In this document: positions 1 through 64,000 of the stretch, one piece after another | Layout of the letters: the number at the start of each line of letters is the position of its first letter | How positions within the stretch are numbered: the stretch's first letter is position 1 | Assembly: GCA_965223985.1 (NCBI GenBank) | Contig: OZ245030.1 | Span: forward strand, 3,151,720-3,215,719 | DNA length: 64,000 nt | Source of the DNA: Candidatus Poribacteria bacterium | GTDB taxonomy: Bacteria > Poribacteria > WGA-4E > PCPOR2b | Direction: 5' to 3' | Position numbers and translations under genes: made by a program | The notes under the pieces: model-generated | What the model saw: only the letters and a program-made list of their open reading frames with translations | The model's database searches: none | Told to the model about the DNA's origin: nothing

Positions 1-12
1 CGTAGTAAAACA

Positions 13-960
13 TTGGTTGAAGGATATATGAATGAAGGGACGGAAGCGCATATTGACAGTGAAGAAGAATGGATAACCGCGCTAGCAGCCGATGAATCGA
101 AGTGCACTCAGATTGATGCGCTAAGCAACTGGCTGCGTCAGGTGTCACATCATGAACTCCTATCCCGGGAAGAGGAAATAGCGCTTGCCAAACGAATTGA
201 ACAAGCGGATGAGTCCGCTCGTAGTGAGTTGATTGAGGCGAACCTACGTTTAGTGGTTTCCGTAGCATCGAAATACCAAGGTCACAATGTTCCGCTGGAA
301 GATCTCATCCAAGAGGGCAATATCGGATTAATGAGAGCGGTGAATAAATTCGACTACCGCAGAGGCTTTAAGTTTAGCACATACGCCATTTGGTGGATTA
401 GACAAGCCATTTTGAGAACGTTAGACAACTGTTCACGTTCAATCCGGTTGCCTGCCTATATCGTTGCAAGAGTCAATAAAATTGACTCGACTTATGCGAA
501 CCTGAGTCAGGATTTGCAACGGGAGCCAACGGTTGAGGAGGTGTCCGAAACGCTCGAACTAACGGTCAAACAGGTCGAAGAAATTCTAGCATTCAACTCT
601 GCGATTCTTTCGTTAGAGTTGCCTTTGAGCGGTGAAAAAGACGCGAATAGCTTAGGAGATTTGATTGAAGATTCGGACGCGAACCCAGAAGTTGGATTGA
701 TTCCAGAGCTGATTGAACACGAACTGGTAGATTCGCTGCTAGGCAAATTAAAGGAAAGAGAGCGAGAAGTTATCCGGATGCGGTTTGGTCTTGGAGATGG
801 TGAAGAAAGGACTTTACGCGAAATCGGAGAGAAACTCAACGTTACAAGAGAGCGTATCCGCCAATTGGAAATGGAAGCAATCGCCCGACTTCAGCGTTTG
901 TATGACGAAAATGCCGAACTTCGTTCGCTGTCCAAACCTGCGAATAGGTCTGCGGCGTAG
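13..960 (+). CDS. RNA polymerase sigma-70 family factor (RpoD/RpoS-like)
   Basis: 315-aa ORF. Region 2 motif [37 protein letters not shown] and region 4 [30 protein letters not shown] are diagnostic of sigma-70 proteins. Confidence 0.85.
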
Positions 961-975
961 CGGTTCAGCCGTCAA

Positions 976-1012
976 AAGGAGGCGAATTTCTCGGCGGAAA
1001 TTCGCCTCCTCG
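976..1012 (+). terminator. Candidate intrinsic terminator after the sigma factor gene
   Basis: Perfect 14-bp inverted repeat aggaggcgaatttc / gaaattcgcctcct with a 6-nt loop, 16 nt after the stop codon, followed by a T-rich stretch (ttttctattt). Confidence 0.5.
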
Positions 1013-1086
1013 TCACGACAAGTTTTCTATTTGACCTCCCTTACATCGAAAGGAGACAGCGTTCTTTACGGAATGTTGCAAAGACA

Positions 1087-1719
1087 ATGAAGAATCTGCT
1101 TAACAAGCTAAGAATGAAACAACCCGAGGTAGGAGACGGTGAATTTTCTATTACAGTCACCGACGCTGCCAAGCAAAAGGTAAGATCCATTATTGACAGT
1201 CAAGACGTAGAAGTGGAAGGGCTTCGAATCAGAATTGAGGGACGTACAGCATCTGCATTCCAGTATGGGCTTGGGCTTGAGGAAACGGCAGCTCCGAACG
1301 ATGTCGTCATTGACTGCGGCGACTTCAAGGTCTTGATCGATCCAGATAGTGCTGAAGATCTAAAAGGCGCGACCGTCGACTATGTGGAAAACCTGAATTC
1401 GAGCGGATTTAATGTTGAGAACCCCAACACACCAACTTGGGATAACTCCAAAGCTCAAAAGATTCAGGAACTGATTGACGAACAGATTAATCCCGCTGTG
1501 GCGGGGCACGGTGGACATATTGACCTTCTGGACGTTAAAGATGATACAATCTACATACACATGGGCGGAGGATGTCAGGGCTGCGGCATGGCGAGTGTCA
1601 CTTTGAAGCACGGCATTGAATCTATGATCAAGGACGTATTCCCGGAGATTACTCAAATCATTGATAGCACGGATCACGCGGCAGGTACAAATCCCTACTA
1701 CGAACCGAGTAAAGGGTAA
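1087..1719 (+). CDS. nfuA: NfuA-like Fe-S cluster biogenesis protein (degenerate A-type carrier domain fused to an Nfu/NifU C-terminal domain)
   Basis: The N-terminal half resembles HesB/IscA (ITVTDAAKQKV...GLRIRIEG...DCGDFKVLID) but lacks the three carrier cysteines. The C-terminal half carries the Nfu motif HGGHIDLLDVKDDTIYIHMGGGCQGCGMASVTLKHGIESMI with a CxxC. Start may be the internal ATG at 1114. Confidence 0.7.
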   Translation: MKNLLNKLRMKQPEVGDGEFSITVTDAAKQKVRSIIDSQDVEVEGLRIRIEGRTASAFQYGLGLEETAAPNDVVIDCGDFKVLIDPDSAEDLKGATVDYVENLNSSGFNVENPNTPTWDNSKAQKIQELIDEQINPAVAGHGGHIDLLDVKDDTIYIHMGGGCQGCGMASVTLKHGIESMIKDVFPEITQIIDSTDHAAGTNPYYEPSKG

Positions 1720-2073
1720 CCTGTTAGAGTGGAAAATTTGTAACAGGACGACACACCAGCTTCACTCACAATTCTCCCCATCCATCCTATTTCTTCGCTC
1801 AACCGTTCATTACCGTCACGGCGGGACTGATAGCAGAGCGTCCACCGGGCTTCTTCAAGTTTTGCTCTTGCTCAGAAGGCGTCGTCAAATATCAGACCGC
1901 TATCGATCGGTAAATCCAACCCTTCTCTGCATCATGAGCCCACTCAATCGTTCGGAGCCGTAAACCGTCAATTTCTAACCGCGGCTATTCCTCCATTCCC
2001 CGATTACTGCAGAATCGTATCTCTTCCTACATCTCGTGTTACGAGATAAACAGAACACCGCAGAGGTTTGCTT

Positions 2074-2102
2074 GACATCCCTCAGAAGGTATATTATTAT
2101 TT
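2074..2102 (+). promoter_or_regulatory. Candidate sigma-70 promoter for the 2159 gene
   Basis: TTGACA, 17-nt spacer, TATTAT (cttgacatccctcagaaggtatattattat). Confidence 0.4.
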
Positions 2103-2158
2103 CAATTATGTTGTGTTGAGATAGCCTTATGAATGAACCAGGTTCGGGAGGGCTTGAC

Positions 2159-2989
2159 ATGAAAAGTGTGAGTGCTTTAGTTACGATTGGGATTGTGTTA
2201 TTGGTATCTGTTGGAGGGATTGGTTGCCTTTCGCAAATCATGCAAAAGGGTGCGGGCAGCAAGAAACTACTCGACTACGCCACCGCTGAAAACGGCGCCA
2301 CAGTCAGAGCTTCAATGGCGACGCCAGGGCATGAGGTCCGAGCCATAATCGATTCCACTCACGACTACGTCGAATCAGTCTTAACTTCAATGTCTACTCC
2401 AGGGCATGACGCTGAATCGACTATCAACGGTATCACGTCCTCAGGATACTGGGATAAGGGAGAAGGTTGGGAAGTTCAATTTGAACGGTTACACGCCGGC
2501 CAGATGTTCTTGAATCCTTTCGATGACCAGATACCCGGGGAAACACGCGGGTGTGCTTGGATTGAAGTGCATTTCTCCAAACCAGAACGGGTCAATCGAA
2601 TTGTGATACACACCCTAGATTCGTCCGAGTATCCCGCTTCAAGGTATGGCATTTATTCGGGAGTTCTCCGCGTTTGGCGCGAAAAACGGTGGGAAACCCT
2701 AGGCCGAATTAAGAACGGAAAGATAGAGTATACGACTCAGGCATCCTACGGAAAACCGGCTGGCGGCAAGATTGAGTTCAGGTTTTCCCCAATGACAATC
2801 ACTAAGGTTCAATTCGTCGTGTACCGCAGCAATGACCGAAGGGTTGTGGAAAGGACTTTTGGAGGGGTGATAGAAATGAGTACCGCCCGAATCGTCGAAA
2901 TCGAAGCAACTGGGTATGAATCTGTCGACGCAATCGCTGAAGCGCCGGGGCTCCCTGGTTTTGACGATGAGGTAAATCCACTTTTTTAG
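2159..2989 (+). CDS. Hypothetical membrane-anchored or secreted protein with a discoidin (F5/8 type C)-like jelly-roll region
   Basis: ATG at 2159 lies 6 nt after a GGGAGGG RBS and opens a hydrophobic N-terminus (MKSVSALVTIGIVLLVSVGGIGC). The C-terminal half has a discoidin-like pattern (IEVHFSKPERVNRIVIHTLDSSEYPASRYGIYSG...). The ORF track starts 30 nt earlier. Confidence 0.5.
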   Translation: MKSVSALVTIGIVLLVSVGGIGCLSQIMQKGAGSKKLLDYATAENGATVRASMATPGHEVRAIIDSTHDYVESVLTSMSTPGHDAESTINGITSSGYWDKGEGWEVQFERLHAGQMFLNPFDDQIPGETRGCAWIEVHFSKPERVNRIVIHTLDSSEYPASRYGIYSGVLRVWREKRWETLGRIKNGKIEYTTQASYGKPAGGKIEFRFSPMTITKVQFVVYRSNDRRVVERTFGGVIEMSTARIVEIEATGYESVDAIAEAPGLPGFDDEVNPLF

Positions 2990-3058
2990 GGCGGTACCCT
3001 TCCATTCTCTTCGCAGATTATCACGACTGCGTTTGAACGGTTTCTACTAAGCTCACCG

Positions 3059-3691
3059 TTATAGCAGTTCTTTTATCTTCTGCTCCATTGGCACTTCGGC
3101 ACCGGGACCAAAGCCATTCTCACGATAGCGTACAATGCCCTCCTTGTCAATATAATAGGTGCAAGGGATACTTTGGACGCCGTATGCCTGAAATTGTGCG
3201 CCTCCGTTAAAGAGGAGCGTATACGCGATTGGCGACTGCTCCACAAAACTTTTCAACTTGGAGTCCGTCTCATCGCTCACACCAATGACTACTAGCCCTT
3301 GCTCGTTGTATTTCTGGTAAAGCCTGTTTAGGTGCGGAACCTCCACACGACATGAGCCTCACCAAGTCGCCCAGAAATTCAGGACCACTGGCTTGCCCTT
3401 GAAATCTGCTAGGCTCACCTGATTGCCGTTTAAATCCTGCAGTGTGAAGGATGGAGCGGGTTGATTGGCGAGCGAAGCTTTTACGGTTTGGGAACTTGAT
3501 GGCGGATTTTGTTGAGCGAGCTTGCCCTTAATTCTCTCATTTCTCCGCTGTTGTGCCTGTTCTAGGGCTTCGCAGCCGATGAGCGAGAATACAATTACGA
3601 ACAAGACAGATTCAAGCATCCAATTCTTGTGAGGCCAGTTTCGCTTTTTCACTGTTTCTTTCTCCTTTTGGGTAAGATTGTTACGCGGCAA
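3059..3691 (-). CDS. Putative selenoprotein: TlpA/ResA-like thiol:disulfide oxidoreductase with a UxxC active site (in-frame TGA at 3359-3361 read as Sec)
   Basis: Two ORFs in the same frame are separated only by TGA. Joined, they read ...[40 protein letters not shown]..., which matches the TlpA/redoxin core WATWCxPCRxE(M)PxL...Y...G(V/L)VV(L/I)GVS with TGA at the first Cys of CxxC. The N-terminus has a TM/lipoprotein-like segment. Confidence 0.55.
3320..3358 (-). promoter_or_regulatory. Candidate bacterial SECIS hairpin immediately 3' of the in-frame UGA
   Basis: On the mRNA: UGA ggcucauguc GUGUGG-AGGUU-CCGCAC. A 6-bp stem (one G-U pair) with a 5-nt apical loop containing GGU starts 10 nt after UGA, the position expected for SelB-dependent SECIS elements. 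Confidence 0.35.
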
Positions 3692-3996
3692 AATATTCCA
3701 ATTAGTCTTGAAAAAAAATTCAAGCGATTTAGGTCAATATCTTGGACGTTTCGGCTAAAAGACTGTTTAGTAATGAGATTATTTTTTTTCAAGGAGAATC
3801 TGTGCTAAAATAGTTGAGAATTGGTCTTTACAAAATTTTGCGTACCTTTTCCTGTTTACGATTCATCTTAAATGGAGGAAGAGGAAACGCCCACATTCAA
3901 GATAAAAAGCATTCCAAACTGTTGACATACATCATACATACGCTCATCAAATATCAGAGGTTCGCCGAATAAAACCGTTGAAAGAAGGTCAAGGAC

Positions 3997-5724
3997 ATGC
4001 GTGCACCAGCAACCATACCAATCACTGAAGGGGTTTATGAGATTCGGGTAGTTCCTGACACACTCGATTTGGCGCACCGAGCCGAACTCGCGCTTAACGC
4101 CATCACGCGCAGCGTCAATCCACGACGGAATTACGACACATATTTTCGTGGCAATATCATTGTGAACCCGCCGCGAATCAGCCACACATGGGAGTCGGCA
4201 CAAGGGAAACTCGCGGAGCCGCTCGTGCTGAACCGACTGATGACAGGCAATCTAGCCAACATGGATGTTGATGCGGCGTGGATCGAATGGCTTCACGCAC
4301 TTCGGGACGGTATTGAACATCTGCACCCGGTGTATATGGGTCGCAGTCTATGCGCTATTGCTCTCCATTACCGACTCACGGGTGATCCAGCATGGCTGGA
4401 GACTGGAAAGCGCGTTGTCGAACGGCTTGACGCGATTTGTCCTCGGATAGATGATTACGCTTATATCCCTGCGAAATACGACTTGAATTATCGTCCAGCG
4501 ACACAATCGGGGAGACGCCCGGACTACATGGGCGTTGAACAAGCGAAAGGCTGGTCCGCGCGACACAGTGTCTATCTGCTTCAAGGGCTGTGCGCCTTCG
4601 TCCGGGAGACGAGCGATGACTCCGCATCGCATCTTGCCGGACGGCTTGCCCGGTTCATACGGCACCATGCGGAGTATTTCGACGAAGATGGTCGATTTCT
4701 AGCGCGCCACGAGGGCTACTTGGGTCCAAAATCTGCCATCCATTTCTACTGCCACGCAAATGGACTGCTCGTTCTCTCCGAATACGCCCTCGTTTCGGGC
4801 GAGCGAGCGTTCGCAGAGTTCGCGCGCAAGGGCTACGAATATGCCAGGACACACGGTACCCCAGAGATTGGTTTCTTCCCGGAGTATCTTGTGTGGCCGC
4901 AAGACCGCGGCGGCGTCATCAACTGCGAGGCGTGCGACACGGCAGCTATGACGGGGACCGCGCTTAAGCTGACTGAGGCGGGAATCGGCGACTATTGGGA
5001 GCACGTAGATTGTTACGTGCGAAATATGCTTACCGAGTGCCAGTTGACGAGTTCCCGATGGATAGAGGAAGCACTGGAATCCGTTCCAAGGTCGCCGATT
5101 GACCCGGAGGTGGATGAGATACATGAGGTTCCCGAACGGCTCGTCGGCAATTTTGCGGCTTGGGCAAGCCCCAACGAGTTCCGCGTCTGGAATCCGGGCA
5201 TCACTCAGTGCTGCGTTGCAAATTCGTCGCGTGCCCTCTACTTCGTTTGGTGTCGTATGCTTCACGAGGAACCGAGCCGCGTCACGGTCGAGCTGCTGTT
5301 GAACCGGGCGTCCGACTCAGCGGATGTAGCGAGTGACCTTCCATACGCGGGCAGGGTCAGAATCTCCATCAAGAAGCAGGTAAGCGTCCGCGTTCGGCGA
5401 CCGTCGTGGCTAGATCCCGGAACGTTGACAATCACGTCCCGATTGTCTGGCGAAAAGGTGGCTTTCAATCATGACGGGCCGTATGTATCTATTCCAAAGC
5501 CGTCAGTGGGGGATGAACTTCAGTTGACCTTCGATTTGCCCGAGCGGACGGTGCCGATGCGGGTGGGGCACATGGACGCGACTGTGACCTTCCGGGGCAA
5601 CGAGGTTGTGGACTTCGACCCGCCCGGAAAGGTCGGGCCGATGTGGCAAGACAAGCCGGTTCAAAACGGTGTATCGGAAGTCGTCCGGACCTATTTCATT
5701 CCGAATAAAGTGGTCCGCTGGTAG
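3997..5724 (+). CDS. Hypothetical protein (575 aa), possibly alpha/alpha-toroid glycosidase-like
   Basis: Long ORF with coding-like composition and no recognisable catalytic motif. The toroid-like assignment is weak. Confidence 0.55.
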   Translation: MRAPATIPITEGVYEIRVVPDTLDLAHRAELALNAITRSVNPRRNYDTYFRGNIIVNPPRISHTWESAQGKLAEPLVLNRLMTGNLANMDVDAAWIEWLHALRDGIEHLHPVYMGRSLCAIALHYRLTGDPAWLETGKRVVERLDAICPRIDDYAYIPAKYDLNYRPATQSGRRPDYMGVEQAKGWSARHSVYLLQGLCAFVRETSDDSASHLAGRLARFIRHHAEYFDEDGRFLARHEGYLGPKSAIHFYCHANGLLVLSEYALVSGERAFAEFARKGYEYARTHGTPEIGFFPEYLVWPQDRGGVINCEACDTAAMTGTALKLTEAGIGDYWEHVDCYVRNMLTECQLTSSRWIEEALESVPRSPIDPEVDEIHEVPERLVGNFAAWASPNEFRVWNPGITQCCVANSSRALYFVWCRMLHEEPSRVTVELLLNRASDSADVASDLPYAGRVRISIKKQVSVRVRRPSWLDPGTLTITSRLSGEKVAFNHDGPYVSIPKPSVGDELQLTFDLPERTVPMRVGHMDATVTFRGNEVVDFDPPGKVGPMWQDKPVQNGVSEVVRTYFIPNKVVRW

Positions 5725-5744
5725 ACTGGTCTTGGGGAGAATCT

Positions 5745-6860
5745 ATGTCAGACAAGCTCAGAGTCGGTATTATTGGAACAGGGCTCGTCGGCAGACGCCA
5801 TATTCATCGCTATCAATCAATGCATGACGATGTTGAGATTGTCGCTGTGGCGGATATCAATGTGGCTGACGCTCAGCGTATCGGTCAGGAAAACGGTATC
5901 CCCTACGTATTCTCGAATTACCGCGACCTGCTCAACATTGGCGCGATTGACAGCGTTGATGTCTGTCTCCCCAACTTCTTGCACGCGCCGGTTACGATTG
6001 CAGCCCTAGAAACTGGCAAGCATGTCTACTGCGAGAAGCCGATGGCGCCCACTTCTGCGGAAGCGCAAACGATGTATGACACCGCCCAGCGGACGGGAAA
6101 AAAACTGGCGGTACAACTGAGAACGCTCTTTAGTAAAGAGACGCGAACGGCAAAATATTTAATCGAGGAAGGCGCGCTGGGTCGAACGTACTATGCCAAG
6201 ACGAGTCGCTATCTCCGCCGCGCGCGGGTGTATGTGGATGGCTACGCCACTCCTCATTTTGTGCAGAAGGAGAAATCCGGCGGTGGCGCGCTGATAGACG
6301 TTGGGGTCTACCAGATAGCGAGAATGGTTTACCTGCTAGATAATCCTGAGATTGAGACTGTGACCGCGTCGACGTTTCAGTTGCTGGACATGGACGAAAA
6401 ACGCCGTCGAGAGAGCGGCTATAATGTAGAGGAGCTTGGCGCCGGCTTGGTCCGCTTCAAAGGCGACATCACAATGTTTGTAGAGACGGCATGGGCAGTG
6501 AATCTGGATGGCGGCGACGGAGATTGCATCATGGGATCTAAGGGAGGCCTGAGGTTAGAACCGTTGGCGTTCTACGTAGATACCAAGTCGGATGAAACTG
6601 CGCAGAAGCCGTTCACACTCTATACAGATGTTTACGGCATTGAGGCGGATGTGCACTTCAATATCGAAGCTTACGAAAGGCGGATGCGTTTACTCGGGTA
6701 TATGGGCGAGGGCTACGACGACCCGCAGCAGCATTTTGTTTGGGGGGTGTTGGGTCGGATTAAAATGATTGATACCGGCGCGATTGGTTTGACCGTGGTT
6801 AGTATAATAGAGGCGATGTATCGCTCTGCAGAAGAGCGGAGAGAAATTAATTTACGTTAA
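5745..6860 (+). CDS. Gfo/Idh/MocA family NAD(P)-dependent oxidoreductase
   Basis: N-terminal Rossmann signature LRVGIIGTGLVGRRH and the ...CLPNFLHAP...HVYCEKPMA motif typical of the family. Confidence 0.85.
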   Translation: MSDKLRVGIIGTGLVGRRHIHRYQSMHDDVEIVAVADINVADAQRIGQENGIPYVFSNYRDLLNIGAIDSVDVCLPNFLHAPVTIAALETGKHVYCEKPMAPTSAEAQTMYDTAQRTGKKLAVQLRTLFSKETRTAKYLIEEGALGRTYYAKTSRYLRRARVYVDGYATPHFVQKEKSGGGALIDVGVYQIARMVYLLDNPEIETVTASTFQLLDMDEKRRRESGYNVEELGAGLVRFKGDITMFVETAWAVNLDGGDGDCIMGSKGGLRLEPLAFYVDTKSDETAQKPFTLYTDVYGIEADVHFNIEAYERRMRLLGYMGEGYDDPQQHFVWGVLGRIKMIDTGAIGLTVVSIIEAMYRSAEERREINLR

Positions 6861-6867
6861 GTCTACA

Positions 6868-7302
6868 CTATTTGAGTTGCACGAACTCAATAAGGATTCC
6901 ATCGGGCGCCTTCACACAAGCCACTACAGCCTCTGGTGCGTCGACAGGGTCAGCCACAAGCTCCACTCCCTTCTGCTTCAATTCTTTCACGGTTTCGGCA
7001 ATGTCCTCAATGAGAATAGTGAACCAGCCCAATCCGGTGTCAAAGCCGTGATCGGCGGGCGGCGGCGGCGATTCAATATCCATCAGTTTAATCAGCGTGT
7101 TTCCCGCTTTCAAGCGGACTTGATGGAACCCGCGGGGCGCAAGTCCAATGTTTTTTGCCAATTCGTGCGAGGTGTCAACCTCCGTCACAATCTCGAATCC
7201 CAAGAGTTCATGGTAGAAGCGAAGCGACTCGTTGAAATTGCTGCAAGTTATCGCAATATCAACGATGGGGCGTGTCATTTTCAGCATCGTCATTAAACCC
7301 AA
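6868..7302 (-). CDS. VOC (glyoxalase/bleomycin-resistance/dioxygenase) family protein
   Basis: 144 aa with IVDIAITCSNFNESLRFYHELLGFEIV and C-terminal ...GVELVADP...PDGILIEFVQ, the paired beta-alpha-beta-beta-beta modules of the VOC fold. Confidence 0.75.
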   Translation of the reverse strand: MGLMTMLKMTRPIVDIAITCSNFNESLRFYHELLGFEIVTEVDTSHELAKNIGLAPRGFHQVRLKAGNTLIKLMDIESPPPPADHGFDTGLGWFTILIEDIAETVKELKQKGVELVADPVDAPEAVVACVKAPDGILIEFVQLK

Positions 7303-7350
7303 TTTGCAATTCGACTGGTTTTACGTTATAGCTTCGTAGTTTGACGTGTG

Positions 7351-7387
7351 AGCCCCGAAAGGTATTGGATGCCCTTCGGGGCTCAAA
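7351..7387. other. Perfect 11-bp inverted repeat hairpin between two minus-strand genes
   Basis: tgagccccgaa-(15 nt)-ttcggggctca; no adjacent U-tract. Confidence 0.4.
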
Positions 7388-7439
7388 GGGGAGAGACGGG
7401 GACCGAAGCCGTGTAACGCTTCGTCTTGAGAGCCTGCGC

Positions 7440-8219
7440 TCAAGGTCTTGTTTTCAGCGACGCCCATGCGGTTGCCAATTTCGCTTCTGGGGAGACAGCG
7501 AGAATACTTTGTATTCCCTGTTCGGCGATTTCTTCAATCTCCTTGACAGATAACGGGCGTGTCCAAAAAGCGACTTCGTCCAGAATGCCATCGAACCGCT
7601 GTTCTTTACCGAATTGCTGCCAGGGCATCCGGGTTCCGAAATACATGGGTCGACCGGTAACTGGCACAGGCCCATCTGGCCCCCCACCAACTTTTTCGCC
7701 GTTAAGATACACTTTACTGTCGCCCGGCTCGTGTGACCATGTCAAGTAAATCCATTTCCCCACCTGACCGAGTCCAGGGGCGAACCCAAAGGTGTTACCT
7801 ATCCCCCAATGGAGGCGTGTGTCATCGAGCAAGAACCATTGAATCCGCGCGCCATCGTTATCGGATTTATCCATCATAGCGCCGCGCCCCCGCTGTTTTG
7901 CCCAGTGCGCAATTGTGAACCCGTCGGGCAATTCATCTATGTCCTCTATGTGTTCGATGATTACAGATGAGTCTTTTTTCGGCGAGAAATCCAGCGCTGT
8001 TCCTTCCATGGCATCATCTGTCCAAGTAGCGCCGTCGATTTCTCCATGATGCTCCCCGATGGAATCTCCAGCCATTTTCCCTTCGCCTTCATCAAAGGTC
8101 CAGAAAGCTACTAGCCCATCTAGAATGTCAGCAGGGGCACTTAGATGAATGACTAGCGAACAAATGGCAATTGCGGTCAAATAAAACATCGGTTTCATCG
8201 TGAATAACCTCCTCATCAA
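7440..8219 (-). CDS. Secreted LamG/concanavalin-like domain protein (paralog 1 of 3)
   Basis: Signal peptide MKPMFYLTAIAICSLVIHLSAPA. Body has the LamG jelly-roll pattern (GLVAFWTFDEG ... ILDEVAFWTRPLSVKEIEEI). C-terminal tail is KLATAWASLKTRP. Confidence 0.7.
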   Translation of the reverse strand: MMRRLFTMKPMFYLTAIAICSLVIHLSAPADILDGLVAFWTFDEGEGKMAGDSIGEHHGEIDGATWTDDAMEGTALDFSPKKDSSVIIEHIEDIDELPDGFTIAHWAKQRGRGAMMDKSDNDGARIQWFLLDDTRLHWGIGNTFGFAPGLGQVGKWIYLTWSHEPGDSKVYLNGEKVGGGPDGPVPVTGRPMYFGTRMPWQQFGKEQRFDGILDEVAFWTRPLSVKEIEEIAEQGIQSILAVSPEAKLATAWASLKTRP

Positions 8220-8236
8220 ATTAGAAGCTCGGTAGA

Positions 8237-9073
8237 CTAAGGACGCTGCGCCTTGAGTTTGCCCCAGGTGATGGCGAGTTTGTTCTTCGGTTCGACTGCG
8301 ACAACCTCGCCCCGCATGACTTGGTTGACTTCATCTTCAGAGAGCGCGCGGTCCCACAGCATCACTTCATCAACGAGGCCGTTAAGGTAAGTCTTAGTGT
8401 CTAGGTTGTTATTTAGCCCTTGACTCATTCCCATGCGAATGGGCTGATCAGGGAAGAGCGCGTAGGGTGCGGCGAGAGTCTGCGGAACTTTACCGACACC
8501 GGCAGCACCGAGCCAAGTTTCGCCCGCGTGAGGCACTTCAACGAGTTCACCGTTAAAATAGGAGCGGAGTTCTTTACCGTCGGCGATTTGCGCCACGTGA
8601 ACCCAAGTTTGCAGATGGGGGTGTAGGGAATGATACCATCCTTCGGTATCTGCAGTACATGCTCCCCAGCCCATCAATTCCGGGTTCCTGTTTGCGAGGC
8701 TTACGATTTCAAACGTAAATCCAGCTGCCCAGCCAACTTGCCTTCCCTTCCAGACAATACCCACGAAATTGCCGGGCTCCCGGAAGAAGGCCCAGGCGGA
8801 GACGCTGAAAGCATTTTCGAGACCGTTCATTGAATCGCTGTGGGGAACTTCGACAAAGGCATCGACTCCGTTGAGATCGACCGCTTTGCCGCTCTGACCG
8901 TCCGAGAACGCCGCGTCACCCCTAAGTATGCCATCGTTACGACCAAGCGCGTCATTTGCGGATTCGTCGTCAAAGTTCCAGACTGAAACCAAGCCATCGG
9001 TAAGCGCGGCTGAAGCGAGGCTCGGCATGACCAAAAAGGCAATGACCATTATGATTGTGAAAAAACGAAACAT
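8237..9073 (-). CDS. Secreted LamG/concanavalin-like domain protein (paralog 2 of 3)
   Basis: ATG at 9073 is preceded by a GGAGG RBS and encodes signal peptide MFRFFTIIMVIAFLVMPSLASA. Body has LVSVWNFDDES ... VDEVMLWDRALSEDEVNQV. C-terminal tail is KLAITWGKLKAQRP. The ORF track extends further upstream. Confidence 0.75.
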   Translation of the reverse strand: MFRFFTIIMVIAFLVMPSLASAALTDGLVSVWNFDDESANDALGRNDGILRGDAAFSDGQSGKAVDLNGVDAFVEVPHSDSMNGLENAFSVSAWAFFREPGNFVGIVWKGRQVGWAAGFTFEIVSLANRNPELMGWGACTADTEGWYHSLHPHLQTWVHVAQIADGKELRSYFNGELVEVPHAGETWLGAAGVGKVPQTLAAPYALFPDQPIRMGMSQGLNNNLDTKTYLNGLVDEVMLWDRALSEDEVNQVMRGEVVAVEPKNKLAITWGKLKAQRP

Positions 9074-9297
9074 TGGAAACCTCCTTTTTTGCGAACTAGG
9101 TTCAATCGCAATGAGAGTCGATACGGTTTCTCGCCAACAATCTGGATTACGATTTCGGCTGAGAATCCGATACATTGAGGACAGATTCTAACATGGTGTT
9201 AGCCAATGGTAATTTAGATGCACAAGCGGAAGCCTATCAAAGCGGAAGTCAGAAATTATGTCAAGCAGTCATTCCTGTATGCCTAATATGCCAAAAC

Positions 9298-10239
9298 TCA
9301 GCGGCTAATCGATAAAGCCGCCTGTTCCCCGGCGTGGTAAGAGCTTCGCACCAGCGGGCCCGACTCAACATGGCGGTATCCCATGTCCATTCCCGCCGCC
9401 TTAAACGCATTGAATTCCTCCGGGGTGTAATACCGTTTAATCGGAAGGTGTCGTGTGGTTGGTGCTAGGTACTGTCCAATGGTCAAGATGTCACAATTGG
9501 CGTGGCGAATATTCTGCATGGTTTGCAATAACTCGGTATCGGTTTCGCCCAAGCCAACCATCAATCCTGATTTGGTGAGGATTGTTTTATCAACCTCTTT
9601 GCTGATGCGCAAGAGGTCTAAGGAGCGTTGATAGTCAGCCTGGGGACGCGCTCGGCGATAGAGGCGCGGTACCGTTTCAGTGTTATGATTGAGCACATCG
9701 GGTTTCGCCTGCACGATTACGGCTAATGCGTCCCAATTGCCTTCGAGGTCTGGGATAAGCACTTCAACGGTGCAATCGGGGTTATTGGCGCGCGCCTCTC
9801 GGATGCAAGCGGCGAAGATACTGGCACCTCCGTCCTCCTGATCGTCACGGTTGACTGAGGTGATGACGACATGCTTAAGTTTCAGATACGCGACTGCCTC
9901 CCCAATCCGGCGGGGTTCATCAAGGTCTACTCCCGTCGGTTTCCCTTTGGTGACCGCGCAAAACATACAGCGACGGGTGCAGACATCCCCCAAAATCATG
10001 AAGGTTGCAGTTCGATTTTCCCAGCATTCACCGATATTTGGACACCGTGCTTCCTCGCACACTGAGTGGAGCTCTAGGCCGCTCATCATCGCCTTGAGAT
10101 CTGCATAGTTTGGTCCCGCTGGAATCCGTGCTCGAATCCAAGGTGGATGGCGCTGTTTGGACGAGTACCGGACGGACGATTTACCTGTCGCACATGCCGA
10201 TTCATCGTCGCTTTCATATAAAGGAAGGGATTGAATCAT
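9298..10239 (-). CDS. lipA: Lipoyl synthase
   Basis: CEEARCPNIGECW plus the radical-SAM motif CTRRCMFCAV and the conserved C-terminal VESGPLVRSSYHA. Confidence 0.9.
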   Translation of the reverse strand: MIQSLPLYESDDESACATGKSSVRYSSKQRHPPWIRARIPAGPNYADLKAMMSGLELHSVCEEARCPNIGECWENRTATFMILGDVCTRRCMFCAVTKGKPTGVDLDEPRRIGEAVAYLKLKHVVITSVNRDDQEDGGASIFAACIREARANNPDCTVEVLIPDLEGNWDALAVIVQAKPDVLNHNTETVPRLYRRARPQADYQRSLDLLRISKEVDKTILTKSGLMVGLGETDTELLQTMQNIRHANCDILTIGQYLAPTTRHLPIKRYYTPEEFNAFKAAGMDMGYRHVESGPLVRSSYHAGEQAALSISR

Positions 10240-10448
10240 TCTGCATCAACCTCAATTATTTGTTGGGATACGTTATTCTAAGGCTTCCAATTGACGCAAG
10301 GAAAATCAGGAAACGCCCATCTAACCTCTGCGCAGCACCCCTTATTACTCCCCTTTACTGAGGTGGAGAGTCCTCGTATGGCGGGGAGGAGGGGCGCTGA
10401 CTGAAATTAAGGGAAAAGGCACCATCGACGCAAGTTGCAGTTTAACGA

Positions 10449-11417
10449 CTATCGTCGGCTTTGTATCCCACTTTTCTTGAGATACCTGAAGAGATCGCTA
10501 TCGGTCGACAAGAAGAGCGTGGTGTTCTCAGTAGTTGTTGTGCGGTAGGTATCCAAGGTCTGGAGAAATGCATAAAACTCAGAATCTCTGCCGTGTGCCT
10601 GCGCATAAATTTGTATGGCTTCGGCATCGGCGTTTCCTTTAAGCTCTTCAGCCTTCTTATAGGCTTCAGACTGAATGCGCTCCAGTTCTTTCTGTTTTTG
10701 ACCGTTGATATTCGCGGCTTCTCCTTCGCCTTCCGATCGATACTTTGCGGCGATTCGCTTCCGTTCGGAAATCATGCGGCCAAAGACTTTCTCTTGGACT
10801 TCCTTTACATAGTTAATCCGCTTAATCCGCACATCAATGAGTTCGATGCCGAATTTATCGGGTAAGCCCTGCTGCGCTTTCTCAAGGATCATTTGCGCAA
10901 CTTTTTCCCTTCCAACCACAATTGACTCTAGAGGTTCAGCAGTACCACCGCCCTCTTCTGCGTCCTGTTCTTCAAGATCCATTTCGATGACACGATTCGA
11001 ATCGCGCACAACTTCAATTAACAGTTGCCCCGTCACCAAATCACGGGCAGCCGAATCGATAATGTCGTCCAGACGGGATTGAGCGGAGTCTTCTGTGCCG
11101 AGGGCTTGGTAAAATGCGAGCGCATCATTGATGCGCCACCGCGCTGTGGTATCCAGCCTGATGAATCTTTTGTCCTTGGTCGTGATCTGGTTCGGTGAGC
11201 CGTCCCATTTGAGGATACGTCTCTGGAAACGGTGGACTTCCTGAATGAATGGGGTTTTCATTTTTAGACCAGCGCGGAAAATGGGTTCACCAATCGGACG
11301 ACCGAATTCAGTAATCACTGCCTGTTCACCTTCTTGGACAATATAGAACATTGATGGGGCGACTACAATTGCAATTACAGCGACTATGATTAGCGGTATC
11401 AAAAGTTTTACATTCAT
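10449..11417 (-). CDS. hflC: HflC (SPFH/band-7 protease modulator)
   Basis: N-terminal TM, SPFH domain (FYIVQEGEQAVITEFGRP...) and coiled-coil C-terminus. It lies immediately downstream of hflK on the same strand. Confidence 0.8.
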   Translation of the reverse strand: MNVKLLIPLIIVAVIAIVVAPSMFYIVQEGEQAVITEFGRPIGEPIFRAGLKMKTPFIQEVHRFQRRILKWDGSPNQITTKDKRFIRLDTTARWRINDALAFYQALGTEDSAQSRLDDIIDSAARDLVTGQLLIEVVRDSNRVIEMDLEEQDAEEGGGTAEPLESIVVGREKVAQMILEKAQQGLPDKFGIELIDVRIKRINYVKEVQEKVFGRMISERKRIAAKYRSEGEGEAANINGQKQKELERIQSEAYKKAEELKGNADAEAIQIYAQAHGRDSEFYAFLQTLDTYRTTTTENTTLFLSTDSDLFRYLKKSGIQSRR

Positions 11418-11500
11418 TGTGAAATTCCTTTCGTGAATTGTGTCGTGTGGCTGAGAATCAAATCGTGAAGATTATTGCGAATTTCAATCTTCTGATTTTC

Positions 11501-12475
11501 TCATTTCCCTGATTGTCCCAGTTGCAGAATGGGAATGGGGCTGTTCGTTTCATCATCAATGATATAAATCTCTTTGACTTTCGGCAGAATCTCGCTCATC
11601 GTTTCGAGGTAGAGTCTGCGTCGGGTCACATTTTTAGCACTTTGATATTCCTGTCGAATCGAGTTGAATCGATCCGCGTCCCCTGTTGCCTCATTCACAC
11701 GTTTCAGGGCATAACCCTCTGCCTCGGAAATCTGTTGTCGTGCGAGCCCGTTGGCTCTGGGAACGGATTCGTTGTAATCACGCAAGGCTTCGTTAATCAA
11801 CCGCTCCTTCTCTTGCTTCGCCTCATTGACTTCATTAAAAGCGGGTTTCACGGTTTCCGGCGGATTCACATCTTGCAAGGTGACGTTTTCAATGTATAAA
11901 CCGGTTTTGTAAAGGTCCAACAACTCTTGTAGATTTTTTTTGACGCCCATTGCGATCTCTTGGCGTCCGACGGTAAGCACCTCTGTGACAGTGCGGTCAC
12001 CGACAACAATGCTCATAACAGCTTCAGAGAGATCGCGCAAGGCTTGTTTCGCGTCACGGATTTCAAACAGGAATTTTTGGGGTTCAGCAATTCGATATTG
12101 AACCACCCATTCGACATCGGCAATATTGAGATCACCCGTTAACAGAACAGATTCGTGCGAATAATCTCGGGAATCATATTGAGTTCGGACGCCTGCTCGA
12201 AGCGTACGAAACCCGAATTCCTCTTTGAAAACTTTCCGCACCCGGACACCGGTTGCTTTTTCAATTCCGAACGGCGCCTTGAAGTGCAGTCCCGGCGGGA
12301 CAGATCTGACGTACTCTCCAAACCGGAGCACGACACCTTCCTCATCGGCTTCAACGGTGTAGAAACTCGTTGCGGCTGCAACGACGGCGATCAAAATAAG
12401 AACGAGCCAAAAAACACGTTTAGCGGTGATGAGCCGCATATACGGCTGCAAATCATCCCACGATTGCTGTTGCAT
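11501..12475 (-). CDS. hflK: HflK (SPFH/band-7 protease modulator)
   Basis: TM segment then SPFH domain (VVLRFGEYVRSVPPGLHFKAPFGIEK...). Sits in the canonical hflK-hflC arrangement. Confidence 0.8.
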   Translation of the reverse strand: MQQQSWDDLQPYMRLITAKRVFWLVLILIAVVAAATSFYTVEADEEGVVLRFGEYVRSVPPGLHFKAPFGIEKATGVRVRKVFKEEFGFRTLRAGVRTQYDSRDYSHESVLLTGDLNIADVEWVVQYRIAEPQKFLFEIRDAKQALRDLSEAVMSIVVGDRTVTEVLTVGRQEIAMGVKKNLQELLDLYKTGLYIENVTLQDVNPPETVKPAFNEVNEAKQEKERLINEALRDYNESVPRANGLARQQISEAEGYALKRVNEATGDADRFNSIRQEYQSAKNVTRRRLYLETMSEILPKVKEIYIIDDETNSPIPILQLGQSGK

Positions 12476-12536
12476 TGAACTTACTCCTTTCGGTGAACCG
12501 AATAAGAACTTCGGTAAAGTGTGGGGTTAATTGTGA

Positions 12537-14879
12537 CTAAAGCAAAAACAGCGAAATTCCGATATTTGTTCGTTTTTCCGAGCCGCCGACGGGTTCAAGA
12601 AAGCTTTGAATTGCGTAGTCGGAAGCGATTAAGAGCCCCATCTTCTGTCCGAAGACATCTCCCTGCAGCACAAGCTCCAAGAATCCGACGGTGCGGTTAA
12701 AATTATTCTGAGAATCGTTGAGGTCGCGCCACGTGAGAAACTGCGCACCGGCGCTTAATTGCAATTGTGCCGCAACTTGATGGGTTAAGGTCAAGATGTA
12801 GGCATTTCGGATGAAATCGACCGTCGATAGTTTGTCAAACGGGACGGTGTAACTAATTGTCCGGTCGCTCCGGAAAGCGGGTGCGACCGTGAGATCGTCG
12901 CGCACTTTATAGTCGTATCGAATCTGGTTAATCAAGGCGGTATCAATAACGTGCTGCCGACTGTGAAACAGCGCGTCACGCTGATATTTGAATTTACTGA
13001 CGATTGTGAGATTTTCGATGTTCTGGTAATCCACAATCATCGTGAAGATATTGCTCAGATAATTTTGGAGCGCCAAATTGTCCTCAATCTGCTCGCCTGT
13101 GCTGCGAATGACAACGTCATCGGTAATAATGTCGCGCGAGCGACGAAGCGTATGTCGGAACTTGACCGTTCCGAAGTGACGAATCCGATTCGGCGTGTAT
13201 GCAACTATATTATACCATCCTCTTGCACTCTTATGTTCGAGAATCAGATGTTTCGCATAATATCCGGGGATAACAGATAAACTTTCGGTGAATGGCAGAT
13301 CTACCTTAAAATAGGTGTGATGTCCGTAAGAGCCTCTGTCATAATCGTAGCGGTAGTTGGGTTTGTCGTCGTCTTCGAGATTATCCGGCTCGCCGTTGTT
13401 ATTAAAATCGATGGATTCACGATTGAGCCCTAAGCGGAATCTCGGCGGGTCTGCAAAGAAGAGCAGAAAATCGTCATCCCAATCTTTAATGCGATCGCCG
13501 TCGAGATCGTCCTTTGTATTTCCTGAAATCAATATCTCAGGTTCGCGCGAATCTGCGAATGGGTTATCATCGTCGTTGTCGTCCACGAAGTTATCCGCCG
13601 TATAAAAGGGATTAATCCGTGTATATTCGCTGCGCCAAGTCAGTGGCCCAAAGTTTCGATTGACATCAATGAACCATGCGCCGGCTGTTCGCTGTGTGCT
13701 TTGCCCACTCAGAATCGGATACTGCTTCGTCTGTGAATACCATGCACGCTCCGCCTCAATGGAGAAACCGAACAGTGTTGTGTGGAGATCGAAACCCATT
13801 GTCGTTTCATCTGTCAATACCCCGTAGTAAAATCTGTGTACCTGACGGTTCGATTCGTCTTTGACGTTGCCTGGGGCGCTGAGTTCCAATTGAAAGTCGC
13901 GATTGTTCGGTGACAATTCAACGCGATAGTCGTTGGCAATATCGACCTCAAAGCGCACGTTGTTGATGTCCTGTGAGTTGAACAGGAGAAATCGATACGT
14001 GAATGTCCCTTCGCCATCCGCCCTGCGTGACTCATGATCCCGCCGGCTCTTATGAGGTAGGAGCAGAACGCCCGGCGGCTCTCGCCCGCCGACAATCTCA
14101 TGCTCTAGGGCGCCGTCAATGTAGACGCGCACATGGAAAACTTTCGCGCCGCCGGGGTTTTCGGGCGAAGCGTCACTGAAACGGAGAAACAGCTCCGGCG
14201 GCGGATTAGCGATGGTGACCCCTCGAAACGGGTTGGTTGTACGAGTGAGGTCGTAGTTGGTAAAAAACCGATTGACATAGTTGATTCCGAGGCGAGGCAG
14301 AGGTAACGTAAATTCTGGCAACGTCCCCAGTCGGACGCCATGCGCCCCGAGATTCGCCTCCGCTCGGAACCCTGCCATGAACCAATCGGCGGTACTCGTA
14401 ATATCAATGTTTTCGATTGGTGAGGTGCGCTCTCCCAATATCTCAAAGGTGTTGTTGGTCACCCGTCCGATAAACGCTGAAACTCCTCCGTGTGCTTTAG
14501 GAATGGATATATTCCAGCGTGCGGCGTCGAACAGTTCCTTATTCAACGTAAAGCTGGAAAATTTTGTCGGAAAATTGCCGACAGTCAACTGATGACGGAC
14601 GTTCTCGCTGGGGATGTTGAAAGTGAAAAAGTTTCGATTGCTTGTCTTTTTCCGAAATTCCGAATCACGGCGCAGCGTCGAATCGCCTCCTAATACGCCA
14701 AAGGTTGCCTGAATTCTATAGAGCTCTTTTCCGCTCTTATCAAAGACGGGATTGCCCAGCGGATCCACCCGTTGCGCAAGCGCCGAACCCAGAAAGCGGT
14801 CAGAGATTAACAGGTACAAAATCATCAGGTGTAATGCGCAATGGATTAAGCGTGAAGCGTGAAGCGTGAATGCTCTCAT
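12537..14879 (-). CDS. Hypothetical large outer-membrane/secreted protein (about 780 aa) with an acidic Asp-rich segment
   Basis: ATG at 14879 lies 14 nt after an AAGGAG RBS. Signal-like N-terminus MRAFTLHASRLIHCALHLMILYLLISDRFLGSALAQ. Asp-rich calcium-binding-like region (DDNDDDNPFAD...DDLDGDRIKDWDDD). Last gene of the T9SS-cargo / PorV-like cluster. Confidence 0.5.
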   Translation of the reverse strand: MRAFTLHASRLIHCALHLMILYLLISDRFLGSALAQRVDPLGNPVFDKSGKELYRIQATFGVLGGDSTLRRDSEFRKKTSNRNFFTFNIPSENVRHQLTVGNFPTKFSSFTLNKELFDAARWNISIPKAHGGVSAFIGRVTNNTFEILGERTSPIENIDITSTADWFMAGFRAEANLGAHGVRLGTLPEFTLPLPRLGINYVNRFFTNYDLTRTTNPFRGVTIANPPPELFLRFSDASPENPGGAKVFHVRVYIDGALEHEIVGGREPPGVLLLPHKSRRDHESRRADGEGTFTYRFLLFNSQDINNVRFEVDIANDYRVELSPNNRDFQLELSAPGNVKDESNRQVHRFYYGVLTDETTMGFDLHTTLFGFSIEAERAWYSQTKQYPILSGQSTQRTAGAWFIDVNRNFGPLTWRSEYTRINPFYTADNFVDDNDDDNPFADSREPEILISGNTKDDLDGDRIKDWDDDFLLFFADPPRFRLGLNRESIDFNNNGEPDNLEDDDKPNYRYDYDRGSYGHHTYFKVDLPFTESLSVIPGYYAKHLILEHKSARGWYNIVAYTPNRIRHFGTVKFRHTLRRSRDIITDDVVIRSTGEQIEDNLALQNYLSNIFTMIVDYQNIENLTIVSKFKYQRDALFHSRQHVIDTALINQIRYDYKVRDDLTVAPAFRSDRTISYTVPFDKLSTVDFIRNAYILTLTHQVAAQLQLSAGAQFLTWRDLNDSQNNFNRTVGFLELVLQGDVFGQKMGLLIASDYAIQSFLEPVGGSEKRTNIGISLFLL

Positions 14880-14948
14880 CCTTATTTTCCGCTCCTTCTT
14901 TATATGTCCCAACCACGCATTCCACCCGACGTCCACCGCTCGGTTATA

Positions 14949-15905
14949 TCATAAATCATACACGATGCTGACTCGATGGCTGCCGTAGGTGTCTACAATG
15001 CCACCGATCGGAAAAGCGGAGCCGTAATCCATTCGGACGCTATTGCTCAAGCGATATCCTCCGCCGAGTGTCAGATTTGTGCCCCATGCGAGATTTTCCA
15101 ACCGAAACCCGCCGCGCAGCAGTACCTTCCCATCATGAAATTGATGTTCAATCCCAATCTTGACATCAGTTTGGTTACCGATAAAAACGAGGTCCATCCC
15201 CCATGTAGACCGCTCCCCCAAAATGCCGATGCCGAGCGTCACCTGCAGCGGCAACTCCTCCGTTATCTTCGAGGATTTCGAAGCGATGTTGGGGGTATTG
15301 ATATTCTGGACCGACAGCGCGATCGGAATATTCGCAGACGGCCGAAAAACCACGCCAGCGTCTAGGCTAAACCGACTGGAACCTGGCAAGTCCTCTACAA
15401 TCCCACCGTCTGTCCCAATTGTGGGTGCTGTATCCCAATTCAGCAGCTTGAACCCCGTTCCGACTGACAAGCGGCGTTCCTCTTCAGTTCCAAATGCGAA
15501 CCCTTTGCTAAACCCAACGACCAAGTAATTCTCCGAATACAGTTGGCTGACGTTCAACCGCTTCCAGAGCAACCCGAGCGAGCTTCTGAGAGGACCTGGG
15601 TTGGTATAGCTAATCAGGTGCTGTGCGATTGAAGTCTCGTCGGTCAAGCCGAGGTGAAGTCTTGCCATTGTTGCGGACAACTGCCGCGGGGTCGAAAGAT
15701 TTGAGATTGACGCCGGATTAACGAGCAGACCGTCGGATTCATTCGCAATAGCTGCGAACGCGCCTCCCATAGCGTATGCACGTGCGCCTGCGAACTGATC
15801 GTCGAATGCCGCGTGCGTCCGAGGAGAAAAACTGACCGCCCCCAAGCCAAATAAGAAGAGTAGGAGTGTGAATGGGTGGGCTGGCGCGAAGGAGTCAGTC
15901 TTCAT
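14949..15905 (-). CDS. FadL-family outer-membrane beta-barrel protein, PorV/PorQ-like (T9SS-associated)
   Basis: Signal peptide, then the FadL/PorV N-terminal hatch motif GARAYAMGGAFAAIANESDGLLVNPA, then beta-rich alternating sequence. Its start overlaps the stop of the upstream CTD-cargo gene by 4 nt. Confidence 0.6.
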   Translation of the reverse strand: MKTDSFAPAHPFTLLLFLFGLGAVSFSPRTHAAFDDQFAGARAYAMGGAFAAIANESDGLLVNPASISNLSTPRQLSATMARLHLGLTDETSIAQHLISYTNPGPLRSSLGLLWKRLNVSQLYSENYLVVGFSKGFAFGTEEERRLSVGTGFKLLNWDTAPTIGTDGGIVEDLPGSSRFSLDAGVVFRPSANIPIALSVQNINTPNIASKSSKITEELPLQVTLGIGILGERSTWGMDLVFIGNQTDVKIGIEHQFHDGKVLLRGGFRLENLAWGTNLTLGGGYRLSNSVRMDYGSAFPIGGIVDTYGSHRVSIVYDL

Positions 15906-17833
15906 TTTCCCACCACGATCACTCCGTTTCGGACGTCAGTCTGGGCATCGGATTGGAGTTGAATCTGATAGATATACGGTCCAATATCTACAATCCGCCC
16001 CGATCCGTCCCGACCGTCCCATTCGACACTCATGGCGTTCGAATTCATGACGGTCCGATTCATCAACGTTCTCACCAGTCTGTTGTTGAGATTAAAGATT
16101 TCAACGATGAGTTCGGTCTGTCCGAGCTGTGAAGTGCCGGGGTTAATTATTGTGAGTCGTGTTACGTCTGCGATACCGTTTCCGTCGGGTGAAAACGGGT
16201 TAAAATTCCATGTCGTCTGAATTTTAGATGTAACACCTTGGAACAACGCAAATTGGGCAAAATAGTTGAGTTCTAGACTAACGGTCTGGCGATCTAGGTC
16301 GATATCTCCACCTGCTAATTGCCACTCCTTGGCGAGTACGTCCCATGCGAAAATTCTAAGGTCGGCTTCTCGGCGTATATTCGCCGCGAGCAGATCGGAC
16401 GCGGTGTAACTCAATTCTAGAAGCGCCGGACGCTCAAGCAGAAACCGATCAGCTGCGACAAGCGGCACAAGCTTTGAGTCGGAAGCGTCAAAAAATTCGA
16501 CCTCGTTGATTTGAATGTTATTTTCCTGTTTGCTCTCCGTAATTTCGAGTCGGACATACCGGGCAGACGGTTGAGAAGGCAGCTCGATCGCGGTGGTTTT
16601 ATCGTCAAATGGCGAATATTCAAAGAGCTCAATGAAGCTCGTGCCATCATTGGACGCGAGTATTTTCGCCCTTTGCGGTCCAAAAGAACCGTTCTCGGCG
16701 ACATTTGAATGGACGACAATCCGGCTCAGCGCGTGAACCTCGCCGAGATCGACAGTAAGCGCGATAGGAAACGGGACTAACCCTGCGACCCATGTCGAAG
16801 GGGAATCCAGAATGCCGTCAACTGCGAGCGTCGGCGGCTGATCGCGTAGGAAGCTAGTCGCCTCCGCCGCGAATATGCCCTGCCTCAGCGTTTCAAATCG
16901 GTACACGACAACGGGAGCTGTGCCTTCAACAATCTGCGCGTTCCCTGAATAGGACAGAGAATCCAACTGCTCCCGCGGAACTGAATAGAACTGTAGTTTT
17001 TTAATTTTCTCATCGAAGGCGTCAACCGGAACCACTACCGTCGCGCGATCGCCATCGCTCAAGGTGTAATATCCCGCATCGGCGGCATCCGGCCGCAATT
17101 CTGAAATATAAAACAGTGTAATTGACGCCCGATCCGCAGTTTCAAACCGAACCTCGTCTGGCGGCGAGAGTGCGCTGGCGAACAGCGAGAGTCGATTCTC
17201 TCCCGCCTTGAGCAGCACCTGAATCGAAAACGGCGCCCGATTCTGATCCGTGAGATCTAACAGGATTGAAATGGACTCGATGCGGGCTTGTATAATCCGA
17301 TCGTTTATATCTAGGAATTCAACGGATTCGACGGCAATTCTATCCAGTTGCCAGCCTTCAAGCATCACAATCTGAACGAACCGTGCAGAAACGTCTATTG
17401 AAAAATCAACCACAGTCTGATTGAAGATTTTATCTACGCTGGAGGGTACATTTAGGCGTTGCCCATCGGAGAAGTCCGCGCCATCGTGCGCGAAATCCAT
17501 CTGCACCGTTCTCGGTCCCAACGGGAACTCAAGGTCAGGGACGGCACGAATTAAAGCCGCTTTGAGCTGGTGTGAACTTCCTAGGTCAAGAACAATAGCG
17601 TGGAGGGAATGCGCCAACTGCCCCAAATCAGGAACACCGGCGGGCGTGTTGGTCGAGACTACAACTTTTGTTGGAAATGAGGATTCAACAATTCCCTCAA
17701 TCGGTAACACCTGATTGTTTGTTGTAAAATCTGTCCGTGGACGTACAATCGACAGGTCAATTACGGCAAACAATCCCTTGGGGCTAATAACGAAAAACGT
17801 GATGGCGAGCGATATTACGATACGGAATAGCAT
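15902..17833 (-). CDS. Secreted discoidin-domain protein with T9SS-type C-terminal sorting domain
   Basis: Signal peptide MLFRIVISLAITFFVISPKGLFA. F5/8-type C domain (...RIVVHSNVAENGSFGPQRAKILASNDGTSFIELFEY...RYVRLEI). The C-terminal ~90 aa match the FlgD-Ig-like T9SS CTD (NPFSPDGNG...IFNLNNRLVRTL...WDGRDGSGRIVDIGPYIYQIQ...VVGK). Confidence 0.75.
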   Translation of the reverse strand: MLFRIVISLAITFFVISPKGLFAVIDLSIVRPRTDFTTNNQVLPIEGIVESSFPTKVVVSTNTPAGVPDLGQLAHSLHAIVLDLGSSHQLKAALIRAVPDLEFPLGPRTVQMDFAHDGADFSDGQRLNVPSSVDKIFNQTVVDFSIDVSARFVQIVMLEGWQLDRIAVESVEFLDINDRIIQARIESISILLDLTDQNRAPFSIQVLLKAGENRLSLFASALSPPDEVRFETADRASITLFYISELRPDAADAGYYTLSDGDRATVVVPVDAFDEKIKKLQFYSVPREQLDSLSYSGNAQIVEGTAPVVVYRFETLRQGIFAAEATSFLRDQPPTLAVDGILDSPSTWVAGLVPFPIALTVDLGEVHALSRIVVHSNVAENGSFGPQRAKILASNDGTSFIELFEYSPFDDKTTAIELPSQPSARYVRLEITESKQENNIQINEVEFFDASDSKLVPLVAADRFLLERPALLELSYTASDLLAANIRREADLRIFAWDVLAKEWQLAGGDIDLDRQTVSLELNYFAQFALFQGVTSKIQTTWNFNPFSPDGNGIADVTRLTIINPGTSQLGQTELIVEIFNLNNRLVRTLMNRTVMNSNAMSVEWDGRDGSGRIVDIGPYIYQIQLQSDAQTDVRNGVIVVGK

Positions 17834-18012
17834 GGATCACCACGGTACTATTTAGGCAAAGCGGAGCGTCGATCCGAGATGGGGAAGTTTAGCACATGCG
17901 TGGTGAGTCTGCAAGCGAAATGACGGCTAGTTCCCTGATATTAACAGGTGCGATGCACGCCGTACCGAGATGCAATCCGTGAGTTGTAGGTTGGGAAACA
18001 CATTTAAGACGA

Positions 18013-18402
18013 TTAGTCGTGACTTGCGCGAACGACCGTCTTCAGTCCGCCGCGAATATTGAAATCCCCCTCAACTTCAATATGGCGCGGTTTGCAAGCA
18101 GCCACAAAATCGTCCATGACCTTGTTGACGAGATGCTCGTGAAAGATTCCCACGTCACGAAAAGAGAGAAAATACTCCTTTAAGGACTTGAGTTCAACGC
18201 AGCATTCGTCCGGAACATAGGTAATTCGGATGGACGCATAATCGGGAAGTCCAGTCTTTGGGCAGATTGCCGTAAATTCTAGGATTGTAATTTCAATAGT
18301 GTAATCTCTGTCGCCGTATTCGTTCTTCCAAGTTTCGATTTTCGGTGTTTCCATCTGCCGGATATGGCATTGTAATCCATCGTAGGCGGATCGATTGCCC
18401 AT
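18013..18402 (-). CDS. queF: NADPH-dependent 7-cyano-7-deazaguanine reductase
   Basis: Type I QueF: catalytic Cys in EFTAICPKTGLPDYA and the QueF motif ELKSLKEYFLSFRD. Start may be the internal ATG at 18354. Confidence 0.85.
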   Translation of the reverse strand: MGNRSAYDGLQCHIRQMETPKIETWKNEYGDRDYTIEITILEFTAICPKTGLPDYASIRITYVPDECCVELKSLKEYFLSFRDVGIFHEHLVNKVMDDFVAACKPRHIEVEGDFNIRGGLKTVVRASHD

Positions 18403-18540
18403 TTAGACATCCTTCAGAGCGGTTAACATTCGGTTCTAATTCGGGTGTTAAAGCGTGTGCAACCGCGGATACGTGTTCTGTACGGTTGTTCTTAGGGTTG
18501 TGAGAGAGCCCAAAATCCGACACTGTGGACGGGGCGTGAA

Positions 18541-19818
18541 TTAAAGCAGTTCTTTGAGGGATTTAGAATAGACTGGATGGCGGAATTTGCGGAGGACTTC
18601 TTCTTGAATCTGGCGGACACGCTCACGGCTAATTCCCAATTCTCGTCCAATTTCAGCCAGCGTATATTCTGTGCCGTCAGTCAAACCAAAGCGGAGCTGA
18701 ATCACAACTTTTTCACGCCAAGTTAATGTGTCGAGCACCTTATCTAGCGACTCTCTCGCAGTGACATTAAGCACCTCCCTCTCGGGAGTAACGCTTGATT
18801 CGTCTGCTATCGTATCGGAAACGGTTGTGTCATTTGAATCAAACATTGGCGAATCGAGTGAAACGGTCCCTCTGCCACTTTGCAGAATTTCGACGACACG
18901 ACTTTCCGCCATATCCATCGCCAGCGATATCTCTTTGATGGTGGGTTCGCGATCGAGTTCTTTGTTGAGTCGGGCTTGGGCATCGGCGATCGATTGTCGT
19001 ATGGTTCCAATATAACATGGCAGCCGAATGGTACGGCTTTGCTGAGCTAAGGCACGCTGAACCGCTTGCATAATCCACCAATAAGCGTAAGTGCTAAATT
19101 TGCACTTCTTTCGAAGGTCGAACTTTTCGACGGCTTTCATCAAACCGATATTGCCCTCCTGCATCAAATCCAGCTGGGAGATTGACGCGGTGAAAGCGCG
19201 GTACTGCATCACCACGCTGGCAACGAGCAGCAGGTTTGCGCGTAAAATCTTCTCTCGTACGGTCGTCATCTCGTTGACCGCAGCGGTCAACTGATTCCAG
19301 ATCGTTTCCAAATCGTCTCGTTCGCCGGGGATTTCTTCGGTGTGCCCGTTCCGATACGCGGTAATCTCAGTCGAGATTAGCTCCAAGATTCCGCCAATCT
19401 CCATCGGCGTCCACCACCGGCGTACGAACTTCGATTTTGACTTCCGTCTACTCTGCGCTTGAGATTTGACGCATTCCAGTACCGAAGGCGGGAGTTTGTT
19501 GAATAGTTCTTCAACCCGCTGAGTATTGGCTGAAAACTGTTCAAAGAGTTGGGTTTCCTCGACGGGTGTGAGCAGGGGTGTTTTCGAAATTTGCCGCAGA
19601 TAAGGAGCCATACCATCCTCGACAGGGAAATCCGCATCAGCACTGGATCTAGCGGCGGGGATGAAACCCTCATCCTCGGCAAGAGGCAGTTGCTCTCCTT
19701 TATCTTCGCTGAATTCCTTAGTGGGTTCCCTTTGCAACGCTGCTTCGTCCGGATCTTCAACGTCACCTGTGAACTCGCCTTGAACCAAGTGATTTAGGAA
19801 TTGAAATCCATCGCTCAC
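18541..19818 (-). CDS. RNA polymerase sigma-70 family factor with an extended acidic N-terminus
   Basis: Region 2 [40 protein letters not shown] and region 4 TLAEIGRELGISRERVRQIQEEVLRKFRHP. This is the second sigma-70 paralog in the window. Confidence 0.8.
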   Translation of the reverse strand: MSDGFQFLNHLVQGEFTGDVEDPDEAALQREPTKEFSEDKGEQLPLAEDEGFIPAARSSADADFPVEDGMAPYLRQISKTPLLTPVEETQLFEQFSANTQRVEELFNKLPPSVLECVKSQAQSRRKSKSKFVRRWWTPMEIGGILELISTEITAYRNGHTEEIPGERDDLETIWNQLTAAVNEMTTVREKILRANLLLVASVVMQYRAFTASISQLDLMQEGNIGLMKAVEKFDLRKKCKFSTYAYWWIMQAVQRALAQQSRTIRLPCYIGTIRQSIADAQARLNKELDREPTIKEISLAMDMAESRVVEILQSGRGTVSLDSPMFDSNDTTVSDTIADESSVTPEREVLNVTARESLDKVLDTLTWREKVVIQLRFGLTDGTEYTLAEIGRELGISRERVRQIQEEVLRKFRHPVYSKSLKELL

Positions 19819-20008
19819 GTTTTTTTCCTCATTGTTAACGATGAAGTACTAATGATTTGGCGTCATTGCGCCAGCTTTTGTTCTGCTTCTAACGCGAACG
19901 GGCGATGTCGCCTGTTGACGGGCGAAGCCCCCCGCATCATAACAAGAGCGCCGATTCATAGTGCGGAATCGGCGCTCGACAAGTTAATTGATGGTCAAAC
20001 CGTGCGCG

Positions 20009-20302
20009 CTACCAACTGTTAAATCCGCCCCGTTGACGGTCTCTAGATTGATTTCGTTTCGGTTTTGGACGTGCCTCGTTCACTTTCAAAGTACGTCCCA
20101 TGAAATCGGTACCATCCAGTTCTTGTATGGCTTTTTTGCCTTCGTCTTGGTTTGGCATTTCGACGAATCCGAACCCTTTGGATCGCCCGTCGTACGTGTC
20201 GCGAATCACATTCACCGATTCTACAGTACCGGATTTTTCAAAAGCCTTCTGCAATTCGTCATCGGTGGCATCATACGACAAATTACCGACGTAAATATTC
20301 AT
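20009..20302 (-). CDS. RRM-type RNA-binding protein
   Basis: RNP-2 IYVGNL and RNP-1 KGFGFVEM with a Gly/Arg-rich tail. The likely start is MNIYVGNL; the ORF track starts 5 codons earlier. Confidence 0.85.
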   Translation of the reverse strand: MNIYVGNLSYDATDDELQKAFEKSGTVESVNVIRDTYDGRSKGFGFVEMPNQDEGKKAIQELDGTDFMGRTLKVNEARPKPKRNQSRDRQRGGFNSW

Positions 20303-20755
20303 TAAAATCTCCTTCAAATACTAAAATGTTTCGCACATCGCGGCATAAGTTGAGTCGGCAAACGACAGTCGCGCCATTCAATCGGCTGCGATGTAACTAC
20401 GGGTTGTCACCCGCCCGTCCGCCGCGAAAGCGGCGGAAAGACAGGCTAATATAATACCATAAAACGGGAGGTTTTGCCAGTTTGTGACAAGAAAATCTTC
20501 GGTGCGGTCGAATTTTCTGCAAGATAAAAGAGCAAACGACAAGCCCTCCTTACACGAGAGAAGCACCGTAATCTCATTTCTGAGTTTTTGGTTCTGTATA
20601 TTTGTGTGAATCAAATCGAATTTTACTCATCGCTTCGTGGATATGGTATAATTACCGCTCATGATTAGCGATTGTGTCGAACCGCGCGAGGAGAGAAAAC
20701 GACATTTTGCCAAAAAACTCTGTTTCCGCCAAGCGAGTAATCTTGAGGTAGTCTT

Positions 20756-22006
20756 ATGCAGAGAATAACGGGGGCGACGGTCAAAGCCTCTCATATCCGT
20801 CCTAACAGATTCCGGCGGCGCCGTGGCGTTATCCGCTACCTTTTAATTTGGCTGCTTCTGTGGTTGGGGTACAGTTTTCGGCACCTTCTGATCGATACAA
20901 CACCGCCTTCGCTTTATCTGACCGGGGTTGAAGTCGGGAAAACCTATCGCGGCAGCGTACCCGTCAATATCTCTGGAATCGACGATAGTTCGGTGCTCGG
21001 CACGCTCACGGTCCAAATCAATGATGACATTCCCGAACACCTTGGTCTTGATAAGGATGGCGAGAATCGTACCATCTGGACTCTGGATACGACAGTGCTG
21101 CCTGACGGCGAACACACGGTTACGGTTGCCGCGGCGGATGGGTCGTTTTGGAAAAATGCAAATCGGCATGAGTTGACGTTCTCCGTCGATAATACCCCGC
21201 CTCAAATCGAGCTCTCTCCGGAAATTCTAGACGTTCGGCAAGGCAAAACGTTGGGAATTTTTGTCCAGTCCGATGGACTTCTCGCTGAATTAGAGGGCAA
21301 AATTTTTAATCGGACTGTTCGGTTCTATCCGTTTAGATCGAAAAACGTGTACAGAGGTTTAATTGGTGTGAGTGTAACGCAGCCGGCAAAGCACTATGCG
21401 CTGGCGTTAGAGGCGAAGGATTCGGTTGGGCAGAAGACGAATCGGACCTTTCGTGTCACAGTGGGCAGGACGAAATTTGCGCAGGGCGGGCACATCGTGC
21501 TTTCGCCCAACAGACAGAAGGTTATGCGTGATAAATCTAAATCGCAGGAAGACAATGCGAAGCGCGTAAAAGCCTATCGGAACAGCGGGTCGACTCAGCT
21601 TTGGAAGGGGACGTTCGTCCAGCCGGCGGAGGGGCTGCTCACCTCACCGTTTGGCAAGTACCGAGAATATAACACCGGGGTTCGGCGCCACCACCTCGGC
21701 ACGGATATCGCGAATGACGTGGGTACACCCATTGATGCGGGCAACGATGGTGTTGTGACACTTGCCGAAAGGCTTCATCTTTACGGGAATGCCATCATCA
21801 TCGGTCATGGACAGGGTGTCTCGACAAGCTACAATCATCTCAGCGAAATCGGCGTGAACGTGGGCGACACGGTCAAAAAAGGACAACGCATCGGGCTGAT
21901 GGGTGCAACCGGTCAGGCCACGGGATCGCATCTTCACTGGGGCATGGTGGTCAACGGGTTTGCAGTCGATCCAGAGGAGTGGACGGAATCGGATTTCTCC
22001 CGCTAG
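20756..22006 (+). CDS. M23 family metallopeptidase (LytM-like)
   Basis: C-terminal M23 motifs HLGTDIA...GTPI ... GHGQGVSTSYNHLS ... ATGSHLHWG. N-terminal TM anchor. Confidence 0.8.
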   Translation: MQRITGATVKASHIRPNRFRRRRGVIRYLLIWLLLWLGYSFRHLLIDTTPPSLYLTGVEVGKTYRGSVPVNISGIDDSSVLGTLTVQINDDIPEHLGLDKDGENRTIWTLDTTVLPDGEHTVTVAAADGSFWKNANRHELTFSVDNTPPQIELSPEILDVRQGKTLGIFVQSDGLLAELEGKIFNRTVRFYPFRSKNVYRGLIGVSVTQPAKHYALALEAKDSVGQKTNRTFRVTVGRTKFAQGGHIVLSPNRQKVMRDKSKSQEDNAKRVKAYRNSGSTQLWKGTFVQPAEGLLTSPFGKYREYNTGVRRHHLGTDIANDVGTPIDAGNDGVVTLAERLHLYGNAIIIGHGQGVSTSYNHLSEIGVNVGDTVKKGQRIGLMGATGQATGSHLHWGMVVNGFAVDPEEWTESDFSR

Positions 22007-22048
22007 GTTGAGGATTATATTCCAGAGAAAACCAACGTGAGATGATTC

Positions 22049-23995
22049 ATGAATCAAACGAGCCCCATTGAAAACCCCAAGCGAGGCGGTGTCCGCCTTA
22101 GAGTTGTTGTCATCGGTCTAATATTGATGGCGCTCAATGCCTATTGGGTCGCAATCAATGATATCATCGTGGGACCGTTGCACAACTACATGTCGCTGTT
22201 CAGCAACGCGGTCTTTACGCTGTTTGCTCTGATTCTGCTGAACCTGATTGTCAAGAGACTGCTGCCGCGCGCATCGCTCAACAGATCCGACCTGTTCGTT
22301 ATCTATGTCATGGTCGTCACGGTGACAACCGTATCGGGACATCCGAGCATGAGCCATGTGGTCGGAATTCTCGCGCACCCGTACTGGTTCGCCACGCCGG
22401 AGAATGACTGGCGAAATCTGTTCTGGGGATATATCCCCGACTGGTTCACCACCCGCGACACAAACGCGCTCAGCGGTTTTTTCCTCGGCGAGACCTCCTT
22501 CTTCAGCCCGCAGTACGTCATACCTTGGCTGGCGCCGATTCTCTATTGGTCCGCGTTTATGTTCGTGCTCTACTTCGTTCTCATCTGTATCAACGTTATT
22601 CTGAGAAAGCAGTTCACCGAGCACGAACGGCTCACCTACCCTATCACGTGGATGCCCCTAGAGATGGGGCGAGACATCTCCGGCTTCCTGAGGAACAGGT
22701 TAATGTGGGCGGGCTTTGGGATTGCGGCGGGCATCAGTCTGCTGAATGGCTTGCATACCTTATACCCTTTCGTCCCCGCTGTGCCCGTGTGGTGGCAACG
22801 GGTCAGCTTCGTGGAAAAACCGTGGAGCTACGCGGGCGGCGTGCTGGTCTCCTTCCAGCCGTTTGTGATTGGGCTCTCATTTTTCATGCCGTTGGATCTG
22901 GCGTTTTCCGCTTGGTTCTTCTACATGCTACAGCTTCTGATACGGATACTGCTGGGCGCGGGGATGGGTATACGCAACCCGTACTTCGATGAACAGGCAC
23001 AGGGGGGTTGGATCGGGTTGGGGATTCTTGCGCTCTGGGTCGGTCGCCGACATCTCAAGCGCGTGTTCGTCCACACGTTCAGCGGCAAGGGCGGAATTGA
23101 CGACACGAGCGAGCCGATGCGGTATCGGACCGCAATCTTGGGAATTGTCGCAGGGCTGCTGTTCTTGCTTGGGTTTGCGTACAAAGCCGGGCTTGATGCA
23201 TGGGTGCTGATCGTGTTCTTGGCGTTATACTGTGCGATTGCGATCGGGGTGGCAAAACTCAGGGCGAGCTTGGGGGTGTCGATCCATCACATCATCTGGG
23301 TAGACCCGCAACGCACGATGGTGACTGCCTTCGGAACACGCGCCTTCGGAGCGCGGAACCTGACGGTGCTGACCTTTCTTTTTTGGCTGAATCGAGAGTT
23401 GGTCGCGCATCCGATGCCGAACCAGCTCGAAGCCTTCCGAATCGCCGAACAGACGGGTACGAACTATCGAAGAGTGTTGTGGGCGATGCTGATAACGCTA
23501 ATCGTCGGGATACCGGTGACCTTTGTGATATACCTCAGCCTTACGTATCACCACGGAGCCGGTAATTCCGCGTCACACATCGTGGGGATGGGGACGGACT
23601 ACTTCACACGTCGTCTCCAACCGTGGTTGAGCAATCCGCTCGAACCGGATTACCTGACAATGAGCATGATTGGTCTCGGGTTTGGGATAATGACCGTTCT
23701 GCTAGTCATGAAGATGCGGTTTCTGTGGTGGCAATTCCATCCGGTGGGGTACGTCATGGGAATTAGCCCGTCGGAGATGAGTTATATCTGGTGCCCGATG
23801 CTTGTTAGTTGGTTTCTCAAGTTCATCGTCTTACGGTATGGCGGATTGAAGGGGTATCGACGCGCCATACCATTTTTTGCGGGCTTGGTGCTCGGAGATT
23901 ACACGATGGGCTGCATTTGGAGCATCATTAGTGCGACCTTCAACGTCGTCACGTATAACATGGGGTGGCACGGACGTCCTAACATGATTCCCTAA
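22049..23995 (+). CDS. Polytopic membrane protein of unknown function (about 13 TM; paralog 1 of 3)
   Basis: 648 aa, highly hydrophobic, with conserved blocks NAYWVAINDIIVGPLHNYMSLFSNAVFTLF, HPYWFATPENDWRNLFW and ERLTYPITWMPLEM shared with ORFs at 60913 and 63626. Confidence 0.75.
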   Translation: MNQTSPIENPKRGGVRLRVVVIGLILMALNAYWVAINDIIVGPLHNYMSLFSNAVFTLFALILLNLIVKRLLPRASLNRSDLFVIYVMVVTVTTVSGHPSMSHVVGILAHPYWFATPENDWRNLFWGYIPDWFTTRDTNALSGFFLGETSFFSPQYVIPWLAPILYWSAFMFVLYFVLICINVILRKQFTEHERLTYPITWMPLEMGRDISGFLRNRLMWAGFGIAAGISLLNGLHTLYPFVPAVPVWWQRVSFVEKPWSYAGGVLVSFQPFVIGLSFFMPLDLAFSAWFFYMLQLLIRILLGAGMGIRNPYFDEQAQGGWIGLGILALWVGRRHLKRVFVHTFSGKGGIDDTSEPMRYRTAILGIVAGLLFLLGFAYKAGLDAWVLIVFLALYCAIAIGVAKLRASLGVSIHHIIWVDPQRTMVTAFGTRAFGARNLTVLTFLFWLNRELVAHPMPNQLEAFRIAEQTGTNYRRVLWAMLITLIVGIPVTFVIYLSLTYHHGAGNSASHIVGMGTDYFTRRLQPWLSNPLEPDYLTMSMIGLGFGIMTVLLVMKMRFLWWQFHPVGYVMGISPSEMSYIWCPMLVSWFLKFIVLRYGGLKGYRRAIPFFAGLVLGDYTMGCIWSIISATFNVVTYNMGWHGRPNMIP

Positions 23996-24252
23996 CCCCT
24001 TCGCGCCTAGACCCAATTCGCCGCGCAGCACACGAGCGGTGAAACGCGAATGGGCTTGATTCGACGGAGTAGGTGTGTTATGCTGTCTTCTTCTTAAGGT
24101 TTGCTGGGTTTCGCCGTGCGGCTCAACGTAACTGTCATAAATGCCTCCCCTGTTTTGGATACCGTGTAATGCTCGATATGCAGTAGCATTTATACAAAAC
24201 CTTTTAACGGATTTCAACGAAAAACTTGCGTTCGTCCAATGGGTGGTACCCG

Positions 24253-24951
24253 ATGGGGCATAAGCTCTCTATTGTGATTCCCGTTTATAATGAGGTCGGC
24301 ACGCTGGAAGAGATTCTCAGGCAGGTCCAAGCGGTAGAGATTGGGATTGAAAAAGAGATTGTCTTAGTGGACGATTGCTCAACTGATGGAGCGCGTGAGC
24401 TTCTCCAGCGGATTGAAGCGTCCGGCGACGCATCCATCCGTGTCTTCTACCACGACGTGAATCGCGGCAAAGGGGCAGCGCTGCGAACCGGGTTTCAGCA
24501 TGTGGACGGCGATATGACCCTCGTTCAGGATTCCGATCTGGAGTATGATCCGCGTGACTATCCCAAATTGATCGGTCCGATTCTGAGCGGCGCGGCGGAC
24601 GCGGTTTACGGCTCGCGCTTCAAAACGGGACGGGGTGATGCGCTGCTGTCGAGTTACGCCGCCAATCGGTTTCTGACCTCGTTCTCCAATCTGGTCACCG
24701 GCTTGAACCTGACGGATATTGAGACCTGCTATAAGGTGATAAAAACTTCGATTCTGCGGGAGATTCCGCTGCGGTCGGATCGATTCGGATTCGAGCCGGA
24801 GATTACCGCGAAGCTCGCCAAGCGGAAGTGCCGAATCTGCGAGGTGCCGATAACCTATCGCGGACGCGACTACCACGAGGGCAAGAAAGTGGGTTGGAAG
24901 GACGGGCTTGCCGCGATGTGTCATATTGTCCGTTTTCGATTCATGGACTGA
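24253..24951 (+). CDS. Family 2 glycosyltransferase (polyprenyl-phosphate sugar transferase-like)
   Basis: LSIVIPVYNEVGTLEEIL...VLVDDCSTDG...DLEYDP motifs of GT2 (DXD-type). The ORF track starts at a TTG at 24226. Confidence 0.8.
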   Translation: MGHKLSIVIPVYNEVGTLEEILRQVQAVEIGIEKEIVLVDDCSTDGARELLQRIEASGDASIRVFYHDVNRGKGAALRTGFQHVDGDMTLVQDSDLEYDPRDYPKLIGPILSGAADAVYGSRFKTGRGDALLSSYAANRFLTSFSNLVTGLNLTDIETCYKVIKTSILREIPLRSDRFGFEPEITAKLAKRKCRICEVPITYRGRDYHEGKKVGWKDGLAAMCHIVRFRFMD

Positions 24952-25027
24952 TGCGGCGCGGAATATCCCCGCCGCACGGAGTGCGCTAGCTGCTCCGACC
25001 GCTAGCCGGTTGCAATACGGCGTGATT

Positions 25028-26809
<1,782 letters not shown>

Positions 26810-26819
26810 AATAATACCC

Positions 26820-27015
26820 CCATGCCCCCTTGGTAAGGGGGGATGCTAGTAGAGTTTTCCCTCTTGATAAGGGGGAGGCGCTAATGGAGTTCTCCCTCTC
26901 GTTAAGGGTGGAGGAAAATAGGATTCGCGCCTTACTAAGGGGGCGCCGCCCAAATTTCTCCGGCTTTCTAAGGGGCACCCCGCACATTCTTCCTCTTGCC
27001 AAGGGGGAGTTAGAG
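26820..27015. repeat. Tandem array of about six ~35-bp units, each containing a short G/C-clamped hairpin (CCyTC-TTGNTAA-GGGGG)
   Basis: ccccttggtaagggggg (26826), ccctcttgataagggggagg (26859), ccctctcgttaagggtggagg (26894), gccttactaagggggcgcc (26929), ctttctaaggggcaccc (26964), cctcttgccaagggggag (26992). Single copies of the same hairpin occur at 46188-46215 and 34340-34380. Confidence 0.5.
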
Positions 27016-27059
27016 GGAGTCGAATTTTGGCGGCTATTGAAGAAGGGAGGACGTAAACA

Positions 27060-27776
27060 ATGACAAAGACAGCAGTTATTGCCGGTGTCGGCGCCGGTTT
27101 GGGCGCATCGCTGGCGAAGAAATTCGCGCAGGAAGGTTGCCGTGTGGGGCTTCTCGCGCGTTCGCCCAATTACATCAATACGCTGGCGGCGGAGCTGCGC
27201 CAAGCGGGCGCCATCAGTCTCGCTGTGCCCACGGACATCACCGACGCGCAGCAAATTGCGGGCAGTTTCTCGGCGGTGCGTGAGACGTTGGGACCGGTCG
27301 ATATTTTGGTCAACCACGCGGGAAATGCGGCGTGGGGCGATTTTTCTGAGTTGACGCCCGAGGCGTTTGAGCATTCTTGGCGAGTCTGCACGTTAGGGGC
27401 GTTCCTGTGCTCTAAGGAAGCGGTTCCCGATATGATAGGTCAGGGCGGCGGGACCATCCTCTTCACCGGCGCGACGTCTGCGATTCGCGGTCGAGCGGGG
27501 GCAATCGCGTTTAGCAGCGCCAAGTTTGCCGTGCGCGGTCTGGCGTGGGCGCTCGCACGCGAGGTCGGACGCAAAGGGATTCATGTCGCGCATATCATTG
27601 TCGATGGTATCATTGACACGCCGGATGTGCGTGCCCGATACCAACTGGACGACGATGAGCCGACCCTCGATCCGGACGAGATTGCCGAGACGTATTGGAG
27701 TCTCGTGCAGCAACCGCGCAGTTCATGGACCTTTGAGTTGGATGTCCGTCCGCATGATGAGGAGTTCTTTACGTAG
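27060..27776 (+). CDS. Short-chain dehydrogenase/reductase (SDR) family oxidoreductase
   Basis: N-terminal Rossmann motif TAVIAGVGAGLGASLAKKF...VGLLAR and NHAGNAAWG. Length is typical of classical SDRs. Confidence 0.8.
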   Translation: MTKTAVIAGVGAGLGASLAKKFAQEGCRVGLLARSPNYINTLAAELRQAGAISLAVPTDITDAQQIAGSFSAVRETLGPVDILVNHAGNAAWGDFSELTPEAFEHSWRVCTLGAFLCSKEAVPDMIGQGGGTILFTGATSAIRGRAGAIAFSSAKFAVRGLAWALAREVGRKGIHVAHIIVDGIIDTPDVRARYQLDDDEPTLDPDEIAETYWSLVQQPRSSWTFELDVRPHDEEFFT

Positions 27777-27848
27777 CTCAACCCAACCTACGTTGCTGCC
27801 CACCGTTTTTGTGGATGATTTTTCCGGTCTTATGCTACAATTTTGTAT

Positions 27849-28199
27849 ATGGGTTTACAACAGATAAAAATATATCGTACGCCGGAAAATCGTGAGCCCT
27901 TTACGGATTGGTTAAAGTCAATACGAAATCAGGAAACACGAAAACGAATTCTAGTCCGACTTGATCGGCTTCGGCATAGTAATTTTGGCGATTGCAAATC
28001 CGTTGGAGATAATGTCTTTGAACTCCGTCTCCAATTTGGTTCTGGTTATCGTATCTACTTTGGAAGAATAGCAGAAAACATTGTACTGTTACTATGCGGT
28101 GGTGACAAATCCTCGCAGAATAAAGACATTGAAAGTGCAAAATCCTATTGGCAAGAATACAAGGAGGCGAACCATGAGACAATTTCGGGATTATCATGA
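27849..28199 (+). CDS. Type II toxin, RelE/ParE superfamily (HigB-like addiction-module killer protein)
   Basis: Matches the killer-protein family pattern ...FTDWL...RIL.RLDRL...GDCKSVGDNVFELRLQFGSGYRIYFGR..NIVLLLCGGDKSSQNKDIESAK. Overlaps the downstream antidote gene. Confidence 0.7.
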   Translation: MGLQQIKIYRTPENREPFTDWLKSIRNQETRKRILVRLDRLRHSNFGDCKSVGDNVFELRLQFGSGYRIYFGRIAENIVLLLCGGDKSSQNKDIESAKSYWQEYKEANHETISGLS

Positions 28200-28422
28200 T
28201 TACCTCATTGAAGAGGAATTGTCAAATCCGAAGGAGGCATTGCTTTATCTCGAAGTCGCGTTTGAAGAATACCTTAAGGATGGTGACGCCACAGCGTTTA
28301 TGTTAGCACTTCGCAACATTGATGAAGCACAAGGCACCAACCTAAGCAACACTTTGAAGCTATCCGCGAAAGAGCCCCGTAAAATTGCGAAGCTGTTTCA
28401 ACGTGCAGCTTCCCCGCTCTAG
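28174..28422 (+). CDS. Type II antitoxin (HigA-like addiction-module antidote protein)
   Basis: ATG at 28174 lies 6 nt after an AAGGAGG RBS and overlaps the toxin's 3' end. LSNPKEALLYLEVAFEEYLKDGDATAFMLALRNIDEAQG matches the antidote family consensus. Confidence 0.6.
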   Translation: MRQFRDYHDYLIEEELSNPKEALLYLEVAFEEYLKDGDATAFMLALRNIDEAQGTNLSNTLKLSAKEPRKIAKLFQRAASPL

Positions 28423-28430
28423 ATCTAGTT

Positions 28431-28505
28431 TTCGTAGGTTGGGTTTCGGAGAAAACTATCGCCCTCGTTATTCACTCGGTTGATCTCTACCCAACCTACA
28501 AGAGC
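28431..28505. repeat. REP-like element cluster (GTAGGTTGGGT / ACTATCGCC...GTTGATC family)
   Basis: ttcgtaggttgggtttcg...aaactatcgccctcgttattcactcggttgatctctacccaacctacaag; the same words recur more than 50 times in the window. Confidence 0.6.
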
Positions 28506-28510
28506 TACGT

Positions 28511-29023
28511 TCAGAGCCGCCCGAACGGGAATGTGCCGGGCATTACATCTAAGCCTCGGTAGTGATTCGGTTTAATCATCGACGGGAGTCTCAGGTCCGG
28601 CAATTTAATCTCGGTGAGCCGATGGTTCTGTTCGGGTGTGAGCGCCGCTTTAATTTCATTGAGGAGCACGCCAATCTCCTTGAGATAGCCGTTGCGTTGT
28701 GTAATGAACTCCCTAATCTTTGTTCTGAGCGTGTTTCGTGCGCGCGCCGACTGTCGAGACATTCTCCGATTACCTTCGTACGGGCTCAATTGGTCCATCC
28801 GTGCTTCGCTGCGATAGCCCTGGTAGTGCGACTCTAGCACATCCTTGTCAAATTCGTAGTCTTCGACGATGTCCCGAATGATGGAGATTTTGGAGGTAAT
28901 CGTCTCCTGCTGTTCCGGAGAGAGGTTCAACGCGGCTGTGGATGTCGGGATGTCGATTAACTTTACCCCGCCGCAGGCGGAGGTTAATGCGACGTAGAAG
29001 AGGATGATGATGATCCGTATCAT
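28511..29023 (-). CDS. Hypothetical secreted/lipoprotein (170 aa)
   Basis: Signal peptide with a possible lipobox (MIRIIIILFYVALTSACGG); basic, helical protein with no recognised domain. Confidence 0.5.
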   Translation of the reverse strand: MIRIIIILFYVALTSACGGVKLIDIPTSTAALNLSPEQQETITSKISIIRDIVEDYEFDKDVLESHYQGYRSEARMDQLSPYEGNRRMSRQSARARNTLRTKIREFITQRNGYLKEIGVLLNEIKAALTPEQNHRLTEIKLPDLRLPSMIKPNHYRGLDVMPGTFPFGRL

Positions 29024-29434
29024 ATTCTTTCCTTAGTTGTTGAAAGAGACCTACACAAAACGTCGCTTGACCGCCGCTGTTGTGCTGGTGTTCGGCATTT
29101 TTTTGATTGCCAATTTTTAATTATTCCTTGCGGTTCGATTAGGTGAATTGGTTAAATAACGTTATTTGCCGTAGACCCGACTGCGCCGTTGTTGCAGGCT
29201 ACACTTACGGATAAACCCGCACAATCTGAATGAAGTTTCAATAAATATTCCGGTAATTCTACGAAAGATACGGTTCATTCAAGAAATCCATAATCAGCGA
29301 AATCTGTGTAATCCATATAATCCGTGATTCAGACAATTTCGCAGAAACCCGCATTCTGCGCAAGCCTATAGAGGCTTGCGGGACAATGCGAAGCAAACGG
29401 ACGCAGCAGCCCAAGCTTACATAATTAAAAAACC

Positions 29435-30409
29435 TCAACCGAAGGAGACACCTAATTTGACGCTCCGTTCAGGATGATTGTCCATCTCTATATAGGCTTC
29501 GACTGAATCTTCAAACGGCACCACCGGATCAACGACACCTTCACAATCAAATCTACCTTCAACAAGCCACTTCCAGCAGGTATCAACGATACGTCCGAAA
29601 TGCCAGCGCGGATGATCGCGGTTCGGATCGCTGTTGGCACGGGCAAAGATGATGTTCGGGATGTTGACATGCGCGACAGCACCGAGGTCAAGCCCGCCCG
29701 TACACGCTTTTGCGCGTCCAGCGTAGACGATTGTTCCTTCAAAAGCGACACTGCGAATTGCATCATCAAGGGCTTCGTACACTGCACTTGTTTCTACAGC
29801 CACATCAACGCCAAGCCCGCCAGTCGCTTCTTTGAGCACCTCGCCGGTATTAGAGGCAGTGGGATCGATAACAAGCTCCGCCCCCGTTTTTTCAGCGACC
29901 TTCCGCCGTCTTTCGAGCGGGTCTACGGCAGCGACGAAGTCAGCCCCTGCGATCCGTGCCATTTGCACCGTCATCAACCCAATGGCACCAAGCCCAAAGA
30001 CAGCCACCCGCTCACCAACGCGTACCTTTCCATCGCGAATTGCGGACATTGCAAAGTGGGCTGGATCATAGCAGACCGCTTCCTTCCACGTCATACTCTC
30101 AGGCATCCTGAGGACACCAGCCGCACGCCATGTATGCGTCTCCTTGAGGTGCCCGTGACTGGCGACGCGTTCCCCAATCGCGAAACCCTCAACCTCTTCC
30201 CCGATTTCAATAACTTTTCCGACGCACATATTTCCAAGTCCCATCGGAAAAGTTTCGCCGTCATATCCGTAATACGCTGTCAGTTCTGTACCACGCTTGG
30301 GCGCGCCGAATTCGACTTGAACCCGGACACTATCCGCGGGGACGGGACCATCTGCGTACTCTCTCAAGACGGGCTGCCGAAGGGCAACCGCGACCAATTC
30401 TCTTGGCAT
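29435..30409 (-). CDS. Zinc-binding medium-chain dehydrogenase/reductase (alcohol dehydrogenase family)
   Basis: GroES-like N-domain with GLGNMCVGKVIEIGEEV and the Rossmann motif VAVFGLGAIGLMTVQMARIAGA. Confidence 0.8.
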   Translation of the reverse strand: MPRELVAVALRQPVLREYADGPVPADSVRVQVEFGAPKRGTELTAYYGYDGETFPMGLGNMCVGKVIEIGEEVEGFAIGERVASHGHLKETHTWRAAGVLRMPESMTWKEAVCYDPAHFAMSAIRDGKVRVGERVAVFGLGAIGLMTVQMARIAGADFVAAVDPLERRRKVAEKTGAELVIDPTASNTGEVLKEATGGLGVDVAVETSAVYEALDDAIRSVAFEGTIVYAGRAKACTGGLDLGAVAHVNIPNIIFARANSDPNRDHPRWHFGRIVDTCWKWLVEGRFDCEGVVDPVVPFEDSVEAYIEMDNHPERSVKLGVSFG

Positions 30410-30430
30410 CTTTTTCTCCTTAAAGTAGTA

Positions 30431-30512
30431 GGTATACTACAAAAGCTACAGAAGACTATCGCCTTCGCTATCCGCTCAGTTGATCGCTCAGTTGATCGGT
30501 CGCTTGATTCCT
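30431..30512. repeat. REP-like element cluster
   Basis: aagactatcgccttcgctatccgctcagttgatcgctcagttgatcggtcgcttgattcctcgctatc. Confidence 0.55.
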
Positions 30513-30514
30513 CG

Positions 30515-31318
30515 CTATCTTTTAGCTTTGAGGTTGCCCCACGTGGTGGTGAGTTTTCCGTGCGGTTGAACGGCGAGAAATCCTCTCAAACCGCCGTCGA
30601 AGTGGGCTTCAACCTCCTCTTCGCTCAAGGCGCGCTTAACGATGAGGACTTCGTCGATCATACCGTTGAAAAAGAAGGGACCTTCTGACCAGCCGATGTT
30701 TAGCGCGTGGTCAATCTCTTCAGGGATGTTTACCTTGTCATCAACATCTCCGAACGGCTTACCGTCCAGATAATAGGTGTATTTTCTGCCTTCCTTAACA
30801 AGAAGCATCTGATACCACTGCTTCAAATCCGGATCCCACGGGTCGGAGTCGATCCAAGCGACGCCTGCGCCGCCGGCGGTATTGATGTGGAAGTCGATCC
30901 CGTTGCCGGAGTACCACCAAATCCATTTGTTTGTGGGACCGCCGCCCTCATCGTGTCCGAGCAGGGTAAAGCCCGAAGAACCACGGTTCCCCTTCGGCGG
31001 ATCTTCTTCGAAGTAAAGCCATAGTCCGATGGTGAAGTCGGTTTTGTGCAGGCTGAGGCTGTCGTCTTTCTCAATTTCGACTTGGTTCGTTCCATCGAGC
31101 CGAACCGCTTGCCCGAATTTTCCCTTTTCTCGTTTCGCCTTCTGTTCCAGTATGCCGTCGTTACCGTGCGGGGACACGTCCTTGGCGACTAGCCCCTTTT
31201 CTTCGTCAAACGAGATGGCGAGTACGACATCCTTGTCCACTTCGAGCGCCGCCGTATCTCGAAGTGCGAACGCGAGCGTCAAAGCGAAGATTAATGCGAT
31301 GGAAATCGTGTATTTCAT
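30515..31318 (-). CDS. Secreted LamG/concanavalin-like domain protein (paralog 3 of 3)
   Basis: ATG at 31318 with an AGGAG RBS and signal peptide MKYTISIALIFALTLAFALRDTAA. Body has VVLAISFDEEKG...IDEVLIVKRALSEEEVEAH. C-terminal tail KLTTTWGNLKAKR is shared with the 7440 and 8237 paralogs. Confidence 0.7.
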   Translation of the reverse strand: MKYTISIALIFALTLAFALRDTAALEVDKDVVLAISFDEEKGLVAKDVSPHGNDGILEQKAKREKGKFGQAVRLDGTNQVEIEKDDSLSLHKTDFTIGLWLYFEEDPPKGNRGSSGFTLLGHDEGGGPTNKWIWWYSGNGIDFHINTAGGAGVAWIDSDPWDPDLKQWYQMLLVKEGRKYTYYLDGKPFGDVDDKVNIPEEIDHALNIGWSEGPFFFNGMIDEVLIVKRALSEEEVEAHFDGGLRGFLAVQPHGKLTTTWGNLKAKR

Positions 31319-31339
31319 TTTTGTTCTCCTTTTTGGGTT

Positions 31340-31460
31340 TTGAGTTTCAGCCACATTATTATATACGATCAACTGAGCGGATAGCGAAGGCGATAGGTCT
31401 TGTAGGTTGGGTTTCGCTGATGGATTAACCCAACCCACATTCCGCATTACCCATTATACC
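31340..31460. repeat. REP-like element cluster abutting a truncated gene
   Basis: gatcaactgagcggatagcgaaggcgataggtcttgtaggttgggtttcgctgatggattaacccaacccacat. Confidence 0.55.
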
Positions 31461-31931
31461 TCATATATGTTGTATAGGGATACCGATTTTTGCGACAGTT
31501 GCGCCGGTGGCGACCATTGGGTATCCGGGGAAGCATCGGTTCATTTTCATCTGATCGACGGGGCTACAGGCTTGTTTCGCGTGGAATGCGTGGAAGTTGA
31601 CAATCGGGACCGCGATGATTCGACCGTTTAGTGAATCCGGGGAAATTTGGCGCAGCAATTCGTGGACAACGGCGATACCGTTGAGTTCGTCGCCGTCGCT
31701 TATTGATTGTAGGTATAGCGTACGTTTTCCACAGGTTCCGTTGATTAGCACGACGGGCAAACGCACGGGCGTCCCGTCGGGCATGGATCCGACGGTAATG
31801 TAGTCCTCAACCCGTTTTCCGGGTTTTGCGACGAGTGATCCAACGGTGAGGCTGTTGTTATTTATCCACATTTTATCCACATTTATTTGTACGTTAGGGT
31901 TTGTGTCACGGTATGGTTGTATTTGTGGCAT
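31461..31931 (-). pseudogene. Truncated succinylglutamate desuccinylase/aspartoacylase (AstE/AspA) family gene (N-terminal ~155 aa only)
   Basis: Contains the family motifs (...VVLINGTCGKRTLYL..., ...NRCFPG...), but the ORF stops after about half the normal length, exactly where the REP cluster at 31340-31460 begins. Confidence 0.45.
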
Positions 31932-32094
31932 TTTAAACGTCCGGGAAACGGACCGGTGAATGCCAACGCTAAGGACGATTGGAACAAGAAAAGCCGAATG
32001 CGCTATTCGGAAATTGGAGCGGAGTATTGTGTTTGGTTATGTGTTTGGTTGCCGGAGGTTTCAAAAGCGTTGGGTTTCGCTATCTCCAGCGAGT

Positions 32095-32300
32095 GTCGCA
32101 CGCAGTAAACCTACAAAGCGATTCGTTATAATGCACATGTTTCGGCATACCCGCTCTACCCAACCTACAAAGACTACAAAGACTACAAAGACTATCGCAG
32201 TCGCTATTCGCTCCTTTGATCCCTACCCAACCTACAAAGACTATCGCACTCACTATTCGTTCGCTTGATCGCTCAGTTGATCTACCCAACCTACGAAAGC
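32095..32300. repeat. REP-like cluster with a tacaaagac microsatellite
   Basis: ctacccaacctacaaagactacaaagactacaaagactatcgcagtcgctattcgctcctttgatccctacccaacctacaaagactatcgcactcactattcgttcgcttgatcgctcagttgatctacccaacctacg. Confidence 0.6.
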
Positions 32301-32974
32301 TACGAAATACGGGCGACCACGACCGCGACGGGTCCTTGTTGCCAGACGCATTCGGCGTCGAACCCTGCGGCGCGGGCGGCTTCGAGTTCCTCCTCAAGCG
32401 GGAAATACGTGTCTTCCTCCGCCCATTGCGTGAAATATTCCCGTGCACGCGGTTCATCAATTCCACGCGCGACCATATGATCAATCCAGTTTCGCCACGT
32501 TGCCTCGCGTTCAGGGGGCGCCGCTGGCATCGTTGCGTCCGCATTGACGAAGGCGCCGCCAGATCGGAGCGCGTCGTAAATCCGCCGGTAGAGTGCGCGT
32601 TTCGCATCCATTGTCGGTACATGGTGAAGCGCTAATGACGCCGCGACAGCTTTGCACGGCGGCAGCGGCATGTTGAACGACGATTCGGTGAAGCGAACCC
32701 GTCCGTCAAACCGCTCGAGCCGCGTTCGTGCTTGTACTAGCATCTCGGGGTCGATGTCGATGAGTTCCACAGTTCCAGAACCGTCCGCCGAGAGAATCGC
32801 CTCGGAGAGCGCGCCGGTACCCCCGCCGAGGTCGAGGGTCAAGCCCGGCGTTGTGCGGGCAATTTCGCGCGCAGCGACAGCTAGCATCGTCTCGTAGCCC
32901 GGAATGAAGCGGCGAATCGTTTCGTCGTAAGTGCGGATTTCAATGCCGAGGTGACGGTGTACGGAGTGGTTCAT
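32300..32974 (-). CDS. Class I SAM-dependent methyltransferase
   Basis: Motif I LDLGGGTGALSEAIL and downstream acidic motifs. The ATG at 32974 (MNHSVHRHLG...) was chosen because the ORF track's longer ORF reads through from the upstream RAYT remnant. Confidence 0.65.
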   Translation of the reverse strand: MNHSVHRHLGIEIRTYDETIRRFIPGYETMLAVAAREIARTTPGLTLDLGGGTGALSEAILSADGSGTVELIDIDPEMLVQARTRLERFDGRVRFTESSFNMPLPPCKAVAASLALHHVPTMDAKRALYRRIYDALRSGGAFVNADATMPAAPPEREATWRNWIDHMVARGIDEPRAREYFTQWAEEDTYFPLEEELEAARAAGFDAECVWQQGPVAVVVARIS

Positions 32975-33300
32975 GATTATTCGTTGCCGATTTCGGTGGA
33001 AGCTGGAGTGTTCCCAGAATCTGCGTTGCCAGAATGCGCGCTCCTGTTTGGTTTTGCGTGATGTTGCAGCGGCACGTTCAAATGTGGTTTGGCAATTACG
33101 GGTGAAGTAGCTTTTGATTTGCCGCCATCGGGTTGAGAAGTCGTGGTCGTCGTCGGGCAGTAGGACGAAGGCATCGACCTCCATTTTGGACGGCGTTCCA
33201 TCGTGGAGCGGAGTGCTTGGCGTAGGAGTTTCACGTTTTCCGGTTGGCAGAGAAAAGGTTTGCGGTCATGGGTCACGACGGTGAAGAAGTAGGTTGCGCC
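32975..33300 (-). pseudogene. Decayed REP-associated tyrosine transposase (RAYT) copy
   Basis: Near-identical at DNA level to the intact RAYT at 34857-35399, but with a frameshift after ...LRQALRSTMER and a 30-bp deletion that removes the HLHTIWTLPD (HxH) motif. Its reading frame runs directly into the methyltransferase ORF. Confidence 0.7.
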
Positions 33301-33334
33301 ATTGATTTTTGGCGCGGCGGTAGTGCATGGAGGT

Positions 33335-33400
33335 CGCACCATATATATACTGTATGTTTTTCGTTTGTTAGGTTGGGTTAAGATCAACCCAACCTACAAA
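33335..33400. repeat. REP-like elements
   Basis: ttaggttgggttaagatcaacccaacctacaaaacttc. Confidence 0.5.
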
Positions 33401-33404
33401 ACTT

Positions 33405-33686
33405 CTATCTCCGTTTGTTCGATCTCGTGATGGTTACAACGACTGCCGTATCCTTCCGGCGTTCGGCTTCCTGACAACTGATGAACCTACCTGTTTTTGC
33501 ATCGCGCCCGACCTTAATGGTAGTTTCACCATGTTTCCGCCCCGCCTCGCCACCACCGTGCTTGCGAAAAACGACCTTTTCTACAGCCTGTTGAACTTGT
33601 CTTTTTGTGAGCTTCCCACGTTTGGGCGGGTACTTAACGATTCTTTCTCTAGCCACTCTAATCACCTCCCTAGGACCGTGTTTCAA
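33405..33686 (-). CDS. Hypothetical small basic protein (93 aa), second gene of a REP-flanked two-gene cassette
   Basis: Starts 1 nt after the stop of the 208-aa ORF on the same strand. Lys/Arg/Gly-rich (KHGGGEAGRKHGETTIKVGRDAKTGRFIS); no confident family assignment. Confidence 0.5.
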   Translation of the reverse strand: MKHGPREVIRVARERIVKYPPKRGKLTKRQVQQAVEKVVFRKHGGGEAGRKHGETTIKVGRDAKTGRFISCQEAERRKDTAVVVTITRSNKRR

Positions 33687-34313
33687 TCAGCGGCTCGCAT
33701 AAGTCGTCAACCATTCCGCTAGCAAGCAAGTATAATCAAATAAAATCAGCTCTTCAACCGTTAATTGATTCACCTCAGCCAGCTGAGGCAAATCCCTCCT
33801 AAATTCTTGGTAACGTTCCCAAATGATGCTTCCACTTGGAATTTTCTTACGTCTTGATGCGGTGCTCAGCCAATTTCGTACAACTGTTACAACTTCTTCG
33901 GGATTGTTGTTATGAGCCTGAATATCTTGCCCTGCAATATCCGAAATAAATTGTTGATACCGATACCGTTCTTTATCCAGTATGAGACAATTTTTCCTTT
34001 TTTGTTCCTTCAGACCAAATTTCTTTGCGCCAATAAAAACCCCCAATTCCAAAGGCATATTGAATCGAGGAAAACGTGAAGTCTCGTCTAATTCCGTTCG
34101 CGATATATCGTGAATCCCATAACGACAAGCTGCAACAATGTTATAGATTTTATCAATCCGAACTTGGCTGGCGTCTTCTTCTTCGAGGGCACAACGGGCA
34201 ATAAATCCGCAATCGTGTACAGCAAAAACCATTGCATCAAACAAAGGTTTATAGGGCACATCAATGGGACAATTTAGAAAAACATTGTGATTATAGCTTT
34301 TGGGTGAACTCAT
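33687..34313 (-). CDS. Hypothetical protein (208 aa) with a Rossmann-like (possibly TIR/SLOG-like) N-terminal region, first gene of the REP-flanked cassette
   Basis: N-terminal pattern NVFLNCPIDVPYKPLFDAMVFAVHDCGFIARCALEEE...GIHDISRTELDE...MPLELGVFIGA resembles alpha/beta nucleotide-processing folds; the assignment is weak. Confidence 0.55.
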   Translation of the reverse strand: MSSPKSYNHNVFLNCPIDVPYKPLFDAMVFAVHDCGFIARCALEEEDASQVRIDKIYNIVAACRYGIHDISRTELDETSRFPRFNMPLELGVFIGAKKFGLKEQKRKNCLILDKERYRYQQFISDIAGQDIQAHNNNPEEVVTVVRNWLSTASRRKKIPSGSIIWERYQEFRRDLPQLAEVNQLTVEELILFDYTCLLAEWLTTYASR

Positions 34314-34339
34314 GATTTGCTATGTCTGTGTGTTTAAAC

Positions 34340-34800
34340 CCATCTTGCTCCCCCCTTTTTTAAGGCGGGACTGAGGGGGTAGTAGCGTGTGTCGCGATTC
34401 GGAGCAAGTTTTTGTAGGTTGGGTAGAGTCAACGGCGAAACCCAACGTTTTTGAAACGTCCGTTCAGCCGACCGGTTAACGGCAACACGAGAACGATGGG
34501 AACGACAAAAAGGAACAAAAGGCAATGACACTATACGGGATTTGTATGATTGTGTGGAAACGCGACGCGTTTTGGTGTTCGGGAGGTTTCAAAAACGTTG
34601 GGTTTCGCTCTGTCGAACAATTCTCGCACACAATTAACGAACAGACCGATTCGTTATAATGCACATGTTTCGGCATACCCACTCTACACCAACCTACAAG
34701 AACTACAAAGACTATCGCCTTCGCTATTCGCTCCTTTGATCCTAACCCAACCTACAAGAACTGTTTGTTTGATGCCTTCAGCGCAATACGATAAGCATTA
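34340..34800. repeat. Hairpin repeat plus MITE-like and REP-like elements
   Basis: gggactgagggggt hairpin relative; then cgaaacccaacgtttttgaaacgtccg...ccgggaggtttcaaaaacgttgggtttcgct inverted termini and ctacaccaacctacaagaactacaaagactatcgccttcgctattcgctcctttgatc. Confidence 0.6.
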
Positions 34801-34856
34801 TGCGCGGAATATTATGCCATATTTTAAGGACATATACCAACGAAAACCACAAAGAG

Positions 34857-35399
34857 TTATTCTTTGCCGATGTCGGGGTTGATGGGGATTCCTGCGCCTG
34901 TGCTCCAGTTCGCGTCGTATACGCCGGCTTGGACGTAGCGGTGGAAGCTGGAGTGTTCCCAATCCTTTGGGGCGGTAACTAAGCCGTGCTTGACGGGATT
35001 ATAGTGGATGTATTCAACGTGGTTGATATAGTCTTGAGTGTCTTTGACCGTGTGTTCCCAGAATCTGCGTTGCCAGAATGCGCGCTCGTTTTTGGTTTTG
35101 CGCGATGTTGAAGTAGCACGTTCAAATGTGGTTTGGCAGTGACGGGTGAAGTAGCTTTTGATTTGCCGCCATCGGGTTGAGAAGTCGTGGTCGTCGTCGG
35201 GCAGCGTCCAGATGGTGTGGAGGTGGTCGGGTAGCAGGACGAAGGCATCAATCTCGATCGGATGGCGTTCCATCGTGGAGCGGAGCGCTTGGCGTAGGAG
35301 TTTTACGTTTTCCGGTTGGCAGAGAAAAGGTTTGCGGTCATGGGTCACGACCGTGAAGAAGTAGGTTGCGCCATTGATTTTTGCACGGCGGTAGTTCAT
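34857..35399 (-). mobile_element. Intact REP-associated tyrosine transposase (RAYT; IS200/TnpA_REP-like), 180 aa
   Basis: MNYRRAKINGATYFFTVVTHDRKPFL..., the HxH motif LLPDHLHTIW and catalytic Tyr region YINHVEYIHYNPVKHGL. The gene is surrounded by REP sequences. Confidence 0.85.
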
Positions 35400-38260
35400 G
35401 GAGGTCGCACCATTGTATTATTATGTATATTAAGATGTGGGTTTTGTGGTATTCGGAGCATTATGCCATATTATTGGGACATATATCAACGAAAACCAAG
35501 AACAACGGAAGCCAACGATCAGCTGAGCGATCAAGCGAACGAATAGGGAGCGATCAAGGGAGCGAATAGCGACCGCGATAGTCTTCTCCGTTCAGCCGAC
35601 CGGTGAATATCGACACGAGAACGATCGGAACGCGAAAAAGGAACGGGGTTGTTCGGAGTTTGGGGCGGTGTATTGCGTTTGGTATTCATTTGGTGTTCCG
35701 GAGGTTTTAAAAACGTTGGGTTTCGCTCTGTCGAACAATTCTCGCACACAATTAACGAACAGACCGATTCGTTATAATGCACATGTTTCGGCATACCCGC
35801 TTTACACCAACCTACAAAGACTACAAGAACTACCCAACCTACAGAAGCTCTACCCAACCTACGGGTTGCACGGAGGATTTGTTTTTGTAGGTTGGGTAGA
35901 GCGGGTATGGCGAAACACACGCAGTTTATTGCGAGCGATTTATGTGTTGAGGTTGTTTGGTAAATGTTAAGGTGTAGCGAAACCCAACGTTTTTGAGACG
36001 TCCGGACATCAGACCGGTTAACGGCAATACCAAAGCAATCGGAACAAGAAAAAGCAAAGGGGTTGTTCGGAGTTTGGGACGGTGTATTGTGTTTGGTATT
36101 CATTTGGTGTTCCGGAGGTTTTAAAAACGTTGGGTTTCGCTCTGTCGACCAATTCTCGCACACAATTAACGAACAGACCGATTCGTTATAATGCACATGT
36201 TTCGGCATACCCACTCTACACCAACCTACAAAGACTACAAGAACTACCCAACCTACAGAAGCTCTACCCAACCTACGGGTTGCACGGAGGATTTGTTTTT
36301 GTAGGTTGGGTAGAGCGGGTATGGCGAAACACACGCAGTTTATTGCGAGCGATTTATGTGTTGAGGTTGTTTGTGGTAAATGTTAAGGTGTAGCGAAACC
36401 CAACGTTTTTGAGACGTCCGGACATCAGACCGGTTAACGGCAATACCAGAGCGATTGAAACAAGAAAAAGCAAGGGGTTGTTCGGAGTTTGGGACGGTGT
36501 ATTGTGTTTGGTATTCATTTGGTGTTCCGGAGGTTTTAAAAACGTTGGGTTTCGCTCTGTCGAACAATTCTCGCACACAATTAACGAACAGACCGATTCG
36601 TTATAATGCACATGTTTCGGCATACCCGCTCTACCCAACCTACAAAGACTAAGGGGTTGTTCGGAGTTTGGGGCGGTGTATTGCGTTTGGTAATTATTTG
36701 GGTTGCCGGAGGTTTCAAAAACGTTGGGTTTCGCTCTGTCGAACAATTCTCGCACACAATTAACGAACAGACCGATTCGTTATAATGCACATGTTTCGGC
36801 ATACCCACTCTACACCAACCTACAAAGACTACAAGAACTACCCAACCTACAGAAGCTCTACCCAACCTACGGGTTGCACGGAGGATTTGTTTTTGTAGGT
36901 TGGGTAGAGCGGGTATGGCGAAACACACGCAGTTTATTGCGAGCGATTTATGTGTTGAGGTTGTTTGGTAAATGTTAAGGTGTAGCGAAACCCAACGTTT
37001 TTGAGACGTCCGGACATCAGACCGGTTGACGGCAACACCAGAGCGATTGAAACAAGAAAAAGCGTAAGGCGTGGTTCGGAGTTTGGGGCGGTGTATTGTG
37101 TTTGGTAATTATTTGGGTTGCCGGAGGTTTCAAAAACGTTGGGTTTCGCTCTGTCGAACAATTCTCGCACACAATTAACGAACAGACCGATTCGTTATAA
37201 TGCACATGTTTCGGCATACCCACTCTACACCAACCTACAAAGACTACAAGAACTACCCAACCTACGGGTTGCACGGAGGATTTGTTTTTGTAGGTTGGGT
37301 AGAGCGGGTATGGCGAAACACACGCAGTTTATTGCGAGCGATTTATGTGTTGAGGTTGTTTGGTAAATGTTAAGGTGTAGCGAAACCCAACGTTTTTGAG
37401 ACGTCCGGACTCAGACCGGTTGACGGCAACACCAGAGCGATTGAAACAAGAAAAAGCGTAAGGCGTGGTTCGGAGTTTGGGGCGGTGTATTGTGTTTGGT
37501 AATTATTTGGGTTGCCGGAGGTTTCAAAAACGTTGGGTTTCGCTCTGTCGAACAATTCTCGCACACAATTAACGAACAGACCGATTCGTTATAATGCACA
37601 TGTTTCGGCATACCCGCTTTACCCAACCTACAAAGACTATCGCCCTCCCTATTCGGTCGGTTGATCTACCCAACCTACAAAGACTATACGGGATTTGTAT
37701 GATTGCGTGGAAACGCGACGCGTTTTGGTGTTCCGGAGGTTTCAAAAACGTTGGGTTTCGCTCTGTCGAACAATTCTCGCACACAATTAACGAACAGACC
37801 GATTCGTTATAATGCAGATGTTTCGGCATACCCGCTCTACACCAACCTACGGGTTGCACGGAGGATTTGTTTTTGTAGGTTGGGTAGAGCGGGTATGGCG
37901 AAACACACGCAGTTTATTGCGAGCGATTTATGTGTTGAGGTTGTTTGGTAAATGTTAAGGTGTAGCGAAACCCAACGTTTTTGAGACGTCCGGACATCAG
38001 ACCGGTTAACGGCAACACCAGAGCGATTGAAACAAGAAAAAGCTAAGGCGTGGTTCGGAGTTTGGGGCGGTGTATTGTGTTTGGTAATTATTTGGGTTGC
38101 CGGAGGTTTCAAAAACGTTGGGTTTCGCTCTGTCGAACAATTCTCACACACAATTAACGAACAGACCGATTCGTTATAATGCACATGTTTCGGCATACCC
38201 GCTCTACACCAACCTACAAGAACTCAACCCAACCTACAAAGGCAACGAAAATTACAGTTT
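35400..38260. repeat. Higher-order tandem array (at least 5 copies, ~420-580 bp period) of a composite unit: a MITE-like element with ~30-bp inverted termini plus a REP hairpin pair
   Basis: Unit termini are AGCGAAACCCAACGTTTTTGAgACgTCCGGA ... TCCGGAGGTTTtAAAAACGTTGGGTTTCGCT. A perfect REP palindrome ctctacccaacctac-N23-gtaggttgggtagag and a 33-nt REP (TGTTTCGGCATACCCGCTCTACCCAACCTACAA) occur in both orientations. The unit repeats at roughly 35640, 36065, 36470, 36660, 37075, 37490, 37700 and 38040. All ORFs here are repeat translations. Confidence 0.75.
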
Positions 38261-38510
38261 TTACAGTCTATAAAAAAAGGGGTGAATTACGAAACAAGAA
38301 TAATACGTTTTATATGAATTGGGGGAGGATGTCAAGGCGGGGGGATTTTATGATTTTTTTATGAAACCGGATTCGGGGGATTGCGTATTTTTGGGTACGA
38401 TGTCAGGTTTAGGATCTCGTTGTCGATTTCGGCAACTGGGTCATGCAGAGAAACCAAGTTTCTGACAAAAACTCGGTTTCCGGTATTCCGTGAAACCTGC
38501 GAAATAAGCA

Positions 38511-38546
38511 TTGACAGATGTTAAAATCTGTTGTACTATACAGCAG
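38511..38546 (+). promoter_or_regulatory. Near-consensus sigma-70 promoter P1 upstream of giant gene 1
   Basis: TTGACA, 17 nt, TACTAT (ttgacagatgttaaaatctgttgtactat). Confidence 0.5.
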
Positions 38547-38601
38547 GTTTCCGCGATGGATGCCGGGGACGAAAACCGCGAAACATGTCGGAAGAAAAGT
38601 C

Positions 38602-38636
38602 TTGACAAATTGCGGAATCTGTTATATTATGGTATT
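38602..38636 (+). promoter_or_regulatory. Near-consensus sigma-70 promoter P2 upstream of giant gene 1
   Basis: TTGACA, 17 nt, TATTAT (ttgacaaattgcggaatctgttatattat); leaves a ~350-nt leader before the ATG at 38990. Confidence 0.5.
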
Positions 38637-38817
38637 GTGTTGCGGCAGGATTGCGCGGCGAATATGTCTCGCGTTCGGTCTGCCGGCACGACTTACGGCT
38701 TCATTCTAGACAGCTATTCTCTAAGGGGATCAACAAATGAAACCCTCCAGAGACACGTTTTGAGTGAGGACAACATTTCAGTCAGTGTGTGGAGGGTGTT
38801 TCAACCCTCTCGAGTGA

Positions 38818-38860
38818 GTCCCGGAACCCGATGTGAGCGGTTTCGGGGTTTTGTTGATTC
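38818..38860 (+). promoter_or_regulatory. Leader hairpin with a motif shared with the giant gene 2 leader, followed by a U-run (possible attenuator)
   Basis: cccggaacccgatgtgagcggtttcgggg then ttttgttg; the motif CCG(A/G)AACCCG(C)ATGTGAGC(C/G)G also occurs at 46416-46436. Confidence 0.35.
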
Positions 38861-38989
38861 TGTTATGATTTAGGAAAGGAACAACTACCAATTATGGATA
38901 GTTCAACTAAGGCTTGCGAATCTGGCAAGCGAAACAAAATCAAATTCAATCCTTCAACATACAAACATGCAAGGAGGAAACATACAGTC

Positions 38990-41900
38990 ATGTTGAGTAG
39001 AATTTCGAAAATGAGTGTTTTCGGTATCGTTGCGCTCATGCTCGTTCTCGGGCTGGCGTCGGACGATGCGCAGGGACGGGATCCGGCAGCTGGAACATAC
39101 GTGGTAACAATGCAAACAGAACCATCTGTGCTGCGCGCAGCAGACACAGCTACGGTGACGTTTACCCTCACTGTCGACCTTCGGGAAAACAAGTCTACTC
39201 AAGACCCAATCCCGGAGGATCAGGCTAACGCTGATACGGCGGAGCGTACGGTCACCATTAACATTCCGGGAGGGTCGACAGGGTGGTCGCCCAACCCGGT
39301 TGCGTTATCCGGAGAGACTGCGGTGGACCCGGGCGAGGTGAGTTTCGCTAAAACTACTGTTATCACCGACAACACTCTCGCGTGGATTTCCGGGTCTAAC
39401 GCACGGAAGCTGAATATCAAAATTGTCGCAGGAATTGACGGTAATGGTGTATATACCATCGTATACGCAGCGGCGACTGTGCCTAACCGCAAAGGCGATA
39501 GCTACAGATTTTTAATTGACAACGCAGACACCAAAGACATTCCGTATAGCGTTGATTACGCGACGAGCGGATCGGGAACGGTCACGATGAGTCCGTACAG
39601 CCCGTTGGACGCGATTGTTGGCGGCGATGCTGATGATAAAAACGCTTGGAACGGCAAATATGTTTTCAATAGCAAGACGGCGTTAAGACCGTTGAAGTTT
39701 ACTTACAAAGCGGCGGGTTCTATGCCAAAGGATTCAACCGTTTCAATAGTTATGACGGGTGGATTCAGCCTTCATGGAAAGAGCAGTTCCGTAATTTCCG
39801 TGAGCGGTTCCGGTTCTCCAGAACTTTCTACTCCCGTAGATACCGTTGTAGTAGATGAAAGTACTACGGTAGTCGCTACAGTGAAGGCAGAGGGCGGGCT
39901 GGGAGCCGGCCAGTCGATAGCCATAACCATTAGGGAGCTTGTGATGCCGGAGGTCGTAGCGGCAGCCGATGCCCCGGATACGGATAATACCATTACAGTG
40001 ACTTCTACGTCGGGTACTACGAACTTTCAAGACGATGCCCGCCCGGTTGCTATTGACAATGCTGCTGGAGATGTCGACAAAGGTTTATTCGAGTTCTACA
40101 CGACTGCAGCGCCCGGGACCGGTGAAATGACGATTAATTCTGGCGGCGACCCGATTCAAAACATGCGCGTCGTGGAAGGCACTGACCTCGGGACATTGGT
40201 ATTTGGAATTACGGGCACGGACGGTATGGGACCGGACGCCAAATTTCAGATTAAGGTTCCGGGCGCCCCTTGGCCCGAGCCTATTAAGGCGTCCGGCACG
40301 ATTGGCGTTGTTGCCGATTCGGAAGCCGCCGGACACACGGCGAATGCGGAGATTGGCACTGGCGGTGCGGCTCGCACACTCAGCGGAAGCCTTACAACTA
40401 ATACACTTCAATCTGGTACAAATAATCCCGAGGCTAATGCAAATTTGAACGATACTGATAACGGCGGGATTACGTACCGAGCCGGCGCGATATCGGTACA
40501 CGGCAAGCATGAGTTCATGCTTTTGACCAGTTCCGGTCCGCACGGCGCCACATTGAAAGAGAGGACCGGCGGGGACGGGGCTGACGCGTACCCCCGGTAC
40601 ATTGAAGTCACCGCGAAGCACGAAAGCGGTACGTTCGTCGTTAGAGAGGGCGGATCGCCGTTAGTGCAGTCAAAACCCGCGAACGAGCACACGCTCCAGT
40701 TAGTCTTTAAAGCCACTGGCTACATGCCGGCAGGGATGGTTGTGTTTAGGTTCCCGGATAGATGGAAAAGTCCTCGCCGTGACGTCGCTCCGCCGTTTGA
40801 AGTGGGAGAGGTGAGGTTTAGCAATAACGCGACGTTTATTGTCAACACCGACGGGACCATCACTGCGACGGGGGACTGGCGAGATGAGGAAATTGTAGTT
40901 ACCTACAGAGGCATGGTTCCGGGCGAGGCGGGTACCCCGCCCGAGTCACACACTTTTACCGTGGATGCATCATCGTTCGGAGGTGATGCTAGCTTCCCGG
41001 CCCCGGCGGCCCGACCGGCTGCTTATTCCCATACGATTGGTCCCAATCTCGCGGCGGATGGCAGCGGCACACTCGCGATTGAGCCGAAGAATGCGAATGC
41101 CGGCGAGACGATTAATTTGAATATAACTTACACAGCCGCGGGCACGATGGAAGATGGATCAGTTGTTGAGGTTACCATCCCCGAAGGCTGGCCTGATCTT
41201 GATGCGCCTGGCACATCAGTCGAGATCGGCGCAGAGGGCATCGTGGCAACCTTGAATGAGTCGAAGAGGACGCTGACCGCTACAACTGTTGATGATATGG
41301 TCACTGATTCCAAACTCGTGTTCAACGTCACGGGCGTTACAGCGCCGGCTGTCGGCAGAGGTTACCAGTTCACCGCGCAATCAAAATCGCACGGAGAACT
41401 AAAGAGCCTTTCGTCAAGGCAAATCTCCGGTGCAGTCATCAATATCAGCAACGTGGCTGCTGGTTCCGCCCTGCTTACGCTAGTGAGGGAAGACGGAACG
41501 ATGGCGGAATCTGCCGAACCCCTGGATTCGTTTGAAACGGCCAAAATCACTTTTACGGTTGGCTTGGCGATGCAACCCGGGGCGGAGGTTAGGGTCACGG
41601 TTCCGGATGGCTGGACGAATGAACCTTTCCAGGACAACGGCATGCCGCGTACGAGCGGTGAGGTTACGCTTGAAGGGAAGGCGGATCTTAGCGTCGAGGG
41701 AAGCGTGCTGATCGCCAAGGCGAACGCTCAGATTAACCCTGGCGAAACAGTGACGTTCACCTACCATAAGCCGACCGCGCCTGAAGGCGAAACAACATCG
41801 TCTTTCGATACACAGGCGTCAATTGTTGAAGGCGGGGGTTTACTGGCGGTTGCAAATCAGCAAACAACTGTGGTCGTTAGAAGCAAGGTCACCGCGTTGA

Positions 41901-44900
41901 CGCTTACCGCCGAATCGGCGACGAGCGTGTTCGTAGGCGATCCGGTCAAACTCACCGTTAGCTCGGATGCGCGTGCTCCGGTTCGCGGTCTTGCGGTAAC
42001 GTTAGCGACCGATCCGGCTGATACAGGGATGTTCTCCCTGACCGAAGACGGGACAGCCACCACTTCGGTGACGATTGAGGATTCGGCTACTACGATGTCC
42101 ACCACGTTTTATTACATAGGCCCAAGTTCCATTGATACGGCATCTGTCGATGTCGAGTTGACGGCGACGGCTATGGTGGATGGCGAAGCCGTTGCATCTG
42201 ATCCCGTGGAAGTTAATGTCAGGTCCACGATTAGCATGCTGCAGGTTAACGGCATGCATGATGATCCGGAACCGGTGGAGGTTGGTGCCGCAATTACGGT
42301 GACAGCGATCGGTAAAGACGGCAGAGCCACCGTAACGGTAACTGACGCTGAAGAAGAGGCGGTCGAGTCACTAACAAATCTTGGACTTGATGTCGACTCC
42401 GATGCTACTGACGTACCGGCAGGTAGTGTTGCTTACAAGCGTAAAATTGAACTGCCGGACGATCTTGCCGAAGGCGATTACACCGTAACCGTGACTATTG
42501 ACGGCGTTTGGTTGCCAATAGAGATCAGTGTGGTGGCAGCCAGAGCACAGGTTACCGAATTGACGCTCACCGCGTCAGCGGATAATTTCTTCGCGGGCGA
42601 GTCAATCACAGTCACTGTTGCATCGGATGCTCGTGCACCCGTTGACGGTCTTGAGGTGACATTGTCGACAGATCCCGCAGATTCGGGAACGTTCTCCGAT
42701 CCCGAAAGCGAGGAGACCCTCAAGGGAGGGATGGTGACGATTGAGGATGCTGCGGATTCAATGTCTGCAGATGTTAATTACACCAACTCTGCGAGGGGGA
42801 CTTTCATGCTGACGGCGACAGCTATGGTTGATGGCGAGGCCGTTACATCTGACCCGTTGGAAGTTACGGTCAACCCCACGATTACCGTTCAGGTTAACGG
42901 CATGGACGCACCGGAAGCGGTGTTGCCCGGCGCCACAATTAGTGTGACGGCGAGCGGTAAAGCAGGCGGAGGCACCGTAATGGTAACCGACGCTGAAGGC
43001 GAAGCAGTCGAGTCATTAACAGGGCTTGGACTTAATGTCGACGCCGATGCTGCTGACGTTCCCGAAGGCAGCGTTGCCTACATGCGCGACATTGAACTGC
43101 CCGCGGATATTGCTGACGGCACTTACACAGTTACCGTGACAATTGGCAGCGAGTCGGTGCCAGTGATGTTGGAGGTCATGACACCCACAGAACCGGTCAC
43201 CGCTATCGCGATTGTACCGGATCCGACCAGCGTGTTTATCGGCGAGGACATTGCCGTCTCCGTGACGCTGTGGAGCGGTGCCGAAGAAGGGGCTGCCTCG
43301 GCAGCTATGGTCATCAACCTGACGGATGGCGAAGCCGGCGGTAGTTTCACCGATACCGAAGGCAATGCTATCACTTCGGTCACTATAGCCGTTGGAGGTT
43401 TCGACGCGTCTGCGAAATATAGCAATGCCAGCAGAGGCGAAATCACGCTGACCGCGACGGCAGCCGATGAGGCGTTGGAACTTGAGCCGGCAACCGCCGA
43501 TGTCACGGTCAAGCCCTCGATTTACAATTTTGAGGTTAACGGCACGGACGAGCTAGGCCCGCTGACGGCTGGCGTCACAATTACTGTGTCGGCGACCGGA
43601 AAAGAAGGTAAAGCCACCGTAACGGTAACTGACGCGGACGGCGAAGGGGTTGTGCCATCGAAAGGGCTTACAGGACTTGATGAAGAGCCCGATGAAGAGG
43701 GCAACGTTGATTACACGCGTAAATTTGACCTACCGGTCGTTCTTGCCGATGGCATTTACACAGTTACGGTTACCATTGCCGGCGAGACTGCCGCAATGGC
43801 AATCGAAATCATAAACGACCAATCAAAACCGGCGTTGAGCAACCAGAAGGTATTGCCCGACACGGTAGCGAGCGGCAGTGTGATTACGCTTAGAATCGAC
43901 GTGAGTTCTAATGTGCCTAATCCCGAGTTGTCAGTGATGGCGGATGTCAGCGAGATTGATGCCGACCAAGCCGCTGTTCAGTTGACGAAACTGCCCGGGA
44001 CGGAGAGCACCTATGCCAACATCTACGTGGTCAAAAACAGCGACCCGCAAGACGATGGCGAGAAGACCATCACGTTCATGGCGACTGATAGGATTGGCGG
44101 CGCAAGCGAAATGACTGTGTCCACGTCCTTGAAGAACGACGTTACGCCTCCGGTGCTGAGCGATCCGACCGCTATGCCTTCACCAGTGGTGAACGGTATG
44201 GACGTTACCATTTCGGTTAGCAGTGAATCCGGTCTCACGGTCACGGCAGATGCTTCCGAAATCGGCGGCGGCATGGTGACGCTGACCGAGGGTACGGTTG
44301 ACGACGGTATGGATGCCAACGGCAACGGTAATGGTATGGATGCCAACGGCAACGGTAATGGCATGGATGCCAACGGCAACGGTAATGGTATGGATGCCAA
44401 CGGCAACGGTAATGGCATGGATGCCAACGGTAACGGTAATGGCATGGATGAAGATATGGTCGGCACGGGCATGTATAGCAGCGACCCGATCACAGTCGCC
44501 GTTACTGAAGGTGGCGATCAGACCATCACCGTCAAGGCGACCGATGCCTCTGGTAACGAGGCTACCATAGACGTAACCGTCACGGTTGAGGTGCACGAGG
44601 TGACAAGCGTTACTTTCGTTCGCACGGGCGATACGGTTACGGTAACCACGATGGGCACCGCTGGATTGAAAGCGGAGTTCAGCGTCTTCAATGAAGCTAT
44701 GAAGATTATCGGTGAGAAGGCGATGACGGAATCGGATGATGGCGGAAGCTATACAGGCAGTTTCATCATTGTTGTAGACGCCCATCCCGCTGGTGAGTAT
44801 TGGATTTCTAGCAGCGTGGGTACTGCTGCCAGTATGACCGCAGAAGGTGCACTCACGATCGACCACGGGGCGCATTTCACCCTGTCAATCGGCGCGGGTA

Positions 44901-46102
44901 CGCATATAATCCATATCCCGTTAGATGTTAAGCAGATTAACGGCGAAGATGCGTTGATTGACACCGTCGGCGACCTATACGATGCGCTCGGCGAAGCGGT
45001 CAACTACATCATTACGGTCGGCGACGACGGTGGATGGAAGACTTACCTCGGCGATATGAGCGCGGGCACCGCAGCGGACGCGGCAATCGGCGACGATACC
45101 GGTTTGATTGTGGTGATGTCCGACGCTAAGACGCTTGAACTCGTTGGCGATGCGCTAGGTACCGCCGGCGCTTCACAAATTAACATTGACGTGGGGAACA
45201 ACCTCGTCGGTGTACCGCTTGATCCGGTGGTGGATATGATGATTAGCGCCGCGCTGGTCGAAGGTGTTAGTTCAATCTCGGTCTCCAAAGCCGATGGAAT
45301 GGGATTCCACACGATTAGGGAACCCGGCGACGACGGCGACGGTCCTGTCATAGGCGGCGTCGGCTATCTAGTTTCCTACATTGGAGCGGAACCAGCCAGC
45401 ATCCCGATATTCGGTTCAGCATGGGAGAACGACGGATCGGTTTCGGCAGCTCCTGCAATCGCCTTCAGCGGTTCGCAGACGCCGGTGCTGTATGTTGAGG
45501 GCGGCGTTATGGACGAGTTCGACATGTTGTCACGAGTTCCTGAACTCCGTGTCACTGTAAAGAACCTGTCTACAGGCGCTTCGCTCGACACCGTTCTCGG
45601 AACGGAGCAGTCTGCGACAGCGTACAGCGGTACGTTTGTTGAATTGAGCCGCCACGCAGCGAAGGCTGGCGATGTGCTGGAGATAGTAGCGCATTCACCG
45701 AACCCGTACGTTGGTGTTCGACCGGTTCAGCAGATTGTTGTTAGCGCGGAAGAGGTGTTGACGAGCCGTATCAGCTTGCCCGACCTGGAAGTCTACGAGA
45801 TTCCGTCGGAGAGCGAGCTGTTGGCTAACTACCCGAATCCGTTTAACCCTGAAACGTGGATTCCGTACCGGTTAGCGAAAGCTGCCGAAGTGACGTTGGA
45901 TATTTATGACACCAACGGACGCTTGGTACGGACCATTGATATCGGCTTCAAACCAGCCGCTGTGTACGAATCACGTGCATCAGCGATTTACTGGGATGGC
46001 CGCAACAACTACGGTGAACGCGTTGCCAGTGGCACGTACTTCTATCACTTAACTGCGGGCGATGATTATGCATCAACTCGCAGAATGGTGATCCTGAAGT
46101 AA
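38990..46102 (+). CDS. Giant secreted repeat protein (2370 aa) with Ig-like repeat modules and a T9SS-type C-terminal sorting domain
   Basis: AAGGAGG RBS then the ATG at 38990 (12-nt spacing) and signal peptide MLSRISKMSVFGIVALMLVLGLA. Four ~210-aa internal repeat modules (TALTLTAESATSVFVGDPVKLTVSSDARAPV... / TELTLTASADNFFAGESITVTVASDARAPV...). C-terminal CTD NYPNPFNPETWIPYRL...LDIYDTNGRLVRTI...WDGRNNYGERVASGTYFYHLTAG...MVILK. Confidence 0.85.
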   Translation: MLSRISKMSVFGIVALMLVLGLASDDAQGRDPAAGTYVVTMQTEPSVLRAADTATVTFTLTVDLRENKSTQDPIPEDQANADTAERTVTINIPGGSTGWSPNPVALSGETAVDPGEVSFAKTTVITDNTLAWISGSNARKLNIKIVAGIDGNGVYTIVYAAATVPNRKGDSYRFLIDNADTKDIPYSVDYATSGSGTVTMSPYSPLDAIVGGDADDKNAWNGKYVFNSKTALRPLKFTYKAAGSMPKDSTVSIVMTGGFSLHGKSSSVISVSGSGSPELSTPVDTVVVDESTTVVATVKAEGGLGAGQSIAITIRELVMPEVVAAADAPDTDNTITVTSTSGTTNFQDDARPVAIDNAAGDVDKGLFEFYTTAAPGTGEMTINSGGDPIQNMRVVEGTDLGTLVFGITGTDGMGPDAKFQIKVPGAPWPEPIKASGTIGVVADSEAAGHTANAEIGTGGAARTLSGSLTTNTLQSGTNNPEANANLNDTDNGGITYRAGAISVHGKHEFMLLTSSGPHGATLKERTGGDGADAYPRYIEVTAKHESGTFVVREGGSPLVQSKPANEHTLQLVFKATGYMPAGMVVFRFPDRWKSPRRDVAPPFEVGEVRFSNNATFIVNTDGTITATGDWRDEEIVVTYRGMVPGEAGTPPESHTFTVDASSFGGDASFPAPAARPAAYSHTIGPNLAADGSGTLAIEPKNANAGETINLNITYTAAGTMEDGSVVEVTIPEGWPDLDAPGTSVEIGAEGIVATLNESKRTLTATTVDDMVTDSKLVFNVTGVTAPAVGRGYQFTAQSKSHGELKSLSSRQISGAVINISNVAAGSALLTLVREDGTMAESAEPLDSFETAKITFTVGLAMQPGAEVRVTVPDGWTNEPFQDNGMPRTSGEVTLEGKADLSVEGSVLIAKANAQINPGETVTFTYHKPTAPEGETTSSFDTQASIVEGGGLLAVANQQTTVVVRSKVTALTLTAESATSVFVGDPVKLTVSSDARAPVRGLAVTLATDPADTGMFSLTEDGTATTSVTIEDSATTMSTTFYYIGPSSIDTASVDVELTATAMVDGEAVASDPVEVNVRSTISMLQVNGMHDDPEPVEVGAAITVTAIGKDGRATVTVTDAEEEAVESLTNLGLDVDSDATDVPAGSVAYKRKIELPDDLAEGDYTVTVTIDGVWLPIEISVVAARAQVTELTLTASADNFFAGESITVTVASDARAPVDGLEVTLSTDPADSGTFSDPESEETLKGGMVTIEDAADSMSADVNYTNSARGTFMLTATAMVDGEAVTSDPLEVTVNPTITVQVNGMDAPEAVLPGATISVTASGKAGGGTVMVTDAEGEAVESLTGLGLNVDADAADVPEGSVAYMRDIELPADIADGTYTVTVTIGSESVPVMLEVMTPTEPVTAIAIVPDPTSVFIGEDIAVSVTLWSGAEEGAASAAMVINLTDGEAGGSFTDTEGNAITSVTIAVGGFDASAKYSNASRGEITLTATAADEALELEPATADVTVKPSIYNFEVNGTDELGPLTAGVTITVSATGKEGKATVTVTDADGEGVVPSKGLTGLDEEPDEEGNVDYTRKFDLPVVLADGIYTVTVTIAGETAAMAIEIINDQSKPALSNQKVLPDTVASGSVITLRIDVSSNVPNPELSVMADVSEIDADQAAVQLTKLPGTESTYANIYVVKNSDPQDDGEKTITFMATDRIGGASEMTVSTSLKNDVTPPVLSDPTAMPSPVVNGMDVTISVSSESGLTVTADASEIGGGMVTLTEGTVDDGMDANGNGNGMDANGNGNGMDANGNGNGMDANGNGNGMDANGNGNGMDEDMVGTGMYSSDPITVAVTEGGDQTITVKATDASGNEATIDVTVTVEVHEVTSVTFVRTGDTVTVTTMGTAGLKAEFSVFNEAMKIIGEKAMTESDDGGSYTGSFIIVVDAHPAGEYWISSSVGTAASMTAEGALTIDHGAHFTLSIGAGTHIIHIPLDVKQINGEDALIDTVGDLYDALGEAVNYIITVGDDGGWKTYLGDMSAGTAADAAIGDDTGLIVVMSDAKTLELVGDALGTAGASQINIDVGNNLVGVPLDPVVDMMISAALVEGVSSISVSKADGMGFHTIREPGDDGDGPVIGGVGYLVSYIGAEPASIPIFGSAWENDGSVSAAPAIAFSGSQTPVLYVEGGVMDEFDMLSRVPELRVTVKNLSTGASLDTVLGTEQSATAYSGTFVELSRHAAKAGDVLEIVAHSPNPYVGVRPVQQIVVSAEEVLTSRISLPDLEVYEIPSESELLANYPNPFNPETWIPYRLAKAAEVTLDIYDTNGRLVRTIDIGFKPAAVYESRASAIYWDGRNNYGERVASGTYFYHLTAGDDYASTRRMVILK
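44306..44440 (+). repeat. Five near-identical tandem copies of a 27-bp unit (third-position T/C alternation) inside giant gene 1, encoding (MDANGNGNG)x5
   Basis: gg(t/c)atggatgccaacggcaacggtaat x5, in frame. Confidence 0.8.
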
Positions 46103-46116
46103 ATGTTCGCCGCAGA

Positions 46117-46165
46117 TTCACCCTTTAGCTGCTAGGCGGGCTCTGTACTGCTTAGCAGCTAATTT
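46117..46165 (+). terminator. Candidate intrinsic terminator of giant gene 1
   Basis: agctgctag-(15 nt)-cttagcagct stem followed by aattttttgtttt. Confidence 0.5.
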
Positions 46166-46187
46166 TTTGTTTTAGTTTGAAATCACC

Positions 46188-46215
46188 CCCCTCAGTCCCC
46201 CCTTGGTAAGGGGGG
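46188..46215. repeat. Copy of the CCCCCTTGGTAAGGGGGG hairpin repeat
   Basis: cccctcagtccccccttggtaaggggggagg; same family as the 26820-27015 array. Confidence 0.5.
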
Positions 46216-46269
46216 AGGAGAACAACAGTTCCAACTATTTAAAAAATTGCGGTACGAGAGAATAAACAA

Positions 46270-46305
46270 CTTTCAAACTGGTTGTTACTTGTGTTATAAT
46301 AGATA
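46270..46305 (+). promoter_or_regulatory. Candidate extended -10 promoter for giant gene 2
   Basis: tttcaaa ... TGtTATAAT (ctggttgttacttgtgttataatag). Confidence 0.4.
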
Positions 46306-46469
46306 TGTTTCGACGGCTTTATAAAACATAATTGGTCTGGTGTAAAATTTTTTGTTGTTTGTTTCATGAATTTGCTTTATGAAGTGTTTTGATTGGTCTT
46401 GGTCGGGCTCACTTTCCGAAACCCGCATGTGAGCCGAATTGATGAGCGAAATTTTTGGGAGGTTGAATA

Positions 46470-49400
46470 GTGTTTAACATCATGAGTAAGGGAAAACTCG
46501 TTTGGTTTCTGATTTTGGTTACACTTGCGAGTGGTTTGATGATGAGCGTAGCGCAGTCGGTCCACGCCCAATCGGTGAGCTTGTTCATATTGAATGGTAC
46601 GCTCACGGATGCGGATGGCGTTGCGCTGGTAGGGTACACCGTGGAGGCGCCAATTGCTGAAGAAAGCACATTTGGGAGCGGCGTATCTATAACAGACGAA
46701 CAAGGAAATTACTCGATCGAGTATAACGACTTGAGCGGAAGAGTCAGCGTTGGCGACTCAATTGAGGTAATTATCAAAGACCCTGACGGGAACGTTGTAG
46801 GGGAAACGTCGTATACCGTTACTTCTGCGGATATATCGCCTCGAATTGGACGGGCGACGCACGATATCGCAATTCAGATGTCAGGGCTGACGCTTGATTT
46901 GATTAACGTTCAGTTGCCTGCGGATGGCGAATCGACGGCGGAAATAACCGTTTCGATCGAGTCGGGCGATGGGCCGGTCATCGGTGACACGGTGACAATA
47001 ACGGCTGACATGGGCAGCGTCGGCGAGGTTACGGATAACGGCGACGGGACGTATACGGCTGTGTATACGGCGCCCGCGTTGGTTATTAATGAACCGGCGA
47101 CGGATACGATTACGGTGAGTTCTGACACAACAGGCGATTCGGTAACCGCGGTAATAACGTTGGAGCCGGTTCCGACGGACATTAGAGTATCGGTCGAGCC
47201 GAGCGCATTTATAGCGGGCTCGGGCGAGACTGGCGCCGTTTCGATTACAGTGAACCGCGGCGGCAACGCTGTGGTGGACGCAGACATTTCATTGGTAGTG
47301 AGACGCGCGGATGGCGGTGCCGACAGCGGCGCGGCTACTGATGTGACGAACAACGGTGACGGCACGTACAGCGCGACATTTACGGCTCCGAACACCGCGG
47401 GACAGATTGATTTTTCCGCAACGGACGCAGTTTCCGGCGCGAGCGGGATGGCGTCAGTTAATGTGAAGGCGGGACCTGCGGCGGCAATTTCGGTGACGGC
47501 AGCGCCCACGTCAGTTTCGAGCAACGGACGCGCAGTAATCACTGCAGCGGTCGCGGATGCATCGGGTAACGGTGTCGGCGGATTGACGCTTAGCCGTACG
47601 GCAGAGAGCGGCACGGTCGGCGAATTCAGCGAAGGGTCTACAGTTGGGAGTTACAGCGCGGCATATACCGCGGGTACGGTTGAGGCGGAAGGAGGGGATA
47701 CCGTAACCGTTAGCGTCGACGACCTATCCGGTCAGGTGACGATTAACCTTACACCGGTTCCGCCGAAGGCAGTAGAAATTCTTGTAATCACAGGCACAGT
47801 GAACAAGCAAGACGGTACGGGACCCGTCAGCGGGGTGAATGTAGAGGTTACAGTCGGCGACATGACGCAGCCACCGGCGCAGACGGACAGCAATGGAAAC
47901 TACACCGTCACCTTCTTCACTCCGGGCGGCGTTGCGGCACGCGAAGGCGAAAGCGTTACTGTTGTTGTCACGGACGACGCCGGCGAGGAACGCGGACGGG
48001 ACGAATCGGTATTGACGCGAGAGGAGCTAGGCGAGGGGAATTCCGCGGATATTGAGCGCAATGTGAATACCGATATTTTGGCGAGAACCACGTCGTTGGT
48101 GGTGACCGGTTCGGTGTTCCGCGAAGAGAGCGAGGTGCCGATTGACGACGTGTTTGAGATTACAGTGATGAACACGACGCGCGGGACGGAAATGTCCGGT
48201 ATGACGGACGAGAACGGAATGTATGTTCTCACCTTCTTCGGCACAGACGTTGTTGCTGAGACGGGAGACGAGATAGTAGTGACGGCTTCGAGAGAGGGAA
48301 GCGAATGGAGCAGTCCCCCGCATTCGTTGTCTTCGGAAGACGTTGAAGCGGGCAGAGCGATGGTGAACGTACCGACCGACATCAAGGCGTCAGCCCTAGC
48401 GCTTGTGGTGACGGGTAAGGTTCTCTTTGACGACGGGACCATTGCAGTTGGCGCCGGTGTGACCGTAACTTCGATTAACGATGGACGCGGACTGGAAGCG
48501 ACAGGCGAGACTAATGCAGATGGGATGTATTCCGTGACCTTCTTTACAGGTGATGTCGTTGCGGAAACTGGAGACGTGATTGTCGTCACAGCCGTGCACG
48601 ACGGCGACGCGGTCGGCAGCACGGAACGTACGCTCTCATCGGCTGAAGTGGACGCACAGCGCGCGGAAGGCGTGGATGTGGTTACCAGTATAAAAGCGTC
48701 AACGACGACGTTAGCGGTGACTGGTACGGCGTACTACGAAGGCAGCATGATCCCCGTCGGCGGCGGACAAACCGTGACTGTCGTGAACAACATGAACGGG
48801 ATGGAGTCCACCGGGACAACGGAGGAAGACGGTACGTTTGTCGTTACGCTCATAGCCATTGAGGGGGTTGCCGCGGAGACGGGCGACACGCTGACCATCA
48901 CGGTGACAAGCGAAGCGGACGGCAGCGGCAGCATTGAACATACGTTATCGGCGATGCAGATTGATGCGCAGCGCGCTATGGTTGATGTTCCGACGAACAT
49001 TAAGGCGACCTCATCAACGTTCGTTGTGTCAGGTACGGCATACCTTGAAGATGGGGTAAGCGGTGCGCCCCACGATTTGACCGTTAAAGTCATGAACGAA
49101 ACGCAGGGGATCAATGCGGAAGGCGTAACCGTTCCGGGCGGCGGATACATTGTGACGTTCTTGGAGACCGATGCAGCGGCTGTGAAGACTGCGGATGAGT
49201 TGACATTCGACGTGCTTGTAATGGCGGCAGACGAGACGCCCGTCGGGGAAACTTCCGTTACGCTCTCATCGGCTGATGTGGTTGCGCAGCGGATTGACGG
49301 CATAGATATCACGACGAGCCTCAGGGCTGACCCGACCAATGAGTTTGTCGTTTACGGTACGGTTCGAGATCCGTCGGGCAACATCGTTGGGGCGGGAGTA

Positions 49401-52400
49401 AAGGTGCGCGTCACCCTCGGCGAGCAGGCTGCGAGGGAACAGGAAACCGAAGCAGACGGTTCGTATCAGGAGACCTTCTTCATGCCGGGCGAAACGGATG
49501 CGAGCGTTTACGACACCGTGGTAATTCAGGCGGTCGACCGCAGCACCGGCGATTCGGCGTTTGAATCCATGCAGTTGGCTTCGCACCACGTGTTGGCGAA
49601 GCGTCTTATGTTTAACGTGATGCTGGTTCCGGACGATGAACCCCCGGTCGCCGTGGCAGCAGTGAGCCAGCGGTTCCTTGACACCGAAGAAGTCTCGACG
49701 TTCGACGCGAGCGGTTCAACCGACAACGTCTTTATTGACACGTACGTATGGGATTACGGAGACGGCACGAGCGGCAGCGGCGCGAAAACGACGCACGCTT
49801 ACGACCGAGCGGGACTGTATGTTGTAACGCTTACGGTTACCGACCTTGCCCGAAACGCGACTACGGTCTCACGCGAAATCTTTGTGAGCACGGTACGGCT
49901 CGGCGGAATTTCAATCAACACCCGGCACGCGCGAGAGGTTCTTGACCAAATCATCGGCTTGGCAATCGCTAAGACCGACCTTGCTCAGCAGATGGGAACG
50001 GAAGCGCTCTTGCAGATGATGCGCGCTAATCCGGCGATTCAAGCGGCTGTGGCTGAAGCGATTGGCGGGGCATTACCGCCCGGCTTAATACCTATGCAGC
50101 TACTCAGGGAAAATCTGCCGCTGATTTTCGAGCAGTACGAAAACATTGACTTGGAAAACTTCGGCAACGCAGTGACCGCACGTGTCGACGCGAGCGGCGG
50201 TATCCTGGGATCAGCAACTCCGGGATTCGGCAGAGTCGTGACCGGCGAGAAGTTGGACCTCTACCTTGCGACACCGCGTGCAGATGTTGGCAGTGTCACG
50301 TTTAGGTTCGACGAAGCTACAACCGATGCGGACGAGGTCATCGACAGTCTGCCGCACACGTTCCAGTTGGAAGAGGAGCAAGCGATTCTACTGCTGCCCT
50401 CATGGCCCGGCGTGCGGGATGGAATGGACGGCGTGTTCTCAACGGTGACGTTGATGTTGGCGTCTGAAGAGTTGCCGTCGGCATACCACAATCTAATTTC
50501 GAGAAATGCCTGGTCATACCGCGAAACGAGCGATTATCAGGCTGCGTCCATGAGTCCAAGGACGATTAACGGAAAGATTGTATGGGATGTCCAAGCGGAC
50601 ATTGAACCCGGAAAGATATATTACTACTATTACGCAGTCGAACTCGCGTATCCCGTCACACTGAATTTGGGCGAGGGTCAGGAGAGCATGGAACTCTCGC
50701 AGTACGCATTGCCAGACCCGCGCAACCTTCAAATTCAGGATCGCGGCATAGCTGAGGCGGTATTCACACCCGAGCTTCAGGAAGCGATTGCACCGCTGCT
50801 GAACCCGATACTTGCGGGCATTATCAGTGGACAAGCTGTTACGTTCGAGGATGTTATCGCGAGCGTGACGCCCGAAGCGTGGGTGAACCTGTTGGGCGCA
50901 GCATTGAATTCAGCAACTCCGCTTCTTGAAGAGATTTCAATGACGATGGATACGCAGATGATTTCCGTGTTCACCGTTCCGCTGGTGAACGAAGCGCAGT
51001 CGCTCTGGCACACGAGTATTGATTTATCAGTGTTCCCGGACGGCGTTCACACAATTGATGCGAACGCGTTTGATTCGCTTGGAATTCAGATAGATAACCG
51101 ACCGGTTTTCGGTAAGACCTTCACGTTGGATCGGACTGCACCAGTTTACGATGTGTCGGCTGCACCGGCTCAGAATTCGTCGATGTATATGCGCGACGAC
51201 GGCGTATTGATTGCGACAGGATTGCCGCCCGCTGGCGAGGGCAGCCCGATGGCGACGCTTCAACTGATGTCAAGCCCGAACGGCGATGTGAGCGATGCGG
51301 CTGAAGGGTTGTACCAGATTATTCGGCACAGCGATGACGCCGTTGAACAAGCGTCACAAACTTGGGTCAACATTTTCGCGAGCGAATTGGCACCGATGTT
51401 CCAAGGGCTAACGCCTGAAGACATCACCGCATTCTTGGTTACGTTCCCGAATCTAGCGACGTTGAACGCGCCTCTGAGTTTGGACGCGCCTGGGATTGAG
51501 ACGTTCCTTCCGGAACAGATGGAGATGTTGATTCGCGGTGCTAACAGCCAGCCCGAACTGATTGTCGGAGAATACGGGCTGCGTTTCATCGCACGGGATT
51601 CCGTATTTAATATGTCAACGGATACCGCGCCGATACGGTTGAACATTGTTCCACCGGATGCGGATACCGCGATGGTTGTGCGGATATCGCTCGGCGATTG
51701 TAACGGCGACGGCGACTCAGACGACCTGTATGAGACAGGCGCTCCTGCGGACATGATTCTGTTCTCGGACACGCCGAATGTGGTGTTGACCGCAGAGATT
51801 ATGAAACAGGTTCACCCGATAACCTCAATCCTGTTCCAGTATAGGATGGGGGATGAAGGCGAATGGATGGATGTCGGTACACTTGACGCAGATATGGTCG
51901 CCGGCGCTGCTGTCGGCTCACAGTATGATGCGGCTTGGAGCATTGACAACTTGGGCGCGATGATTCAGGCAGGTATGCCGGTAATGGTTCGCGCGGTTGT
52001 CACGAATGCACTCTCCATTTCTGATACTGAGGCTGGCGAAGCTGCAATAGCGGTGAAAGACCATCCGTGCCCGATCGAAACTGAAGTTCACGACCTTGCA
52101 CACAGCGTTACCGACCGTAACCCCGACAGCAACGCGCCGCTGGGCGCGATTATGCTTCAGGCAATCACCCGCGAGCTAACCTCACCTCCTTCGATGAGCG
52201 TAGTTTTTGAGGCGCGCCGTATGCAAGGTGAGGAGTGGATGTCAGTCGGCGAAACGGCGATAGCGGATAGCGTTGTCGAAGAGTCTATCACCGATGCACT
52301 TGAAGAGGTGTTGGAGGAGGTTATCGACGGCGAGCAGACCGCAGTGTTAGTTCCGACGCGGCGTGTATGGTCGTTTGAACTTGATAGCACAACACTAGAA

Positions 52401-55400
52401 GACACAATTGCGGTGGGAGACCCCGCTGAACGCGACGTGACGTTGGACGAGAACCCTTACGTGCTTCGTGCAGCCGCAGTTGACGAGAATGGCACACGAT
52501 ACGAATCGGTGGAGGCGCTCTCGCAGAGTTTCTCGGTCGATAACATTGACGATGTACCGCCGCTCACAGGAACGGCGATTCTTCAAGTTGCGGATGCCGC
52601 AGGCGTTATTGAGGCAATCGAGAGCATCTTTACCGTCGGCGGTATCGTTGACGAGAGCGTAGATGCGCCAGTTGCGATGGTGATGTCAATGCCAATTGCG
52701 GATCCGAACACGTACAGTCGGGTCGATTTGCTGATTAACCGCCGCAATGACGACGGCAGCCTGGGAGACTCTGTGGTTGAGACGGCGTTCGAGATGGGTG
52801 AGGAGAATTACACCACCACGGCTGATGTCTCAACGCTAGAGAACGGCGCGTATCTCTTCCAAGCACTGGCAATGGACGAGGTTGGGAATCAAGAGGTACG
52901 AGATCTCGTGTTAGCGATTTCGGTTGATGTTGCGAACTTCATTCCGCCGCCCGATATCGACCTCAATGGTCAGACGGTTGAGGCAGTCACGGAAGCGTAT
53001 CCGGACGGGTTCCCAATCGCTCGGACGTACGAGCTCGCTGTGACTGGCATTGCGCTTAACGCAGGAGACATCGACGTTCTCGTTGATGGGCGTTCCGCGA
53101 ACGAATTGGGCGCACTCACGGTTACTACGGTTGAGGAAGGGGCGTCGAGCACGTTCGGGCTGGCGATTGACACTACGCTGCTTGAGGAGGGCTTGCACGC
53201 ACTGGATCTACAGGTTACGAAACGCAACGGCAGCATCACGTTTGTTCTGGCGCCGCTGTTTGTAGATAACATCGCGCCCGAGTTGGCAGTGGCTTCGCCG
53301 ATAGCGAACGACGAGGTAAGCGCGTTGCCTTCGATTCATGCAGTATATAATGACGGCGCTGGTGCGGGCATTGAGCTCTCGACAGTGTTGATGAGCATGG
53401 TTCGACTGACGCCGCCGGATATGTCGGCGGTCGAGATTGATGTGAGCCAAGTTATGACAGATTTGACCGACCTGGTCCATACCCGCCGCGATATGCTGCC
53501 GGCTGGCGTATATCGGGTGAGCGTAACGGTGTCCGATATCGTAGACAACGTTAGCAACATGTCGGTTGACTTTACGGTCGTTACGACGTTGCCGTCAGTC
53601 TCAATCCTGTCACCGATGCCGGGTCAAATCCTTGACGTATCGTCGCCGTACATCAGCGCGGTTTACACAGGCATAGGCGCAACCATCACATCGTTCACGC
53701 TTGACGGAGCTGAAGTCGATGATGCGACGATGAGCGACAATCGTTTGGAGTATACGCCTGACGCCTTGGCGGATGGCGACCATACGGCAGCGATTGCAAT
53801 CACGGATGACGAAGGCAATACGATGAGCGACACTGTGAAATTCACGGTAAGGACAGCAGATACGACGCCGCCGCTGATAACGGAGGCGAGTCCGCAAGGA
53901 GTTGTGAAATCTGCGTCCGCTACGCTGTCCGTCGCAGCCTCCGATGAAGAATCCGGGATTGGTAGCGTGTCATACGCCATTGATGACGGTGCAGCGGTTG
54001 ACGGAACGACTCGAAACGTTAGCGGTTTGGCTCCAGGAACTCACACCGTTGCTGCGGTTGTGACAAATGGCGCCGGTCTGTCGAGCACGTTCAATTGGAC
54101 GTTCACCGTTGAATTGGATACGACGCCACCTGTGATTTCGACTGTTGCGCCGCAGGGCGTTATCAAAGAAGCCTCTACCACGGTTTCAGCCGCGGTCGGC
54201 GATGAACAATCGAGTGTCACGCGAGTCACCATGTCGGTAGACGGTGCTGCGGCTAGAACCGCGTCACTACGGGATGGGCGTGTAAGCCGCGTGGTGAGCG
54301 GACTTACCCCTGGAACGCACAATATTACCGTTTCTGCGACGAGCGCTGGCGGTACTGCGACGCATACTTGGAGATTTACGGTTGAACTGGATACCACACC
54401 GCCTGTGATTACCCGTGCTAGACCGCAAGGCGTTATCACGTCAACTTCTGTAACAATTGCGGCAGTGGTGACAGATGAGGAATCTAATGTCACAAGTGTT
54501 ACGATTGCCCTTGACGGCGGCAGAGCTACAGACGTGACACCAGCAGCGAACGGCCCGGTGAACCGTAGGGTGACAGACCTGAATCCCGGTCTGCACGGCA
54601 TAGAACTCGTCGCAACAAGCGCTGGCGGCACCGCGACGCATACTTGGACGTTTAATGTTGACTTGGATACGACCCCGCCGGAGGTTTCGAGTACATCTCC
54701 GCACGGCATTGTGCGCGTGGAACAGCCGCAAATCTCTGTGGCAGCGAGCGATGACCGCGGCGGTATCCTTGCAATCGACATCACCCTTAAAGACAGCGAT
54801 GGTAAAGAGCTCAGCGGTCGAACCGCAGCAAGTTCTGACACAACTTCAGCGACCTTTACACCGTCGGGACGCCTGACGGGGGGGACGTACTCAGTTGATG
54901 CCACCGTGAAAGATAGAAGTCAGAATACGGCATCCGCGAGTTGGAGTTTTACCGTCGAGTTCGATACGGTGCCACCCAGCATCACGGTTGTCGCGCCGCA
55001 GGGCGAGTCCCGGATCGGCGAGGAACGCAGACCGATAATTACGGCGAGCTACACTGATAATGCAGCCGGTGTTGACGCGGATTCCGTGGTACTGATGCTT
55101 GACGGAAACCCGGTCGTTCCGACGGCAGTGTCCACGAGTCAGGTAGTTTACACGCCGCCCGCGGACCTCGATTTCGGTCGGCACACCGTTCGGTTGGAGG
55201 TCTCCGACCTCGCAGCGCCGAACGTGAATACGGCGATGCACGAATGGAGTTTCGTCCTTGAGGACGGTAAGGGACCTGTGTTCCGCGGCGTGCTGCGGAA
55301 TTACCCGAATCCGTTCAAGGATAAAACGAGCGTTTCCTTCACCCTTGCACGTGAATCGACAGTATCCATCGAGATTTACGACATCACGGGTCGGCTTGTC

Positions 55401-55571
55401 AGGGTCTTGGCGCAAGACGAGGTTCGAGAAGCCGGTGGTAATGAATTTCCGTGGGATGGGAAGACATCGACAGGCGAGGTGCTGGCTCGCGGCGTTTACT
55501 TCGGTCAGATAATGGTGACTAGCGAACCGACGCCAGAGTTTATTGTGGTGAGAATGGCGCTGTTGCGCTAG
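46470..55571 (+). CDS. Giant secreted repeat protein (3033 aa): Big-1-like, Cna-B/transthyretin-like, PKD and Ig-like repeats, T9SS-type C-terminal sorting domain
   Basis: GGGAGG RBS then GTG at 46470 and signal peptide. Invasin-like Ig repeats (ADGESTAEITVSIESGDG...DNGDGTYTAVYTAP). About 8 repeats of GTV..DG..V.GV.V.V..........TD.NG.Y.VTFF. A PKD domain (FDASGSTDNVFIDTYVWDYGDGTSGSG...YVVTLTVTD). Six ~95-aa Ig-like repeats (DTTPPVI...PQGVI...). C-terminal CTD NYPNPFKDKTSVSFTL...IEIYDITGRLVRVL...WDGKTSTGEVLARGVYFGQI. Confidence 0.85.
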   Translation: MFNIMSKGKLVWFLILVTLASGLMMSVAQSVHAQSVSLFILNGTLTDADGVALVGYTVEAPIAEESTFGSGVSITDEQGNYSIEYNDLSGRVSVGDSIEVIIKDPDGNVVGETSYTVTSADISPRIGRATHDIAIQMSGLTLDLINVQLPADGESTAEITVSIESGDGPVIGDTVTITADMGSVGEVTDNGDGTYTAVYTAPALVINEPATDTITVSSDTTGDSVTAVITLEPVPTDIRVSVEPSAFIAGSGETGAVSITVNRGGNAVVDADISLVVRRADGGADSGAATDVTNNGDGTYSATFTAPNTAGQIDFSATDAVSGASGMASVNVKAGPAAAISVTAAPTSVSSNGRAVITAAVADASGNGVGGLTLSRTAESGTVGEFSEGSTVGSYSAAYTAGTVEAEGGDTVTVSVDDLSGQVTINLTPVPPKAVEILVITGTVNKQDGTGPVSGVNVEVTVGDMTQPPAQTDSNGNYTVTFFTPGGVAAREGESVTVVVTDDAGEERGRDESVLTREELGEGNSADIERNVNTDILARTTSLVVTGSVFREESEVPIDDVFEITVMNTTRGTEMSGMTDENGMYVLTFFGTDVVAETGDEIVVTASREGSEWSSPPHSLSSEDVEAGRAMVNVPTDIKASALALVVTGKVLFDDGTIAVGAGVTVTSINDGRGLEATGETNADGMYSVTFFTGDVVAETGDVIVVTAVHDGDAVGSTERTLSSAEVDAQRAEGVDVVTSIKASTTTLAVTGTAYYEGSMIPVGGGQTVTVVNNMNGMESTGTTEEDGTFVVTLIAIEGVAAETGDTLTITVTSEADGSGSIEHTLSAMQIDAQRAMVDVPTNIKATSSTFVVSGTAYLEDGVSGAPHDLTVKVMNETQGINAEGVTVPGGGYIVTFLETDAAAVKTADELTFDVLVMAADETPVGETSVTLSSADVVAQRIDGIDITTSLRADPTNEFVVYGTVRDPSGNIVGAGVKVRVTLGEQAAREQETEADGSYQETFFMPGETDASVYDTVVIQAVDRSTGDSAFESMQLASHHVLAKRLMFNVMLVPDDEPPVAVAAVSQRFLDTEEVSTFDASGSTDNVFIDTYVWDYGDGTSGSGAKTTHAYDRAGLYVVTLTVTDLARNATTVSREIFVSTVRLGGISINTRHAREVLDQIIGLAIAKTDLAQQMGTEALLQMMRANPAIQAAVAEAIGGALPPGLIPMQLLRENLPLIFEQYENIDLENFGNAVTARVDASGGILGSATPGFGRVVTGEKLDLYLATPRADVGSVTFRFDEATTDADEVIDSLPHTFQLEEEQAILLLPSWPGVRDGMDGVFSTVTLMLASEELPSAYHNLISRNAWSYRETSDYQAASMSPRTINGKIVWDVQADIEPGKIYYYYYAVELAYPVTLNLGEGQESMELSQYALPDPRNLQIQDRGIAEAVFTPELQEAIAPLLNPILAGIISGQAVTFEDVIASVTPEAWVNLLGAALNSATPLLEEISMTMDTQMISVFTVPLVNEAQSLWHTSIDLSVFPDGVHTIDANAFDSLGIQIDNRPVFGKTFTLDRTAPVYDVSAAPAQNSSMYMRDDGVLIATGLPPAGEGSPMATLQLMSSPNGDVSDAAEGLYQIIRHSDDAVEQASQTWVNIFASELAPMFQGLTPEDITAFLVTFPNLATLNAPLSLDAPGIETFLPEQMEMLIRGANSQPELIVGEYGLRFIARDSVFNMSTDTAPIRLNIVPPDADTAMVVRISLGDCNGDGDSDDLYETGAPADMILFSDTPNVVLTAEIMKQVHPITSILFQYRMGDEGEWMDVGTLDADMVAGAAVGSQYDAAWSIDNLGAMIQAGMPVMVRAVVTNALSISDTEAGEAAIAVKDHPCPIETEVHDLAHSVTDRNPDSNAPLGAIMLQAITRELTSPPSMSVVFEARRMQGEEWMSVGETAIADSVVEESITDALEEVLEEVIDGEQTAVLVPTRRVWSFELDSTTLEDTIAVGDPAERDVTLDENPYVLRAAAVDENGTRYESVEALSQSFSVDNIDDVPPLTGTAILQVADAAGVIEAIESIFTVGGIVDESVDAPVAMVMSMPIADPNTYSRVDLLINRRNDDGSLGDSVVETAFEMGEENYTTTADVSTLENGAYLFQALAMDEVGNQEVRDLVLAISVDVANFIPPPDIDLNGQTVEAVTEAYPDGFPIARTYELAVTGIALNAGDIDVLVDGRSANELGALTVTTVEEGASSTFGLAIDTTLLEEGLHALDLQVTKRNGSITFVLAPLFVDNIAPELAVASPIANDEVSALPSIHAVYNDGAGAGIELSTVLMSMVRLTPPDMSAVEIDVSQVMTDLTDLVHTRRDMLPAGVYRVSVTVSDIVDNVSNMSVDFTVVTTLPSVSILSPMPGQILDVSSPYISAVYTGIGATITSFTLDGAEVDDATMSDNRLEYTPDALADGDHTAAIAITDDEGNTMSDTVKFTVRTADTTPPLITEASPQGVVKSASATLSVAASDEESGIGSVSYAIDDGAAVDGTTRNVSGLAPGTHTVAAVVTNGAGLSSTFNWTFTVELDTTPPVISTVAPQGVIKEASTTVSAAVGDEQSSVTRVTMSVDGAAARTASLRDGRVSRVVSGLTPGTHNITVSATSAGGTATHTWRFTVELDTTPPVITRARPQGVITSTSVTIAAVVTDEESNVTSVTIALDGGRATDVTPAANGPVNRRVTDLNPGLHGIELVATSAGGTATHTWTFNVDLDTTPPEVSSTSPHGIVRVEQPQISVAASDDRGGILAIDITLKDSDGKELSGRTAASSDTTSATFTPSGRLTGGTYSVDATVKDRSQNTASASWSFTVEFDTVPPSITVVAPQGESRIGEERRPIITASYTDNAAGVDADSVVLMLDGNPVVPTAVSTSQVVYTPPADLDFGRHTVRLEVSDLAAPNVNTAMHEWSFVLEDGKGPVFRGVLRNYPNPFKDKTSVSFTLARESTVSIEIYDITGRLVRVLAQDEVREAGGNEFPWDGKTSTGEVLARGVYFGQIMVTSEPTPEFIVVRMALLR

Positions 55572-55671
55572 TAATCCGAAAGGATTCGTTGGTGATTATG
55601 GGAATGGGTAGATGCCATTCCCGTAATCACCATAATGAACAGTAGATACGCAATACGTTAAGGAGGAGAAC

Positions 55672-56610
55672 ATGTTTCAAGGGAAGCACAAGTTGTTTTA
55701 TAGCGGAGTAGCGTTTATGGCGCTCTTACTCGCCATAGCGCCGATGTGTCTCGCTAGCGGCAACGCCGCCCCATATCTACGCGATGGCGTTGGCGCACGG
55801 TCGATCGGTCTAGGCGGCGCTTTCACAGCCATCGCCGACGATGCAACCTCCACAATCTGGAATCCTGCGGGCTTACCGGCGACTGAGACTCTAGATTTCA
55901 CACTGTCACGGGTGCCTATGGCGTTCGATAGCACAAAGAACTTCATGGCGATCGTAAAAGGGTTAGGCGAGAAAAGCTCGATAGGTTTTTCGTGGATGAA
56001 TGTTGGCGTTGACGATATCATGGAGGTCAGCGCGGACAACGACATCACGGGTAGACGCTTTAACTACGATTCGAATGCGTTGGCGTTATCGTTCGGACAT
56101 GCGCTGGAGAGTTTTAATCTTGGGGCGAGTGTGCGCGTGCTATCCGATGCGGTTGGACTGGATGCCTTCGATGGTGTGACGAGTTTTGGCGGCGTGGATG
56201 TGGGTATGTTGGCGCGACCCGGTACATCGTTGAGCTACGGCTTGGCGGTAAGAAATATCGGCGGTACGGTCGGTGACGAGAGCGTTCCCATAATCGTGGG
56301 TGCTGGCGTTGCGTACCATCTGTTGCAAGGGGACCGTGCGACGGTTGCAGTTGATATCGAGCACGAAATCGGCATTTTGGATGAGAGTCCGACAAGCGTT
56401 CGTATGGGTACGGAATATCGAATTGCGCGAACCTTCGCGGTACGCGGCGGTACACAGGTGTCCAAAGATCGTCAAGCTCTGTTTGTTGGGTTTGGAGTTG
56501 ACGTTGGCGCGCTCCAGCTTGATTATGCGCTAAAAGCGGGCGAACGTGCGACTCGCAGCTTGCAAGACGCCGGCGAAACGCATTATATTTCACTGTCTTA
56601 CGGTTATTAA
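55672..56610 (+). CDS. FadL-family outer-membrane beta-barrel protein, PorV/PorQ-like (T9SS-associated), paralog of the 14949-15905 gene
   Basis: Signal peptide, hatch motif GARSIGLGGAFTAIADDATSTIWNPAGL, beta-strand-rich body ending with an aromatic residue (SLSYGY). Encoded 100 nt downstream of the giant CTD cargo gene. Confidence 0.65.
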   Translation: MFQGKHKLFYSGVAFMALLLAIAPMCLASGNAAPYLRDGVGARSIGLGGAFTAIADDATSTIWNPAGLPATETLDFTLSRVPMAFDSTKNFMAIVKGLGEKSSIGFSWMNVGVDDIMEVSADNDITGRRFNYDSNALALSFGHALESFNLGASVRVLSDAVGLDAFDGVTSFGGVDVGMLARPGTSLSYGLAVRNIGGTVGDESVPIIVGAGVAYHLLQGDRATVAVDIEHEIGILDESPTSVRMGTEYRIARTFAVRGGTQVSKDRQALFVGFGVDVGALQLDYALKAGERATRSLQDAGETHYISLSYGY

Positions 56611-56717
56611 ATCATTATTAGACGCAAGCGAATTTCATCGCAACTCGGCGTGAAAGGCGAGCTTACGTTTTTATATAACAAATCATTCAATGTATTCAAG
56701 CAAGAGGAGAAAGCCCG

Positions 56718-57614
56718 ATGAAGATGATGAGATCCACCTTTAGCTTGGCGCTTATTCTTTATCTTTGTGTTTTTTTGACGGGTGCGCCGTTCGTACTGAC
56801 CGCTACCGCAAAGATGACGCCGATAGACGTGGATGAAGCAACGATGATGTACGAGATTAAAAAGGGCGATACGCTCTGGCATCTCGCCAAGAATTATCGA
56901 AATGATGCGCTGTTGTGGATGGAATTTAAGAAATATAACATCTTTACTAATCCGGATCTGATTTATCCGAAAGAAATGCTGCAGGTTAAGAGCGGTTGGG
57001 GGTTCCCCGGCGACGAGCCGCCAATGATGGAAGAGGAGGAGACGGCAATGATGGAGGAGATGCCGTCCGAAATGGACCTCCTCAAGATGAGCATGGATGA
57101 GAAATTGGATTCATTGTCAAAGATGGTCATGAAACTCAAGCATAAGGCAGGTGAGTCGGACAAACATCACAAGATGGTTGGTGATAAGGTCAGTAAAATC
57201 AAGGGTATGCTTAAAGCGCATAACAAAGCGCATGACAAAGCGCTTAAAGGACTTAACGGCGCTATGATGTCGCACGCCGAAGAGACCAAGATGGGGCTGT
57301 CTAAGGTGAAGGGCAAAATTAAGGACTTGAACAAGGACCTGAACGCAAGGGCAGACAGGTTGCACGAGCACCAGGAAAAGACGATGAAGATGCTCGGTGA
57401 GACCACAGAAGCCATGAACAGCGAATTCGCAAAGAATGAAAAGCGAGTCAACGACCTCCAAGCGGGCGTGGATAAAATCGACTCGGAACTTCAGCAACGG
57501 AGTGGTGAATACAGGGATTCGACTAAGGCAGAGCGGACGTTGGGCGCACTAGCCGTCTTGGTTGGCGGGATAGCAGTGTTTACGCTGAATTCGCTCGGTG
57601 GGTCATTAGACTAA
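56718..57614 (+). CDS. LysM-domain coiled-coil protein with a C-terminal TM anchor
   Basis: Signal/TM, then a LysM motif (YEIKKGDTLWHLAKNYRNDALLWMEFKKYNIFTNPDLIYPKEMLQV), a Met/Glu-rich linker, a long Lys-rich coiled coil, and a terminal hydrophobic helix LGALAVLVGGIAVFTL. Confidence 0.65.
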   Translation: MKMMRSTFSLALILYLCVFLTGAPFVLTATAKMTPIDVDEATMMYEIKKGDTLWHLAKNYRNDALLWMEFKKYNIFTNPDLIYPKEMLQVKSGWGFPGDEPPMMEEEETAMMEEMPSEMDLLKMSMDEKLDSLSKMVMKLKHKAGESDKHHKMVGDKVSKIKGMLKAHNKAHDKALKGLNGAMMSHAEETKMGLSKVKGKIKDLNKDLNARADRLHEHQEKTMKMLGETTEAMNSEFAKNEKRVNDLQAGVDKIDSELQQRSGEYRDSTKAERTLGALAVLVGGIAVFTLNSLGGSLD

Positions 57615-57741
57615 AACGGAACCATTAAACCAGTTATAATAGGCAGGGACGGCGCACGAGAAATCCGTTATTGGATTTGTTCGGGCGCATTGTCCCTGCT
57701 TTTTTTTACCTATTGCGCGGCTCCAAGGTGAGAACGAAGCG

Positions 57742-58332
57742 ATGGATTCAGCAGGGATGCAGCGGACTATTGGCAAGTTTATCGAGCTCTACGGCGACCG
57801 CACGGGCAAGATGGGCGATGGGATTCACGGGGGGTTCGCGTGGGTGCGCGACGCAAAGTTCGTGTTGCTGGCGTCGCGCGGTACTGACGTCGGAAATGCG
57901 GGGGATTGGCGGCGACTCTCCCGGCTAGTGGGACTTGCCGGTCACCTTCACCGTCCGGTGCTTCTGTGGGATCTACCGCTCCAGATTGCCGCGTCGAAAT
58001 TGGAGCCCGATGCGTTGGAGATTAACGAGGCAATCCACAGCGGAAAATTGATGTTGTTAAAGGTGCGATTGCCCATCATTAGCGTGTTTGAAAGCCGTTT
58101 TCCGGTTCTACTCCAATCTGAGTTGGCGTTGGTGGAGGGTGCGGTAATTGTGTCTGACAATCCAGCTATTATTCCATCCATGGGGAATCCTCTGTCACCG
58201 ATCGCGGCTGTAAAGTCAGGGACGCATGACCTTAGCAAAACGATTTTGGCACTTCTTGACAGGGCTTCGCAAATCGCCGCCGACAATTTTGAACAGCGGC
58301 GCATTGAGCGAAGTCGGCAGATTACTATGTAA
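57742..58332 (+). CDS. Carboxyltransferase (AccA)-like domain protein, short and probably degenerate
   Basis: FIELYGDRTGKMGDGIHGGFAWVRDAKFVLLASRG parallels the AccA motif F.ELHGDR...DD.AIVGG.ARL.GRPV. At 196 aa it is shorter than AccA and no GGSGGAL-type oxyanion motif was found. Confidence 0.4.
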   Translation: MDSAGMQRTIGKFIELYGDRTGKMGDGIHGGFAWVRDAKFVLLASRGTDVGNAGDWRRLSRLVGLAGHLHRPVLLWDLPLQIAASKLEPDALEINEAIHSGKLMLLKVRLPIISVFESRFPVLLQSELALVEGAVIVSDNPAIIPSMGNPLSPIAAVKSGTHDLSKTILALLDRASQIAADNFEQRRIERSRQITM

Positions 58333-58428
58333 ATTGATTGATTTCCGGGGTCGTTTCTGTTACTCTAGTTGGCGAACTTCGAGCGACGTATACGAAATTG
58401 TAAAGGCGATGATGGTGGAATACCTCTC

Positions 58429-59064
58429 ATGCTAGAACGTAAGTTCCGAGGAAAGTTCAGCGCGTTTCTTGCGCTCGTTGCGCGGAAGTTGGTTTCGATC
58501 GGCGTTACGGCGAATATGATGACCTTGATTGGGTTTTGCGTTAATGTGGTTGCGGCAGTGTTTCTGGCGACTGGACGGTTGGTGCTGGCTGGGGTGCTTA
58601 TCCTGTTGGGCGGTATATTCGATATGATGGATGGCGCTGTGGCCCGCGTGGCGCCGAAGTCTAACGCGTCGGGCGCGTTGCTGGATTCGGTCATCGACCG
58701 CTACTCAGAGGGCGCGGTCTTTTTAGGGGCACTCATCTATTTTTATACCCACAGCAATTTATTTGGGGTTATCCTCGTCTTCGCCGCGATGATAGGTTCC
58801 ATCCTCGTGAGTTACGTCCGCGCCCGTGCGGAAGGGCTGCGAATCGAATGCAAGGTCGGATTCATGCAGCGACCTGAGCGGATTGCGCTCTTGGCGTTCG
58901 GTACGCTATTGCAGGGTGTGCTCAGCGTACATTTCGCCGTTGTCCAGTCTACCGCGTTGGTTCTCACCGGTGTTATTGCAATTCTCGCCATTACCTCCCA
59001 CATCACCGCCGTCCATCGGCTCGTTTTCTCTCTTTACGAATTGAGTAATCGTTCGCGCTTGTAG
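58429..59064 (+). CDS. CDP-alcohol phosphatidyltransferase family protein
   Basis: Signature D-G-x2-A-R-x8-G-x3-D-x3-D present as DMMDGAVARVAPKSNASGALLDSVIDRYSE; multiple TM helices. Confidence 0.75.
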   Translation: MLERKFRGKFSAFLALVARKLVSIGVTANMMTLIGFCVNVVAAVFLATGRLVLAGVLILLGGIFDMMDGAVARVAPKSNASGALLDSVIDRYSEGAVFLGALIYFYTHSNLFGVILVFAAMIGSILVSYVRARAEGLRIECKVGFMQRPERIALLAFGTLLQGVLSVHFAVVQSTALVLTGVIAILAITSHITAVHRLVFSLYELSNRSRL

Positions 59065-60900
59065 GTTTGGGCTGAGGGATGAATCCAGGGACTATCGCCT
59101 AACATCCCTATCGAGGTCGCTATCGTGCTCCCTTGATCTATTCGCTACTTTGATCCCTACCCAACCTACAAGTACTATGCACGCATCCCGGGCGGCGGAC
59201 CGAACAATCAGCGGTTGAATGTTTTTGAGATGTCCCGGGAGCCAATCGGCGAACATCAACAACAGAGCGATTGAAACATGAAAAGGCAAGTTTAGGATTT
59301 GGAACCGTGCAATGGTGTCAGAATTTGTTGGGAATGCGGGAGGTTTCAAAAACTACAAAAGCTACCCAACCTACAGTAACTTTATGAATTGAGAAATCGT
59401 TCACGCTTGGACATTGGGTGAAGCGGAGAAAGGAGGGACTATCGCCTTCGTTATTCACTCAGTTGATCCCTACCCAACCTACAAATACAAGAGGAGTGAC
59501 GGTGAAGAAGATAGGTCGAGTTATTGTAGGTTGGGTAGAGCGGATTTGATGTAATACAGGAAGTGTTTTGGAGCGGTCAGTGTGTTGACTTTGTTTGGTA
59601 AATGTTATGATGCAGCGAAACCCAACGTTTTTGAAAGGTCCGGACAGCCAACCGGCTCTAATGAACCCCACCAGCGTGGAAAACAAGAACAAAAGCCAAT
59701 AACAGCGGTTTATTGCGATTGGTATGTATTTGGATTGCGGGAGTGTTTTGTAGTTTTCGTTGAGGGATGAATCCAGGGACTATCGCCTAACATCGGTATG
59801 CAGAACTACAAAGACTATCGCAGTCGCTATTCGCTCCCTTGATCGCTCAGTTGTTCGTTGGCTTAACCCAACCTACACGAACTTTATGAATTGAGAAATC
59901 GTTAGCGCTTGTAGGTTTGGGTTGATGGATGAATCCAGGGACTATCGCCTTCGCTCATTGCTCAGTTGATCGCTCTACCCAACCTACAAGTACTATGCAC
60001 GCATCCCGGACGGCGGACCGAACAATCAGCGGTTGAATGTTTTTGAGATGTCCCGGGAGCCAATCGGCGAACATCAACAACAGAGCGATTGAAACATGAA
60101 AAGGCAAGTTTAGGATTTGGAACCGTGCAATGGTGTCAGAATTTGTTGGGAATGCGGGAGGTTTCAAAAACGTTGGGTTTCGCTCCGTGAACATTGCCAA
60201 GGTCATCGCTCGGAAATTAGGACGGTGTATGGGGACAGGAACGGTTTTGGAATTATCCGCTCTACCCAACCTACAAATACAAGAGGAGTGACGGTGAAGA
60301 AGATTGGTGGAGTTATTGTAGGTTGGGTAGAGCGGATTTGATGTAACACAGGAAGTGTTTTGAAGCGGTCAGTGTGTTGAATTTGTTTGGTAAATGTTAT
60401 GATGCAGCGAAACCCAACGTTTTTGAAAGGTCCGGACAGCCAACCGGCTCTAATGAACCCCACCAGCGTGGAAAACAAGAACAAAAGCCAATAAAAGCGG
60501 TTTATTGCGATTGGTATGTATTTGGATTGCGGGAGGTTGCAAAAGCGTTGGGTTTCGCTCCGCGAACATTGCCAAGGTCATCGCTCGGAAATTAGGACGG
60601 TGTAAGGGGGCAGGAACGGTTTTGGAATTATCCGCTCTACCCAACCTACAAAAGCTACCCAACCTACAGTAACTTTATGAATTGAGTAATTGTTCACGCT
60701 TGGACATTGGGTGAAGCGGAGAAAGCAGGGACTATCGCCTAACATCGGTATGCAGAATTACAAAGACTATCGCAGTCGCTATTCGCTCCCTTGATCCCTC
60801 GCTATTCGCTCAGTTGATCGCTACACAAACTACAAGAACTGCTTAACCCAACCTACAAAAGCTATAAAAGCTAAGTTGATTTTAACCCAAACTATGCAGC
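59065..60900. repeat. REP/MITE-like repeat cluster with a ~870-bp internal duplication, immediately upstream of membrane-protein paralog 2
   Basis: Repeated blocks ggatgaatccagggactatcgcc..., ctacccaacctacaagtactatgcacgcatcccgg...cgggaggtttcaaaaacgttgggtttcgct, gcagcgaaacccaacgtttttgaaaggtccgga...; 59083-59590 and 59950-60460 are near-identical. Confidence 0.7.
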
Positions 60901-60912
60901 GGGGCATTTTTT

Positions 60913-62847
60913 GTGAGTAAGTTTACGCCGACGACAAACAGGAAGCCCAGCGGGATTTCGATACGAACCTTGGCGTTCGGCATGTTCTTTGCTCTGGTTA
61001 ATGCCTATTGGGTATCGACAAACGATTTGCTGATCGGCTTAGTACACAATTACATGTCGCTGTTCAGCAACGCGGTTTTCACGCTGTTCCTGCTAGTTTT
61101 ACTGAATTTTCTTCTCAAGAAGTACGTTCCGACACTTGCGTTCACCGCCTCCGACCTATTGGTCATTTATGTGATGACCGTGATGGTTACGACCTTTTCG
61201 GGGAATCGAATGAATCGATTTGTCGGACTGCTCTCCCATCCCTATTGGTTTGCCACTCCCGAAAATGACTGGCGGAATCTGTTCTGGCGGTATATCCCGG
61301 CGTGGTTTACGGTCAACGACGAGAACGCACTGAGCGCCCTCTATCACGGCGAGACGACGTTTTTCAGCGGTGCGAATTTTTTGCCTTGGCTGCGCCCGAT
61401 ACTCTGCTGGTCGGCGTTTCTGTTTGTGCTGTACGTCGTCCTGCTTTGCATCAATACGGTGATACGTAAGCAATTCACGGAGCATGAGAGACTGACCTAC
61501 CCGATTACTTGGCTACCGCTGGAGATGGCGAAGGATATAACGGTTTTCTTGACGAATAGGCTGATGTGGGTCGGTTTTGGGATTGCTGCGGCGATAGGTC
61601 TTCTGAACGGTTTGAGCGTTTTATATCCGTCCATACCGGATATTCCGGTAGGGTGGACGTCGATTAACTTCCGAGACAAACCGTGGAGCTATATGGGCGG
61701 GACCCGGATTTCGTTCCAGCCGTTTGTGATTGGGCTCTCGTATTTCATGCCGCTAGACCTTGCGTTTTCGGCGTGGTTCTTCTATTTCTTGAAGAAATTC
61801 ACGCAATTGACGCTGGGAGCGACGATGGGCTGGCGTAACCTTTACTTCCCCGAACAGGCTCAAGGCGCATGGAGCGGCTTGGGAATCCTTGCGCTCTGGG
61901 TCGGACGCAGACATCTGAAACGGGTCTTCACACAGGTATTCACGGGTAAGCGGGTAATTGATGACTCGAAAGAACCGATGTCGTATCGGACCGCGATTAT
62001 TGGGATTGCCGCGGGTCTGATTTTTCTCCTTTTTTTCGCTCATAAAGCCGGGCTTTCGCTGTGGATTATTTTGGTGTTTTTTGTCATCTATGTTTGCAGC
62101 GCCATCGGTGTGAACAAGATTAGGGCGGGGCTTGGCGTTGCGGTGCATGAGTTGCTTTGGGTCGACCCCGGCGAGACGATGGTTACTTCAATGGGAACCC
62201 GGATGTTTGGCGCGCGAAACTTGACCGTACTTTCGTTCCTGTTTGTGCTGAATCGCGATCAGCCCGGTCATCCGATGCCGAACCAGCTGGAAGCTTTTCG
62301 GATAGGGGAGCAGGCGAATATTCACGCGAGAAAATTGGCTTGGGCGATGGTTCTGACGTTCGCCATCGGTATACCGGTGACCTTTGTGATATTCTTCAAC
62401 CATCTGTATCAACAAGGGGCTGAAAATTCGGGGACGATTTTCATGCCAATCGGACGGGAAGGGTTTTCGGGGCGGCTGCAGATATGGCTAACGAATCCGA
62501 CGGGGCGTGATTATACGGCGATGGGATTCATGGGGTTTGGTTTCGCCATGACTGGGTTTCTGTTAGTCATGAAGATGCGGTTTCTGTGGTGGCCGTTTCA
62601 CCCCGTCGGTTATGTGCTGGGCTCGAGTCCAGCGGAGATGATATATATTTGGGTGCCGGTGCTCATTAGTTGGTGTCTAAAGTTCGGCATCCTGCGGTAT
62701 GGCGGATTGCGGGCATACCGTACCGCGTTGCCGTTTTTTGTGGGGTTGATATTGGGTGATTATACGTTGGGATGCCTTTGGAGCATTATTGGGGCGGTGT
62801 TCAGGGTTCCGGTGTATAATATGGGTTGGCACCCTGTGACGTCTTGA
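60913..62847 (+). CDS. Polytopic membrane protein of unknown function (paralog 2 of 3; 644 aa)
   Basis: GTG start. Shares blocks NAYWVSTNDLLIGLVHNYMSLFSNAVFTLF, HPYWFATPENDWRNLFW and ERLTYPITWLPLEM and the same length with the 22049 gene. Confidence 0.75.
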   Translation: MSKFTPTTNRKPSGISIRTLAFGMFFALVNAYWVSTNDLLIGLVHNYMSLFSNAVFTLFLLVLLNFLLKKYVPTLAFTASDLLVIYVMTVMVTTFSGNRMNRFVGLLSHPYWFATPENDWRNLFWRYIPAWFTVNDENALSALYHGETTFFSGANFLPWLRPILCWSAFLFVLYVVLLCINTVIRKQFTEHERLTYPITWLPLEMAKDITVFLTNRLMWVGFGIAAAIGLLNGLSVLYPSIPDIPVGWTSINFRDKPWSYMGGTRISFQPFVIGLSYFMPLDLAFSAWFFYFLKKFTQLTLGATMGWRNLYFPEQAQGAWSGLGILALWVGRRHLKRVFTQVFTGKRVIDDSKEPMSYRTAIIGIAAGLIFLLFFAHKAGLSLWIILVFFVIYVCSAIGVNKIRAGLGVAVHELLWVDPGETMVTSMGTRMFGARNLTVLSFLFVLNRDQPGHPMPNQLEAFRIGEQANIHARKLAWAMVLTFAIGIPVTFVIFFNHLYQQGAENSGTIFMPIGREGFSGRLQIWLTNPTGRDYTAMGFMGFGFAMTGFLLVMKMRFLWWPFHPVGYVLGSSPAEMIYIWVPVLISWCLKFGILRYGGLRAYRTALPFFVGLILGDYTLGCLWSIIGAVFRVPVYNMGWHPVTS

Positions 62848-62849
62848 CC

Positions 62850-63620
62850 GTTTTTGTATGTTGGGTTGGGATCGAGCCATCGAAACGAGAAAAGGCAATG
62901 ATATCGTTTAGAATGTGGAACGGAGTGTTGAGTTTGGTATGTATTTGGTTTGACAGAGAAAACTATCGCCTAACATCGGTATGAAGAACCACGAAGACTA
63001 TCGCCTAACATCGGTGTGAATAACTACAAAGACTATCGCCTAACATCGGTATGAGGAACTACAAAGACTATCGCCTCACATCGGTATGAGGAACTACGAA
63101 GACTATCGCCTCACATCGGTGTGAAGAACTACAAAGACTATCGCCTAACATCGGTGTGAGGAACTACAAAGACTATCGCCTAACATCGGTGTGAAGAACT
63201 ACAAAGACTATCGCCTAACATCGGTATGAAGAACTACGAAGACTATCGCCTAACATCGGTATGAGGAACTACAAAGACTATCGCCTCACATCGGTATGAG
63301 GAACTACGAAGACTATCGCCTCACATCGGTGTGAAGAACTACAAAGACTATCGCCTAACATCGGTGTGAGGAACTACAAAGACTATCGCCTAACATCGGT
63401 GTGAAGAACTACAAAGACTATCGCCTCACATCGGTATGAAGAACTACGAAGACTATCGCCTAACATCGGTGTGAAGAACTACGAAGACTATCGCCTAACA
63501 TCGGTGTGAGGAACTACAAAGACTATCGCCTTCGCTATTCGCTCAGTTGATCGCTCAGTTGATCCTAACCCAACCTACAAGACCGTGATCTCAACCCAAC
63601 CTACAAAGACTGCTAGGGAT
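62850..63620. repeat. REP-like cluster containing a 35-bp tandem array (about 16 units, 62950-63530) with higher-order duplication
   Basis: Unit gactatcgcct(a/c)acatcggt(a/g)tga(a/g)gaactac(a/g)aa x about 16 without unique spacers; units 3-8 are re-duplicated as units 9-14. Ends in ...ctatcgccttcgctattcgctcagttgatcgctcagttgatcctaacccaacctacaag. Confidence 0.8.
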
Positions 63621-63625
63621 TACCT

Positions 63626-64000
63626 GTGAATCAATCCACCTCCATCGAAAACGGCAAGTCAAGTGGGATTCCTCTCAGAACCTTGGTCATTGGACTCATT
63701 GTGGTCTTCGTAAATGCCTATTGGGTTTCCGTCAATGAGTTTATAATCGGCCCAATTCACAACTATGTCTCACTGTTCAGTAATGCCGTTTTCACCCTGT
63801 TTGTGCTGGTTCTGCTCAATCTCCTTTTGGAGAAACTACTACCGAAATTGGCGTTGAAGACCGCCGACCTTTTGGTCATCTACGCTATGGTCGTCATGGT
63901 GACGACGGTGGCTGGATACCCAATGAACAGACTGGTCGGAACGCTCGCTCACCCATTCTGGTTCGCCACGGCGGAAAATGACTGGCGGAATTTATTTTGG
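63626..64000 (+). CDS. Polytopic membrane protein of unknown function (paralog 3 of 3), 5' partial at the window edge
   Basis: GTG start; VNQSTSIENGKSSGIPLRTLVIGLIVVFVNAYWVSVNEFIIGPIHNYVSLFSNAVFTLF...HPFWFATAENDWRNLFW is collinear with paralogs 1 and 2; the ORF runs off the end of the window. Confidence 0.6.
   Translation, partial: MNQSTSIENGKSSGIPLRTLVIGLIVVFVNAYWVSVNEFIIGPIHNYVSLFSNAVFTLFVLVLLNLLLEKLLPKLALKTADLLVIYAMVVMVTTVAGYPMNRLVGTLAHPFWFATAENDWRNLFW

Follow-up and report, generated by a model that had tools for sequence, protein, structure and literature searches.

Does the pair of small genes lodged between two RAYT copies in the 64-kb window, as we call the whole stretch of Poribacteria DNA analysed here, form an accessory module, and if so of what kind? 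An earlier note on this DNA proposed a compact, abutting two-gene operon of unknown function with a possible role in defence or addiction. Both genes are present, intact and co-directional: one encodes a 208-aa protein from an ATG start (33687..34313, −), and downstream of it lies the gene of a small partner (33405..33656, −). What gives way is the abutment. The partner's open frame does extend to a TTG at 33686 (33405-33686, −), which would give 93 aa and a gene touching its neighbour, but GTG 33656, giving 83 aa, is the more likely start: a strong Shine-Dalgarno sequence, AGGGAGGTG (33663..33671, −), precedes it in the 30-nt gap between the 208-aa gene's stop and the GTG, the gene call in L006, a near-identical contig, uses the same start (83 aa), and the Poribacteria homologues begin with ATG or GTG at the aligned position, so that the TTG is probably not the real start. 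The Shine-Dalgarno element AGGAGGTG is likewise conserved in Poribacteria loci. The small ORF is a real gene; across 35 distinct Poribacteria copies its codon-position entropy is 0.73/0.44/1.19, with a synonymous share of 41% among differing codons. Its product is very basic (pI 11.4), as the earlier note had it, and the 208-aa gene has a GC content of 40.7% against 51.7% for the window.

Neither cassette protein found a match in Pfam, NCBIfam or PADLOC, with no PADLOC-DB v2.0 family at E<=1 for either, and the pair is therefore without experimental precedent; the well-characterised housekeeping families that the earlier note had named as counting against its reading did not appear. The family of the 208-aa protein nevertheless comprises 7,505 clusters at 90% identity and ~3,200 at 50%, spread over many phyla and plasmids, and in the plasmid records checked its members are labelled "hypothetical protein". 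Its AlphaFold2 model is confident (pLDDT 95) when built on an alignment of 87 representatives of the 50% clusters, which replaced a shallow alignment (25 sequences, >=73% identity) from which no usable model came (pLDDT 47). The predicted structure and its fold matches confirm the suggestion of a Rossmann-like, TIR/SLOG-like N-terminus: residues ~8-135 are predicted to form an α/β domain of the TIR/deoxyribosyltransferase/SLOG class, Cap12/PycTIR-like, with strands at 10-14, 38-40, 65-69, 108-113 and ~132-133 flanked by helices, followed by a three-helix C-terminal domain (138-207) for which Pfam holds no match. Such an architecture falls within the TIR-DrHyd-SLOG (TDS) class of Rossmannoid N-glycosidases and sensors (Burroughs et al. 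2015; summarised in PMC9503650, section 3.3.3). With that class the 208-aa protein shares the three-layer α/β sandwich, the five-stranded sheet and the polar residue after strand 1 (N14), but it is not assignable by sequence to a named TIR, NDT/DrHyd or SLOG Pfam family.

Conservation converges on the putative catalytic site. N14, D69, S71, N85, E89 and G91 are invariant in the 87 sequences, P16, F17, H68, P82, R83, F84, M86 and P87 are conserved in >=90% of them, and the window copy keeps all ten family-invariant residues. In the model the canonical active-site positions are occupied by family-invariant residues, and the site, with Glu89 in the PRFNMPLELG motif, appears intact. By sequence the family comes closest to PF10137, the Cap12/Pycsar TIR effectors (TIR-STING Cap12, PycTIR), NAD-destroying proteins of bacterial anti-phage defence, to which 32 of the 87 members give matches below the gathering score of 24.7 bits (best E 4e-4; 18.3 bits for residues 259-311 of P0236); the window's 208-aa protein gives none at E<=1. 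The TIR-like flavodoxin-type fold is common to both, as is the glutamate of an N-x-x-x-E-x-G motif where the helix following strand 3 begins (N85, E89 and G91 here), a glutamate reported to be catalytic in TIR-STING, and in the family profile PRfNmplElGlflGa aligns with PRDNVVFEFGLFLGA of SfSTING Cap12 (7un8). Besides scoring under that threshold, the 208-aa family differs from PF10137 systems in two respects: where the latter carry a STING, SAVED or cNMP-binding sensor it has a 70-residue three-helix domain, and where they have an adjacent cyclase its constant companion is a 26-residue module, a cyclase being adjacent only in loci L032, L033 and L035.

The same scans weigh on the most mundane possibility, that the 208-aa protein serves in salvage, as a nucleoside 2-deoxyribosyltransferase, an Rcl/MilB-type nucleotide hydrolase or a LOG-like enzyme, with the small ORF beside it incidental. 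None of the 87 members scanned matched PF05014 or LOG models, as against the 32 that pointed to PF10137, and no family of the same class but PF10137 appeared. In part of the family a TIR_2 domain is fused at the N-terminus, and these fusions, together with the defence neighbourhoods, the partner's conservation across phyla and the patchy, multi-copy, plasmid-borne and low-GC character of the cassette described below, make a housekeeping role extremely improbable.

What, then, is constant in the partner? It is residues 4-29, ERIVKYPPKRGKLTKRQVQQAVEKVV (module A, 33570..33647, −), a 26-residue tag with the consensus RxVKxPPKxGxLTxxxVxxAVxxV, whose Arg and Gly are invariant in the module alignment (A3). 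An HMM of this module finds a single significant match in the six-frame translation of the 64-kb window (E 1.8e-14), and a database search with its profile returned at least 26 small proteins among the matches listed. A relaxed Pfam scan of 34 modules gave no consistent match and a PDB profile search was empty; a SHOCT-like identity, suggested by one weak match, was dropped, no SHOCT having turned up among the 34. A second stretch, motif B at residues 49-76, VGRDAKTGRFISCQEAERRKDTAVVVTI (33429..33512, −), also occurs as stand-alone proteins of 42-45 aa in defence-gene neighbourhoods. The partner matched nothing in Pfam, NCBIfam or the PDB, and no DNA-binding domain such as type II antitoxins typically possess could be recognised in it; certain Poribacteria loci have, in addition, a separate HTH_37 gene upstream or a pair of HTH and M78 peptidase genes.

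The earlier note had proposed co-occurrence in other genomes as a check on the pair, and the two genes do keep company. In 76 of the 86 loci, which come from many phyla, the module adjoins a 208-aa homologue and shares its strand, a proportion that is not a clean estimate of sensitivity, because the module HMM missed partners on alphaproteobacterial plasmids that were recognised only by eye, and that was obtained with an HMM iterated on the same loci it scored (a first pass, with Poribacteria seeds only, found 51 loci). All 87 HMM matches lie on the strand of the 208-aa homologue. By the same HMM the module went undetected in 10 of the 86 loci, and it was not detected at the TIR_2 fusion locus of P0236 (L090).

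Gene order varies with lineage. In Poribacteria the partner is downstream, with the module at its N-terminus. In Acidobacteriota, Gemmatimonadota, Latescibacterota, Desulfobacterota, Chlorobium, Geomonas, Cyanobacteria and others it is an upstream ORF of 50-130 aa that holds the module, and on Sphingomonas and Rhizobium plasmids RefSeq annotates small genes abutting upstream of the 208-aa homologue. Spacing outside the window ranges from overlap (TAATG in L087) to ~60 nt, with a Shine-Dalgarno sequence between the genes.

The cassette family is mobile. It is carried by 17 plasmids, with one copy adjoining TniA/B/Q genes, its distribution over phyla is patchy at 54-62% identity, one Poribacteria genome holds two copies ~9 kb apart, and additional copies of the partner lie beside some loci; a search of 50,697 phage records found no homologue. 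Such traits recall type II toxin-antitoxin systems, among which RES-Xre and MbcT-MbcA have NAD-targeting toxins. Like these the cassette is a small coupled pair with the small partner first in most phyla, is plasmid- or transposon-borne, multi-copy and patchy, and has a predicted toxin that would act on NAD+ or nucleotides. It departs from them in that the toxin fold is TIR-like rather than the ART-like fold of the RES domain, the partner is without a recognised DNA-binding domain, the order is reversed in Poribacteria, and only the partner's 26-residue module is conserved, fused to very different bodies.

A classical type II pair devoted to keeping mobile DNA or genomic islands stable, with no part in phage defence, would account for the antitoxin-first, tightly coupled order in most phyla, for carriage by conjugative and mobilizable plasmids and proximity to transposition genes, and for the extra partner copies, but the fusion of partners to CD-NTase and ThsB TIR domains and the restriction-modification, Abi and Lamassu neighbourhoods favour immunity, and we hold addiction pure and simple to be distinctly unlikely. 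Addiction and defence roles are compatible with each other.

Those neighbourhoods include Eco57I-like methylases, AbiJ_NTD4, HTH and M78 peptidase genes and PLD-SNF2, and further AAA_15/21, DprA-like proteins and Lamassu. Defence genes are frequent near family loci, by a description that had no matched control; housekeeping genes, for example those of EPSP synthase and PhyH, are also numerous there. The 64-kb window itself contains no cyclase, and no defence genes are found among the neighbours of its cassette.

In Poribacteria the module is fused to a CD-NTase (PADLOC cyclase, E 1e-127), to a ThsB TIR (Pfam, E 7e-21), to TPR repeats and to DUF2188, a domain that Burroughs and Aravind have reportedly tied to defence; one kind of module-fused partner gives a weak GIY-YIG match. 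At L032, L033 and L035 the 208-aa gene and its cyclase-tagged partner stand by themselves, no further candidate effector being close by; at L025 the 208-aa homologue has a ThsB-type TIR as its neighbour. These four loci resemble minimal type I CBASS or Thoeris, likewise composed of a signal generator and a putative NADase, but here the generator bears an N-terminal tag, which implies a physical tether and not a diffusible signal alone, and the effector is without a known ligand-sensing domain. Most members of the 208-aa family, the window's included, are unlike CBASS and Thoeris in having neither cyclase nor ThsB. A further possible parallel lies in NTP-dependent conflict systems, described by Kaur, Burroughs, Iyer and Aravind, whose adaptor or effector-associated domains form homotypic pairs and are found with STAND or other NTPases. 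There too a short module is common to unrelated proteins beside a constant core component; the cassette's tag is only ~26 residues long, however, and no NTPase is its constant companion.

Tagged signal generators also invite a reading in which the 208-aa protein is no toxin at all. The module would then be a portable docking peptide and the 208-aa protein a shared accessory or hub, recruited to tagged CD-NTases, ThsB TIRs, DUF2188 and TPR proteins and bare peptides, where it would read or tune nucleotide signals; alternatively, it might chemically modify the tag, for instance at the invariant Arg, as Cap2/Cap3 act on CD-NTases. We know of no TIR-class domain that modifies proteins. Consistent with a hub are the pairing of the same module, and of effectors 70-80% identical, with very different partner bodies that include two kinds of signal-generating enzyme, the invariance of the module's Arg and Gly, the service of TIR-DrHyd-SLOG domains as sensors as well as enzymes (PMC9503650), and the existence of ancillary regulators common to CBASS and Thoeris (bioRxiv 10.64898/2025.12.03.692087). 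Yet in most phyla the partner is merely a basic peptide of 50-80 aa, which leaves a hub nothing to regulate, and the strictly conserved, active-site-like constellation suits an effector equally well; we regard the hub as possible but unlikely. Equally tentative, and in our view doubtful, is the proposition that the module plugs interchangeable immune components (CD-NTase, ThsB TIR, DUF2188, TPR, peptides) into one Cap12-like TIR effector. In a stronger form of this idea the TIR-like enzyme would attach a covalent modification to the invariant arginine of the tag.

In light of the conserved pairing, the predicted fold and the defence-rich context, which support the earlier note's reading of a two-gene accessory unit and leave its function a matter of inference, we propose that the cassette is a widespread, unannotated two-gene conflict module, toxin-antitoxin-like and probably serving abortive-infection defence, a reading to which we give about an even chance. 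The 208-aa protein would be the effector, a TIR-like N-glycosidase and presumably the toxic component, that when active most likely hydrolyses NAD+ or another nucleotide. From co-occurrence alone we infer contact between module and enzyme: the small basic partner would bind the effector via its 26 residues, probably on the three-helix C-terminal domain, and binding would either keep the effector inactive or couple it to a trigger. The interchangeable remainder of the partner (basic disordered tails, an RDAKTGRF motif, DUF2188, TPR repeats, ThsB TIR or CD-NTase) may supply the regulatory or sensing input.

The cassette is thus a strong candidate for a new toxin-antitoxin-like defence module, built around a very large family absent from Pfam, NCBIfam and PADLOC-DB v2.0. 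If the 208-aa protein is a TIR-like NADase restrained by a 26-residue tag, the pair would enlarge the defence and toxin-antitoxin catalogue by a new and common family and offer a minimal, experimentally tractable model of TIR-class effectors that are switched on by a peptide and not by a nucleotide sensor; tagged CD-NTase and ThsB proteins in sponge symbionts would then suggest signalling enzymes hard-wired to their effector. Should the tag-and-hub arrangement be the true one, it would represent a previously unrecognised immune-system design, one that ties generator to effector physically and not through a diffusible signal alone. The cassette also aids annotation of the defence repertoire in Poribacteria and other uncultured phyla.

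How does this family relate to the repeat-rich island in which the window's copy sits? The cassette does lie between a decayed and an intact RAYT and is bracketed by REP sequences, as the earlier note described. The intact RAYT, an IS200-like Y1 transposase (34857..35399, −; PF01797 Y1_Tnp, E 1.9e-8), is upstream of the cassette, and the decayed copy (about 32994..33342, −), 95-97% identical to it, is downstream, with +1 and +2 indels, a 30-nt deletion removing the HUH motif and a 99-nt deletion removing the catalytic-Tyr region; its remnant continues into a methyltransferase ORF (32300-33184). Directly 3′ of the operon stop is a REP palindrome of family D7 (~33366..33400, unstranded) that forms a stable hairpin without a T-tract (33366-33400; dG −20.1 kcal/mol, z −4.25). 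Upstream, a REP-family repeat block of ~425 nt (34336..34760, unstranded; families D2, D5, D6 and D8) occupies the 5′ leader, ~14 nt upstream of the ATG. The surroundings, not the cassette genes, carry the marks of a REP/RAYT element, namely a Y1 transposase with HUH and catalytic-Tyr motifs and REP palindromes.

The RAYT and REP core occurs near the cassette only in the window and in its relatives L006 and L007, so the bracketing is not a property of the cassette family, and REP/RAYT as a general mobiliser of the cassette was rejected. The earlier note had further asked whether the cassette would be missing from the orthologous site in relatives; it is present there in L007, and hence is not a recent insertion. 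A xanthine-dehydrogenase/ADH island in L002 was also considered for synteny, but the window does not share it, and the true orthologous site is that of L007.

A three-way alignment shows the ~425-nt REP block to be absent in L006 and L007. In relatives the conserved leader (34761..34856, −) abuts the ATG; it includes a promoter-like match, TTGGTA-18-(TG)CATAAT at 34840-34811, in a scan whose promoter and terminator sites were no more numerous than in shuffled sequence. Because the block parts this leader from the ATG, the window's copy may be poorly expressed. One could go further and see in it an inert remnant, silenced within a REP/RAYT recombination zone, of a family that functions elsewhere: besides the interposed block, the adjacent RAYT is decayed, rearrangements surround the cassette in L006 and L007, and the window offers no defence genes nearby. 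We consider this very unlikely, for REP sequences within a 5′ UTR do not necessarily block transcription, both ORFs are intact with the ten family-invariant residues in place, and the reading frames are kept at 96.6% identity to the L006 cassette and 86% to the orthologous copy in L007.

The two-gene unit is real and conserved across phyla. In the window, the 208-aa gene (33687-34313, minus strand, ATG start; 40.7% GC vs. 51.7% for the window) is followed in the same direction by a small ORF (33405-33686, minus strand) that would encode 93 aa from a TTG abutting the upstream stop. Both co-directional ORFs described in the earlier note are present, but the abutting start is probably not the one used: a GTG at 33656, 30 nt downstream of the TTG and preceded by AGGGAGGTG, aligns with the ATG/GTG starts of all Poribacteria homologues and was also chosen in the gene call of the near-identical contig L006; the product would be a strongly basic 83-aa partner (pI 11.4).

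In some 44 Poribacteria loci the gene directly downstream of the 208-aa homologue always starts with ~26 residues (ERIVKYPPKRGKLTKRQVxRAVEKVV), after which the sequence varies by locus, and in other phyla this module sits in a 50-130-aa ORF directly upstream, often C-terminally and beside low-complexity basic sequence. An HMM of the module was iterated on the loci, the first pass, seeded with Poribacteria only, already reaching 51 of them; the final model places the module next to a 208-aa homologue in 76 of 86 loci from many phyla, confirming co-occurrence of the pair, with all 87 matches on the same strand as the large gene and a single significant match in the six-frame window, the partner itself. 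The module is protein-coding (codon-position entropy 0.73/0.44/1.19), includes invariant Arg and Gly residues, has no counterpart in Pfam or the PDB, and is the sole constant feature of the partner. Additional module-bearing partner genes lie near cassettes in L024 (5627-7968, three in a row), L006 (5664-5915), L011 (~776-853), L051 (3142-3438), and L026 (~1510-1594), an arrangement reminiscent of orphan antitoxins or cassette arrays.

The 208-aa protein itself has no significant match, to a housekeeping family or otherwise, in Pfam, NCBIfam, PADLOC, or PDB sequence searches. It nevertheless matches 7,505 clusters at 90% identity and, at 50% identity, 3,207 clusters with E<=0.001 and 684 with E<=1e-30, in Acidobacteriota, Latescibacterota, Gemmatimonadota, Desulfobacterota, Chlorobium, Geomonas, Planctomycetota, Verrucomicrobiota, Cyanobacteria, and Proteobacteria, with between-phylum identities of 54-62%. 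Seventeen alphaproteobacterial plasmids carry the family, always annotated as "hypothetical protein"; none of 50,697 phage records does. In some members a canonical TIR_2 or SEFIR domain is added at the N terminus, and one such member has a Lamassu system as its neighbour. Some members (P0124, P0139, and P0173) share an additional conserved C-terminal domain of ~100 aa (...FVILxRSxxxYLQ...LEYQEGSLDEHYxC...) that has no Pfam match, and the loci of such extended members (L091, L092) include a DUF7002 gene.

An AlphaFold model built from a diverse 87-sequence alignment is confident (pLDDT 95.4, pTM 0.91) and predicts an alpha/beta domain with five strands (residues ~8-135) and, C-terminal to it, three long helices (138-207). 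In Foldseek the top ranks go to TIR-STING and SPARTA TIR, with a Cap12/Pycsar-TIR protein as the best viral match, so that model and fold search together place the protein in the TIR-DrHyd-SLOG class, in line with the Rossmann-like, possibly TIR/SLOG-like N terminus noticed earlier. Ten family-invariant residues (N14, R52, D69, S71, N85, E89, G91, S124, D125, and G128) fall largely at positions characteristic of the class, and the family profile PRfNmplElGlflGa aligns to PRDNVVFEFGLFLGA of SfSTING, a motif whose Glu we take to be the catalytic residue of these NADases. PF10137 (Cap12/Pycsar TIR effector) is matched sub-threshold by 32 of the 87 members, which match no other family of the class. 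The predicted fold is nearest to Cap12/PycTIR, and the invariant constellation is active-site-like.

In Poribacteria the module is fused to varied bodies: a DncV-like CD-NTase (PADLOC cyclase E 1e-127, and above threshold in Pfam), a ThsB-type TIR (E 7e-21), DUF2188, a stretch weakly matching GIY-YIG, TPR repeats spanning 649 aa, uncharacterized proteins of 420-600 aa, and short tails. An alternative reading is that the module acts as a tag by which the enzyme, as an accessory, is recruited to signalling enzymes that bear it. Each of the loci L032, L033, and L035 pairs the tagged cyclase with the 208-aa gene in isolation, without a further effector candidate nearby. The window partner has a second motif, VGRDAKTGRFISCQEAERRKDTAVVVTI, which also occurs as free-standing 42-45-aa proteins beside TIR_2, HTH-M78, and HEPN_AbiV genes, and related [RK]Dxx[ST]GRF motifs recur in the partners of other phyla. 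Such free-standing proteins (VGRDAKTGRFIxxKEAERRKxTAVVET; L093 446-577, L094 3001-3135, and P0297-P0300) may represent a small-protein module in its own right within defence islands; in L093 and L094, where TIR_2, a fusion of HTH and M78 peptidase, or HEPN_AbiV is also encoded, the next protein after them has 151 or 182 aa, lacks a Pfam match, and contains hydrophobic stretches that may span the membrane.

The cassette is mobile and often found in defence contexts. Within ~2.6 kb of homologues lie Eco57I-like methylases (900-990 aa), AbiJ_NTD4 plus DUF7014, PD-(D/E)xK and DprA/PsyrA-like proteins, AAA_15/21 ATPases, a PLD-SNF2 helicase, and a CapH/CapP-like pair (HTH plus M78 peptidase), a defence-gene context described without a matched control and alongside many ordinary metabolic neighbours. 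A reading as a housekeeping salvage enzyme is unlikely. One copy on a Sphingomonas plasmid is directly downstream of TniA/B/Q transposition genes, and one Poribacteria chromosome (OY764061.1, about 204-223 kb) carries two paralogous cassettes ~9 kb apart (L001 and L010), one of them located after the CapH/CapP-like pair and before the PLD-SNF2 helicase, its partner shortened to 51 aa with the module kept. In ten Poribacteria loci (L015, L017, L019, L022, L023, L024, L032, L033, L035, and L051) the Eco57I-like (type IIG/IIL) methylase gene precedes the cassette in the same orientation, ending ~160 nt short of it in several and up to ~2 kb short in others; methylase and cassette may make up a single larger system, or the islands may just be orthologous.

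From the conserved pair, the TIR-class fold, the constant module, and the mobility and defence contexts, we infer an effector role for the 208-aa protein as an N-glycosidase, most probably an NADase; the partner would bind it through the module, possibly at the C-terminal helices. Such binding would keep the enzyme off or couple it to a trigger, in a toxin-antitoxin- or abortive-infection-like mode of action. This reading fits the small partner coming first and the tight gene coupling in most phyla, as in the classical antitoxin-toxin layout, although in Poribacteria the order is reversed; the same layout would suit a rival reading as a pure addiction module. TIR-class effectors are already well known, as are two-gene conflict modules. 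Pfam, NCBIfam, and PADLOC-DB v2.0 do not cover the family, the tag, or its CD-NTase/ThsB fusions, and we found no description of them in the literature searched, although an earlier one may exist; their interest lies in how large the family is and in the unusual logic of the tag, the function proposed here being predicted.

The surroundings are as first described, with an intact IS200-like RAYT (34857-35399), a decayed copy (~32994-33342), and REP elements on both sides, including a hairpin directly 3' of the operon (dG -20 kcal/mol, z -4.3). The decayed copy carries frameshifts and two deletions, of 30 nt removing the HUH motif and of 99 nt removing the catalytic-Tyr region. Its remnant shares an open frame with the N terminus of the ORF (32300-33184) for a class I SAM methyltransferase; in L007 the methyltransferase and intact RAYT are separate genes. 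The nearest homologues are all from Candidatus Poribacteria, and the cassette, rather than being absent from the orthologous site in relatives, occupies the same site in L007 (OZ240245.1; 86% DNA identity, synteny on both flanks), where a single intact RAYT takes the position of the window's decayed copy; the L006 variant is 96.6% identical, with a RAYT directly upstream. As RAYT and REP core occur near the cassette only in the window, L006, and L007, the bracketing is real but belongs to this lineage, not to the cassette family. In a three-way alignment, a ~425-nt block of REP-family repeats (34336-34760), ~14 nt upstream of the 208-aa ATG in the 5' leader, is missing from L006 and L007, where the conserved leader (window 34761-34856), with a promoter-like TTGGTA-18-TGgCATAAT, abuts the ATG; this insertion might alternatively have silenced the cassette copy in this genome. 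The block's junctions have a short imperfect repeat in common (AAACAAACAGAC on one side, AAACACACAGAC on the other). The window contains 40 occurrences of the REP core GTAGGTTGGG, and a 3-kb REP array (35500-38500) comprises composite repeats with a higher-order period of ~394-415 nt (a 300-nt unit in seven copies and a 168-nt unit in ten), relatives of which recur near 59-61 kb (~59200-60850). Two giant plus-strand ORFs of 2,402 and 3,033 aa (38894-46102 and 46470-55571) follow the array.

Follow-up and report, generated by a model that had tools for sequence, protein, structure and literature searches.

In P. fluorescens SBW25, hairpin-forming inverted doublets of REP sequences (REPINs) form ordered tandem clusters, including one beside each gene for a RAYT (REP-associated tyrosine transposase) (PMC3116915). 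The multiplication of REPs around tnpA_REP has given rise to the term 'REPtron' (PMC8266576). RAYTs are usually single-copy (PMC5581495), and the E. coli and S. maltophilia enzymes cut at CT dinucleotides (PMC3479197, PMC8266576). The loops of GTAG-tagged REPs, a type present in cyanobacteria, have been tabulated at 2-20 nt (Di Nocera et al. 2013, PMC3733652).

The window analysed here is a single 64-kb stretch of DNA from a Poribacteria-like sponge-symbiont genome. We consider it probable (roughly 85%) that a tandem array within it is a REPtron, that is, a REPIN cluster beside the RAYT gene believed to mobilise these REPINs. Bacterial repeat systems of this kind are already known; this one is unusually large and does not represent a new class of element. 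As in SBW25 (Bertels & Rainey 2011, PMC3116915), inverted REP doublets that form hairpins are clustered beside a RAYT gene, and near-identical REPINs are repeated in ordered tandem arrays with their flanking sequence included. The differences lie in scale and host: the REPs of SBW25 doublets are spaced at 71 and 110 bp, whereas REPINs here measure ~357 bp; the largest SBW25 tandem cluster holds four REPINs (>700 bp), whereas this one holds five full and three partial copies in 2.7 kb; and the host phylum is not that of SBW25. The original prediction had regarded the array as going beyond ordinary dispersed REPs, but the tandem clusters of SBW25 (PMC3116915) and the REPtrons (PMC8266576) place it within known REP biology.

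The array itself, as originally predicted, is real. Tandem Repeats Finder (TRF) and an independent repeat search agree on it: TRF reports periods of 414, 394 and 179 bp (95-98% matches, scores 655-1937), and the repeat search finds 7-9 in-register copies spaced at 414/415/179/415/394/585 bp. Between 35587 and 38244, five full units of ~357 bp are joined head to tail with one left-truncated copy and two right halves. The full units are 94-99% identical by unit alignment, fall into two sub-families (E2/E3 and E4-E6) and differ by indels of 20- and 27-nt mini-modules. The components of the locus are as follows.

34857-35399, - strand: RAYT (TnpA_REP) gene, 180 aa (NCBIfam, Pfam and PDB matches)
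35587-38244, + strand: tandem REPIN cluster in one orientation, with linkers and mini-modules (TRF, repeat search, anchor and module maps)
35587-35822, + strand: E1, left-truncated copy, its left side fused to an inverted GACTATCGCC...TTGATC module (35552-35585)
35863-35886, + strand: 24-nt linker GGGTTGCACGGAGGATTTGTTTTT, joining the right end of one REPIN to the left end of the next
35880-36236, + strand: E2, full REPIN (unit alignment)
36294-36650, + strand: E3, full REPIN, 98.3% identical to E2 (unit alignment)
36650-36830, + strand: E3b, partial copy (right half only), abutting E3 directly after ...CCTACAAAGAC/TA
36888-37245, + strand: E4, full REPIN (unit alignment)
37283-37638, + strand: E5, full REPIN, 99.4% identical to E4 (unit alignment)
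37685-37850, + strand: E5b, partial right half, beginning after ...CCTACAAAGAC/TA as E3b does
37868-38224, + strand: E6, full REPIN (unit alignment)

E5b is preceded by a 47-nt GACTATCGCC...TTGATC module (37632-37678), and its core is a variant of that in the copy at 34407-34704 (repeat family D2, 98% to 34530-34697). The linker recurs at 36277, 36871, 37266 and 37851 (module map), and also in sister strains (L014rc 5477 and 10139; L015rc 5472).

The structure of the unit differs from that originally proposed, a TIR-bounded element joined to a separate REP palindrome. Related Poribacteria chromosomes carry the element as single copies with ends GTAGGTTGGGTAGAGCGG...CCGCTCTACCCAACCTAC, and the supposed TIRs lie inside it; the 'REP palindrome' is therefore the junction of two neighbouring elements, made up of the linker GGGTTGCACGGAGGATTTGTTTTT and the REPIN ends that flank it (its central gap measures 24 nt rather than 23). 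The natural element extends from GTAGGTTGGG to CCAACCTAC, and single copies of ~350 bp in other Poribacteria chromosomes start with AGTnnnTGTAGGTTGGGTAGAGCGG and end with CCGCTCTACCCAACCTACAnnnACT. Both halves are GTAG-tagged REPs, in which GTAG and GTTGGGT are followed by a loop (~12 or ~85 nt) and then by ACCCAAC, so that the whole is an inverted REP doublet, or REPIN. What had been taken for a TIR and a REP palindrome thus belong to a single REP stem, as its two arms (GTTGGGT / ACCCAAC). In E2, an AGT-like flank is followed by GTAG-GTTGGGT, an 83-nt loop 'A', ACCCAAC-G and a ~135-nt core, and then by the right half: C-GTTGGGT, loop 'C', ACCCAAC-CTAC and AAAGACT. All full units keep the anchor order OL-IL-IR-OR (anchor map). 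The inverted 31-nt inner arms do exist, being 90-94% complementary, 103-104 nt apart and spanning 166 bp (where ~150 bp had been estimated), but they are not the element's ends.

The material analysed comprised the 64-kb window and 8-kb loci from other genomes. Of 148 GTAG-GTTGGGT sites, 110 have ACCCAAC no more than 125 nt downstream. The resulting loop lengths are bimodal, with 28 loops shorter than 20 nt and 66 of 80-89 nt; in this lineage a REP loop is ~12-15 nt or, more often, ~81-90 nt, the longer class falling beyond the tabulated 2-20 nt of GTAG REPs. The stem hardly varies, and its covariation within a half rests on two variant lineages only: GTCGGGT/ACCCGAC in L019, where one REPIN has halves with different stems, and GTTCGGT/ACCGAAC in L021. 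At the element's end, CCTAC is followed by five purine-rich positions, a C (30 of 38 sites), a T (30 of 38) and then random sequence, which places a conserved CT at a fixed 5 nt beyond CTAC and the end of the element 7 nt past it; the right end of the REPIN carries ...CCTACAAAGACT.... Where internal junctions could be resolved, the right-hand piece begins at the T of a CT in three of four, the left-end junction of E1 not lying at a CT. As single-stranded DNA, E2 is predicted to form one long nested hairpin (MFE -89 kcal/mol, z=-10.2), and a copy from L001 folds with z=-5.0. Rather than forming a 7-bp stem with a ~85-nt loop, the outer arms of a folded REPIN may pair with each other.

The same family is found elsewhere in the window, at two places named by the original prediction and at one that it missed (31936-32175).

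31936-32175, + strand: left-truncated REPIN copy, followed by (TACAAAGAC)x3 and two GACTATCGC modules
34407-34704, + strand: E0, REPIN copy across the RAYT gene from the array (anchor map, unit alignment)
59160-60670, + strand: second cluster, with four REPIN-derived copies (anchor map, unit alignment): a variant at 59180-59381, a right-truncated copy at 59519-59760, a copy at 59988-60281 and a full copy at 60311-60656

The left REP of E0 has the compact form GTAG-GTTGGGT-15 nt-ACCCAAC (34414-34446), and the full copy at 60311-60656 is 68% identical to the array units. The inner arm AAACCCAACGTTTTTGA has 20 matches in the window against 0.24 expected, and the outer REP-arm motif CTACCCAACCTAC has 43 matches in the 64 kb against 0.8 expected, spread over at least eight intergenic regions. 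Copies with one arm are common (anchor map), and single copies lie at scattered sites in three Poribacteria chromosomes. The termini thus recur both within the window and in related genomes, and the description of a non-autonomous, hairpin-forming repeat family amplified head to tail is borne out. The three core types previously distinguished are, by unit alignment, homologous variants of one core.

The RAYT gene lies inside the cluster, between the copy at 34407-34704 and those from 35587 on, and is the only RAYT copy in the window. Its product scores 201.6 bits against the NCBIfam equivalog NF047646 (cutoff 80) and 27 bits against the IS200 model (cutoff 55), and it also matches Pfam Y1_Tnp. 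The closest solved homologue is E. coli TnpA_REP (PDB 4ER8, E=3.9e-40; PMC3479197, PMC8266576), and the alignment conserves the HUH motif (H-L-H), a Tyr aligned to Y115, and N119, H123, W99 and Q95, residues whose roles have been described for the E. coli protein (PMC3479197). Its similarity to 4ER8 suggests a RAYT nearer the E. coli-type Group 2 than the Pseudomonas Group 3. No exact match to the protein is on record. The gene's immediate neighbours are GACTATCGCC modules and direct repeats of 45 nt, and ~150-190 bp separate it from the nearest REPINs. Among other ORFs, a neighbouring one of 208 aa has no PADLOC, Pfam or NCBIfam match and one of 93 aa has no Pfam match; past the array there is a giant gene at 38894. 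A 267-aa ORF through the repeats (35531-36334, - strand) was rejected as a coding sequence, its Pfam match being sub-threshold and the unit indels not multiples of three. A tRNA/tmRNA scan found none.

The likeness to E. coli REPtrons and BIMEs extends to the repeats: a 5' GTAG directly precedes the stem, a CT dinucleotide lies near the REP, and REPs are combined in mosaics with conserved linkers, sometimes in tandem. E. coli REPs, however, are ~35 nt long with short loops and different stems, whereas those described here have a 7-bp stem and often a ~85-nt loop; the fixed 5-nt distance of the conserved CT from CTAC is likewise unlike E. coli. Cyanobacterial GTAG REPs (PMC3733652; Calothrix L002-L010 and L020) share the GTAG-GTTGGGT...ACCCAAC doublets. 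In cyanobacteria the REPIN measures a compact 88 nt, with 11-14-nt loops and a core of ~30 nt, and all three of these variable segments are expanded in the Poribacteria-like genomes. The window's RAYT is 61-65% identical to cyanobacterial RAYTs, a degree of identity that suggests an old transfer of the gene between phyla.

The same REP adjoins the RAYT homologue in all eight loci examined outside the window (L014, L015, L017, L019, L020, L021, L022 and L023; seven Poribacteria-like and one from Calothrix, L020), so that, with the window included, the pairing can be followed over nine loci. In Calothrix, an 88-nt REPIN flanks a RAYT of 65% identity; in L023, the RAYT is flanked by REPs with 12-nt loops. 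Synteny of the RAYT locus holds down to 82% RAYT identity, the value for L017, a 5.09-Mb long-read contig labelled circular that belongs to a different species. At the syntenic position L017 has seven tandem REPINs, the last ~75 nt before the RAYT start (TRF 5.3 copies, 92%), with linkers of two alternating kinds, one of which is homologous to the unique flank of the window's array. The RAYT-adjacent cluster differs between strains whose flanks are 99% identical: the sister loci L014 and L015 contain clusters but no array at a TRF score of at least 80. These sister strains carry two RAYT copies and a fragment at the same locus, which is atypical for a gene that is usually single-copy.

Several other explanations of the array were weighed against the REPtron. 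The one originally put forward is a DDE-type MITE with 31-bp TIRs fused to a separate REP palindrome, the composite being moved or amplified as one unit by a classical transposase encoded elsewhere. Like MITEs, the elements are short and non-autonomous, carry no coding sequence and have inverted ends and a stable hairpin; the complementary arms bound a 166-bp segment and are found with different cores. But these arms are internal to a larger element that has its own, better-conserved ends in related genomes; the 7-mer ACCCAAC/GTTGGGT is common to the arms and the 'REP', and within a half the two vary together; and in other genomes the pairing past AGCGAAACCCAAC is lost. Copies bearing a single arm are common, and single copies in L001, L003, L012 and L013 lack flanking target-site duplications. 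The search for a DDE transposase, proposed with the original prediction, gave no match among the window's scanned ORFs of at least 150 aa, where the sole transposase-family gene is the Y1/HUH RAYT; unlike in MITEs, the ends are REP hairpins tied to that enzyme. A DDE-type origin is largely refuted and highly improbable. An integron origin, in which the inner palindromes would be attC sites and the array a set of near-identical non-coding cassettes without an integrase (CALIN), has next to no likelihood. It was raised because ACCCAAC and GTTGGGT in the arms fit the attC R''/R' consensus RYYYAAC/GTTRRRY, and the element does fold as single-stranded DNA; no tyrosine recombinase or integrase was present among the window ORFs scanned, however, and the 'cassettes' are without convincing ORFs. 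Elements also stand singly between unrelated chromosomal genes in several genomes, pairing and conservation reach past the R boxes on both sides, and the 7-mers are explained by a GTAG REP stem that tracks RAYT in nine loci.

It is very unlikely that the array is instead a tandemly amplified family of structured small-RNA genes, each having a long terminal stem and a TATAAT promoter. The predicted folds are very stable and several right-hand spacer variants keep TATAAT, but such stability follows automatically from the inverted doubling of a REP, and Rfam 15 gave no match at the gathering score over the whole window. Below that threshold (E<=10, 34300-38300), only generic plant and animal miRNA hairpin models were matched, at no more than 41.6 bits against a gathering score of 94. 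The promoter that had been noted, TTAACG-N15-TATAAT, is literally present, but its 15-nt spacer is not called by a sigma-70 scan that needs 16-18 nt, and it is not conserved. In sister strains whose flanks are 99% identical, the right-hand spacer segment that carries this promoter has an unrelated segment in its place at the orthologous site, as it also does in most Poribacteria copies; variants at 32100-32130 and L014rc 9640-9830 lack TTAACG or TATAAT. Promoter-like and terminator-like sites are no commoner than in shuffled sequences, and the hairpin has no T-run after it. There is also a small chance that the elements are real but that their number and order are an assembly artefact, near-identical repeats having been expanded or mis-ordered. 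The high identity of the units over ~357 bp would favour such an error, as would the two sister long-read assemblies, which have 99%-identical flanks and clusters but no regular array detected by TRF. Against it, the units differ in a structured way (two sub-families, 20/27-nt indels, two distinct partial copies) that collapse or expansion does not usually create, and a 7-unit array occupies the corresponding place in the independent L017 contig, which comes from a related species.

For the REPtron, we infer both catalysis by the window's RAYT and the route of amplification. The GTAG-tagged REP is the basic repeat unit, and two inverted REPs around a ~135-nt core make up a ~357-bp REPIN, foldable as single-stranded DNA into a long nested hairpin. 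By homology with E. coli TnpA_REP, the RAYT would bind GTAG and the hairpin on single-stranded DNA and would cleave and rejoin at CT, thereby seeding copies around its own gene. The array most likely then grew by segmental tandem duplication of a REPIN together with its linker, through unequal recombination or replication slippage, and modules may later have been swapped at the conserved REP arms. The 24-nt linker, copied along with every unit in the module map, supports duplication, as does the L017 linker that is homologous to the unique flank of the window's array. A doubtful though conceivable alternative is that HUH chemistry produced the array directly: the enzyme would cleave repeatedly at the conserved terminal C/T and either transfer strands or re-initiate in a rolling-circle-like way, and could itself string 9-47-nt mini-modules, whole REPINs and half-REPINs head to tail. 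If so, the ~85-nt REP loops would be exchangeable cargo modules, and these genomes would preserve natural footprints of RAYT strand transfer, so far seen in vitro only.

What had been described as an amplification of MITE plus REP units is here assigned to a REPIN/RAYT cluster, so that there is no call to follow it up as a novel class of element. Our literature search returned no paper joining REP, REPIN or RAYT with Poribacteria. What sets the system apart is its REPs with 7-bp stems and long loops, its REPINs of about three times the usual size and its CT, whose distance from CTAC is fixed. Alongside the compact homologue from cyanobacteria, it provides a natural series for studying what a RAYT recognises and how REPIN clusters grow.

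The window most probably carries a REPtron (probability about 0.85), judged on sequence: a gene for a REP-associated tyrosine transposase (RAYT, or TnpA_REP) together with its REPs, here with a tandem cluster of REPINs (two inverted REPs each) beside it.

Features of the proposed REPtron in the window
34857-35399, minus strand: RAYT ORF, matched by NCBIfam NF047646 (REP-associated tyrosine transposase) with 201.6 bits (cutoff 80)
35587-38244: REPIN array with five full units, one left-truncated copy and two right-half-only copies, as assembled
34407-34704: further REPIN copy, on the other side of the RAYT gene from the array
31936-32175 and 59160-60670: further REPIN copies

The tandem amplification of at least five copies in the original prediction was borne out. 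Tandem Repeats Finder reported overlapping arrays at 35624-37639 with periods of 414, 179, and 394 bp (matches 95-98%, scores 655-1937), and a repeat search placed seven to nine in-register copies at spacings of 414, 415, 179, 415, 394, and 585 bp. The same search recovered 31-nt inverted arms, AGCGAAACCCAACGTTTTTGAGACGTCCGGA and TCCGGAGGTTT(T/C)AAAAACGTTGGGTTTCGCT, with 90-94% complementarity; an arm 17-mer matched the window 20 times (0.24 expected) and CTACCCAACCTAC 43 times (0.8 expected). From an anchor map and a module map, every full unit has, in strict order, an outer-left arm, ~90 nt, an inner-left arm, ~151 nt, an inner-right arm, 86-114 nt, and an outer-right arm, which lies 39 nt from the next unit's outer-left arm. 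The five full array units measure 356-358 bp and form two sub-families (identity 94-99%). Every REPIN copy in the window faces the same way, and nearly the whole window has positive GC skew. Directly downstream of the array are giant ORFs of 2402 and 3033 aa (38894-55571), the first with a C-terminal sorting domain for type IX secretion and an in-frame 27-nt repeat (x5.3) at 44309-44450.

Single copies elsewhere define the element's boundaries. When the 21-nt arm was scanned against one genome per species, it matched only three Candidatus Poribacteria chromosomes and one Calothrix bin. In the Poribacteria loci the element is mostly single, ends in AGTnnnTGTAGGTTGGGTAGAGCGG ... CCGCTCTACCCAACCTACAnnnACT, and contains the ~31-bp arms, originally taken as terminal, as a second, inner inverted repeat; the supposed perfect REP palindrome is thus an element's right end, a linker of 24 nt rather than the predicted 23, and the next element's left end. 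By this comparison the original reading of a composite "MITE + REP" unit was out of register. The single copies in these loci lack flanking target-site duplications. Partial units of another kind are amplified in another Poribacteria chromosome: left REPIN halves together with a terminator-like hairpin (AAAACCGAGTTTTTTCTTCAAAACTCGGTTTTTT) form a 216-bp tandem array (L008, OZ242326, 114-900; at least three copies).

Outer and inner arms have the 7-mer GTTGGGT/ACCCAAC in common; each half reads, on one strand, GTAG-GTTGGGT-loop-ACCCAAC, the classical GTAG-tagged REP layout (compare E. coli GTAG-GCCGGAT...ATCCGGC). In the window and all loci fetched, taken together, ACCCAAC lies at most 125 nt from GTAG-GTTGGGT at 110 of 148 sites, with bimodal loop lengths (<20 nt at 28 sites, 80-89 nt at 66). 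Compact forms have loops of 15 nt in the window (34414-34446), 12 nt at L023, and 11-14 nt in Calothrix. At locus L019, RAYT is flanked by GTAG-GTCGGGT-83 nt-ACCCGAC, by sequence a compensatory change between outer and inner arm within one half; in the downstream element there, the left half is GTCGGGT/ACCCGAC and the right half GTTGGGT/ACCCAAC, which favors within-half pairing as the conserved unit. L021 has the stem variant GTTCGGT/ACCGAAC, and both inner arms at L017, in a related species, have GTAACCC/GGGTTAC in place of GAAACCC/GGGTTTC. Since each half is a GTAG REP and the halves are inverted around a ~135-nt core, the ~357-bp element is a REPIN. As single-stranded DNA, one window unit is predicted to form a single long hairpin of nested stems (MFE -89 kcal/mol, z=-10.2); an L001 copy gives z=-5.0. 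The long loops keep a narrow length of 81-90 nt (80-89 bin, 66/110 sites) despite nearly complete sequence divergence between genomes, and at least two loop types (A and B) are usually paired as heterodimers.

The RAYT ORF scores only 27 bits against the IS200 model and aligns with E. coli TnpA_REP (PDB 4ER8) at E=3.9e-40, keeping the HUH histidines, the Y115-equivalent tyrosine, N119, H123, W99, and Q95, the last two of which contact GTAG in E. coli (PMC3479197). Its homologues share 66-96% identity with it in Poribacteria-like assemblies and 61-65% in many cyanobacteria, and the REP is common to the flanks of the homologue in all eight fetched loci. Two sister strains share the locus (RAYT identity 96%, flank identity 99%) but arranged differently: RAYT is present twice, and REPIN clusters lie on either side. 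L017, on a 5.09-Mb long-read contig labelled circular, is syntenic with the window (methyltransferase and Laminin_G_3 genes in common); its RAYT is 82% identical, and seven tandem REPINs end ~75 nt before the start codon.

In the window, 45-nt direct repeats (87% identical; 34805-34849 and 35454-35498) bracket the RAYT gene, each with a minus-strand promoter-like site (TTGATA/TTGGTA-18-CATAAT), and the sister strains also carry a ~100-nt fragment of the RAYT 3' end joined to a REPIN (L014 reverse complement, 5000-5125). These repeats, with the two full copies and the fragment, suggest that the RAYT unit itself was repeatedly duplicated and deleted. A conserved gene pair (208 aa and ~83-93 aa; 33405-34313, minus strand, and 743-1649 in L017) had no Pfam or other family match, the 208-aa ORF also being negative in NCBIfam and PADLOC. 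The 208-aa protein has an L017 counterpart of 83% identity, with the pair on the other flank of the REPIN array there; the sister strains carry the pair between their two RAYT copies.

Other explanations of the repeats fare poorly. A DDE-type MITE, with the matching transposase envisaged originally, is very unlikely: target-site duplications are missing around the single copies, and no DDE transposase was found among the scanned window ORFs of at least 150 aa. The 7-mers do fit the attC R''/R' consensus, RYYYAAC/GTTRRRY, but an integron attC array is almost certainly not the answer, given no integrase among the scanned ORFs, "cassettes" without ORFs, dispersed single copies, and the consistent RAYT association. 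It is very unlikely that the units are a structured RNA with its own promoter. The predicted TTAACG-N15-TATAAT motif is present, but its spacing breaks the 16-18-nt rule and it was uncalled in the promoter scan; its spacer is swapped for an unrelated one in most related copies, and spacer variants lose one hexamer or the other. No Rfam family matched at its gathering score, and promoter- or terminator-like sites show no excess in the array region. That the window's copy number is an assembly artefact is unlikely, and the elements and cluster are certainly real. The window and L017 arrays make tandem REPINs next to RAYT recurrent in the lineage, in independent assemblies.

How the REPtron's array grew is indicated by its linkers. 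The 24-nt linker recurs in every array unit, and L017 has two alternating linkers, one homologous to unique sequence flanking the window array (38238-38290); units were therefore apparently duplicated along with non-REPIN flank, as is described for P. fluorescens SBW25 and its ordered REPIN clusters (PMC3116915). Segmental tandem duplication, which unequal recombination or slippage could have brought about, is therefore a more probable route than repeated independent insertions.

E. coli and S. maltophilia RAYTs cut a CT dinucleotide between its two bases, at either flank of the REP (PMC3479197, PMC8266576). At 38 sites in Poribacteria loci, CCTAC is followed by five purine-rich positions, C (30/38), T (30/38), and then no conservation; the 43 window sites agree (C 34, T 25). 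Half-copies E3b and E5b both start directly after ...CCTACAAAGAC/TA (36649/36650 and 37684/37685; slash, junction), and their right-hand sequence starts at C/TA of a full copy: AAAGC/TAAGG (E6) and GACAC/TATACGG (34407 copy). A deletion junction at 59357 also begins with the T of C/TAC; the left end of truncated copy E1 does not show the pattern. A CT register at three of four junctions is suggestive, not significant, and could come from 1-4-nt microhomology. Mini-modules are all in ...AC/TA... register.

Mini-modules in the window
32165-32194: TACAAAGAC, 9 nt x3
20- and 27-nt inserts, both ending in CCAACCTAC
47 nt: GACTATCGCC...TTGATC
62962-63531: array of 35-bp unit ACTATCGCCTAACATCGGTGTGAAGAACTACAAAG, 16.3 copies, 93% identity

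The 35-bp array is made of the REPIN-decorating GACTATCGCC and TACAAAGAC modules, every unit in that register.

At the orthologous intergenic site 31960-32310, core and right-spacer modules differ among strains with 99%-identical flanks, and the switch points coincide with conserved REP arms, which would thus also serve as recombination points in a BIME-like mosaic. An AstE/AspA-family ORF (31461-32175 region) has 156 aa versus 326 in L017 and its start abuts the left-truncated REPIN 31936-32175, which makes it a probable pseudogene at a junction rich in REPINs. Between REP halves at 27792-28430 lies a Gp49/HigB-like toxin gene (Pfam PF05973, E=4e-6) with an 82-aa partner. Two sister strains, 99% identical in the flanks, lack the whole ~0.7-kb block and have GTAG-TGTTCGTAGGTACGTAC-GTTCAG at the site; by sequence this is a presence/absence polymorphism whose junctions lie at GTAG/CTAC.

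REPIN/RAYT systems and RAYT-adjacent tandem clusters are already published in Pseudomonas, E. coli, and Marinomonas, and GTAG REPs are known in cyanobacteria; the loops here are ~85 nt versus the 2-20 nt tabulated for GTAG REPs (PMC3733652). No paper in the literature searched links Poribacteria with REP or RAYT. Unusual here are the ~357-bp REPINs, the 2.7-kb cluster, the CT at a fixed distance from CTAC, and the host phylum itself, Poribacteria.

Follow-up and report, generated by a model that had tools for sequence, protein, structure and literature searches.

Poribacteria are dominant symbionts of sponges, and the locus described here raises the question of how they bring proteins with type IX secretion system (T9SS) sorting domains to the cell surface and hold them there. 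Poribacterial genomes encode numerous proteins that bear the Por/T9SS sorting domain TIGR04183, the structural genes of Por secretion were not found in them, and the pathway "remains to be revealed" (Kamke et al. 2014, PMC3909097); the genomes of that study were incomplete single-cell assemblies (PMC3909097). Our literature searches returned nothing on T9SS in Poribacteria apart from that study, and no papers on how T9SS is distributed among phyla. We analyzed a 64-kb stretch of DNA (the window, 64,000 nucleotides), in which a first-pass annotation had placed two giant proteins with T9SS-type tails, a barrel, and a LysM protein in a host not obviously belonging to Bacteroidota. The host is Candidatus Poribacteria, in line with that remark, and every open reading frame of the annotation was recovered in its place.

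Two giant proteins and one conserved unit

The first giant (g1; 38894..46102, + strand) consists of 2402 aa when read from its first ATG, and of 2370 aa when read from M33 at position 38990. Since M33 precedes a hydrophobic signal-like segment, 2370 aa is the likely mature ORF length, so that the length originally given holds for this start codon and not for the first one. The second giant (g2; 46470..55571, + strand) has the annotated 3033 aa. It is followed by a 312-aa outer-membrane barrel of the PorV/PorQ family (55672..56610, + strand) and a 298-aa LysM protein (56718..57614, + strand). Among 74 Poribacteria species loci, a giant ending in a C-terminal sorting domain (CTD) is located immediately 5' of the barrel in 73, the LysM protein immediately 3' of it in 72, and the full order of giant, barrel, and LysM protein is retained in 71, with barrel identity down to 39%. 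This synteny and its recurrence in unrelated lineages (see below) uphold the cargo-then-barrel logic that had been read from the window. The conserved unit is g2 together with the barrel and the LysM protein (46470–57614), and of the two giants solely g2 belongs to it.

The g1 protein is lineage-specific, with partial relatives at three loci only (L009, L010, and L026). It contains a BslA-like domain, repeats of ~190 aa, and a (GMDANGNGN)5 repeat, the 27-bp unit of which occurs 5.3 times at 44309–44450. Its CTD (nt 45803–46099) is the only part that it shares with g2 (38% identity over 78 aa). Between the two genes are a terminator-like hairpin (46125..46172, + strand) with a 15-bp stem and a T run, and a promoter-like site (46272–46300) 5' of g2, both of which are consensus matches only. 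The earlier view of the giants as one tandem unit was hence abandoned. A 35-bp repeat array was also considered as a CRISPR and rejected, its copies being arranged head-to-tail with no spacers. The window gave no matches when scanned for Rfam families and tRNA genes.

The g2 protein begins with a signal-like N-terminus, followed by variable CarboxypepD_reg-like and Invasin_D3 repeats (residues ~35–1050), a PKD domain (1057–1132), a conserved chain of β-sandwich domains (1150–2450), Big_13/Big_3_3 repeats (2450–2930), and finally a type A CTD. The PKD, Invasin_D3 (Big_1-like), Big_13, and Big_3_3 domains were all detected by Pfam search, with 49.1 bits for the Invasin_D3 repeats. PKD and Big_1-like repeats had been named for the two giants and are present in g2; the Cna-B-like repeats named with them were not confirmed under that name, and the N-terminal repeats of ~100 aa correspond to CarboxypepD_reg in the precomputed Pfam matches of relatives. 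Residues ~1150–3033 were alignable in 60–78 of 80 Poribacteria loci. In an AlphaFold2 (AF2) model of residues 1150–2349 (pLDDT 66.6), Ig/FN3/MG-like domains follow one another as a chain, and no enzyme fold was seen. We also considered g2 as a PorU-like sortase, as its C-terminal 130 residues matched the PorU model at 71.9 bits, and rejected this idea; sequence searches of g2 against Pfam, NCBIfam, and the PDB revealed neither Peptidase_C25 nor any other enzyme domain, and the AF2 core model exhibited none. Its conservation and non-enzymatic make-up mark g2 as a candidate for the principal surface fibre or adhesin, by which the symbiont may contact its host or particles.

The conserved order extends further in the 3' direction. 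A gene for a 196-aa degenerate AccA-like protein with no hydrophobic segment (57742–58332, + strand) is located within five genes in 67 of the 74 loci, and a syntenic gene for CDP-alcohol phosphatidyltransferase follows it (58369–59064, + strand). These two genes (57742..59064) probably constitute a separate cytoplasmic/lipid unit. Because the conserved order reaches such cytoplasmic and phospholipid genes, synteny alone is no proof of a functional link.

Terminal domains, barrel, and wall-binding protein

Both giants end with the pattern NYPNPF...GRLVR...WDG...G.YF and a tail terminating in K/R. Against TIGR04183 (cut-off 23 bits), g1 scored 38.7 and g2 24.8 bits, and against Por_Secre_tail (PF18962, cut-off 27) they scored 29.0 and 36.1 bits, respectively, which substantiates the T9SS-type CTDs first noticed from the sequence alone. 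FlgD_ig (cut-off 27) was matched as well, at 35.1 bits by g1 and 30.5 bits by g2. The domains reach the last residues, and both proteins fall within the T9SS type A CTD family. In g2, the CTD spans residues 2936–3032 (55275..55568, + strand), also matches the C-terminal region of PorU, and is the best-conserved segment of the protein, with 51–54% identity to orthologues compared with ~40% elsewhere. By these scores the tails are of T9SS type, which is not to assert that g1 and g2 are T9SS cargo.

The 312-aa protein scored 102.1 bits over residues 32–310 against the PorV/PorQ family model NF033709 (cut-off 90), and contains the hatch motif GARSIGLGGAFTAIADDATSTIWNPAGL, which is largely invariant across 18 homologues. 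A PorV/FadL-type barrel had been proposed at this place immediately 3' of the giants, and its PorV side is corroborated. The scores against the narrower models were all below their cut-offs: 28.1 vs 250 bits for PorV (NF033710), 47.4 vs 220 for PorQ (NF033711), and 64.5 vs 325 for PorV2 (NF052325). The PorP/SprF family TIGR03519 (cut-off 90.55 bits) was not matched. The protein is hence classified, on its family score, as a member of the PorV/PorQ family and not as PorV itself. When its profile was compared with solved structures, the sole significant relative was F. johnsoniae PorV (6h3i_F, E = 3.1e-7). An AF2 model built from 18 sequences exhibited 14 strands at low confidence (mean pLDDT 53.6, below 50 for the N-terminal 90 residues), and the top Foldseek matches of this low-confidence model were PorV (8gl6_F and 6h3i_F), followed by TbuX, TodX, and FadL. 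In Poribacteria the PorV family has at least three paralogous members, this barrel and two others among them. We propose that the 312-aa barrel may be a dedicated carrier/anchor for the CTD of g2.

The LysM membrane protein annotated after the barrel was verified: the 298-aa product matched PF01476 at 28.0 bits (cut-off 20.9) over residues 45–90 (nt 56850–56987). It has a signal-like N-terminus, a Met/Lys-rich variable helical middle, and a C-terminal membrane helix (nt 57540–57596). Of 79 orthologues, 74 have such a hydrophobic helix at the C-terminus, and across them the LysM domain and the terminal segments are conserved and the middle is not. A role as peptidoglycan tether of the barrel is proposed by analogy with the OmpA and TPR domains that related barrels carry as fusions, and draws on no LysM fusion.

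A diverged second module and related barrels in other phyla

The first-pass annotation had reported the same pairing at 14949–17833. Both genes are there in a conserved order, and two parts of that claim have to be modified: their scores fall below the cut-offs, and a third conserved gene had been missed. The cargo (15902..17833, − strand) is a 643-aa secreted F5/8 type C (discoidin) protein (PF00754, 55.7 bits) with a FlgD-Ig-like C-terminal domain. The tail of this protein scored 18.4 bits against FlgD_ig (cut-off 27) and 23 bits against the C-terminal region of PorU; it gave no match at E ≤ 0.01 to TIGR04183 or the type B CTD model, and stayed below the cut-off of PF18962. A locally built CTD HMM, the only model by which it was detected, found it at E = 1.2e-14. 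The barrel that follows (14949..15905, − strand) is a 318-aa diverged PorV/PorP-like outer-membrane protein, whose start overlaps the stop of the cargo by 4 nt. It scored 46.9 vs 90 bits against NF033709, 22.2 vs 90.55 against TIGR03519, and 23.6 vs 25 against TraF_2, all below cut-off, and a tblastn search with the 312-aa barrel gave 24% identity to it at E = 1.5e-8. When the 312- and 318-aa proteins are thus scored against FadL/PorV-type families, as had been suggested, the former passes the PorV/PorQ model and the latter fails, and neither matches Pfam Toluene_X/FadL (PF03349) at E ≤ 0.01.

The third gene (12537..14936, − strand) encodes a secreted protein of 799 aa (probably 780 aa) belonging to a Poribacteria-specific conserved family. 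The family comprises ~60 homologues of 44–99% identity, of which the eight with a source name are all "hypothetical protein [Ca. Poribacteria]". The 799-aa protein weakly matched a SlpA_C barrel (23.4 bits vs a cut-off of 35), and no PDB sequence relative was detected with the single sequence or with the profile; it may form a large barrel in the outer membrane, one loop of which would be Asp-rich. The cargo gene is kept upstream of the barrel in metagenome loci, and the 799-aa gene follows the barrel in 10 metagenome loci. The second module (12537–17833) is more diverged and also conserved.

Similar arrangements were observed outside Poribacteria. A barrel relative in Eisenbacteria (L084) directly follows a CTD-ending protein, and so do L103/L104, L105, L106, and L107, making four of five sampled distant relatives, and in Gemmatimonas (L083) a CTD protein is located two genes upstream. 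The barrels nearest to these outside Poribacteria likewise come after CTD giants, and carry an OmpA-like wall-binding domain or a TPR domain in the same chain. C-terminal extensions were present in 37 of the best 150 barrel-family representatives, and the 10 that were sampled included two OmpA and five TPR extensions, which are the domain types of PorE. These observations suggest a general rule, in which a subfamily of PorV-like barrels is encoded right after a single CTD cargo, often with OmpA/TPR fusions.

A proposed carrier, anchor, and tether

The reading that we favor, and hold to be fairly probable, is that g2, the barrel, and the LysM protein form a triad of cargo, carrier/anchor, and cell-wall tether. 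It is based on the family memberships, domain make-up, synteny, and fusions described above, and is supported by the paralogous cargo–barrel pair of the same window, which is independently conserved. Following export by Sec, for which a signal peptide is predicted from its sequence, g2 would be exposed at the cell surface as a long non-enzymatic fibre or adhesin of about 25–30 β-sandwich domains. Its CTD β-sandwich would be held on the outer side of the neighboring PorV-family barrel (14 strands predicted) by the extracellular loops of this barrel, which may be a cargo-dedicated carrier and probably also the permanent outer-membrane anchor of g2, as modeled on the pairs of PorV with PorU, PorQ with PorZ, and PorP/SprF with type B cargo. 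The LysM protein would sit in the inner membrane with its C-terminal helix as anchor and reach the wall with a helical stalk of ~180 residues, thereby tying the barrel anchor to peptidoglycan, as PorE does for PorP and barrel-fused OmpA-like domains do in other phyla. We infer the binding between CTD and barrel, the contact between LysM protein and barrel, and the surface location of g2. Passage across the outer membrane would need a large translocon, SprA-like or other, and none is encoded in the window; a 14-stranded barrel is too small to be itself this channel.

This last point leads to an alternative in which Poribacteria truly have no SprA, PorKLMN, or PorU, and CTD proteins surface via another translocon, with PorV-family barrels and wall tethers as an ancestral or minimal CTD-sorting core. 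The many TIGR04183 proteins reported together with no Por structural genes (PMC3909097) and the otherwise silent literature agree with it, as do the multiple PorV-family paralogues. Furthermore, no T9SS core gene (translocon, motor, or sortase) was detected in the 64-kb window or the scanned flanks, and 30 neighboring ORFs of the locus, its paralogues, and non-Poribacteria relatives gave generic TPR and OmpA matches with no T9SS core. The 2014 study, however, applied older models to incomplete single-cell assemblies, and divergent homologues were possibly missed in this way; a plugged 14-stranded barrel cannot pass a folded 3000-aa protein, and no candidate for another channel adjoins g2. We consider this alternative unlikely. 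An equally modest probability is assigned to its wider form: that Poribacteria, and possibly other lineages with cargo-adjacent PorV-family barrels, display CTD proteins with no canonical T9SS translocon or motor, and that CTD cargo, its dedicated PorV-like barrel, and a LysM, OmpA, or TPR tether to peptidoglycan are an older self-standing anchoring system, later elaborated by the T9SS of Bacteroidota.

Two further alternatives dispense with anchoring. The CTD could be a structural FlgD-Ig-like module that carries no sorting or anchoring signal, the barrel then being, for example, a fibre biogenesis factor or a receptor; FlgD_ig scores that equal or nearly equal those of Por_Secre_tail on both giants would fit, and so would the 643-aa protein, whose tail passes no T9SS CTD model. 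This is quite improbable, given that the domain in every case closes the protein, that its last strand is K/R-rich as is typical of T9SS CTDs, and that it is better conserved than the rest of g2; it is also the sole feature common to the proteins encoded before these barrels, which are otherwise unrelated. The barrel could also be a FadL-type importer of hydrophobic compounds that is unrelated to the giant, beside which it stands by inherited order, and that works with the downstream lipid genes. TbuX, TodX, and FadL are indeed among the fold matches of the low-confidence model, an NPA-containing N-terminal motif is common to the barrel and FadL, and the AccA-like and CDP-alcohol phosphatidyltransferase genes are conserved on its 3' side. 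The Toluene_X/FadL model was nevertheless unmatched whereas the PorV/PorQ cut-off was passed, the order of CTD protein and barrel recurs in the paralogous module and in lineages whose flanking genes are unlike those of Poribacteria, and the fusions of the barrel family carry OmpA and TPR domains and no lipid enzymes, all of which leave this importer very improbable. With the triad as the preferred reading, the first concrete machinery-side candidates for the secretion of CTD proteins in Poribacteria, which were reported to lack type IX secretion machinery, are the PorV-family barrel and its proposed wall-binding partner, whose genes keep a phylum-wide synteny with that of the largest CTD protein, together with the two other PorV-family paralogues.

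The triad resembles several known systems in part. FadL, TodX, and TbuX resemble the low-confidence barrel model at the level of fold, with 14 strands and an N-terminal hatch that carries an NPA motif; the present barrel differs from them in having no sequence match to the FadL family model and in being encoded with surface-protein cargo instead of catabolic or lipid-uptake operons. Inverse autotransporters (intimin/invasin, type Ve) likewise have a LysM in the periplasm, a barrel in the outer membrane, and for adhesion an extracellular Ig rod of Big_1/Invasin_D3 type, which is an analogy only. There, a single chain holds all parts, its barrel has 12 strands, and the passenger is C-terminal to it, whereas here the parts are spread over three proteins, the barrel is of FadL/PorV type with 14 predicted strands, and the cargo would be attached by its C-terminus; no IAT_beta domain was detected by Pfam search, and barrel and passenger are separate genes. 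The placing of the barrel gene after that of a large CTD protein resembles porU–porV, although g2 is not a PorU, as no C25 peptidase domain was detected in it. PorV itself (F. johnsoniae 6H3I/8GL6; P. gingivalis LptO) is a homologous barrel, the top fold match, and has the N-terminal hatch motif with NPA in common. The poribacterial barrel is shorter (312 aa vs about 370–400), which implies shorter loops, and appears to be dedicated to one cargo, unlike PorV as a general carrier of type A CTDs.

The loops of PorV serve as the carrier of type A cargo, and other carriers take up type B cargo and then anchor it (PMC10994853). Peptidoglycan-binding PorE, the barrel PorP, and PG1035, which has a type B CTD, form one complex (Gorasia et al. 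2022, PMC9143113), and porP-like genes adjoin cargo and porE-like genes (PMC9143113). The closest likeness is to this complex and to SprF–SprB, with which the triad would share a surface protein held by an uncleaved CTD, a small outer-membrane barrel encoded beside its cargo, and a peptidoglycan-binding periplasmic partner encoded beside the barrel. SprB further illustrates that such cargo can be giant. The host differs, being Poribacteria, in which the T9SS core is unreported. The barrel belongs to the PorV/PorQ family and not to PorP/SprF, the CTD scores as type A, and the wall binder joins LysM, a helical stalk, and a membrane helix at the C-terminus, compared with the TPR/propeller/OmpA_C lipoprotein PorE. 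The idea of a dedicated carrier/anchor, so far applied to type B cargo and PorP-like proteins, would thereby be extended to type A-like tails.

Conserved unit of the giant-protein locus

Four plus-strand ORFs, all proposed in the first-pass annotation, were found to encode g1 (38894–46102), g2 (46470–55571, 3033 aa), a barrel protein (55672–56610, 312 aa), and a LysM protein (56718–57614, 298 aa), each having a hydrophobic segment at its N-terminus. g1 counts 2402 aa from the first ATG and 2370 aa, the length originally proposed, from M33, which lies just before a hydrophobic signal-like segment. The T9SS sorting domain predicted for both giants was verified, as their C-terminal domains (CTDs) passed the cut-offs of TIGR04183, the type A sorting domain (g1 38.7, g2 24.8; cut-off 23), and PF18962 (29.0 and 36.1; cut-off 27), with FlgD_ig at 35.1 and 30.5 (cut-off 27). 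g2 additionally contains PKD, Invasin_D3, Big_13, and Big_3_3 domains. The barrel, described earlier as PorV/FadL-like, passed the PorV/PorQ family model (102.1; cut-off 90) while scoring far under the PorV, PorQ, and PorV2 equivalog cut-offs, and the expected LysM domain scored 28.0 (cut-off 20.9).

An AF2 model of g2 residues 1150–2349 (25-sequence alignment, mean pLDDT 66.6) exhibited a string of β-sandwiches with two helical inserts. Foldseek matched this core to cytokine-receptor ectodomains, complement MG domains, a mastigoneme, the Deinococcus HPI S-layer, and the Aureispira grappling-hook protein; nothing in the core resembled an enzyme fold, and a PDB sequence search with g2 gave a PKD domain and an invasin-like stretch only. 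From this domain composition and the lack of an enzyme fold, we infer that g2 is a structural fibre or adhesin. For the barrel, a profile of 18 homologues matched only one solved structure significantly, F. johnsoniae PorV (6h3i_F, E = 3.1e-7), in an alignment spanning the GxGxRxxGLGGA...WNPAG motif. Its AF2 model, of low confidence (pLDDT 53.6), has 14 strands and matched PorV best (8gl6_F, 6h3i_F), followed by TbuX, TodX, and FadL. The LysM protein orthologues conserve the signal-like N-terminus and the LysM domain, between which and the C-terminus lies a Met/Lys-rich helical middle that keeps its length and varies in sequence; a C-terminal membrane helix is present in 74 of 79.

A scan using one genome per species gave 80 loci, nearly all from Candidatus Poribacteria MAGs, the nearest sharing 89–90% protein identity; named barrel homologues are entered as [quoted passage not shown]. 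The closest fetched contig shares 98% nucleotide identity with the window, and none is identical. ORFs were called in every locus and searched with a window-built CTD HMM and the window proteins, and counts were made over the 74 Poribacteria loci in which the barrel was clear. A CTD-ending ORF (median 2586 aa, many being cut by the 10-kb flank) lies immediately 5′ of the barrel in 73/74, the sole other locus beginning at the barrel itself; the LysM protein lies immediately 3′ in 72/74, and both are present in 71/74. g2 residues ~1150–3033 are alignable in 60–78 loci at ~40% identity, the CTD being the best conserved segment (51–54%), and g2 is the orthologous partner of the barrel. g1 shares with g2 only 78 residues of the CTD (38% identity) and has partial relatives confined to three loci. 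Between the two genes are a terminator-like hairpin (46125–46162, 15-bp stem) and a promoter-like site (46272–46300), both being consensus matches only. This indicates that the conserved module is composed of g2, the barrel, and the LysM protein, and that g1 is an extra, lineage-specific cargo; the two giants hence do not make up a single tandem unit, as had been suggested earlier.

Within g1, an in-frame 27-bp repeat (44309–44450, ×5.3) encodes (GMDANGNGN)5, likely a length-variable linker. The next five genes after the module include a 196-aa gene in 67/74 loci. Its product here (57742–58332) is a cytoplasmic protein resembling a truncated carboxyltransferase alpha subunit (ACCA 20.1 bits, below cut-off) and is probably inactive; a CDP-alcohol phosphatidyltransferase gene follows it.

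Barrel relatives and a second module

An exhaustive HMMER search with the barrel gave 17,322 cluster representatives (E ≤ 1e-3). Among the best 150, 37 are proteins of 400–1361 aa with the barrel N-terminal, and ten of these, when sampled, included OmpA (2), TPR (5), and CHU_C-like (1) extensions. Among the nearest relatives outside Poribacteria, two Candidatus Eisenbacteria contigs encode fusions of the barrel with thrombospondin-type repeats and, at the C-terminal end, an OmpA-like peptidoglycan-binding domain, and in one (L084) an ORF of >3239 aa with a terminal CTD lies immediately 5′. A Gemmatimonas contig encodes a barrel–TPR fusion, with a 1430-aa CTD protein two genes 5′. When distant relatives were checked in their own contigs with the window-built CTD HMM, a CTD-ending gene was found immediately 5′ in 4/5, with products including 3358, 4994, and 1258 aa; the fifth lies on a short contig behind a toxin–antitoxin pair. 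These loci and fusions show that, as a general rule in this barrel subfamily, a CTD protein is followed by a PorV-family barrel, to which a wall-binding or TPR module is often attached. OmpA- and TPR-fused relatives on L103/L104 (1–7776) and L105 (1–7574), contigs of distant relatives, lie behind even larger genes (3358, 4994, and 5004 aa), and L105 has two successive ORFs that both carry a terminal CTD.

The same pairing had also been claimed at 14949–17833. On the minus strand (17833–12537), the genes for a 643-aa F5/8 type C protein whose tail is FlgD-Ig-like (15902–17833), a 318-aa barrel (14949–15905), and a 799-aa secreted protein (12537–14936) are tightly arranged, the first two overlapping by 4 nt and the last two lying 12 nt apart. 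Neither the 643-aa tail nor the 318-aa barrel reached curated cut-offs, but 10 metagenome contigs preserve the three-gene order, with barrel identity as low as 45%; the pairing is thus real, though more diverged and a three-gene unit. The 799-aa family has ~60 members, whose source-named entries are all "hypothetical protein [Ca. Poribacteria]"; a weak SlpA β-barrel match was obtained, and no solved relative of the family was found. Also on the minus strand, two adjacent genes at 7440–9175 (259 and 312 aa) weakly matched the TafC fimbrial family (37 and 27 bits; cut-off 410). Overall, the initial observation was borne out, and its interpretation was supported in part and sharpened.

Repeats and probable gene remnants around the cluster

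A third PorV-family paralogue (199.8 bits on the family model) adjoins a DUF6785 gene in close relatives and is represented in the window by fragments only. Positions 59176–59232 and 59994–60050 translate to the last 19 residues of this 364-aa protein of related genomes (79–84% identity), and are probably remnants of a gene lost or rearranged within a duplicated region. The window contains three paralogous genes for a large DUF6785+DUF6784 protein (~645 aa), at 22049–23995, 60913–62847, and ~63640 to the window end, the two complete copies scoring 484–493 bits with Pfam; one copy adjoins the third PorV-family paralogue in close relatives.

Arrays of a ~127-nt repeat (reference copy 35689–35815), at 32044–38217 and 59614–60568, lie on either side of the giant-gene cluster. 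The element has at least 10 near-full direct copies (84–100% identity), interleaved with diverged inverted copies; it forms a 2.7-kb non-coding array just 5′ of g1, and the segmentally duplicated 59.0–60.9 kb region contains partial copies. Nearby are an IS200/Y1-transposase-like gene (34857–35399) and a gene weakly matching REP-associated tyrosine transposases (32300–33184). Between two DUF6785/DUF6784 genes, a 35-bp unit is repeated head to tail 16.3 times (62962–63531, 93% matches); it was rejected as a CRISPR because spacers are absent. A longer version of this array is found in L001, a related contig; the unit has GGGACTATCGCCT in common with the 59–60.9 kb repeats.

Export route and likeness to known carriers

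A plugged barrel of 14 strands could not itself serve as the channel for export, and no SprA, GldKLMN, or PorU genes were found in the 64-kb window or the flanks scanned. Many TIGR04183 proteins were reported in Poribacteria by Kamke et al. 2014 (PMC3909097), who did not find the structural genes of Por secretion in those genomes, and our literature search found no later paper linking this group, which NCBI taxonomy places among candidate phyla outside the FCB group, with T9SS. A divergent T9SS may be present in closed Poribacteria genomes, which would make the locus a cargo/anchor cluster of a T9SS in a phylum new to this system; that the modules work with another translocon appears unlikely. 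The locus is a concrete handle on a question already stated as open in the literature.

At the SprA translocon, the extracellular loops of PorV bind type A CTDs, which PorV then carries off; type B cargo uses alternative carriers, which afterwards anchor it (PMC10994853). PorU and PorZ are part of an attachment complex with PorV and PorQ (PMC8754138). SprB is held by SprF, a complex is formed by peptidoglycan-binding PorE, the barrel PorP, and PG1035 with its type B CTD, and porP-like genes adjoin their own cargo, often with porE-like genes (PMC9143113). By analogy in roles and gene order with these complexes, the barrel would be a dedicated carrier and anchor of g2, acting via its CTD, and the LysM protein may tie this anchor to the wall and also, by means of the helix at its C-terminus, to the inner membrane. 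What was observed here is family membership, domain content, synteny, and fusions; the protein contacts and surface location of the module are inferred. Cargo-adjacent carrier barrels with wall tethers are of a kind already known; the Poribacteria module shares its three roles and its gene order with the published systems, but differs in its parts: its barrel is of the PorV/PorQ family, its tail is type A-like, and a LysM stalk protein replaces PorE.

Follow-up and report, generated by a model that had tools for sequence, protein, structure and literature searches.

Promoter and leader organization of two adjacent giant secreted-protein genes in a Candidatus Poribacteria bacterium

Results

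Two giant genes with control regions of their own

We analysed a 64-kb stretch of DNA from a Candidatus Poribacteria bacterium, referred to below as the window, and compared it with related loci labelled L001-L067. Poribacteria are uncultivated and, to our knowledge, nothing is known about the control of very large secreted proteins in this group. Two adjacent giant genes are located in the window (Table 1). The product of giant gene 1 matches the Pfam families Por_Secre_tail, FlgD_ig and BslA, and the product of giant gene 2 matches Invasin_D3, PKD, Big_13 and, again, Por_Secre_tail; both would be cargo of the type-IX-secretion kind. Since gene 1 is followed by a strong terminator and a conserved promoter precedes gene 2, each gene would constitute a separate transcription unit. 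Among the relatives, conservation starts exactly at the promoter of giant gene 2, and the intergenic DNA 5′ of this promoter is variable and filled with repeats. An exact sequence look-up of giant protein 1 returned no record, and a scan of JGI metagenomes with the N-terminus of giant gene 2 yielded no relatives. The control region of giant gene 1 is ordinary-looking, with duplicated strong promoters and a long folded untranslated leader.

Table 1 Features of the two giant genes and their control regions (positions in the window)
Feature	Position	Strand	Description
Palindrome	38450..38480	.	GAAACCAAGTTTC-N5-AAAACTCGGTTTC, ~30 nt upstream of P1; single occurrence in the window
Promoter P1	38511..38539	+	TTGACA (38511-38516), 17-nt spacer, TACTAT ending at 38539; 10/12 to consensus
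Promoter P2	38602..38630	+	TTGACA (38602-38607), 17-nt spacer, TATTAT ending at 38630; 11/12 to consensus
5′ leader of giant gene 1	38637..38989	+	measured from P2; strongly structured
Terminator-like hairpin and U-tract	38820..38856	+	stem 38820-38829 with 38837-38847, loop GAUGUGA
Motif copy 1	38821..38840 (with flanks)	+	CCGGAACCCGATGTGAGCGG
3′ leader module	38883..38930	+	two hairpins, then CA-rich tract; deeply conserved
Alternative in-frame ATG	38894..38896	+	start chosen by gene callers in L006 and L007
Shine-Dalgarno and start	38971..38992	+	AAGGAGG 38971-38977; preferred ATG 38990
Giant gene 1	38990..46102	+	2370 aa; signal peptide, type-IX-secretion C-terminal sorting domain
Intrinsic terminator, gene 1	46125..46172	+	15-bp stem, then TTTTTTGTTT; kept in L001 and L003
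Giant gene 2 promoter	46272..46300	+	TTCAAA, 17-nt spacer, extended -10 element TGTTATAAT
Leader-2 hairpin	46406..46435	+	GGCUCAC-N16-GUGAGCC; carries motif copy 2
Motif copy 2	46416..46436 (with flanks)	+	inside leader-2 hairpin
Giant gene 2	46470..55571	+	3033 aa; GGGAGG ribosome-binding site; start GTG 46470 or ATG 46482

Tandem promoters upstream of giant gene 1

An earlier note on this DNA had placed two TTGACA-N17-TAYTAT promoters about 90 bp apart in front of giant gene 1. Both are present, with starts 91 bp apart, and four related genomes keep the promoter cores unchanged. P1 and P2 are the top two sites in a 12-kb promoter scan. In the whole window, two sites match at least 11 of the 12 consensus positions, compared with 0.53 expected, and only 3.5% of shuffled windows contain a same-strand tandem pair no more than 150 bp apart. 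When the relatives are compared site by site, the P1 core is unchanged in L007 and L018 and has one spacer change in L006, while both of its flanks diverge; P2 is identical in L006 and L007 and shows a single spacer change in L018. The region between P1 and P2 has accumulated 11-13 mismatches and a 24-nt indel, as opposed to 0-1 changes in the cores, and the region 5′ of P1 is ~50% diverged in L018. Near-consensus hexamers, a spacer within 16-18 nt and conservation of the core over its flanks are thus all found, and on these sequence features P1 and P2 appear well supported as promoters of the sigma-70 type.

P1 and P2 are direct repeats of 34 nt with 71% identity, and the distant relatives hold only one promoter copy, which is P1-like in L050 and P2-like in L049 and L067. 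Judged by its sequence, P2 would clearly be a duplicated copy of P1 that originated from a recent local duplication. The resulting pair of sigma-70-type promoters would drive a long, strongly folded leader. Tandem sigma-70 promoters are known from the rrn P1/P2-type arrangements of E. coli, and the pair described here resembles them in its near-consensus elements, 17-nt spacers, distance of ~90 bp, common strand and single transcript. In contrast to the rrn type, it consists of a recent 34-nt direct repeat that is single-copy in distant relatives. The P1 spacer also contains an inverted repeat, ACAGAT-N6-ATCTGT.

Two other readings of this region were discarded. In a metagenome scan the P1/P2 pattern gave 13 matches, which lie upstream of unrelated genes (e.g. 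a toxin-antitoxin pair and a tRNA); therefore, it represents a generic strong promoter type and not a regulon marker. The open reading frame 38511-38873, a called gene in L006 and L007, was rejected as coding sequence, as one nucleotide of it is deleted in L018 and its translation is featureless.

The palindrome upstream of P1 is probably a hairpin of the terminator, insulator or operator type. The same palindrome (GAAACCGAGTTTT...AAAACTCGGTTTC) adjoins giant-gene promoters or leaders in L006, L007, L048 (twice), L049, L050 and L051; its copies in L050 and L051 are within leader 2, placed similarly to the motif described below. Among the pentamers upstream of gene 1, GAAAC/GTTTC also shows the strongest enrichment, with 13 occurrences versus 2.7 expected, a count that none of 2000 shuffles reached.

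The leader of giant gene 1

The long untranslated leader of about 350 nt that had been proposed for giant gene 1 is present and conserved in related genomes. With ATG 38990 as the start codon, it measures ~352 nt from P2 and ~443 nt from P1. Its minimum free energy of -115.8 kcal/mol corresponds to z = -4.28 relative to shuffled sequences. In L006, L007 and L018 the leader is 94-99% identical, and the sequence coding for the mature protein diverges sharply just past the signal peptide: in strains with leaders and signal peptides at this level of identity, the mature protein is only ~41-67% identical or undetectable by blastn. An Rfam search of the window gave no match at gathering score, and both leaders returned only chance-level matches at E ≤ 10.

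The AGGAGG sequence in front of the preferred start codon is invariant in all relatives, including L050, in which the gene starts directly after this site and has no N-terminal extension of the ATG-38894 type. In none of the six lineages is the frame from ATG 38894 closed; L049 has an indel, but its length of 3 nt keeps the frame. Use of this codon would shorten the leader to ~256 nt.

The 3′ module in front of the ribosome-binding site comprises hairpin a, AACUACC-N6-GGAUAGUU (38883-38903), and hairpin b, GCUUGC-N7-GCAAGC (38912-38930). It is ~75% identical to its counterpart in L049; the 188-220 nt between P2 and the module, including the hairpin that carries the motif, have no detectable similarity to L049. 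In L049 and L067 the stems of the module show one compensatory change from G-C to U-A and one change from C-G to U-G. A covariance model of the module (R2) matches gene-1 leaders only, and a search of 278 kb of Poribacteria sequence with it revealed no extra copies. Long-term constraint in leader 1 would accordingly concentrate on the last ~100 nt before the ribosome-binding site, where the two small hairpins and the CA-rich tract are located. If ATG 38894 is used, part of the module may be coding sequence.

A terminator-like hairpin in mid-leader

The earlier note had also described a hairpin followed by a U-run, which might act as an attenuator. Such an element exists and is built like an intrinsic terminator: a GC-rich stem of 9-10 bp with a 7-nt loop (38820-38847; -15.6 to -16.1 kcal/mol, shuffle z -2.7) is followed directly on its 3′ side by the U-tract UUUUGUUG at 38849-38856. 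A one-base bulge in the stem kept a simple terminator scanner from finding it. The close clade keeps this hairpin, and the only two substitutions in it are structure-neutral; both fall into motif copy 1, where G38824A in L018 converts a G-U into an A-U pair and C38838T in L007 affects the bulged base. The homologous leaders of L049 and L067 lack the hairpin, and their central region is hypervariable. As a predicted fold, the terminator-like hairpin is thus convincing in form and specific to the lineage. Since L049 and L067 lack it, any attenuation by this hairpin would not be ancestral.

Like known attenuators based on intrinsic terminators, the element combines a GC-rich stem, a loop and a U-tract within a long leader, ~140 nt before the start codon. 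It differs from them in that leader 1 has neither an antiterminator above chance nor a sensor that matches Rfam, and in that the hairpin is not conserved in more distant orthologous leaders. Of 1000 shuffled upstream sequences, 128 equal or exceed the stability of the best upstream antiterminator partner (38667-38690, -21.7 kcal/mol); no pairing better than the shuffles was found. From its anatomy, we infer that the mid-leader hairpin with its U-tract is most likely a leaky intrinsic terminator, which would lower read-through into the 7-kb gene. If truly terminating, it would represent a simple dosage brake on a costly gene and no new principle. A third, partial promoter copy, corresponding to the 3′ half and 81% identical to the P2 spacer, is located just past the hairpin at 38851-38866.

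A short string shared by the two leaders

The two giant-gene leaders do have a motif in common, as had been noted: the string CCGRAACCCG(C)ATGTGAGCSG (19-21 nt) is present in each. Its core, AACCCG(N0-2)ATGTGAGC, occurs exactly twice in the 64 kb, against an expectation of 0; the two sites, 38825-38838 and 46420-46434, lie on the + strand. No third copy was found in the window when two mismatches were allowed, nor does the window contain anything complementary to the motif elsewhere. We also scanned a related Poribacteria chromosome (OZ240245.1, 4.92 Mb) by exact pattern and found two copies, one in each giant-gene leader and both in sense orientation. The earlier note had stated that its proposal would fail if the motif were a fragment of a dispersed REP family; according to this distribution, the motif is no repeat fragment.

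The statement that the motif is embedded in hairpins is correct insofar as both copies are located in predicted hairpins; these hairpins, however, are not homologous. Copy 1 forms the 5′ arm and loop of the hairpin CCCGGAACC/GGUUUCGGG in leader 1, whereas copy 2 forms the loop and 3′ arm of GGCUCAC/GUGAGCC in leader 2. The leader-2 hairpin block is invariant in L001, L003, L006 and L010, although the 5′ part of leader 2 in L010 differs by 17 mismatches and 23 indel columns. An invariant block amid a varying neighbourhood suggests constraint at this site, which the stem alone could explain. In L066 the stem of leader 2 is kept, and the loop carrying the motif core has undergone five substitutions. 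When comparing relatives with ~40-50% protein identity, the motif is absent from leader 2 of L048-L051 and L067; L048 and L067 retain only CCCGCATCT, and L049-L051 lack even a residual motif. It is likewise absent from leader 1 of L049, L050 and L067. Local alignment of the two leaders, evaluated against dinucleotide shuffles, gave p = 0.005 to 0.26, a value that varied with the scoring scheme and with the spans aligned, so that the leader-to-leader similarity appears only marginally above chance.

Since the two copies occur in different structural contexts, their similarity is of marginal significance, the core is changed in L066, diverged relatives lack the motif and the related chromosome holds just two copies, it is reasonable to propose that the motif is non-functional as such. 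The claim that it constitutes one shared cis-RNA element is not borne out by these comparisons; the motif is probably no common regulatory element of the two genes. From the sequences, the string shared with the gene-2 leader is most likely a similarity of recent origin, or a coincidence, between hairpins that are not related.

Several candidate identities of the motif were rejected. As an ECF-sigma promoter, with GGAACC/GAAACC as the -35 element, it was dismissed because, on inspection of the sequence, the two copies have no -10 element in common at a distance of 16-17 nt. ATGTGA does not qualify as a start-stop mini-ORF, as neither copy has a ribosome-binding site upstream. Finally, the motif is unrelated to the published PorX binding sequence of P. 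gingivalis (PMC8265659).

Discussion

The analysis provides a concrete promoter and leader map for two giant secreted-protein genes of Poribacteria. Selection has kept the core of the promoter, the signal peptide and, in front of the ribosome-binding site, a module of 100 nt; it has not kept the shared motif. Taken as a whole, a model with duplicated sigma-70-type promoters, a folded leader, a leaky terminator, a conserved 3′ module and a coincidental shared string is the explanation that we favour, and we consider it moderately probable.

Several rival explanations need to be weighed against this model. The shared string might be a real RNA or DNA cis-element through which one trans-acting factor co-regulates both cargo genes and which, in gene 1, is part of an attenuator. 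A specific recognition site would show just the distribution observed, with one exact copy, in sense orientation, in the leader of each of the only two giant genes and none elsewhere in the 4.92-Mb related chromosome. The motif is also kept across the close clade, the leader-2 block stays invariant while its flanks vary, and some scoring schemes give p ~0.005-0.02. Yet p is 0.07-0.26 under other schemes, the hairpins of the two leaders are not homologous, and L066 alters five bases of the motif core while keeping the stem. Moreover, neither leader carries the motif in relatives whose proteins are 40-50% identical, the motif lacks the palindromic symmetry of a site for a dimeric DNA-binding protein, and the window holds no complementary sequence elsewhere. 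We regard such co-regulation as unlikely. It seems quite improbable that the segment from P2 to the U-tract (~38638-38856, ~215 nt) is a separate structured small-RNA gene, with gene 1 being expressed through read-through or by a weak promoter further downstream. The segment follows a strong promoter, is highly structured and ends in a terminator-like element, the partial promoter copy lies just past the hairpin, and an extended -10-like sequence, TGTTATGAT at 38861-38869, is a candidate for the downstream promoter. However, the central and 5′ parts of the segment are not conserved in L049, L067 and L050, there is no Rfam match, and the putative downstream promoter has a poor -35 element, as read from the sequence, and is not conserved in L049.

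The two motif copies could also be decayed remnants of intergenic GAAACC...GGTTTC palindromic elements, in which case they would reflect repeat ancestry and no regulation. The enrichment of GAAAC/GTTTC upstream of gene 1, the palindromes beside giant-gene promoters or leaders in seven related loci, and the GGAACC/GGTTTC arms of the leader-1 hairpin are consistent with this origin. We give it little credence, as neither motif hairpin was detected by a covariance model of the palindrome (R1) at a threshold as loose as E ≤ 10, the genome-wide count of the exact motif is only two, and leader 2 lacks a GGTTTC arm. As in systems of REP/BIME repeats with an IS200-like (Y1) transposase, the window carries repeat families and a Y1_Tnp gene (34857-35399); unlike REP/BIME elements, the motif lies outside those repeats, with no other copy in the window and two in the 4.92-Mb related genome. 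The ops/JUMPstart elements are recognized by RfaH, and the NusG paralogues UpxY and LoaP have leader requirements. Like these elements, the motif is short, non-palindromic, orientation-specific and of very low copy number, and it occurs in long leaders of very long units for surface or secreted products. In contrast to ops (GGCGGTAGnnTG), its sequence is dissimilar and it is absent from more distant relatives; among the larger ORFs of the 64-kb window, Pfam revealed no NusG/KOW domain that would point to a NusG paralogue. It is very improbable that the motif recruits a factor, either one for ops-like antitermination or some other regulator that binds RNA or DNA, which lets RNA polymerase pass the leader-1 terminator and complete transcripts of 7-9 kb. 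If true, this would give Poribacteria a switch for hypervariable surface proteins that is specific to the lineage.

The motif shared by the two giant-gene leaders

The short string common to the 5′ leaders of gene 1 (leader 1; string at 38821-38840) and gene 2 (leader 2; string at 46416-46436), two adjacent giant secreted-protein genes, was confirmed: the window has two copies of AACCCG(N0-2)ATGTGAGC against 0 expected. When one genome per species was scanned for the exact pattern, 40 matches were obtained, roughly the estimated chance number. The only genome matched twice was the Candidatus Poribacteria chromosome OZ240245.1 (4.92 Mb), and both matches lie in the leaders of orthologous genes, gene 1 (locus L018) and gene 2 (L010). 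Since only two copies are found in this relative, the motif is not a dispersed repeat, such as a fragment of a REP family. Protein look-ups supplied further loci from close strains (L001, L003, L006, L007, L065), an intermediate relative (L066; gene-2 N-terminus 61% identical) and distant relatives (L048, L049, L050, L051, L067; 39-50% identity).

An earlier note had proposed one cis-RNA element embedded in hairpins of both leaders and, from it, co-regulation of the two genes. The structural contexts differ, however: the leader-1 hairpin CCCGGAACC/GGUUUCGGG takes its 5′ arm and its loop from the motif, whereas in the leader-2 hairpin GGCUCAC/GUGAGCC the motif makes up the loop together with the 3′ arm. 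The best local alignment of leader versus leader, which is the correct statistical test for this similarity, gave p values from 0.26 to 0.005 depending on the scoring. The leader-2 hairpin block is invariant in the close clade, and its 5′ neighbourhood is variable. L066 keeps both stem arms, whereas five loop bases, which make up the motif core, have changed; this points to constraint on the stem and not on the shared string. Distant relatives lack the full motif. Leader 2 of L048 and L067 has just CCCGCATCT of it, that of L049-L051 has none of it, and neither motif nor hairpin was found in leader 1 of L049 and L067, the centre of which is hypervariable even between these two. The shared string stands; co-regulation of genes 1 and 2 through it is weakly supported at best. 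It is conceivable that the motif recruits an antitermination factor in the manner of ops. Gene context lends this reading no support, since a Pfam scan of the larger ORFs in the window revealed no NusG paralogue.

Promoters and leader of gene 1

Reading of 38300-39200 and 46100-46700 bore out the dual near-consensus promoters (P1 and P2) and the long leader described upstream of gene 1. P1 and P2 form a 34-nt direct repeat and are the top two consensus matches in a 12-kb scan. Two sites scoring at least 11/12 were seen in the whole window versus 0.53 expected, and a same-strand tandem pair arose in 3.5% of shuffled windows. In L006, L007 and L018 the promoter cores show 0-1 changes, while 11-13 mismatches plus a 24-nt indel are found in the stretch that separates them; in L018 the DNA upstream of P1 is ~50% diverged. 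Distant relatives carry a single copy, P2-like in L049 and L067 and P1-like in L050. As the cores are conserved and these relatives have one copy, the pair stems from the recent duplication of one conserved promoter. In a metagenome scan the pattern also precedes unrelated genes and is thus a generic strong promoter type.

Both promoter spacers contain the inverted repeat ACAGAT-N6-ATCTGT, perfect in P1 and with one mismatch in P2. L050 keeps the half-sites with a variable centre, and 13 metagenomic promoters of unrelated genes have the same arrangement. A further tandem promoter-like pair, each member scoring at least 10/12, is located elsewhere in the window.

Leader 1, measured from P2 (38637-38989), folds far better than shuffled sequences (z = -4.3) and matched no Rfam family. 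Its hairpin is directly followed by UUUUGUUG, and the predicted fold has a good terminator shape that resembles the real 15-bp terminator located 3′ of gene 1. Two substitutions were found in this hairpin, and both are structure-neutral: L018 has A-U in place of a G-U pair, and L007 differs at the bulged base. Of the attenuator suggested previously, the terminator shape is upheld. The motif can alternatively pair with 38667-38690, but this pairing is no better than chance. We infer a leaky terminator, specific to this lineage, that would lower read-through. All parts of the region fit known kinds: the promoters are a sigma-70 tandem, the leader is long and structured, and the hairpin is possibly an attenuator of the terminator type. 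The region belongs to no Rfam family and is not a REP element.

The last ~100 nt of leader 1, ~75% identical in L049, include two small hairpins. One compensatory change in the second is a single evolutionary event and supports it weakly. This 3′ module was not found outside gene-1 leaders in 278 kb of Poribacteria sequence. Gene callers use an in-frame ATG at 38894, and its frame is open in all six lineages, so that part of the module could be coding and, if this start were used, would encode a 32-residue basic N-terminal extension. We prefer the ATG at 38990 as the probable start, given that the AGGAGG sequence is invariant and that in L050 the start lies right behind it, without the extension.

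Coordinates of features in the window and, where named, in related loci
Feature	Position	Strand	Remarks
Promoter P1	TTGACA 38511-38516, 17 nt, TACTAT to 38539	+	sequence reading
Promoter P2	TTGACA 38602-38607, 17 nt, TATTAT to 38630	+	sequence reading
ACAGAT-N6-ATCTGT	38514-38531; 38605-38622
Promoter-like pair	28108; 28225	-
Terminator-like hairpin	38820-38847		9-10-bp stem, one bulge, loop GAUGUGA; ~-16 kcal/mol
Gene 1	38990-46102		2370 aa; signal peptide, type-IX-secretion C-terminal sorting domain
Gene 2 promoter	46272-46300
Gene 2	46470-55571		3033 aa; Invasin_D3, PKD, Big_13 repeats, type-IX-secretion C-terminal sorting domain
312-aa protein gene	55672-56610	+
13-bp-arm palindrome	38450-38480; L006 9530-9560; L048 4533-4564, 6177-6208; L049 255-286; L050 7898-7947; L051 218-246
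Repeat array	35624-38250
Y1 transposase gene	34857-35399	-	Pfam Y1_Tnp, E = 1.9e-8
GC-rich hairpin repeat	46178-46216; 26807-26843; 34348-34379
DUF6785/DUF6784 paralogues	22049-23995; 60913-62847		E about 1e-145

The giant genes and their surroundings

With a terminator behind gene 1 and a separate promoter for gene 2, the two are separate transcription units. Between strains, leader 1 together with the signal peptide is 94-99% identical, whereas the mature protein is unrecognisable at the DNA level or only 41-67% identical at the protein level; identity breaks off exactly 3′ of the signal peptide. The mature part (39060-44050 compared with L006, L007 and L018) is hypervariable, L018 having no blastn similarity over ~5 kb and L007 41% amino-acid identity, and the leader, signal peptide and C-terminal sorting region are 80-99% identical among the same strains. 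Such a pattern resembles that of a surface protein undergoing cassette-type replacement or very rapid diversification. Directly 3′ of gene 2 lies a gene for a 312-aa protein of no clear family (weak UPF0164 match only), identical in amino-acid sequence in four contigs and syntenic in L051 and L066; the giant cargo protein may have it as a partner.

The gene-1 control region is directly preceded by an array of ~400-bp internally palindromic units (periods 394-414 bp, 95-98% identity) with terminal inverted repeats TGTAGGTTGGGTAGAGCGGGTATG. Each unit has GTTATAATgcaCATGTTTCGG, akin to 46293-46312, where the gene-2 promoter has its -10 element and start. An adjoining IS200-like Y1 transposase may be the enzyme that spreads these repeats. 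A palindrome with 13-bp arms, GAAACCGAGTTTT-N5-7-AAAACTCGGTTTC, occurs once in the 64-kb window and is found beside promoters or within leaders of both giant genes in diverse Poribacteria. GAAAC/GTTTC is the most enriched 5-mer upstream of gene 1 (13 copies in 38250-38990 versus 2.7 expected; 0/2000 shuffles reach 13); neither leader 2 nor the distant relatives' leaders are enriched in it. Three sites carry a small GC-rich hairpin repeat (CCCCTCAGTCCCCCCTTGGTAAGGGGGGAGG), and the number and kind of small hairpin elements in the spacer between the giant genes differ in L001, L003, L065 and L066. The window also holds two DUF6785/DUF6784 paralogues; L001, a related 1.58-Mb contig, has two adjacent copies downstream.
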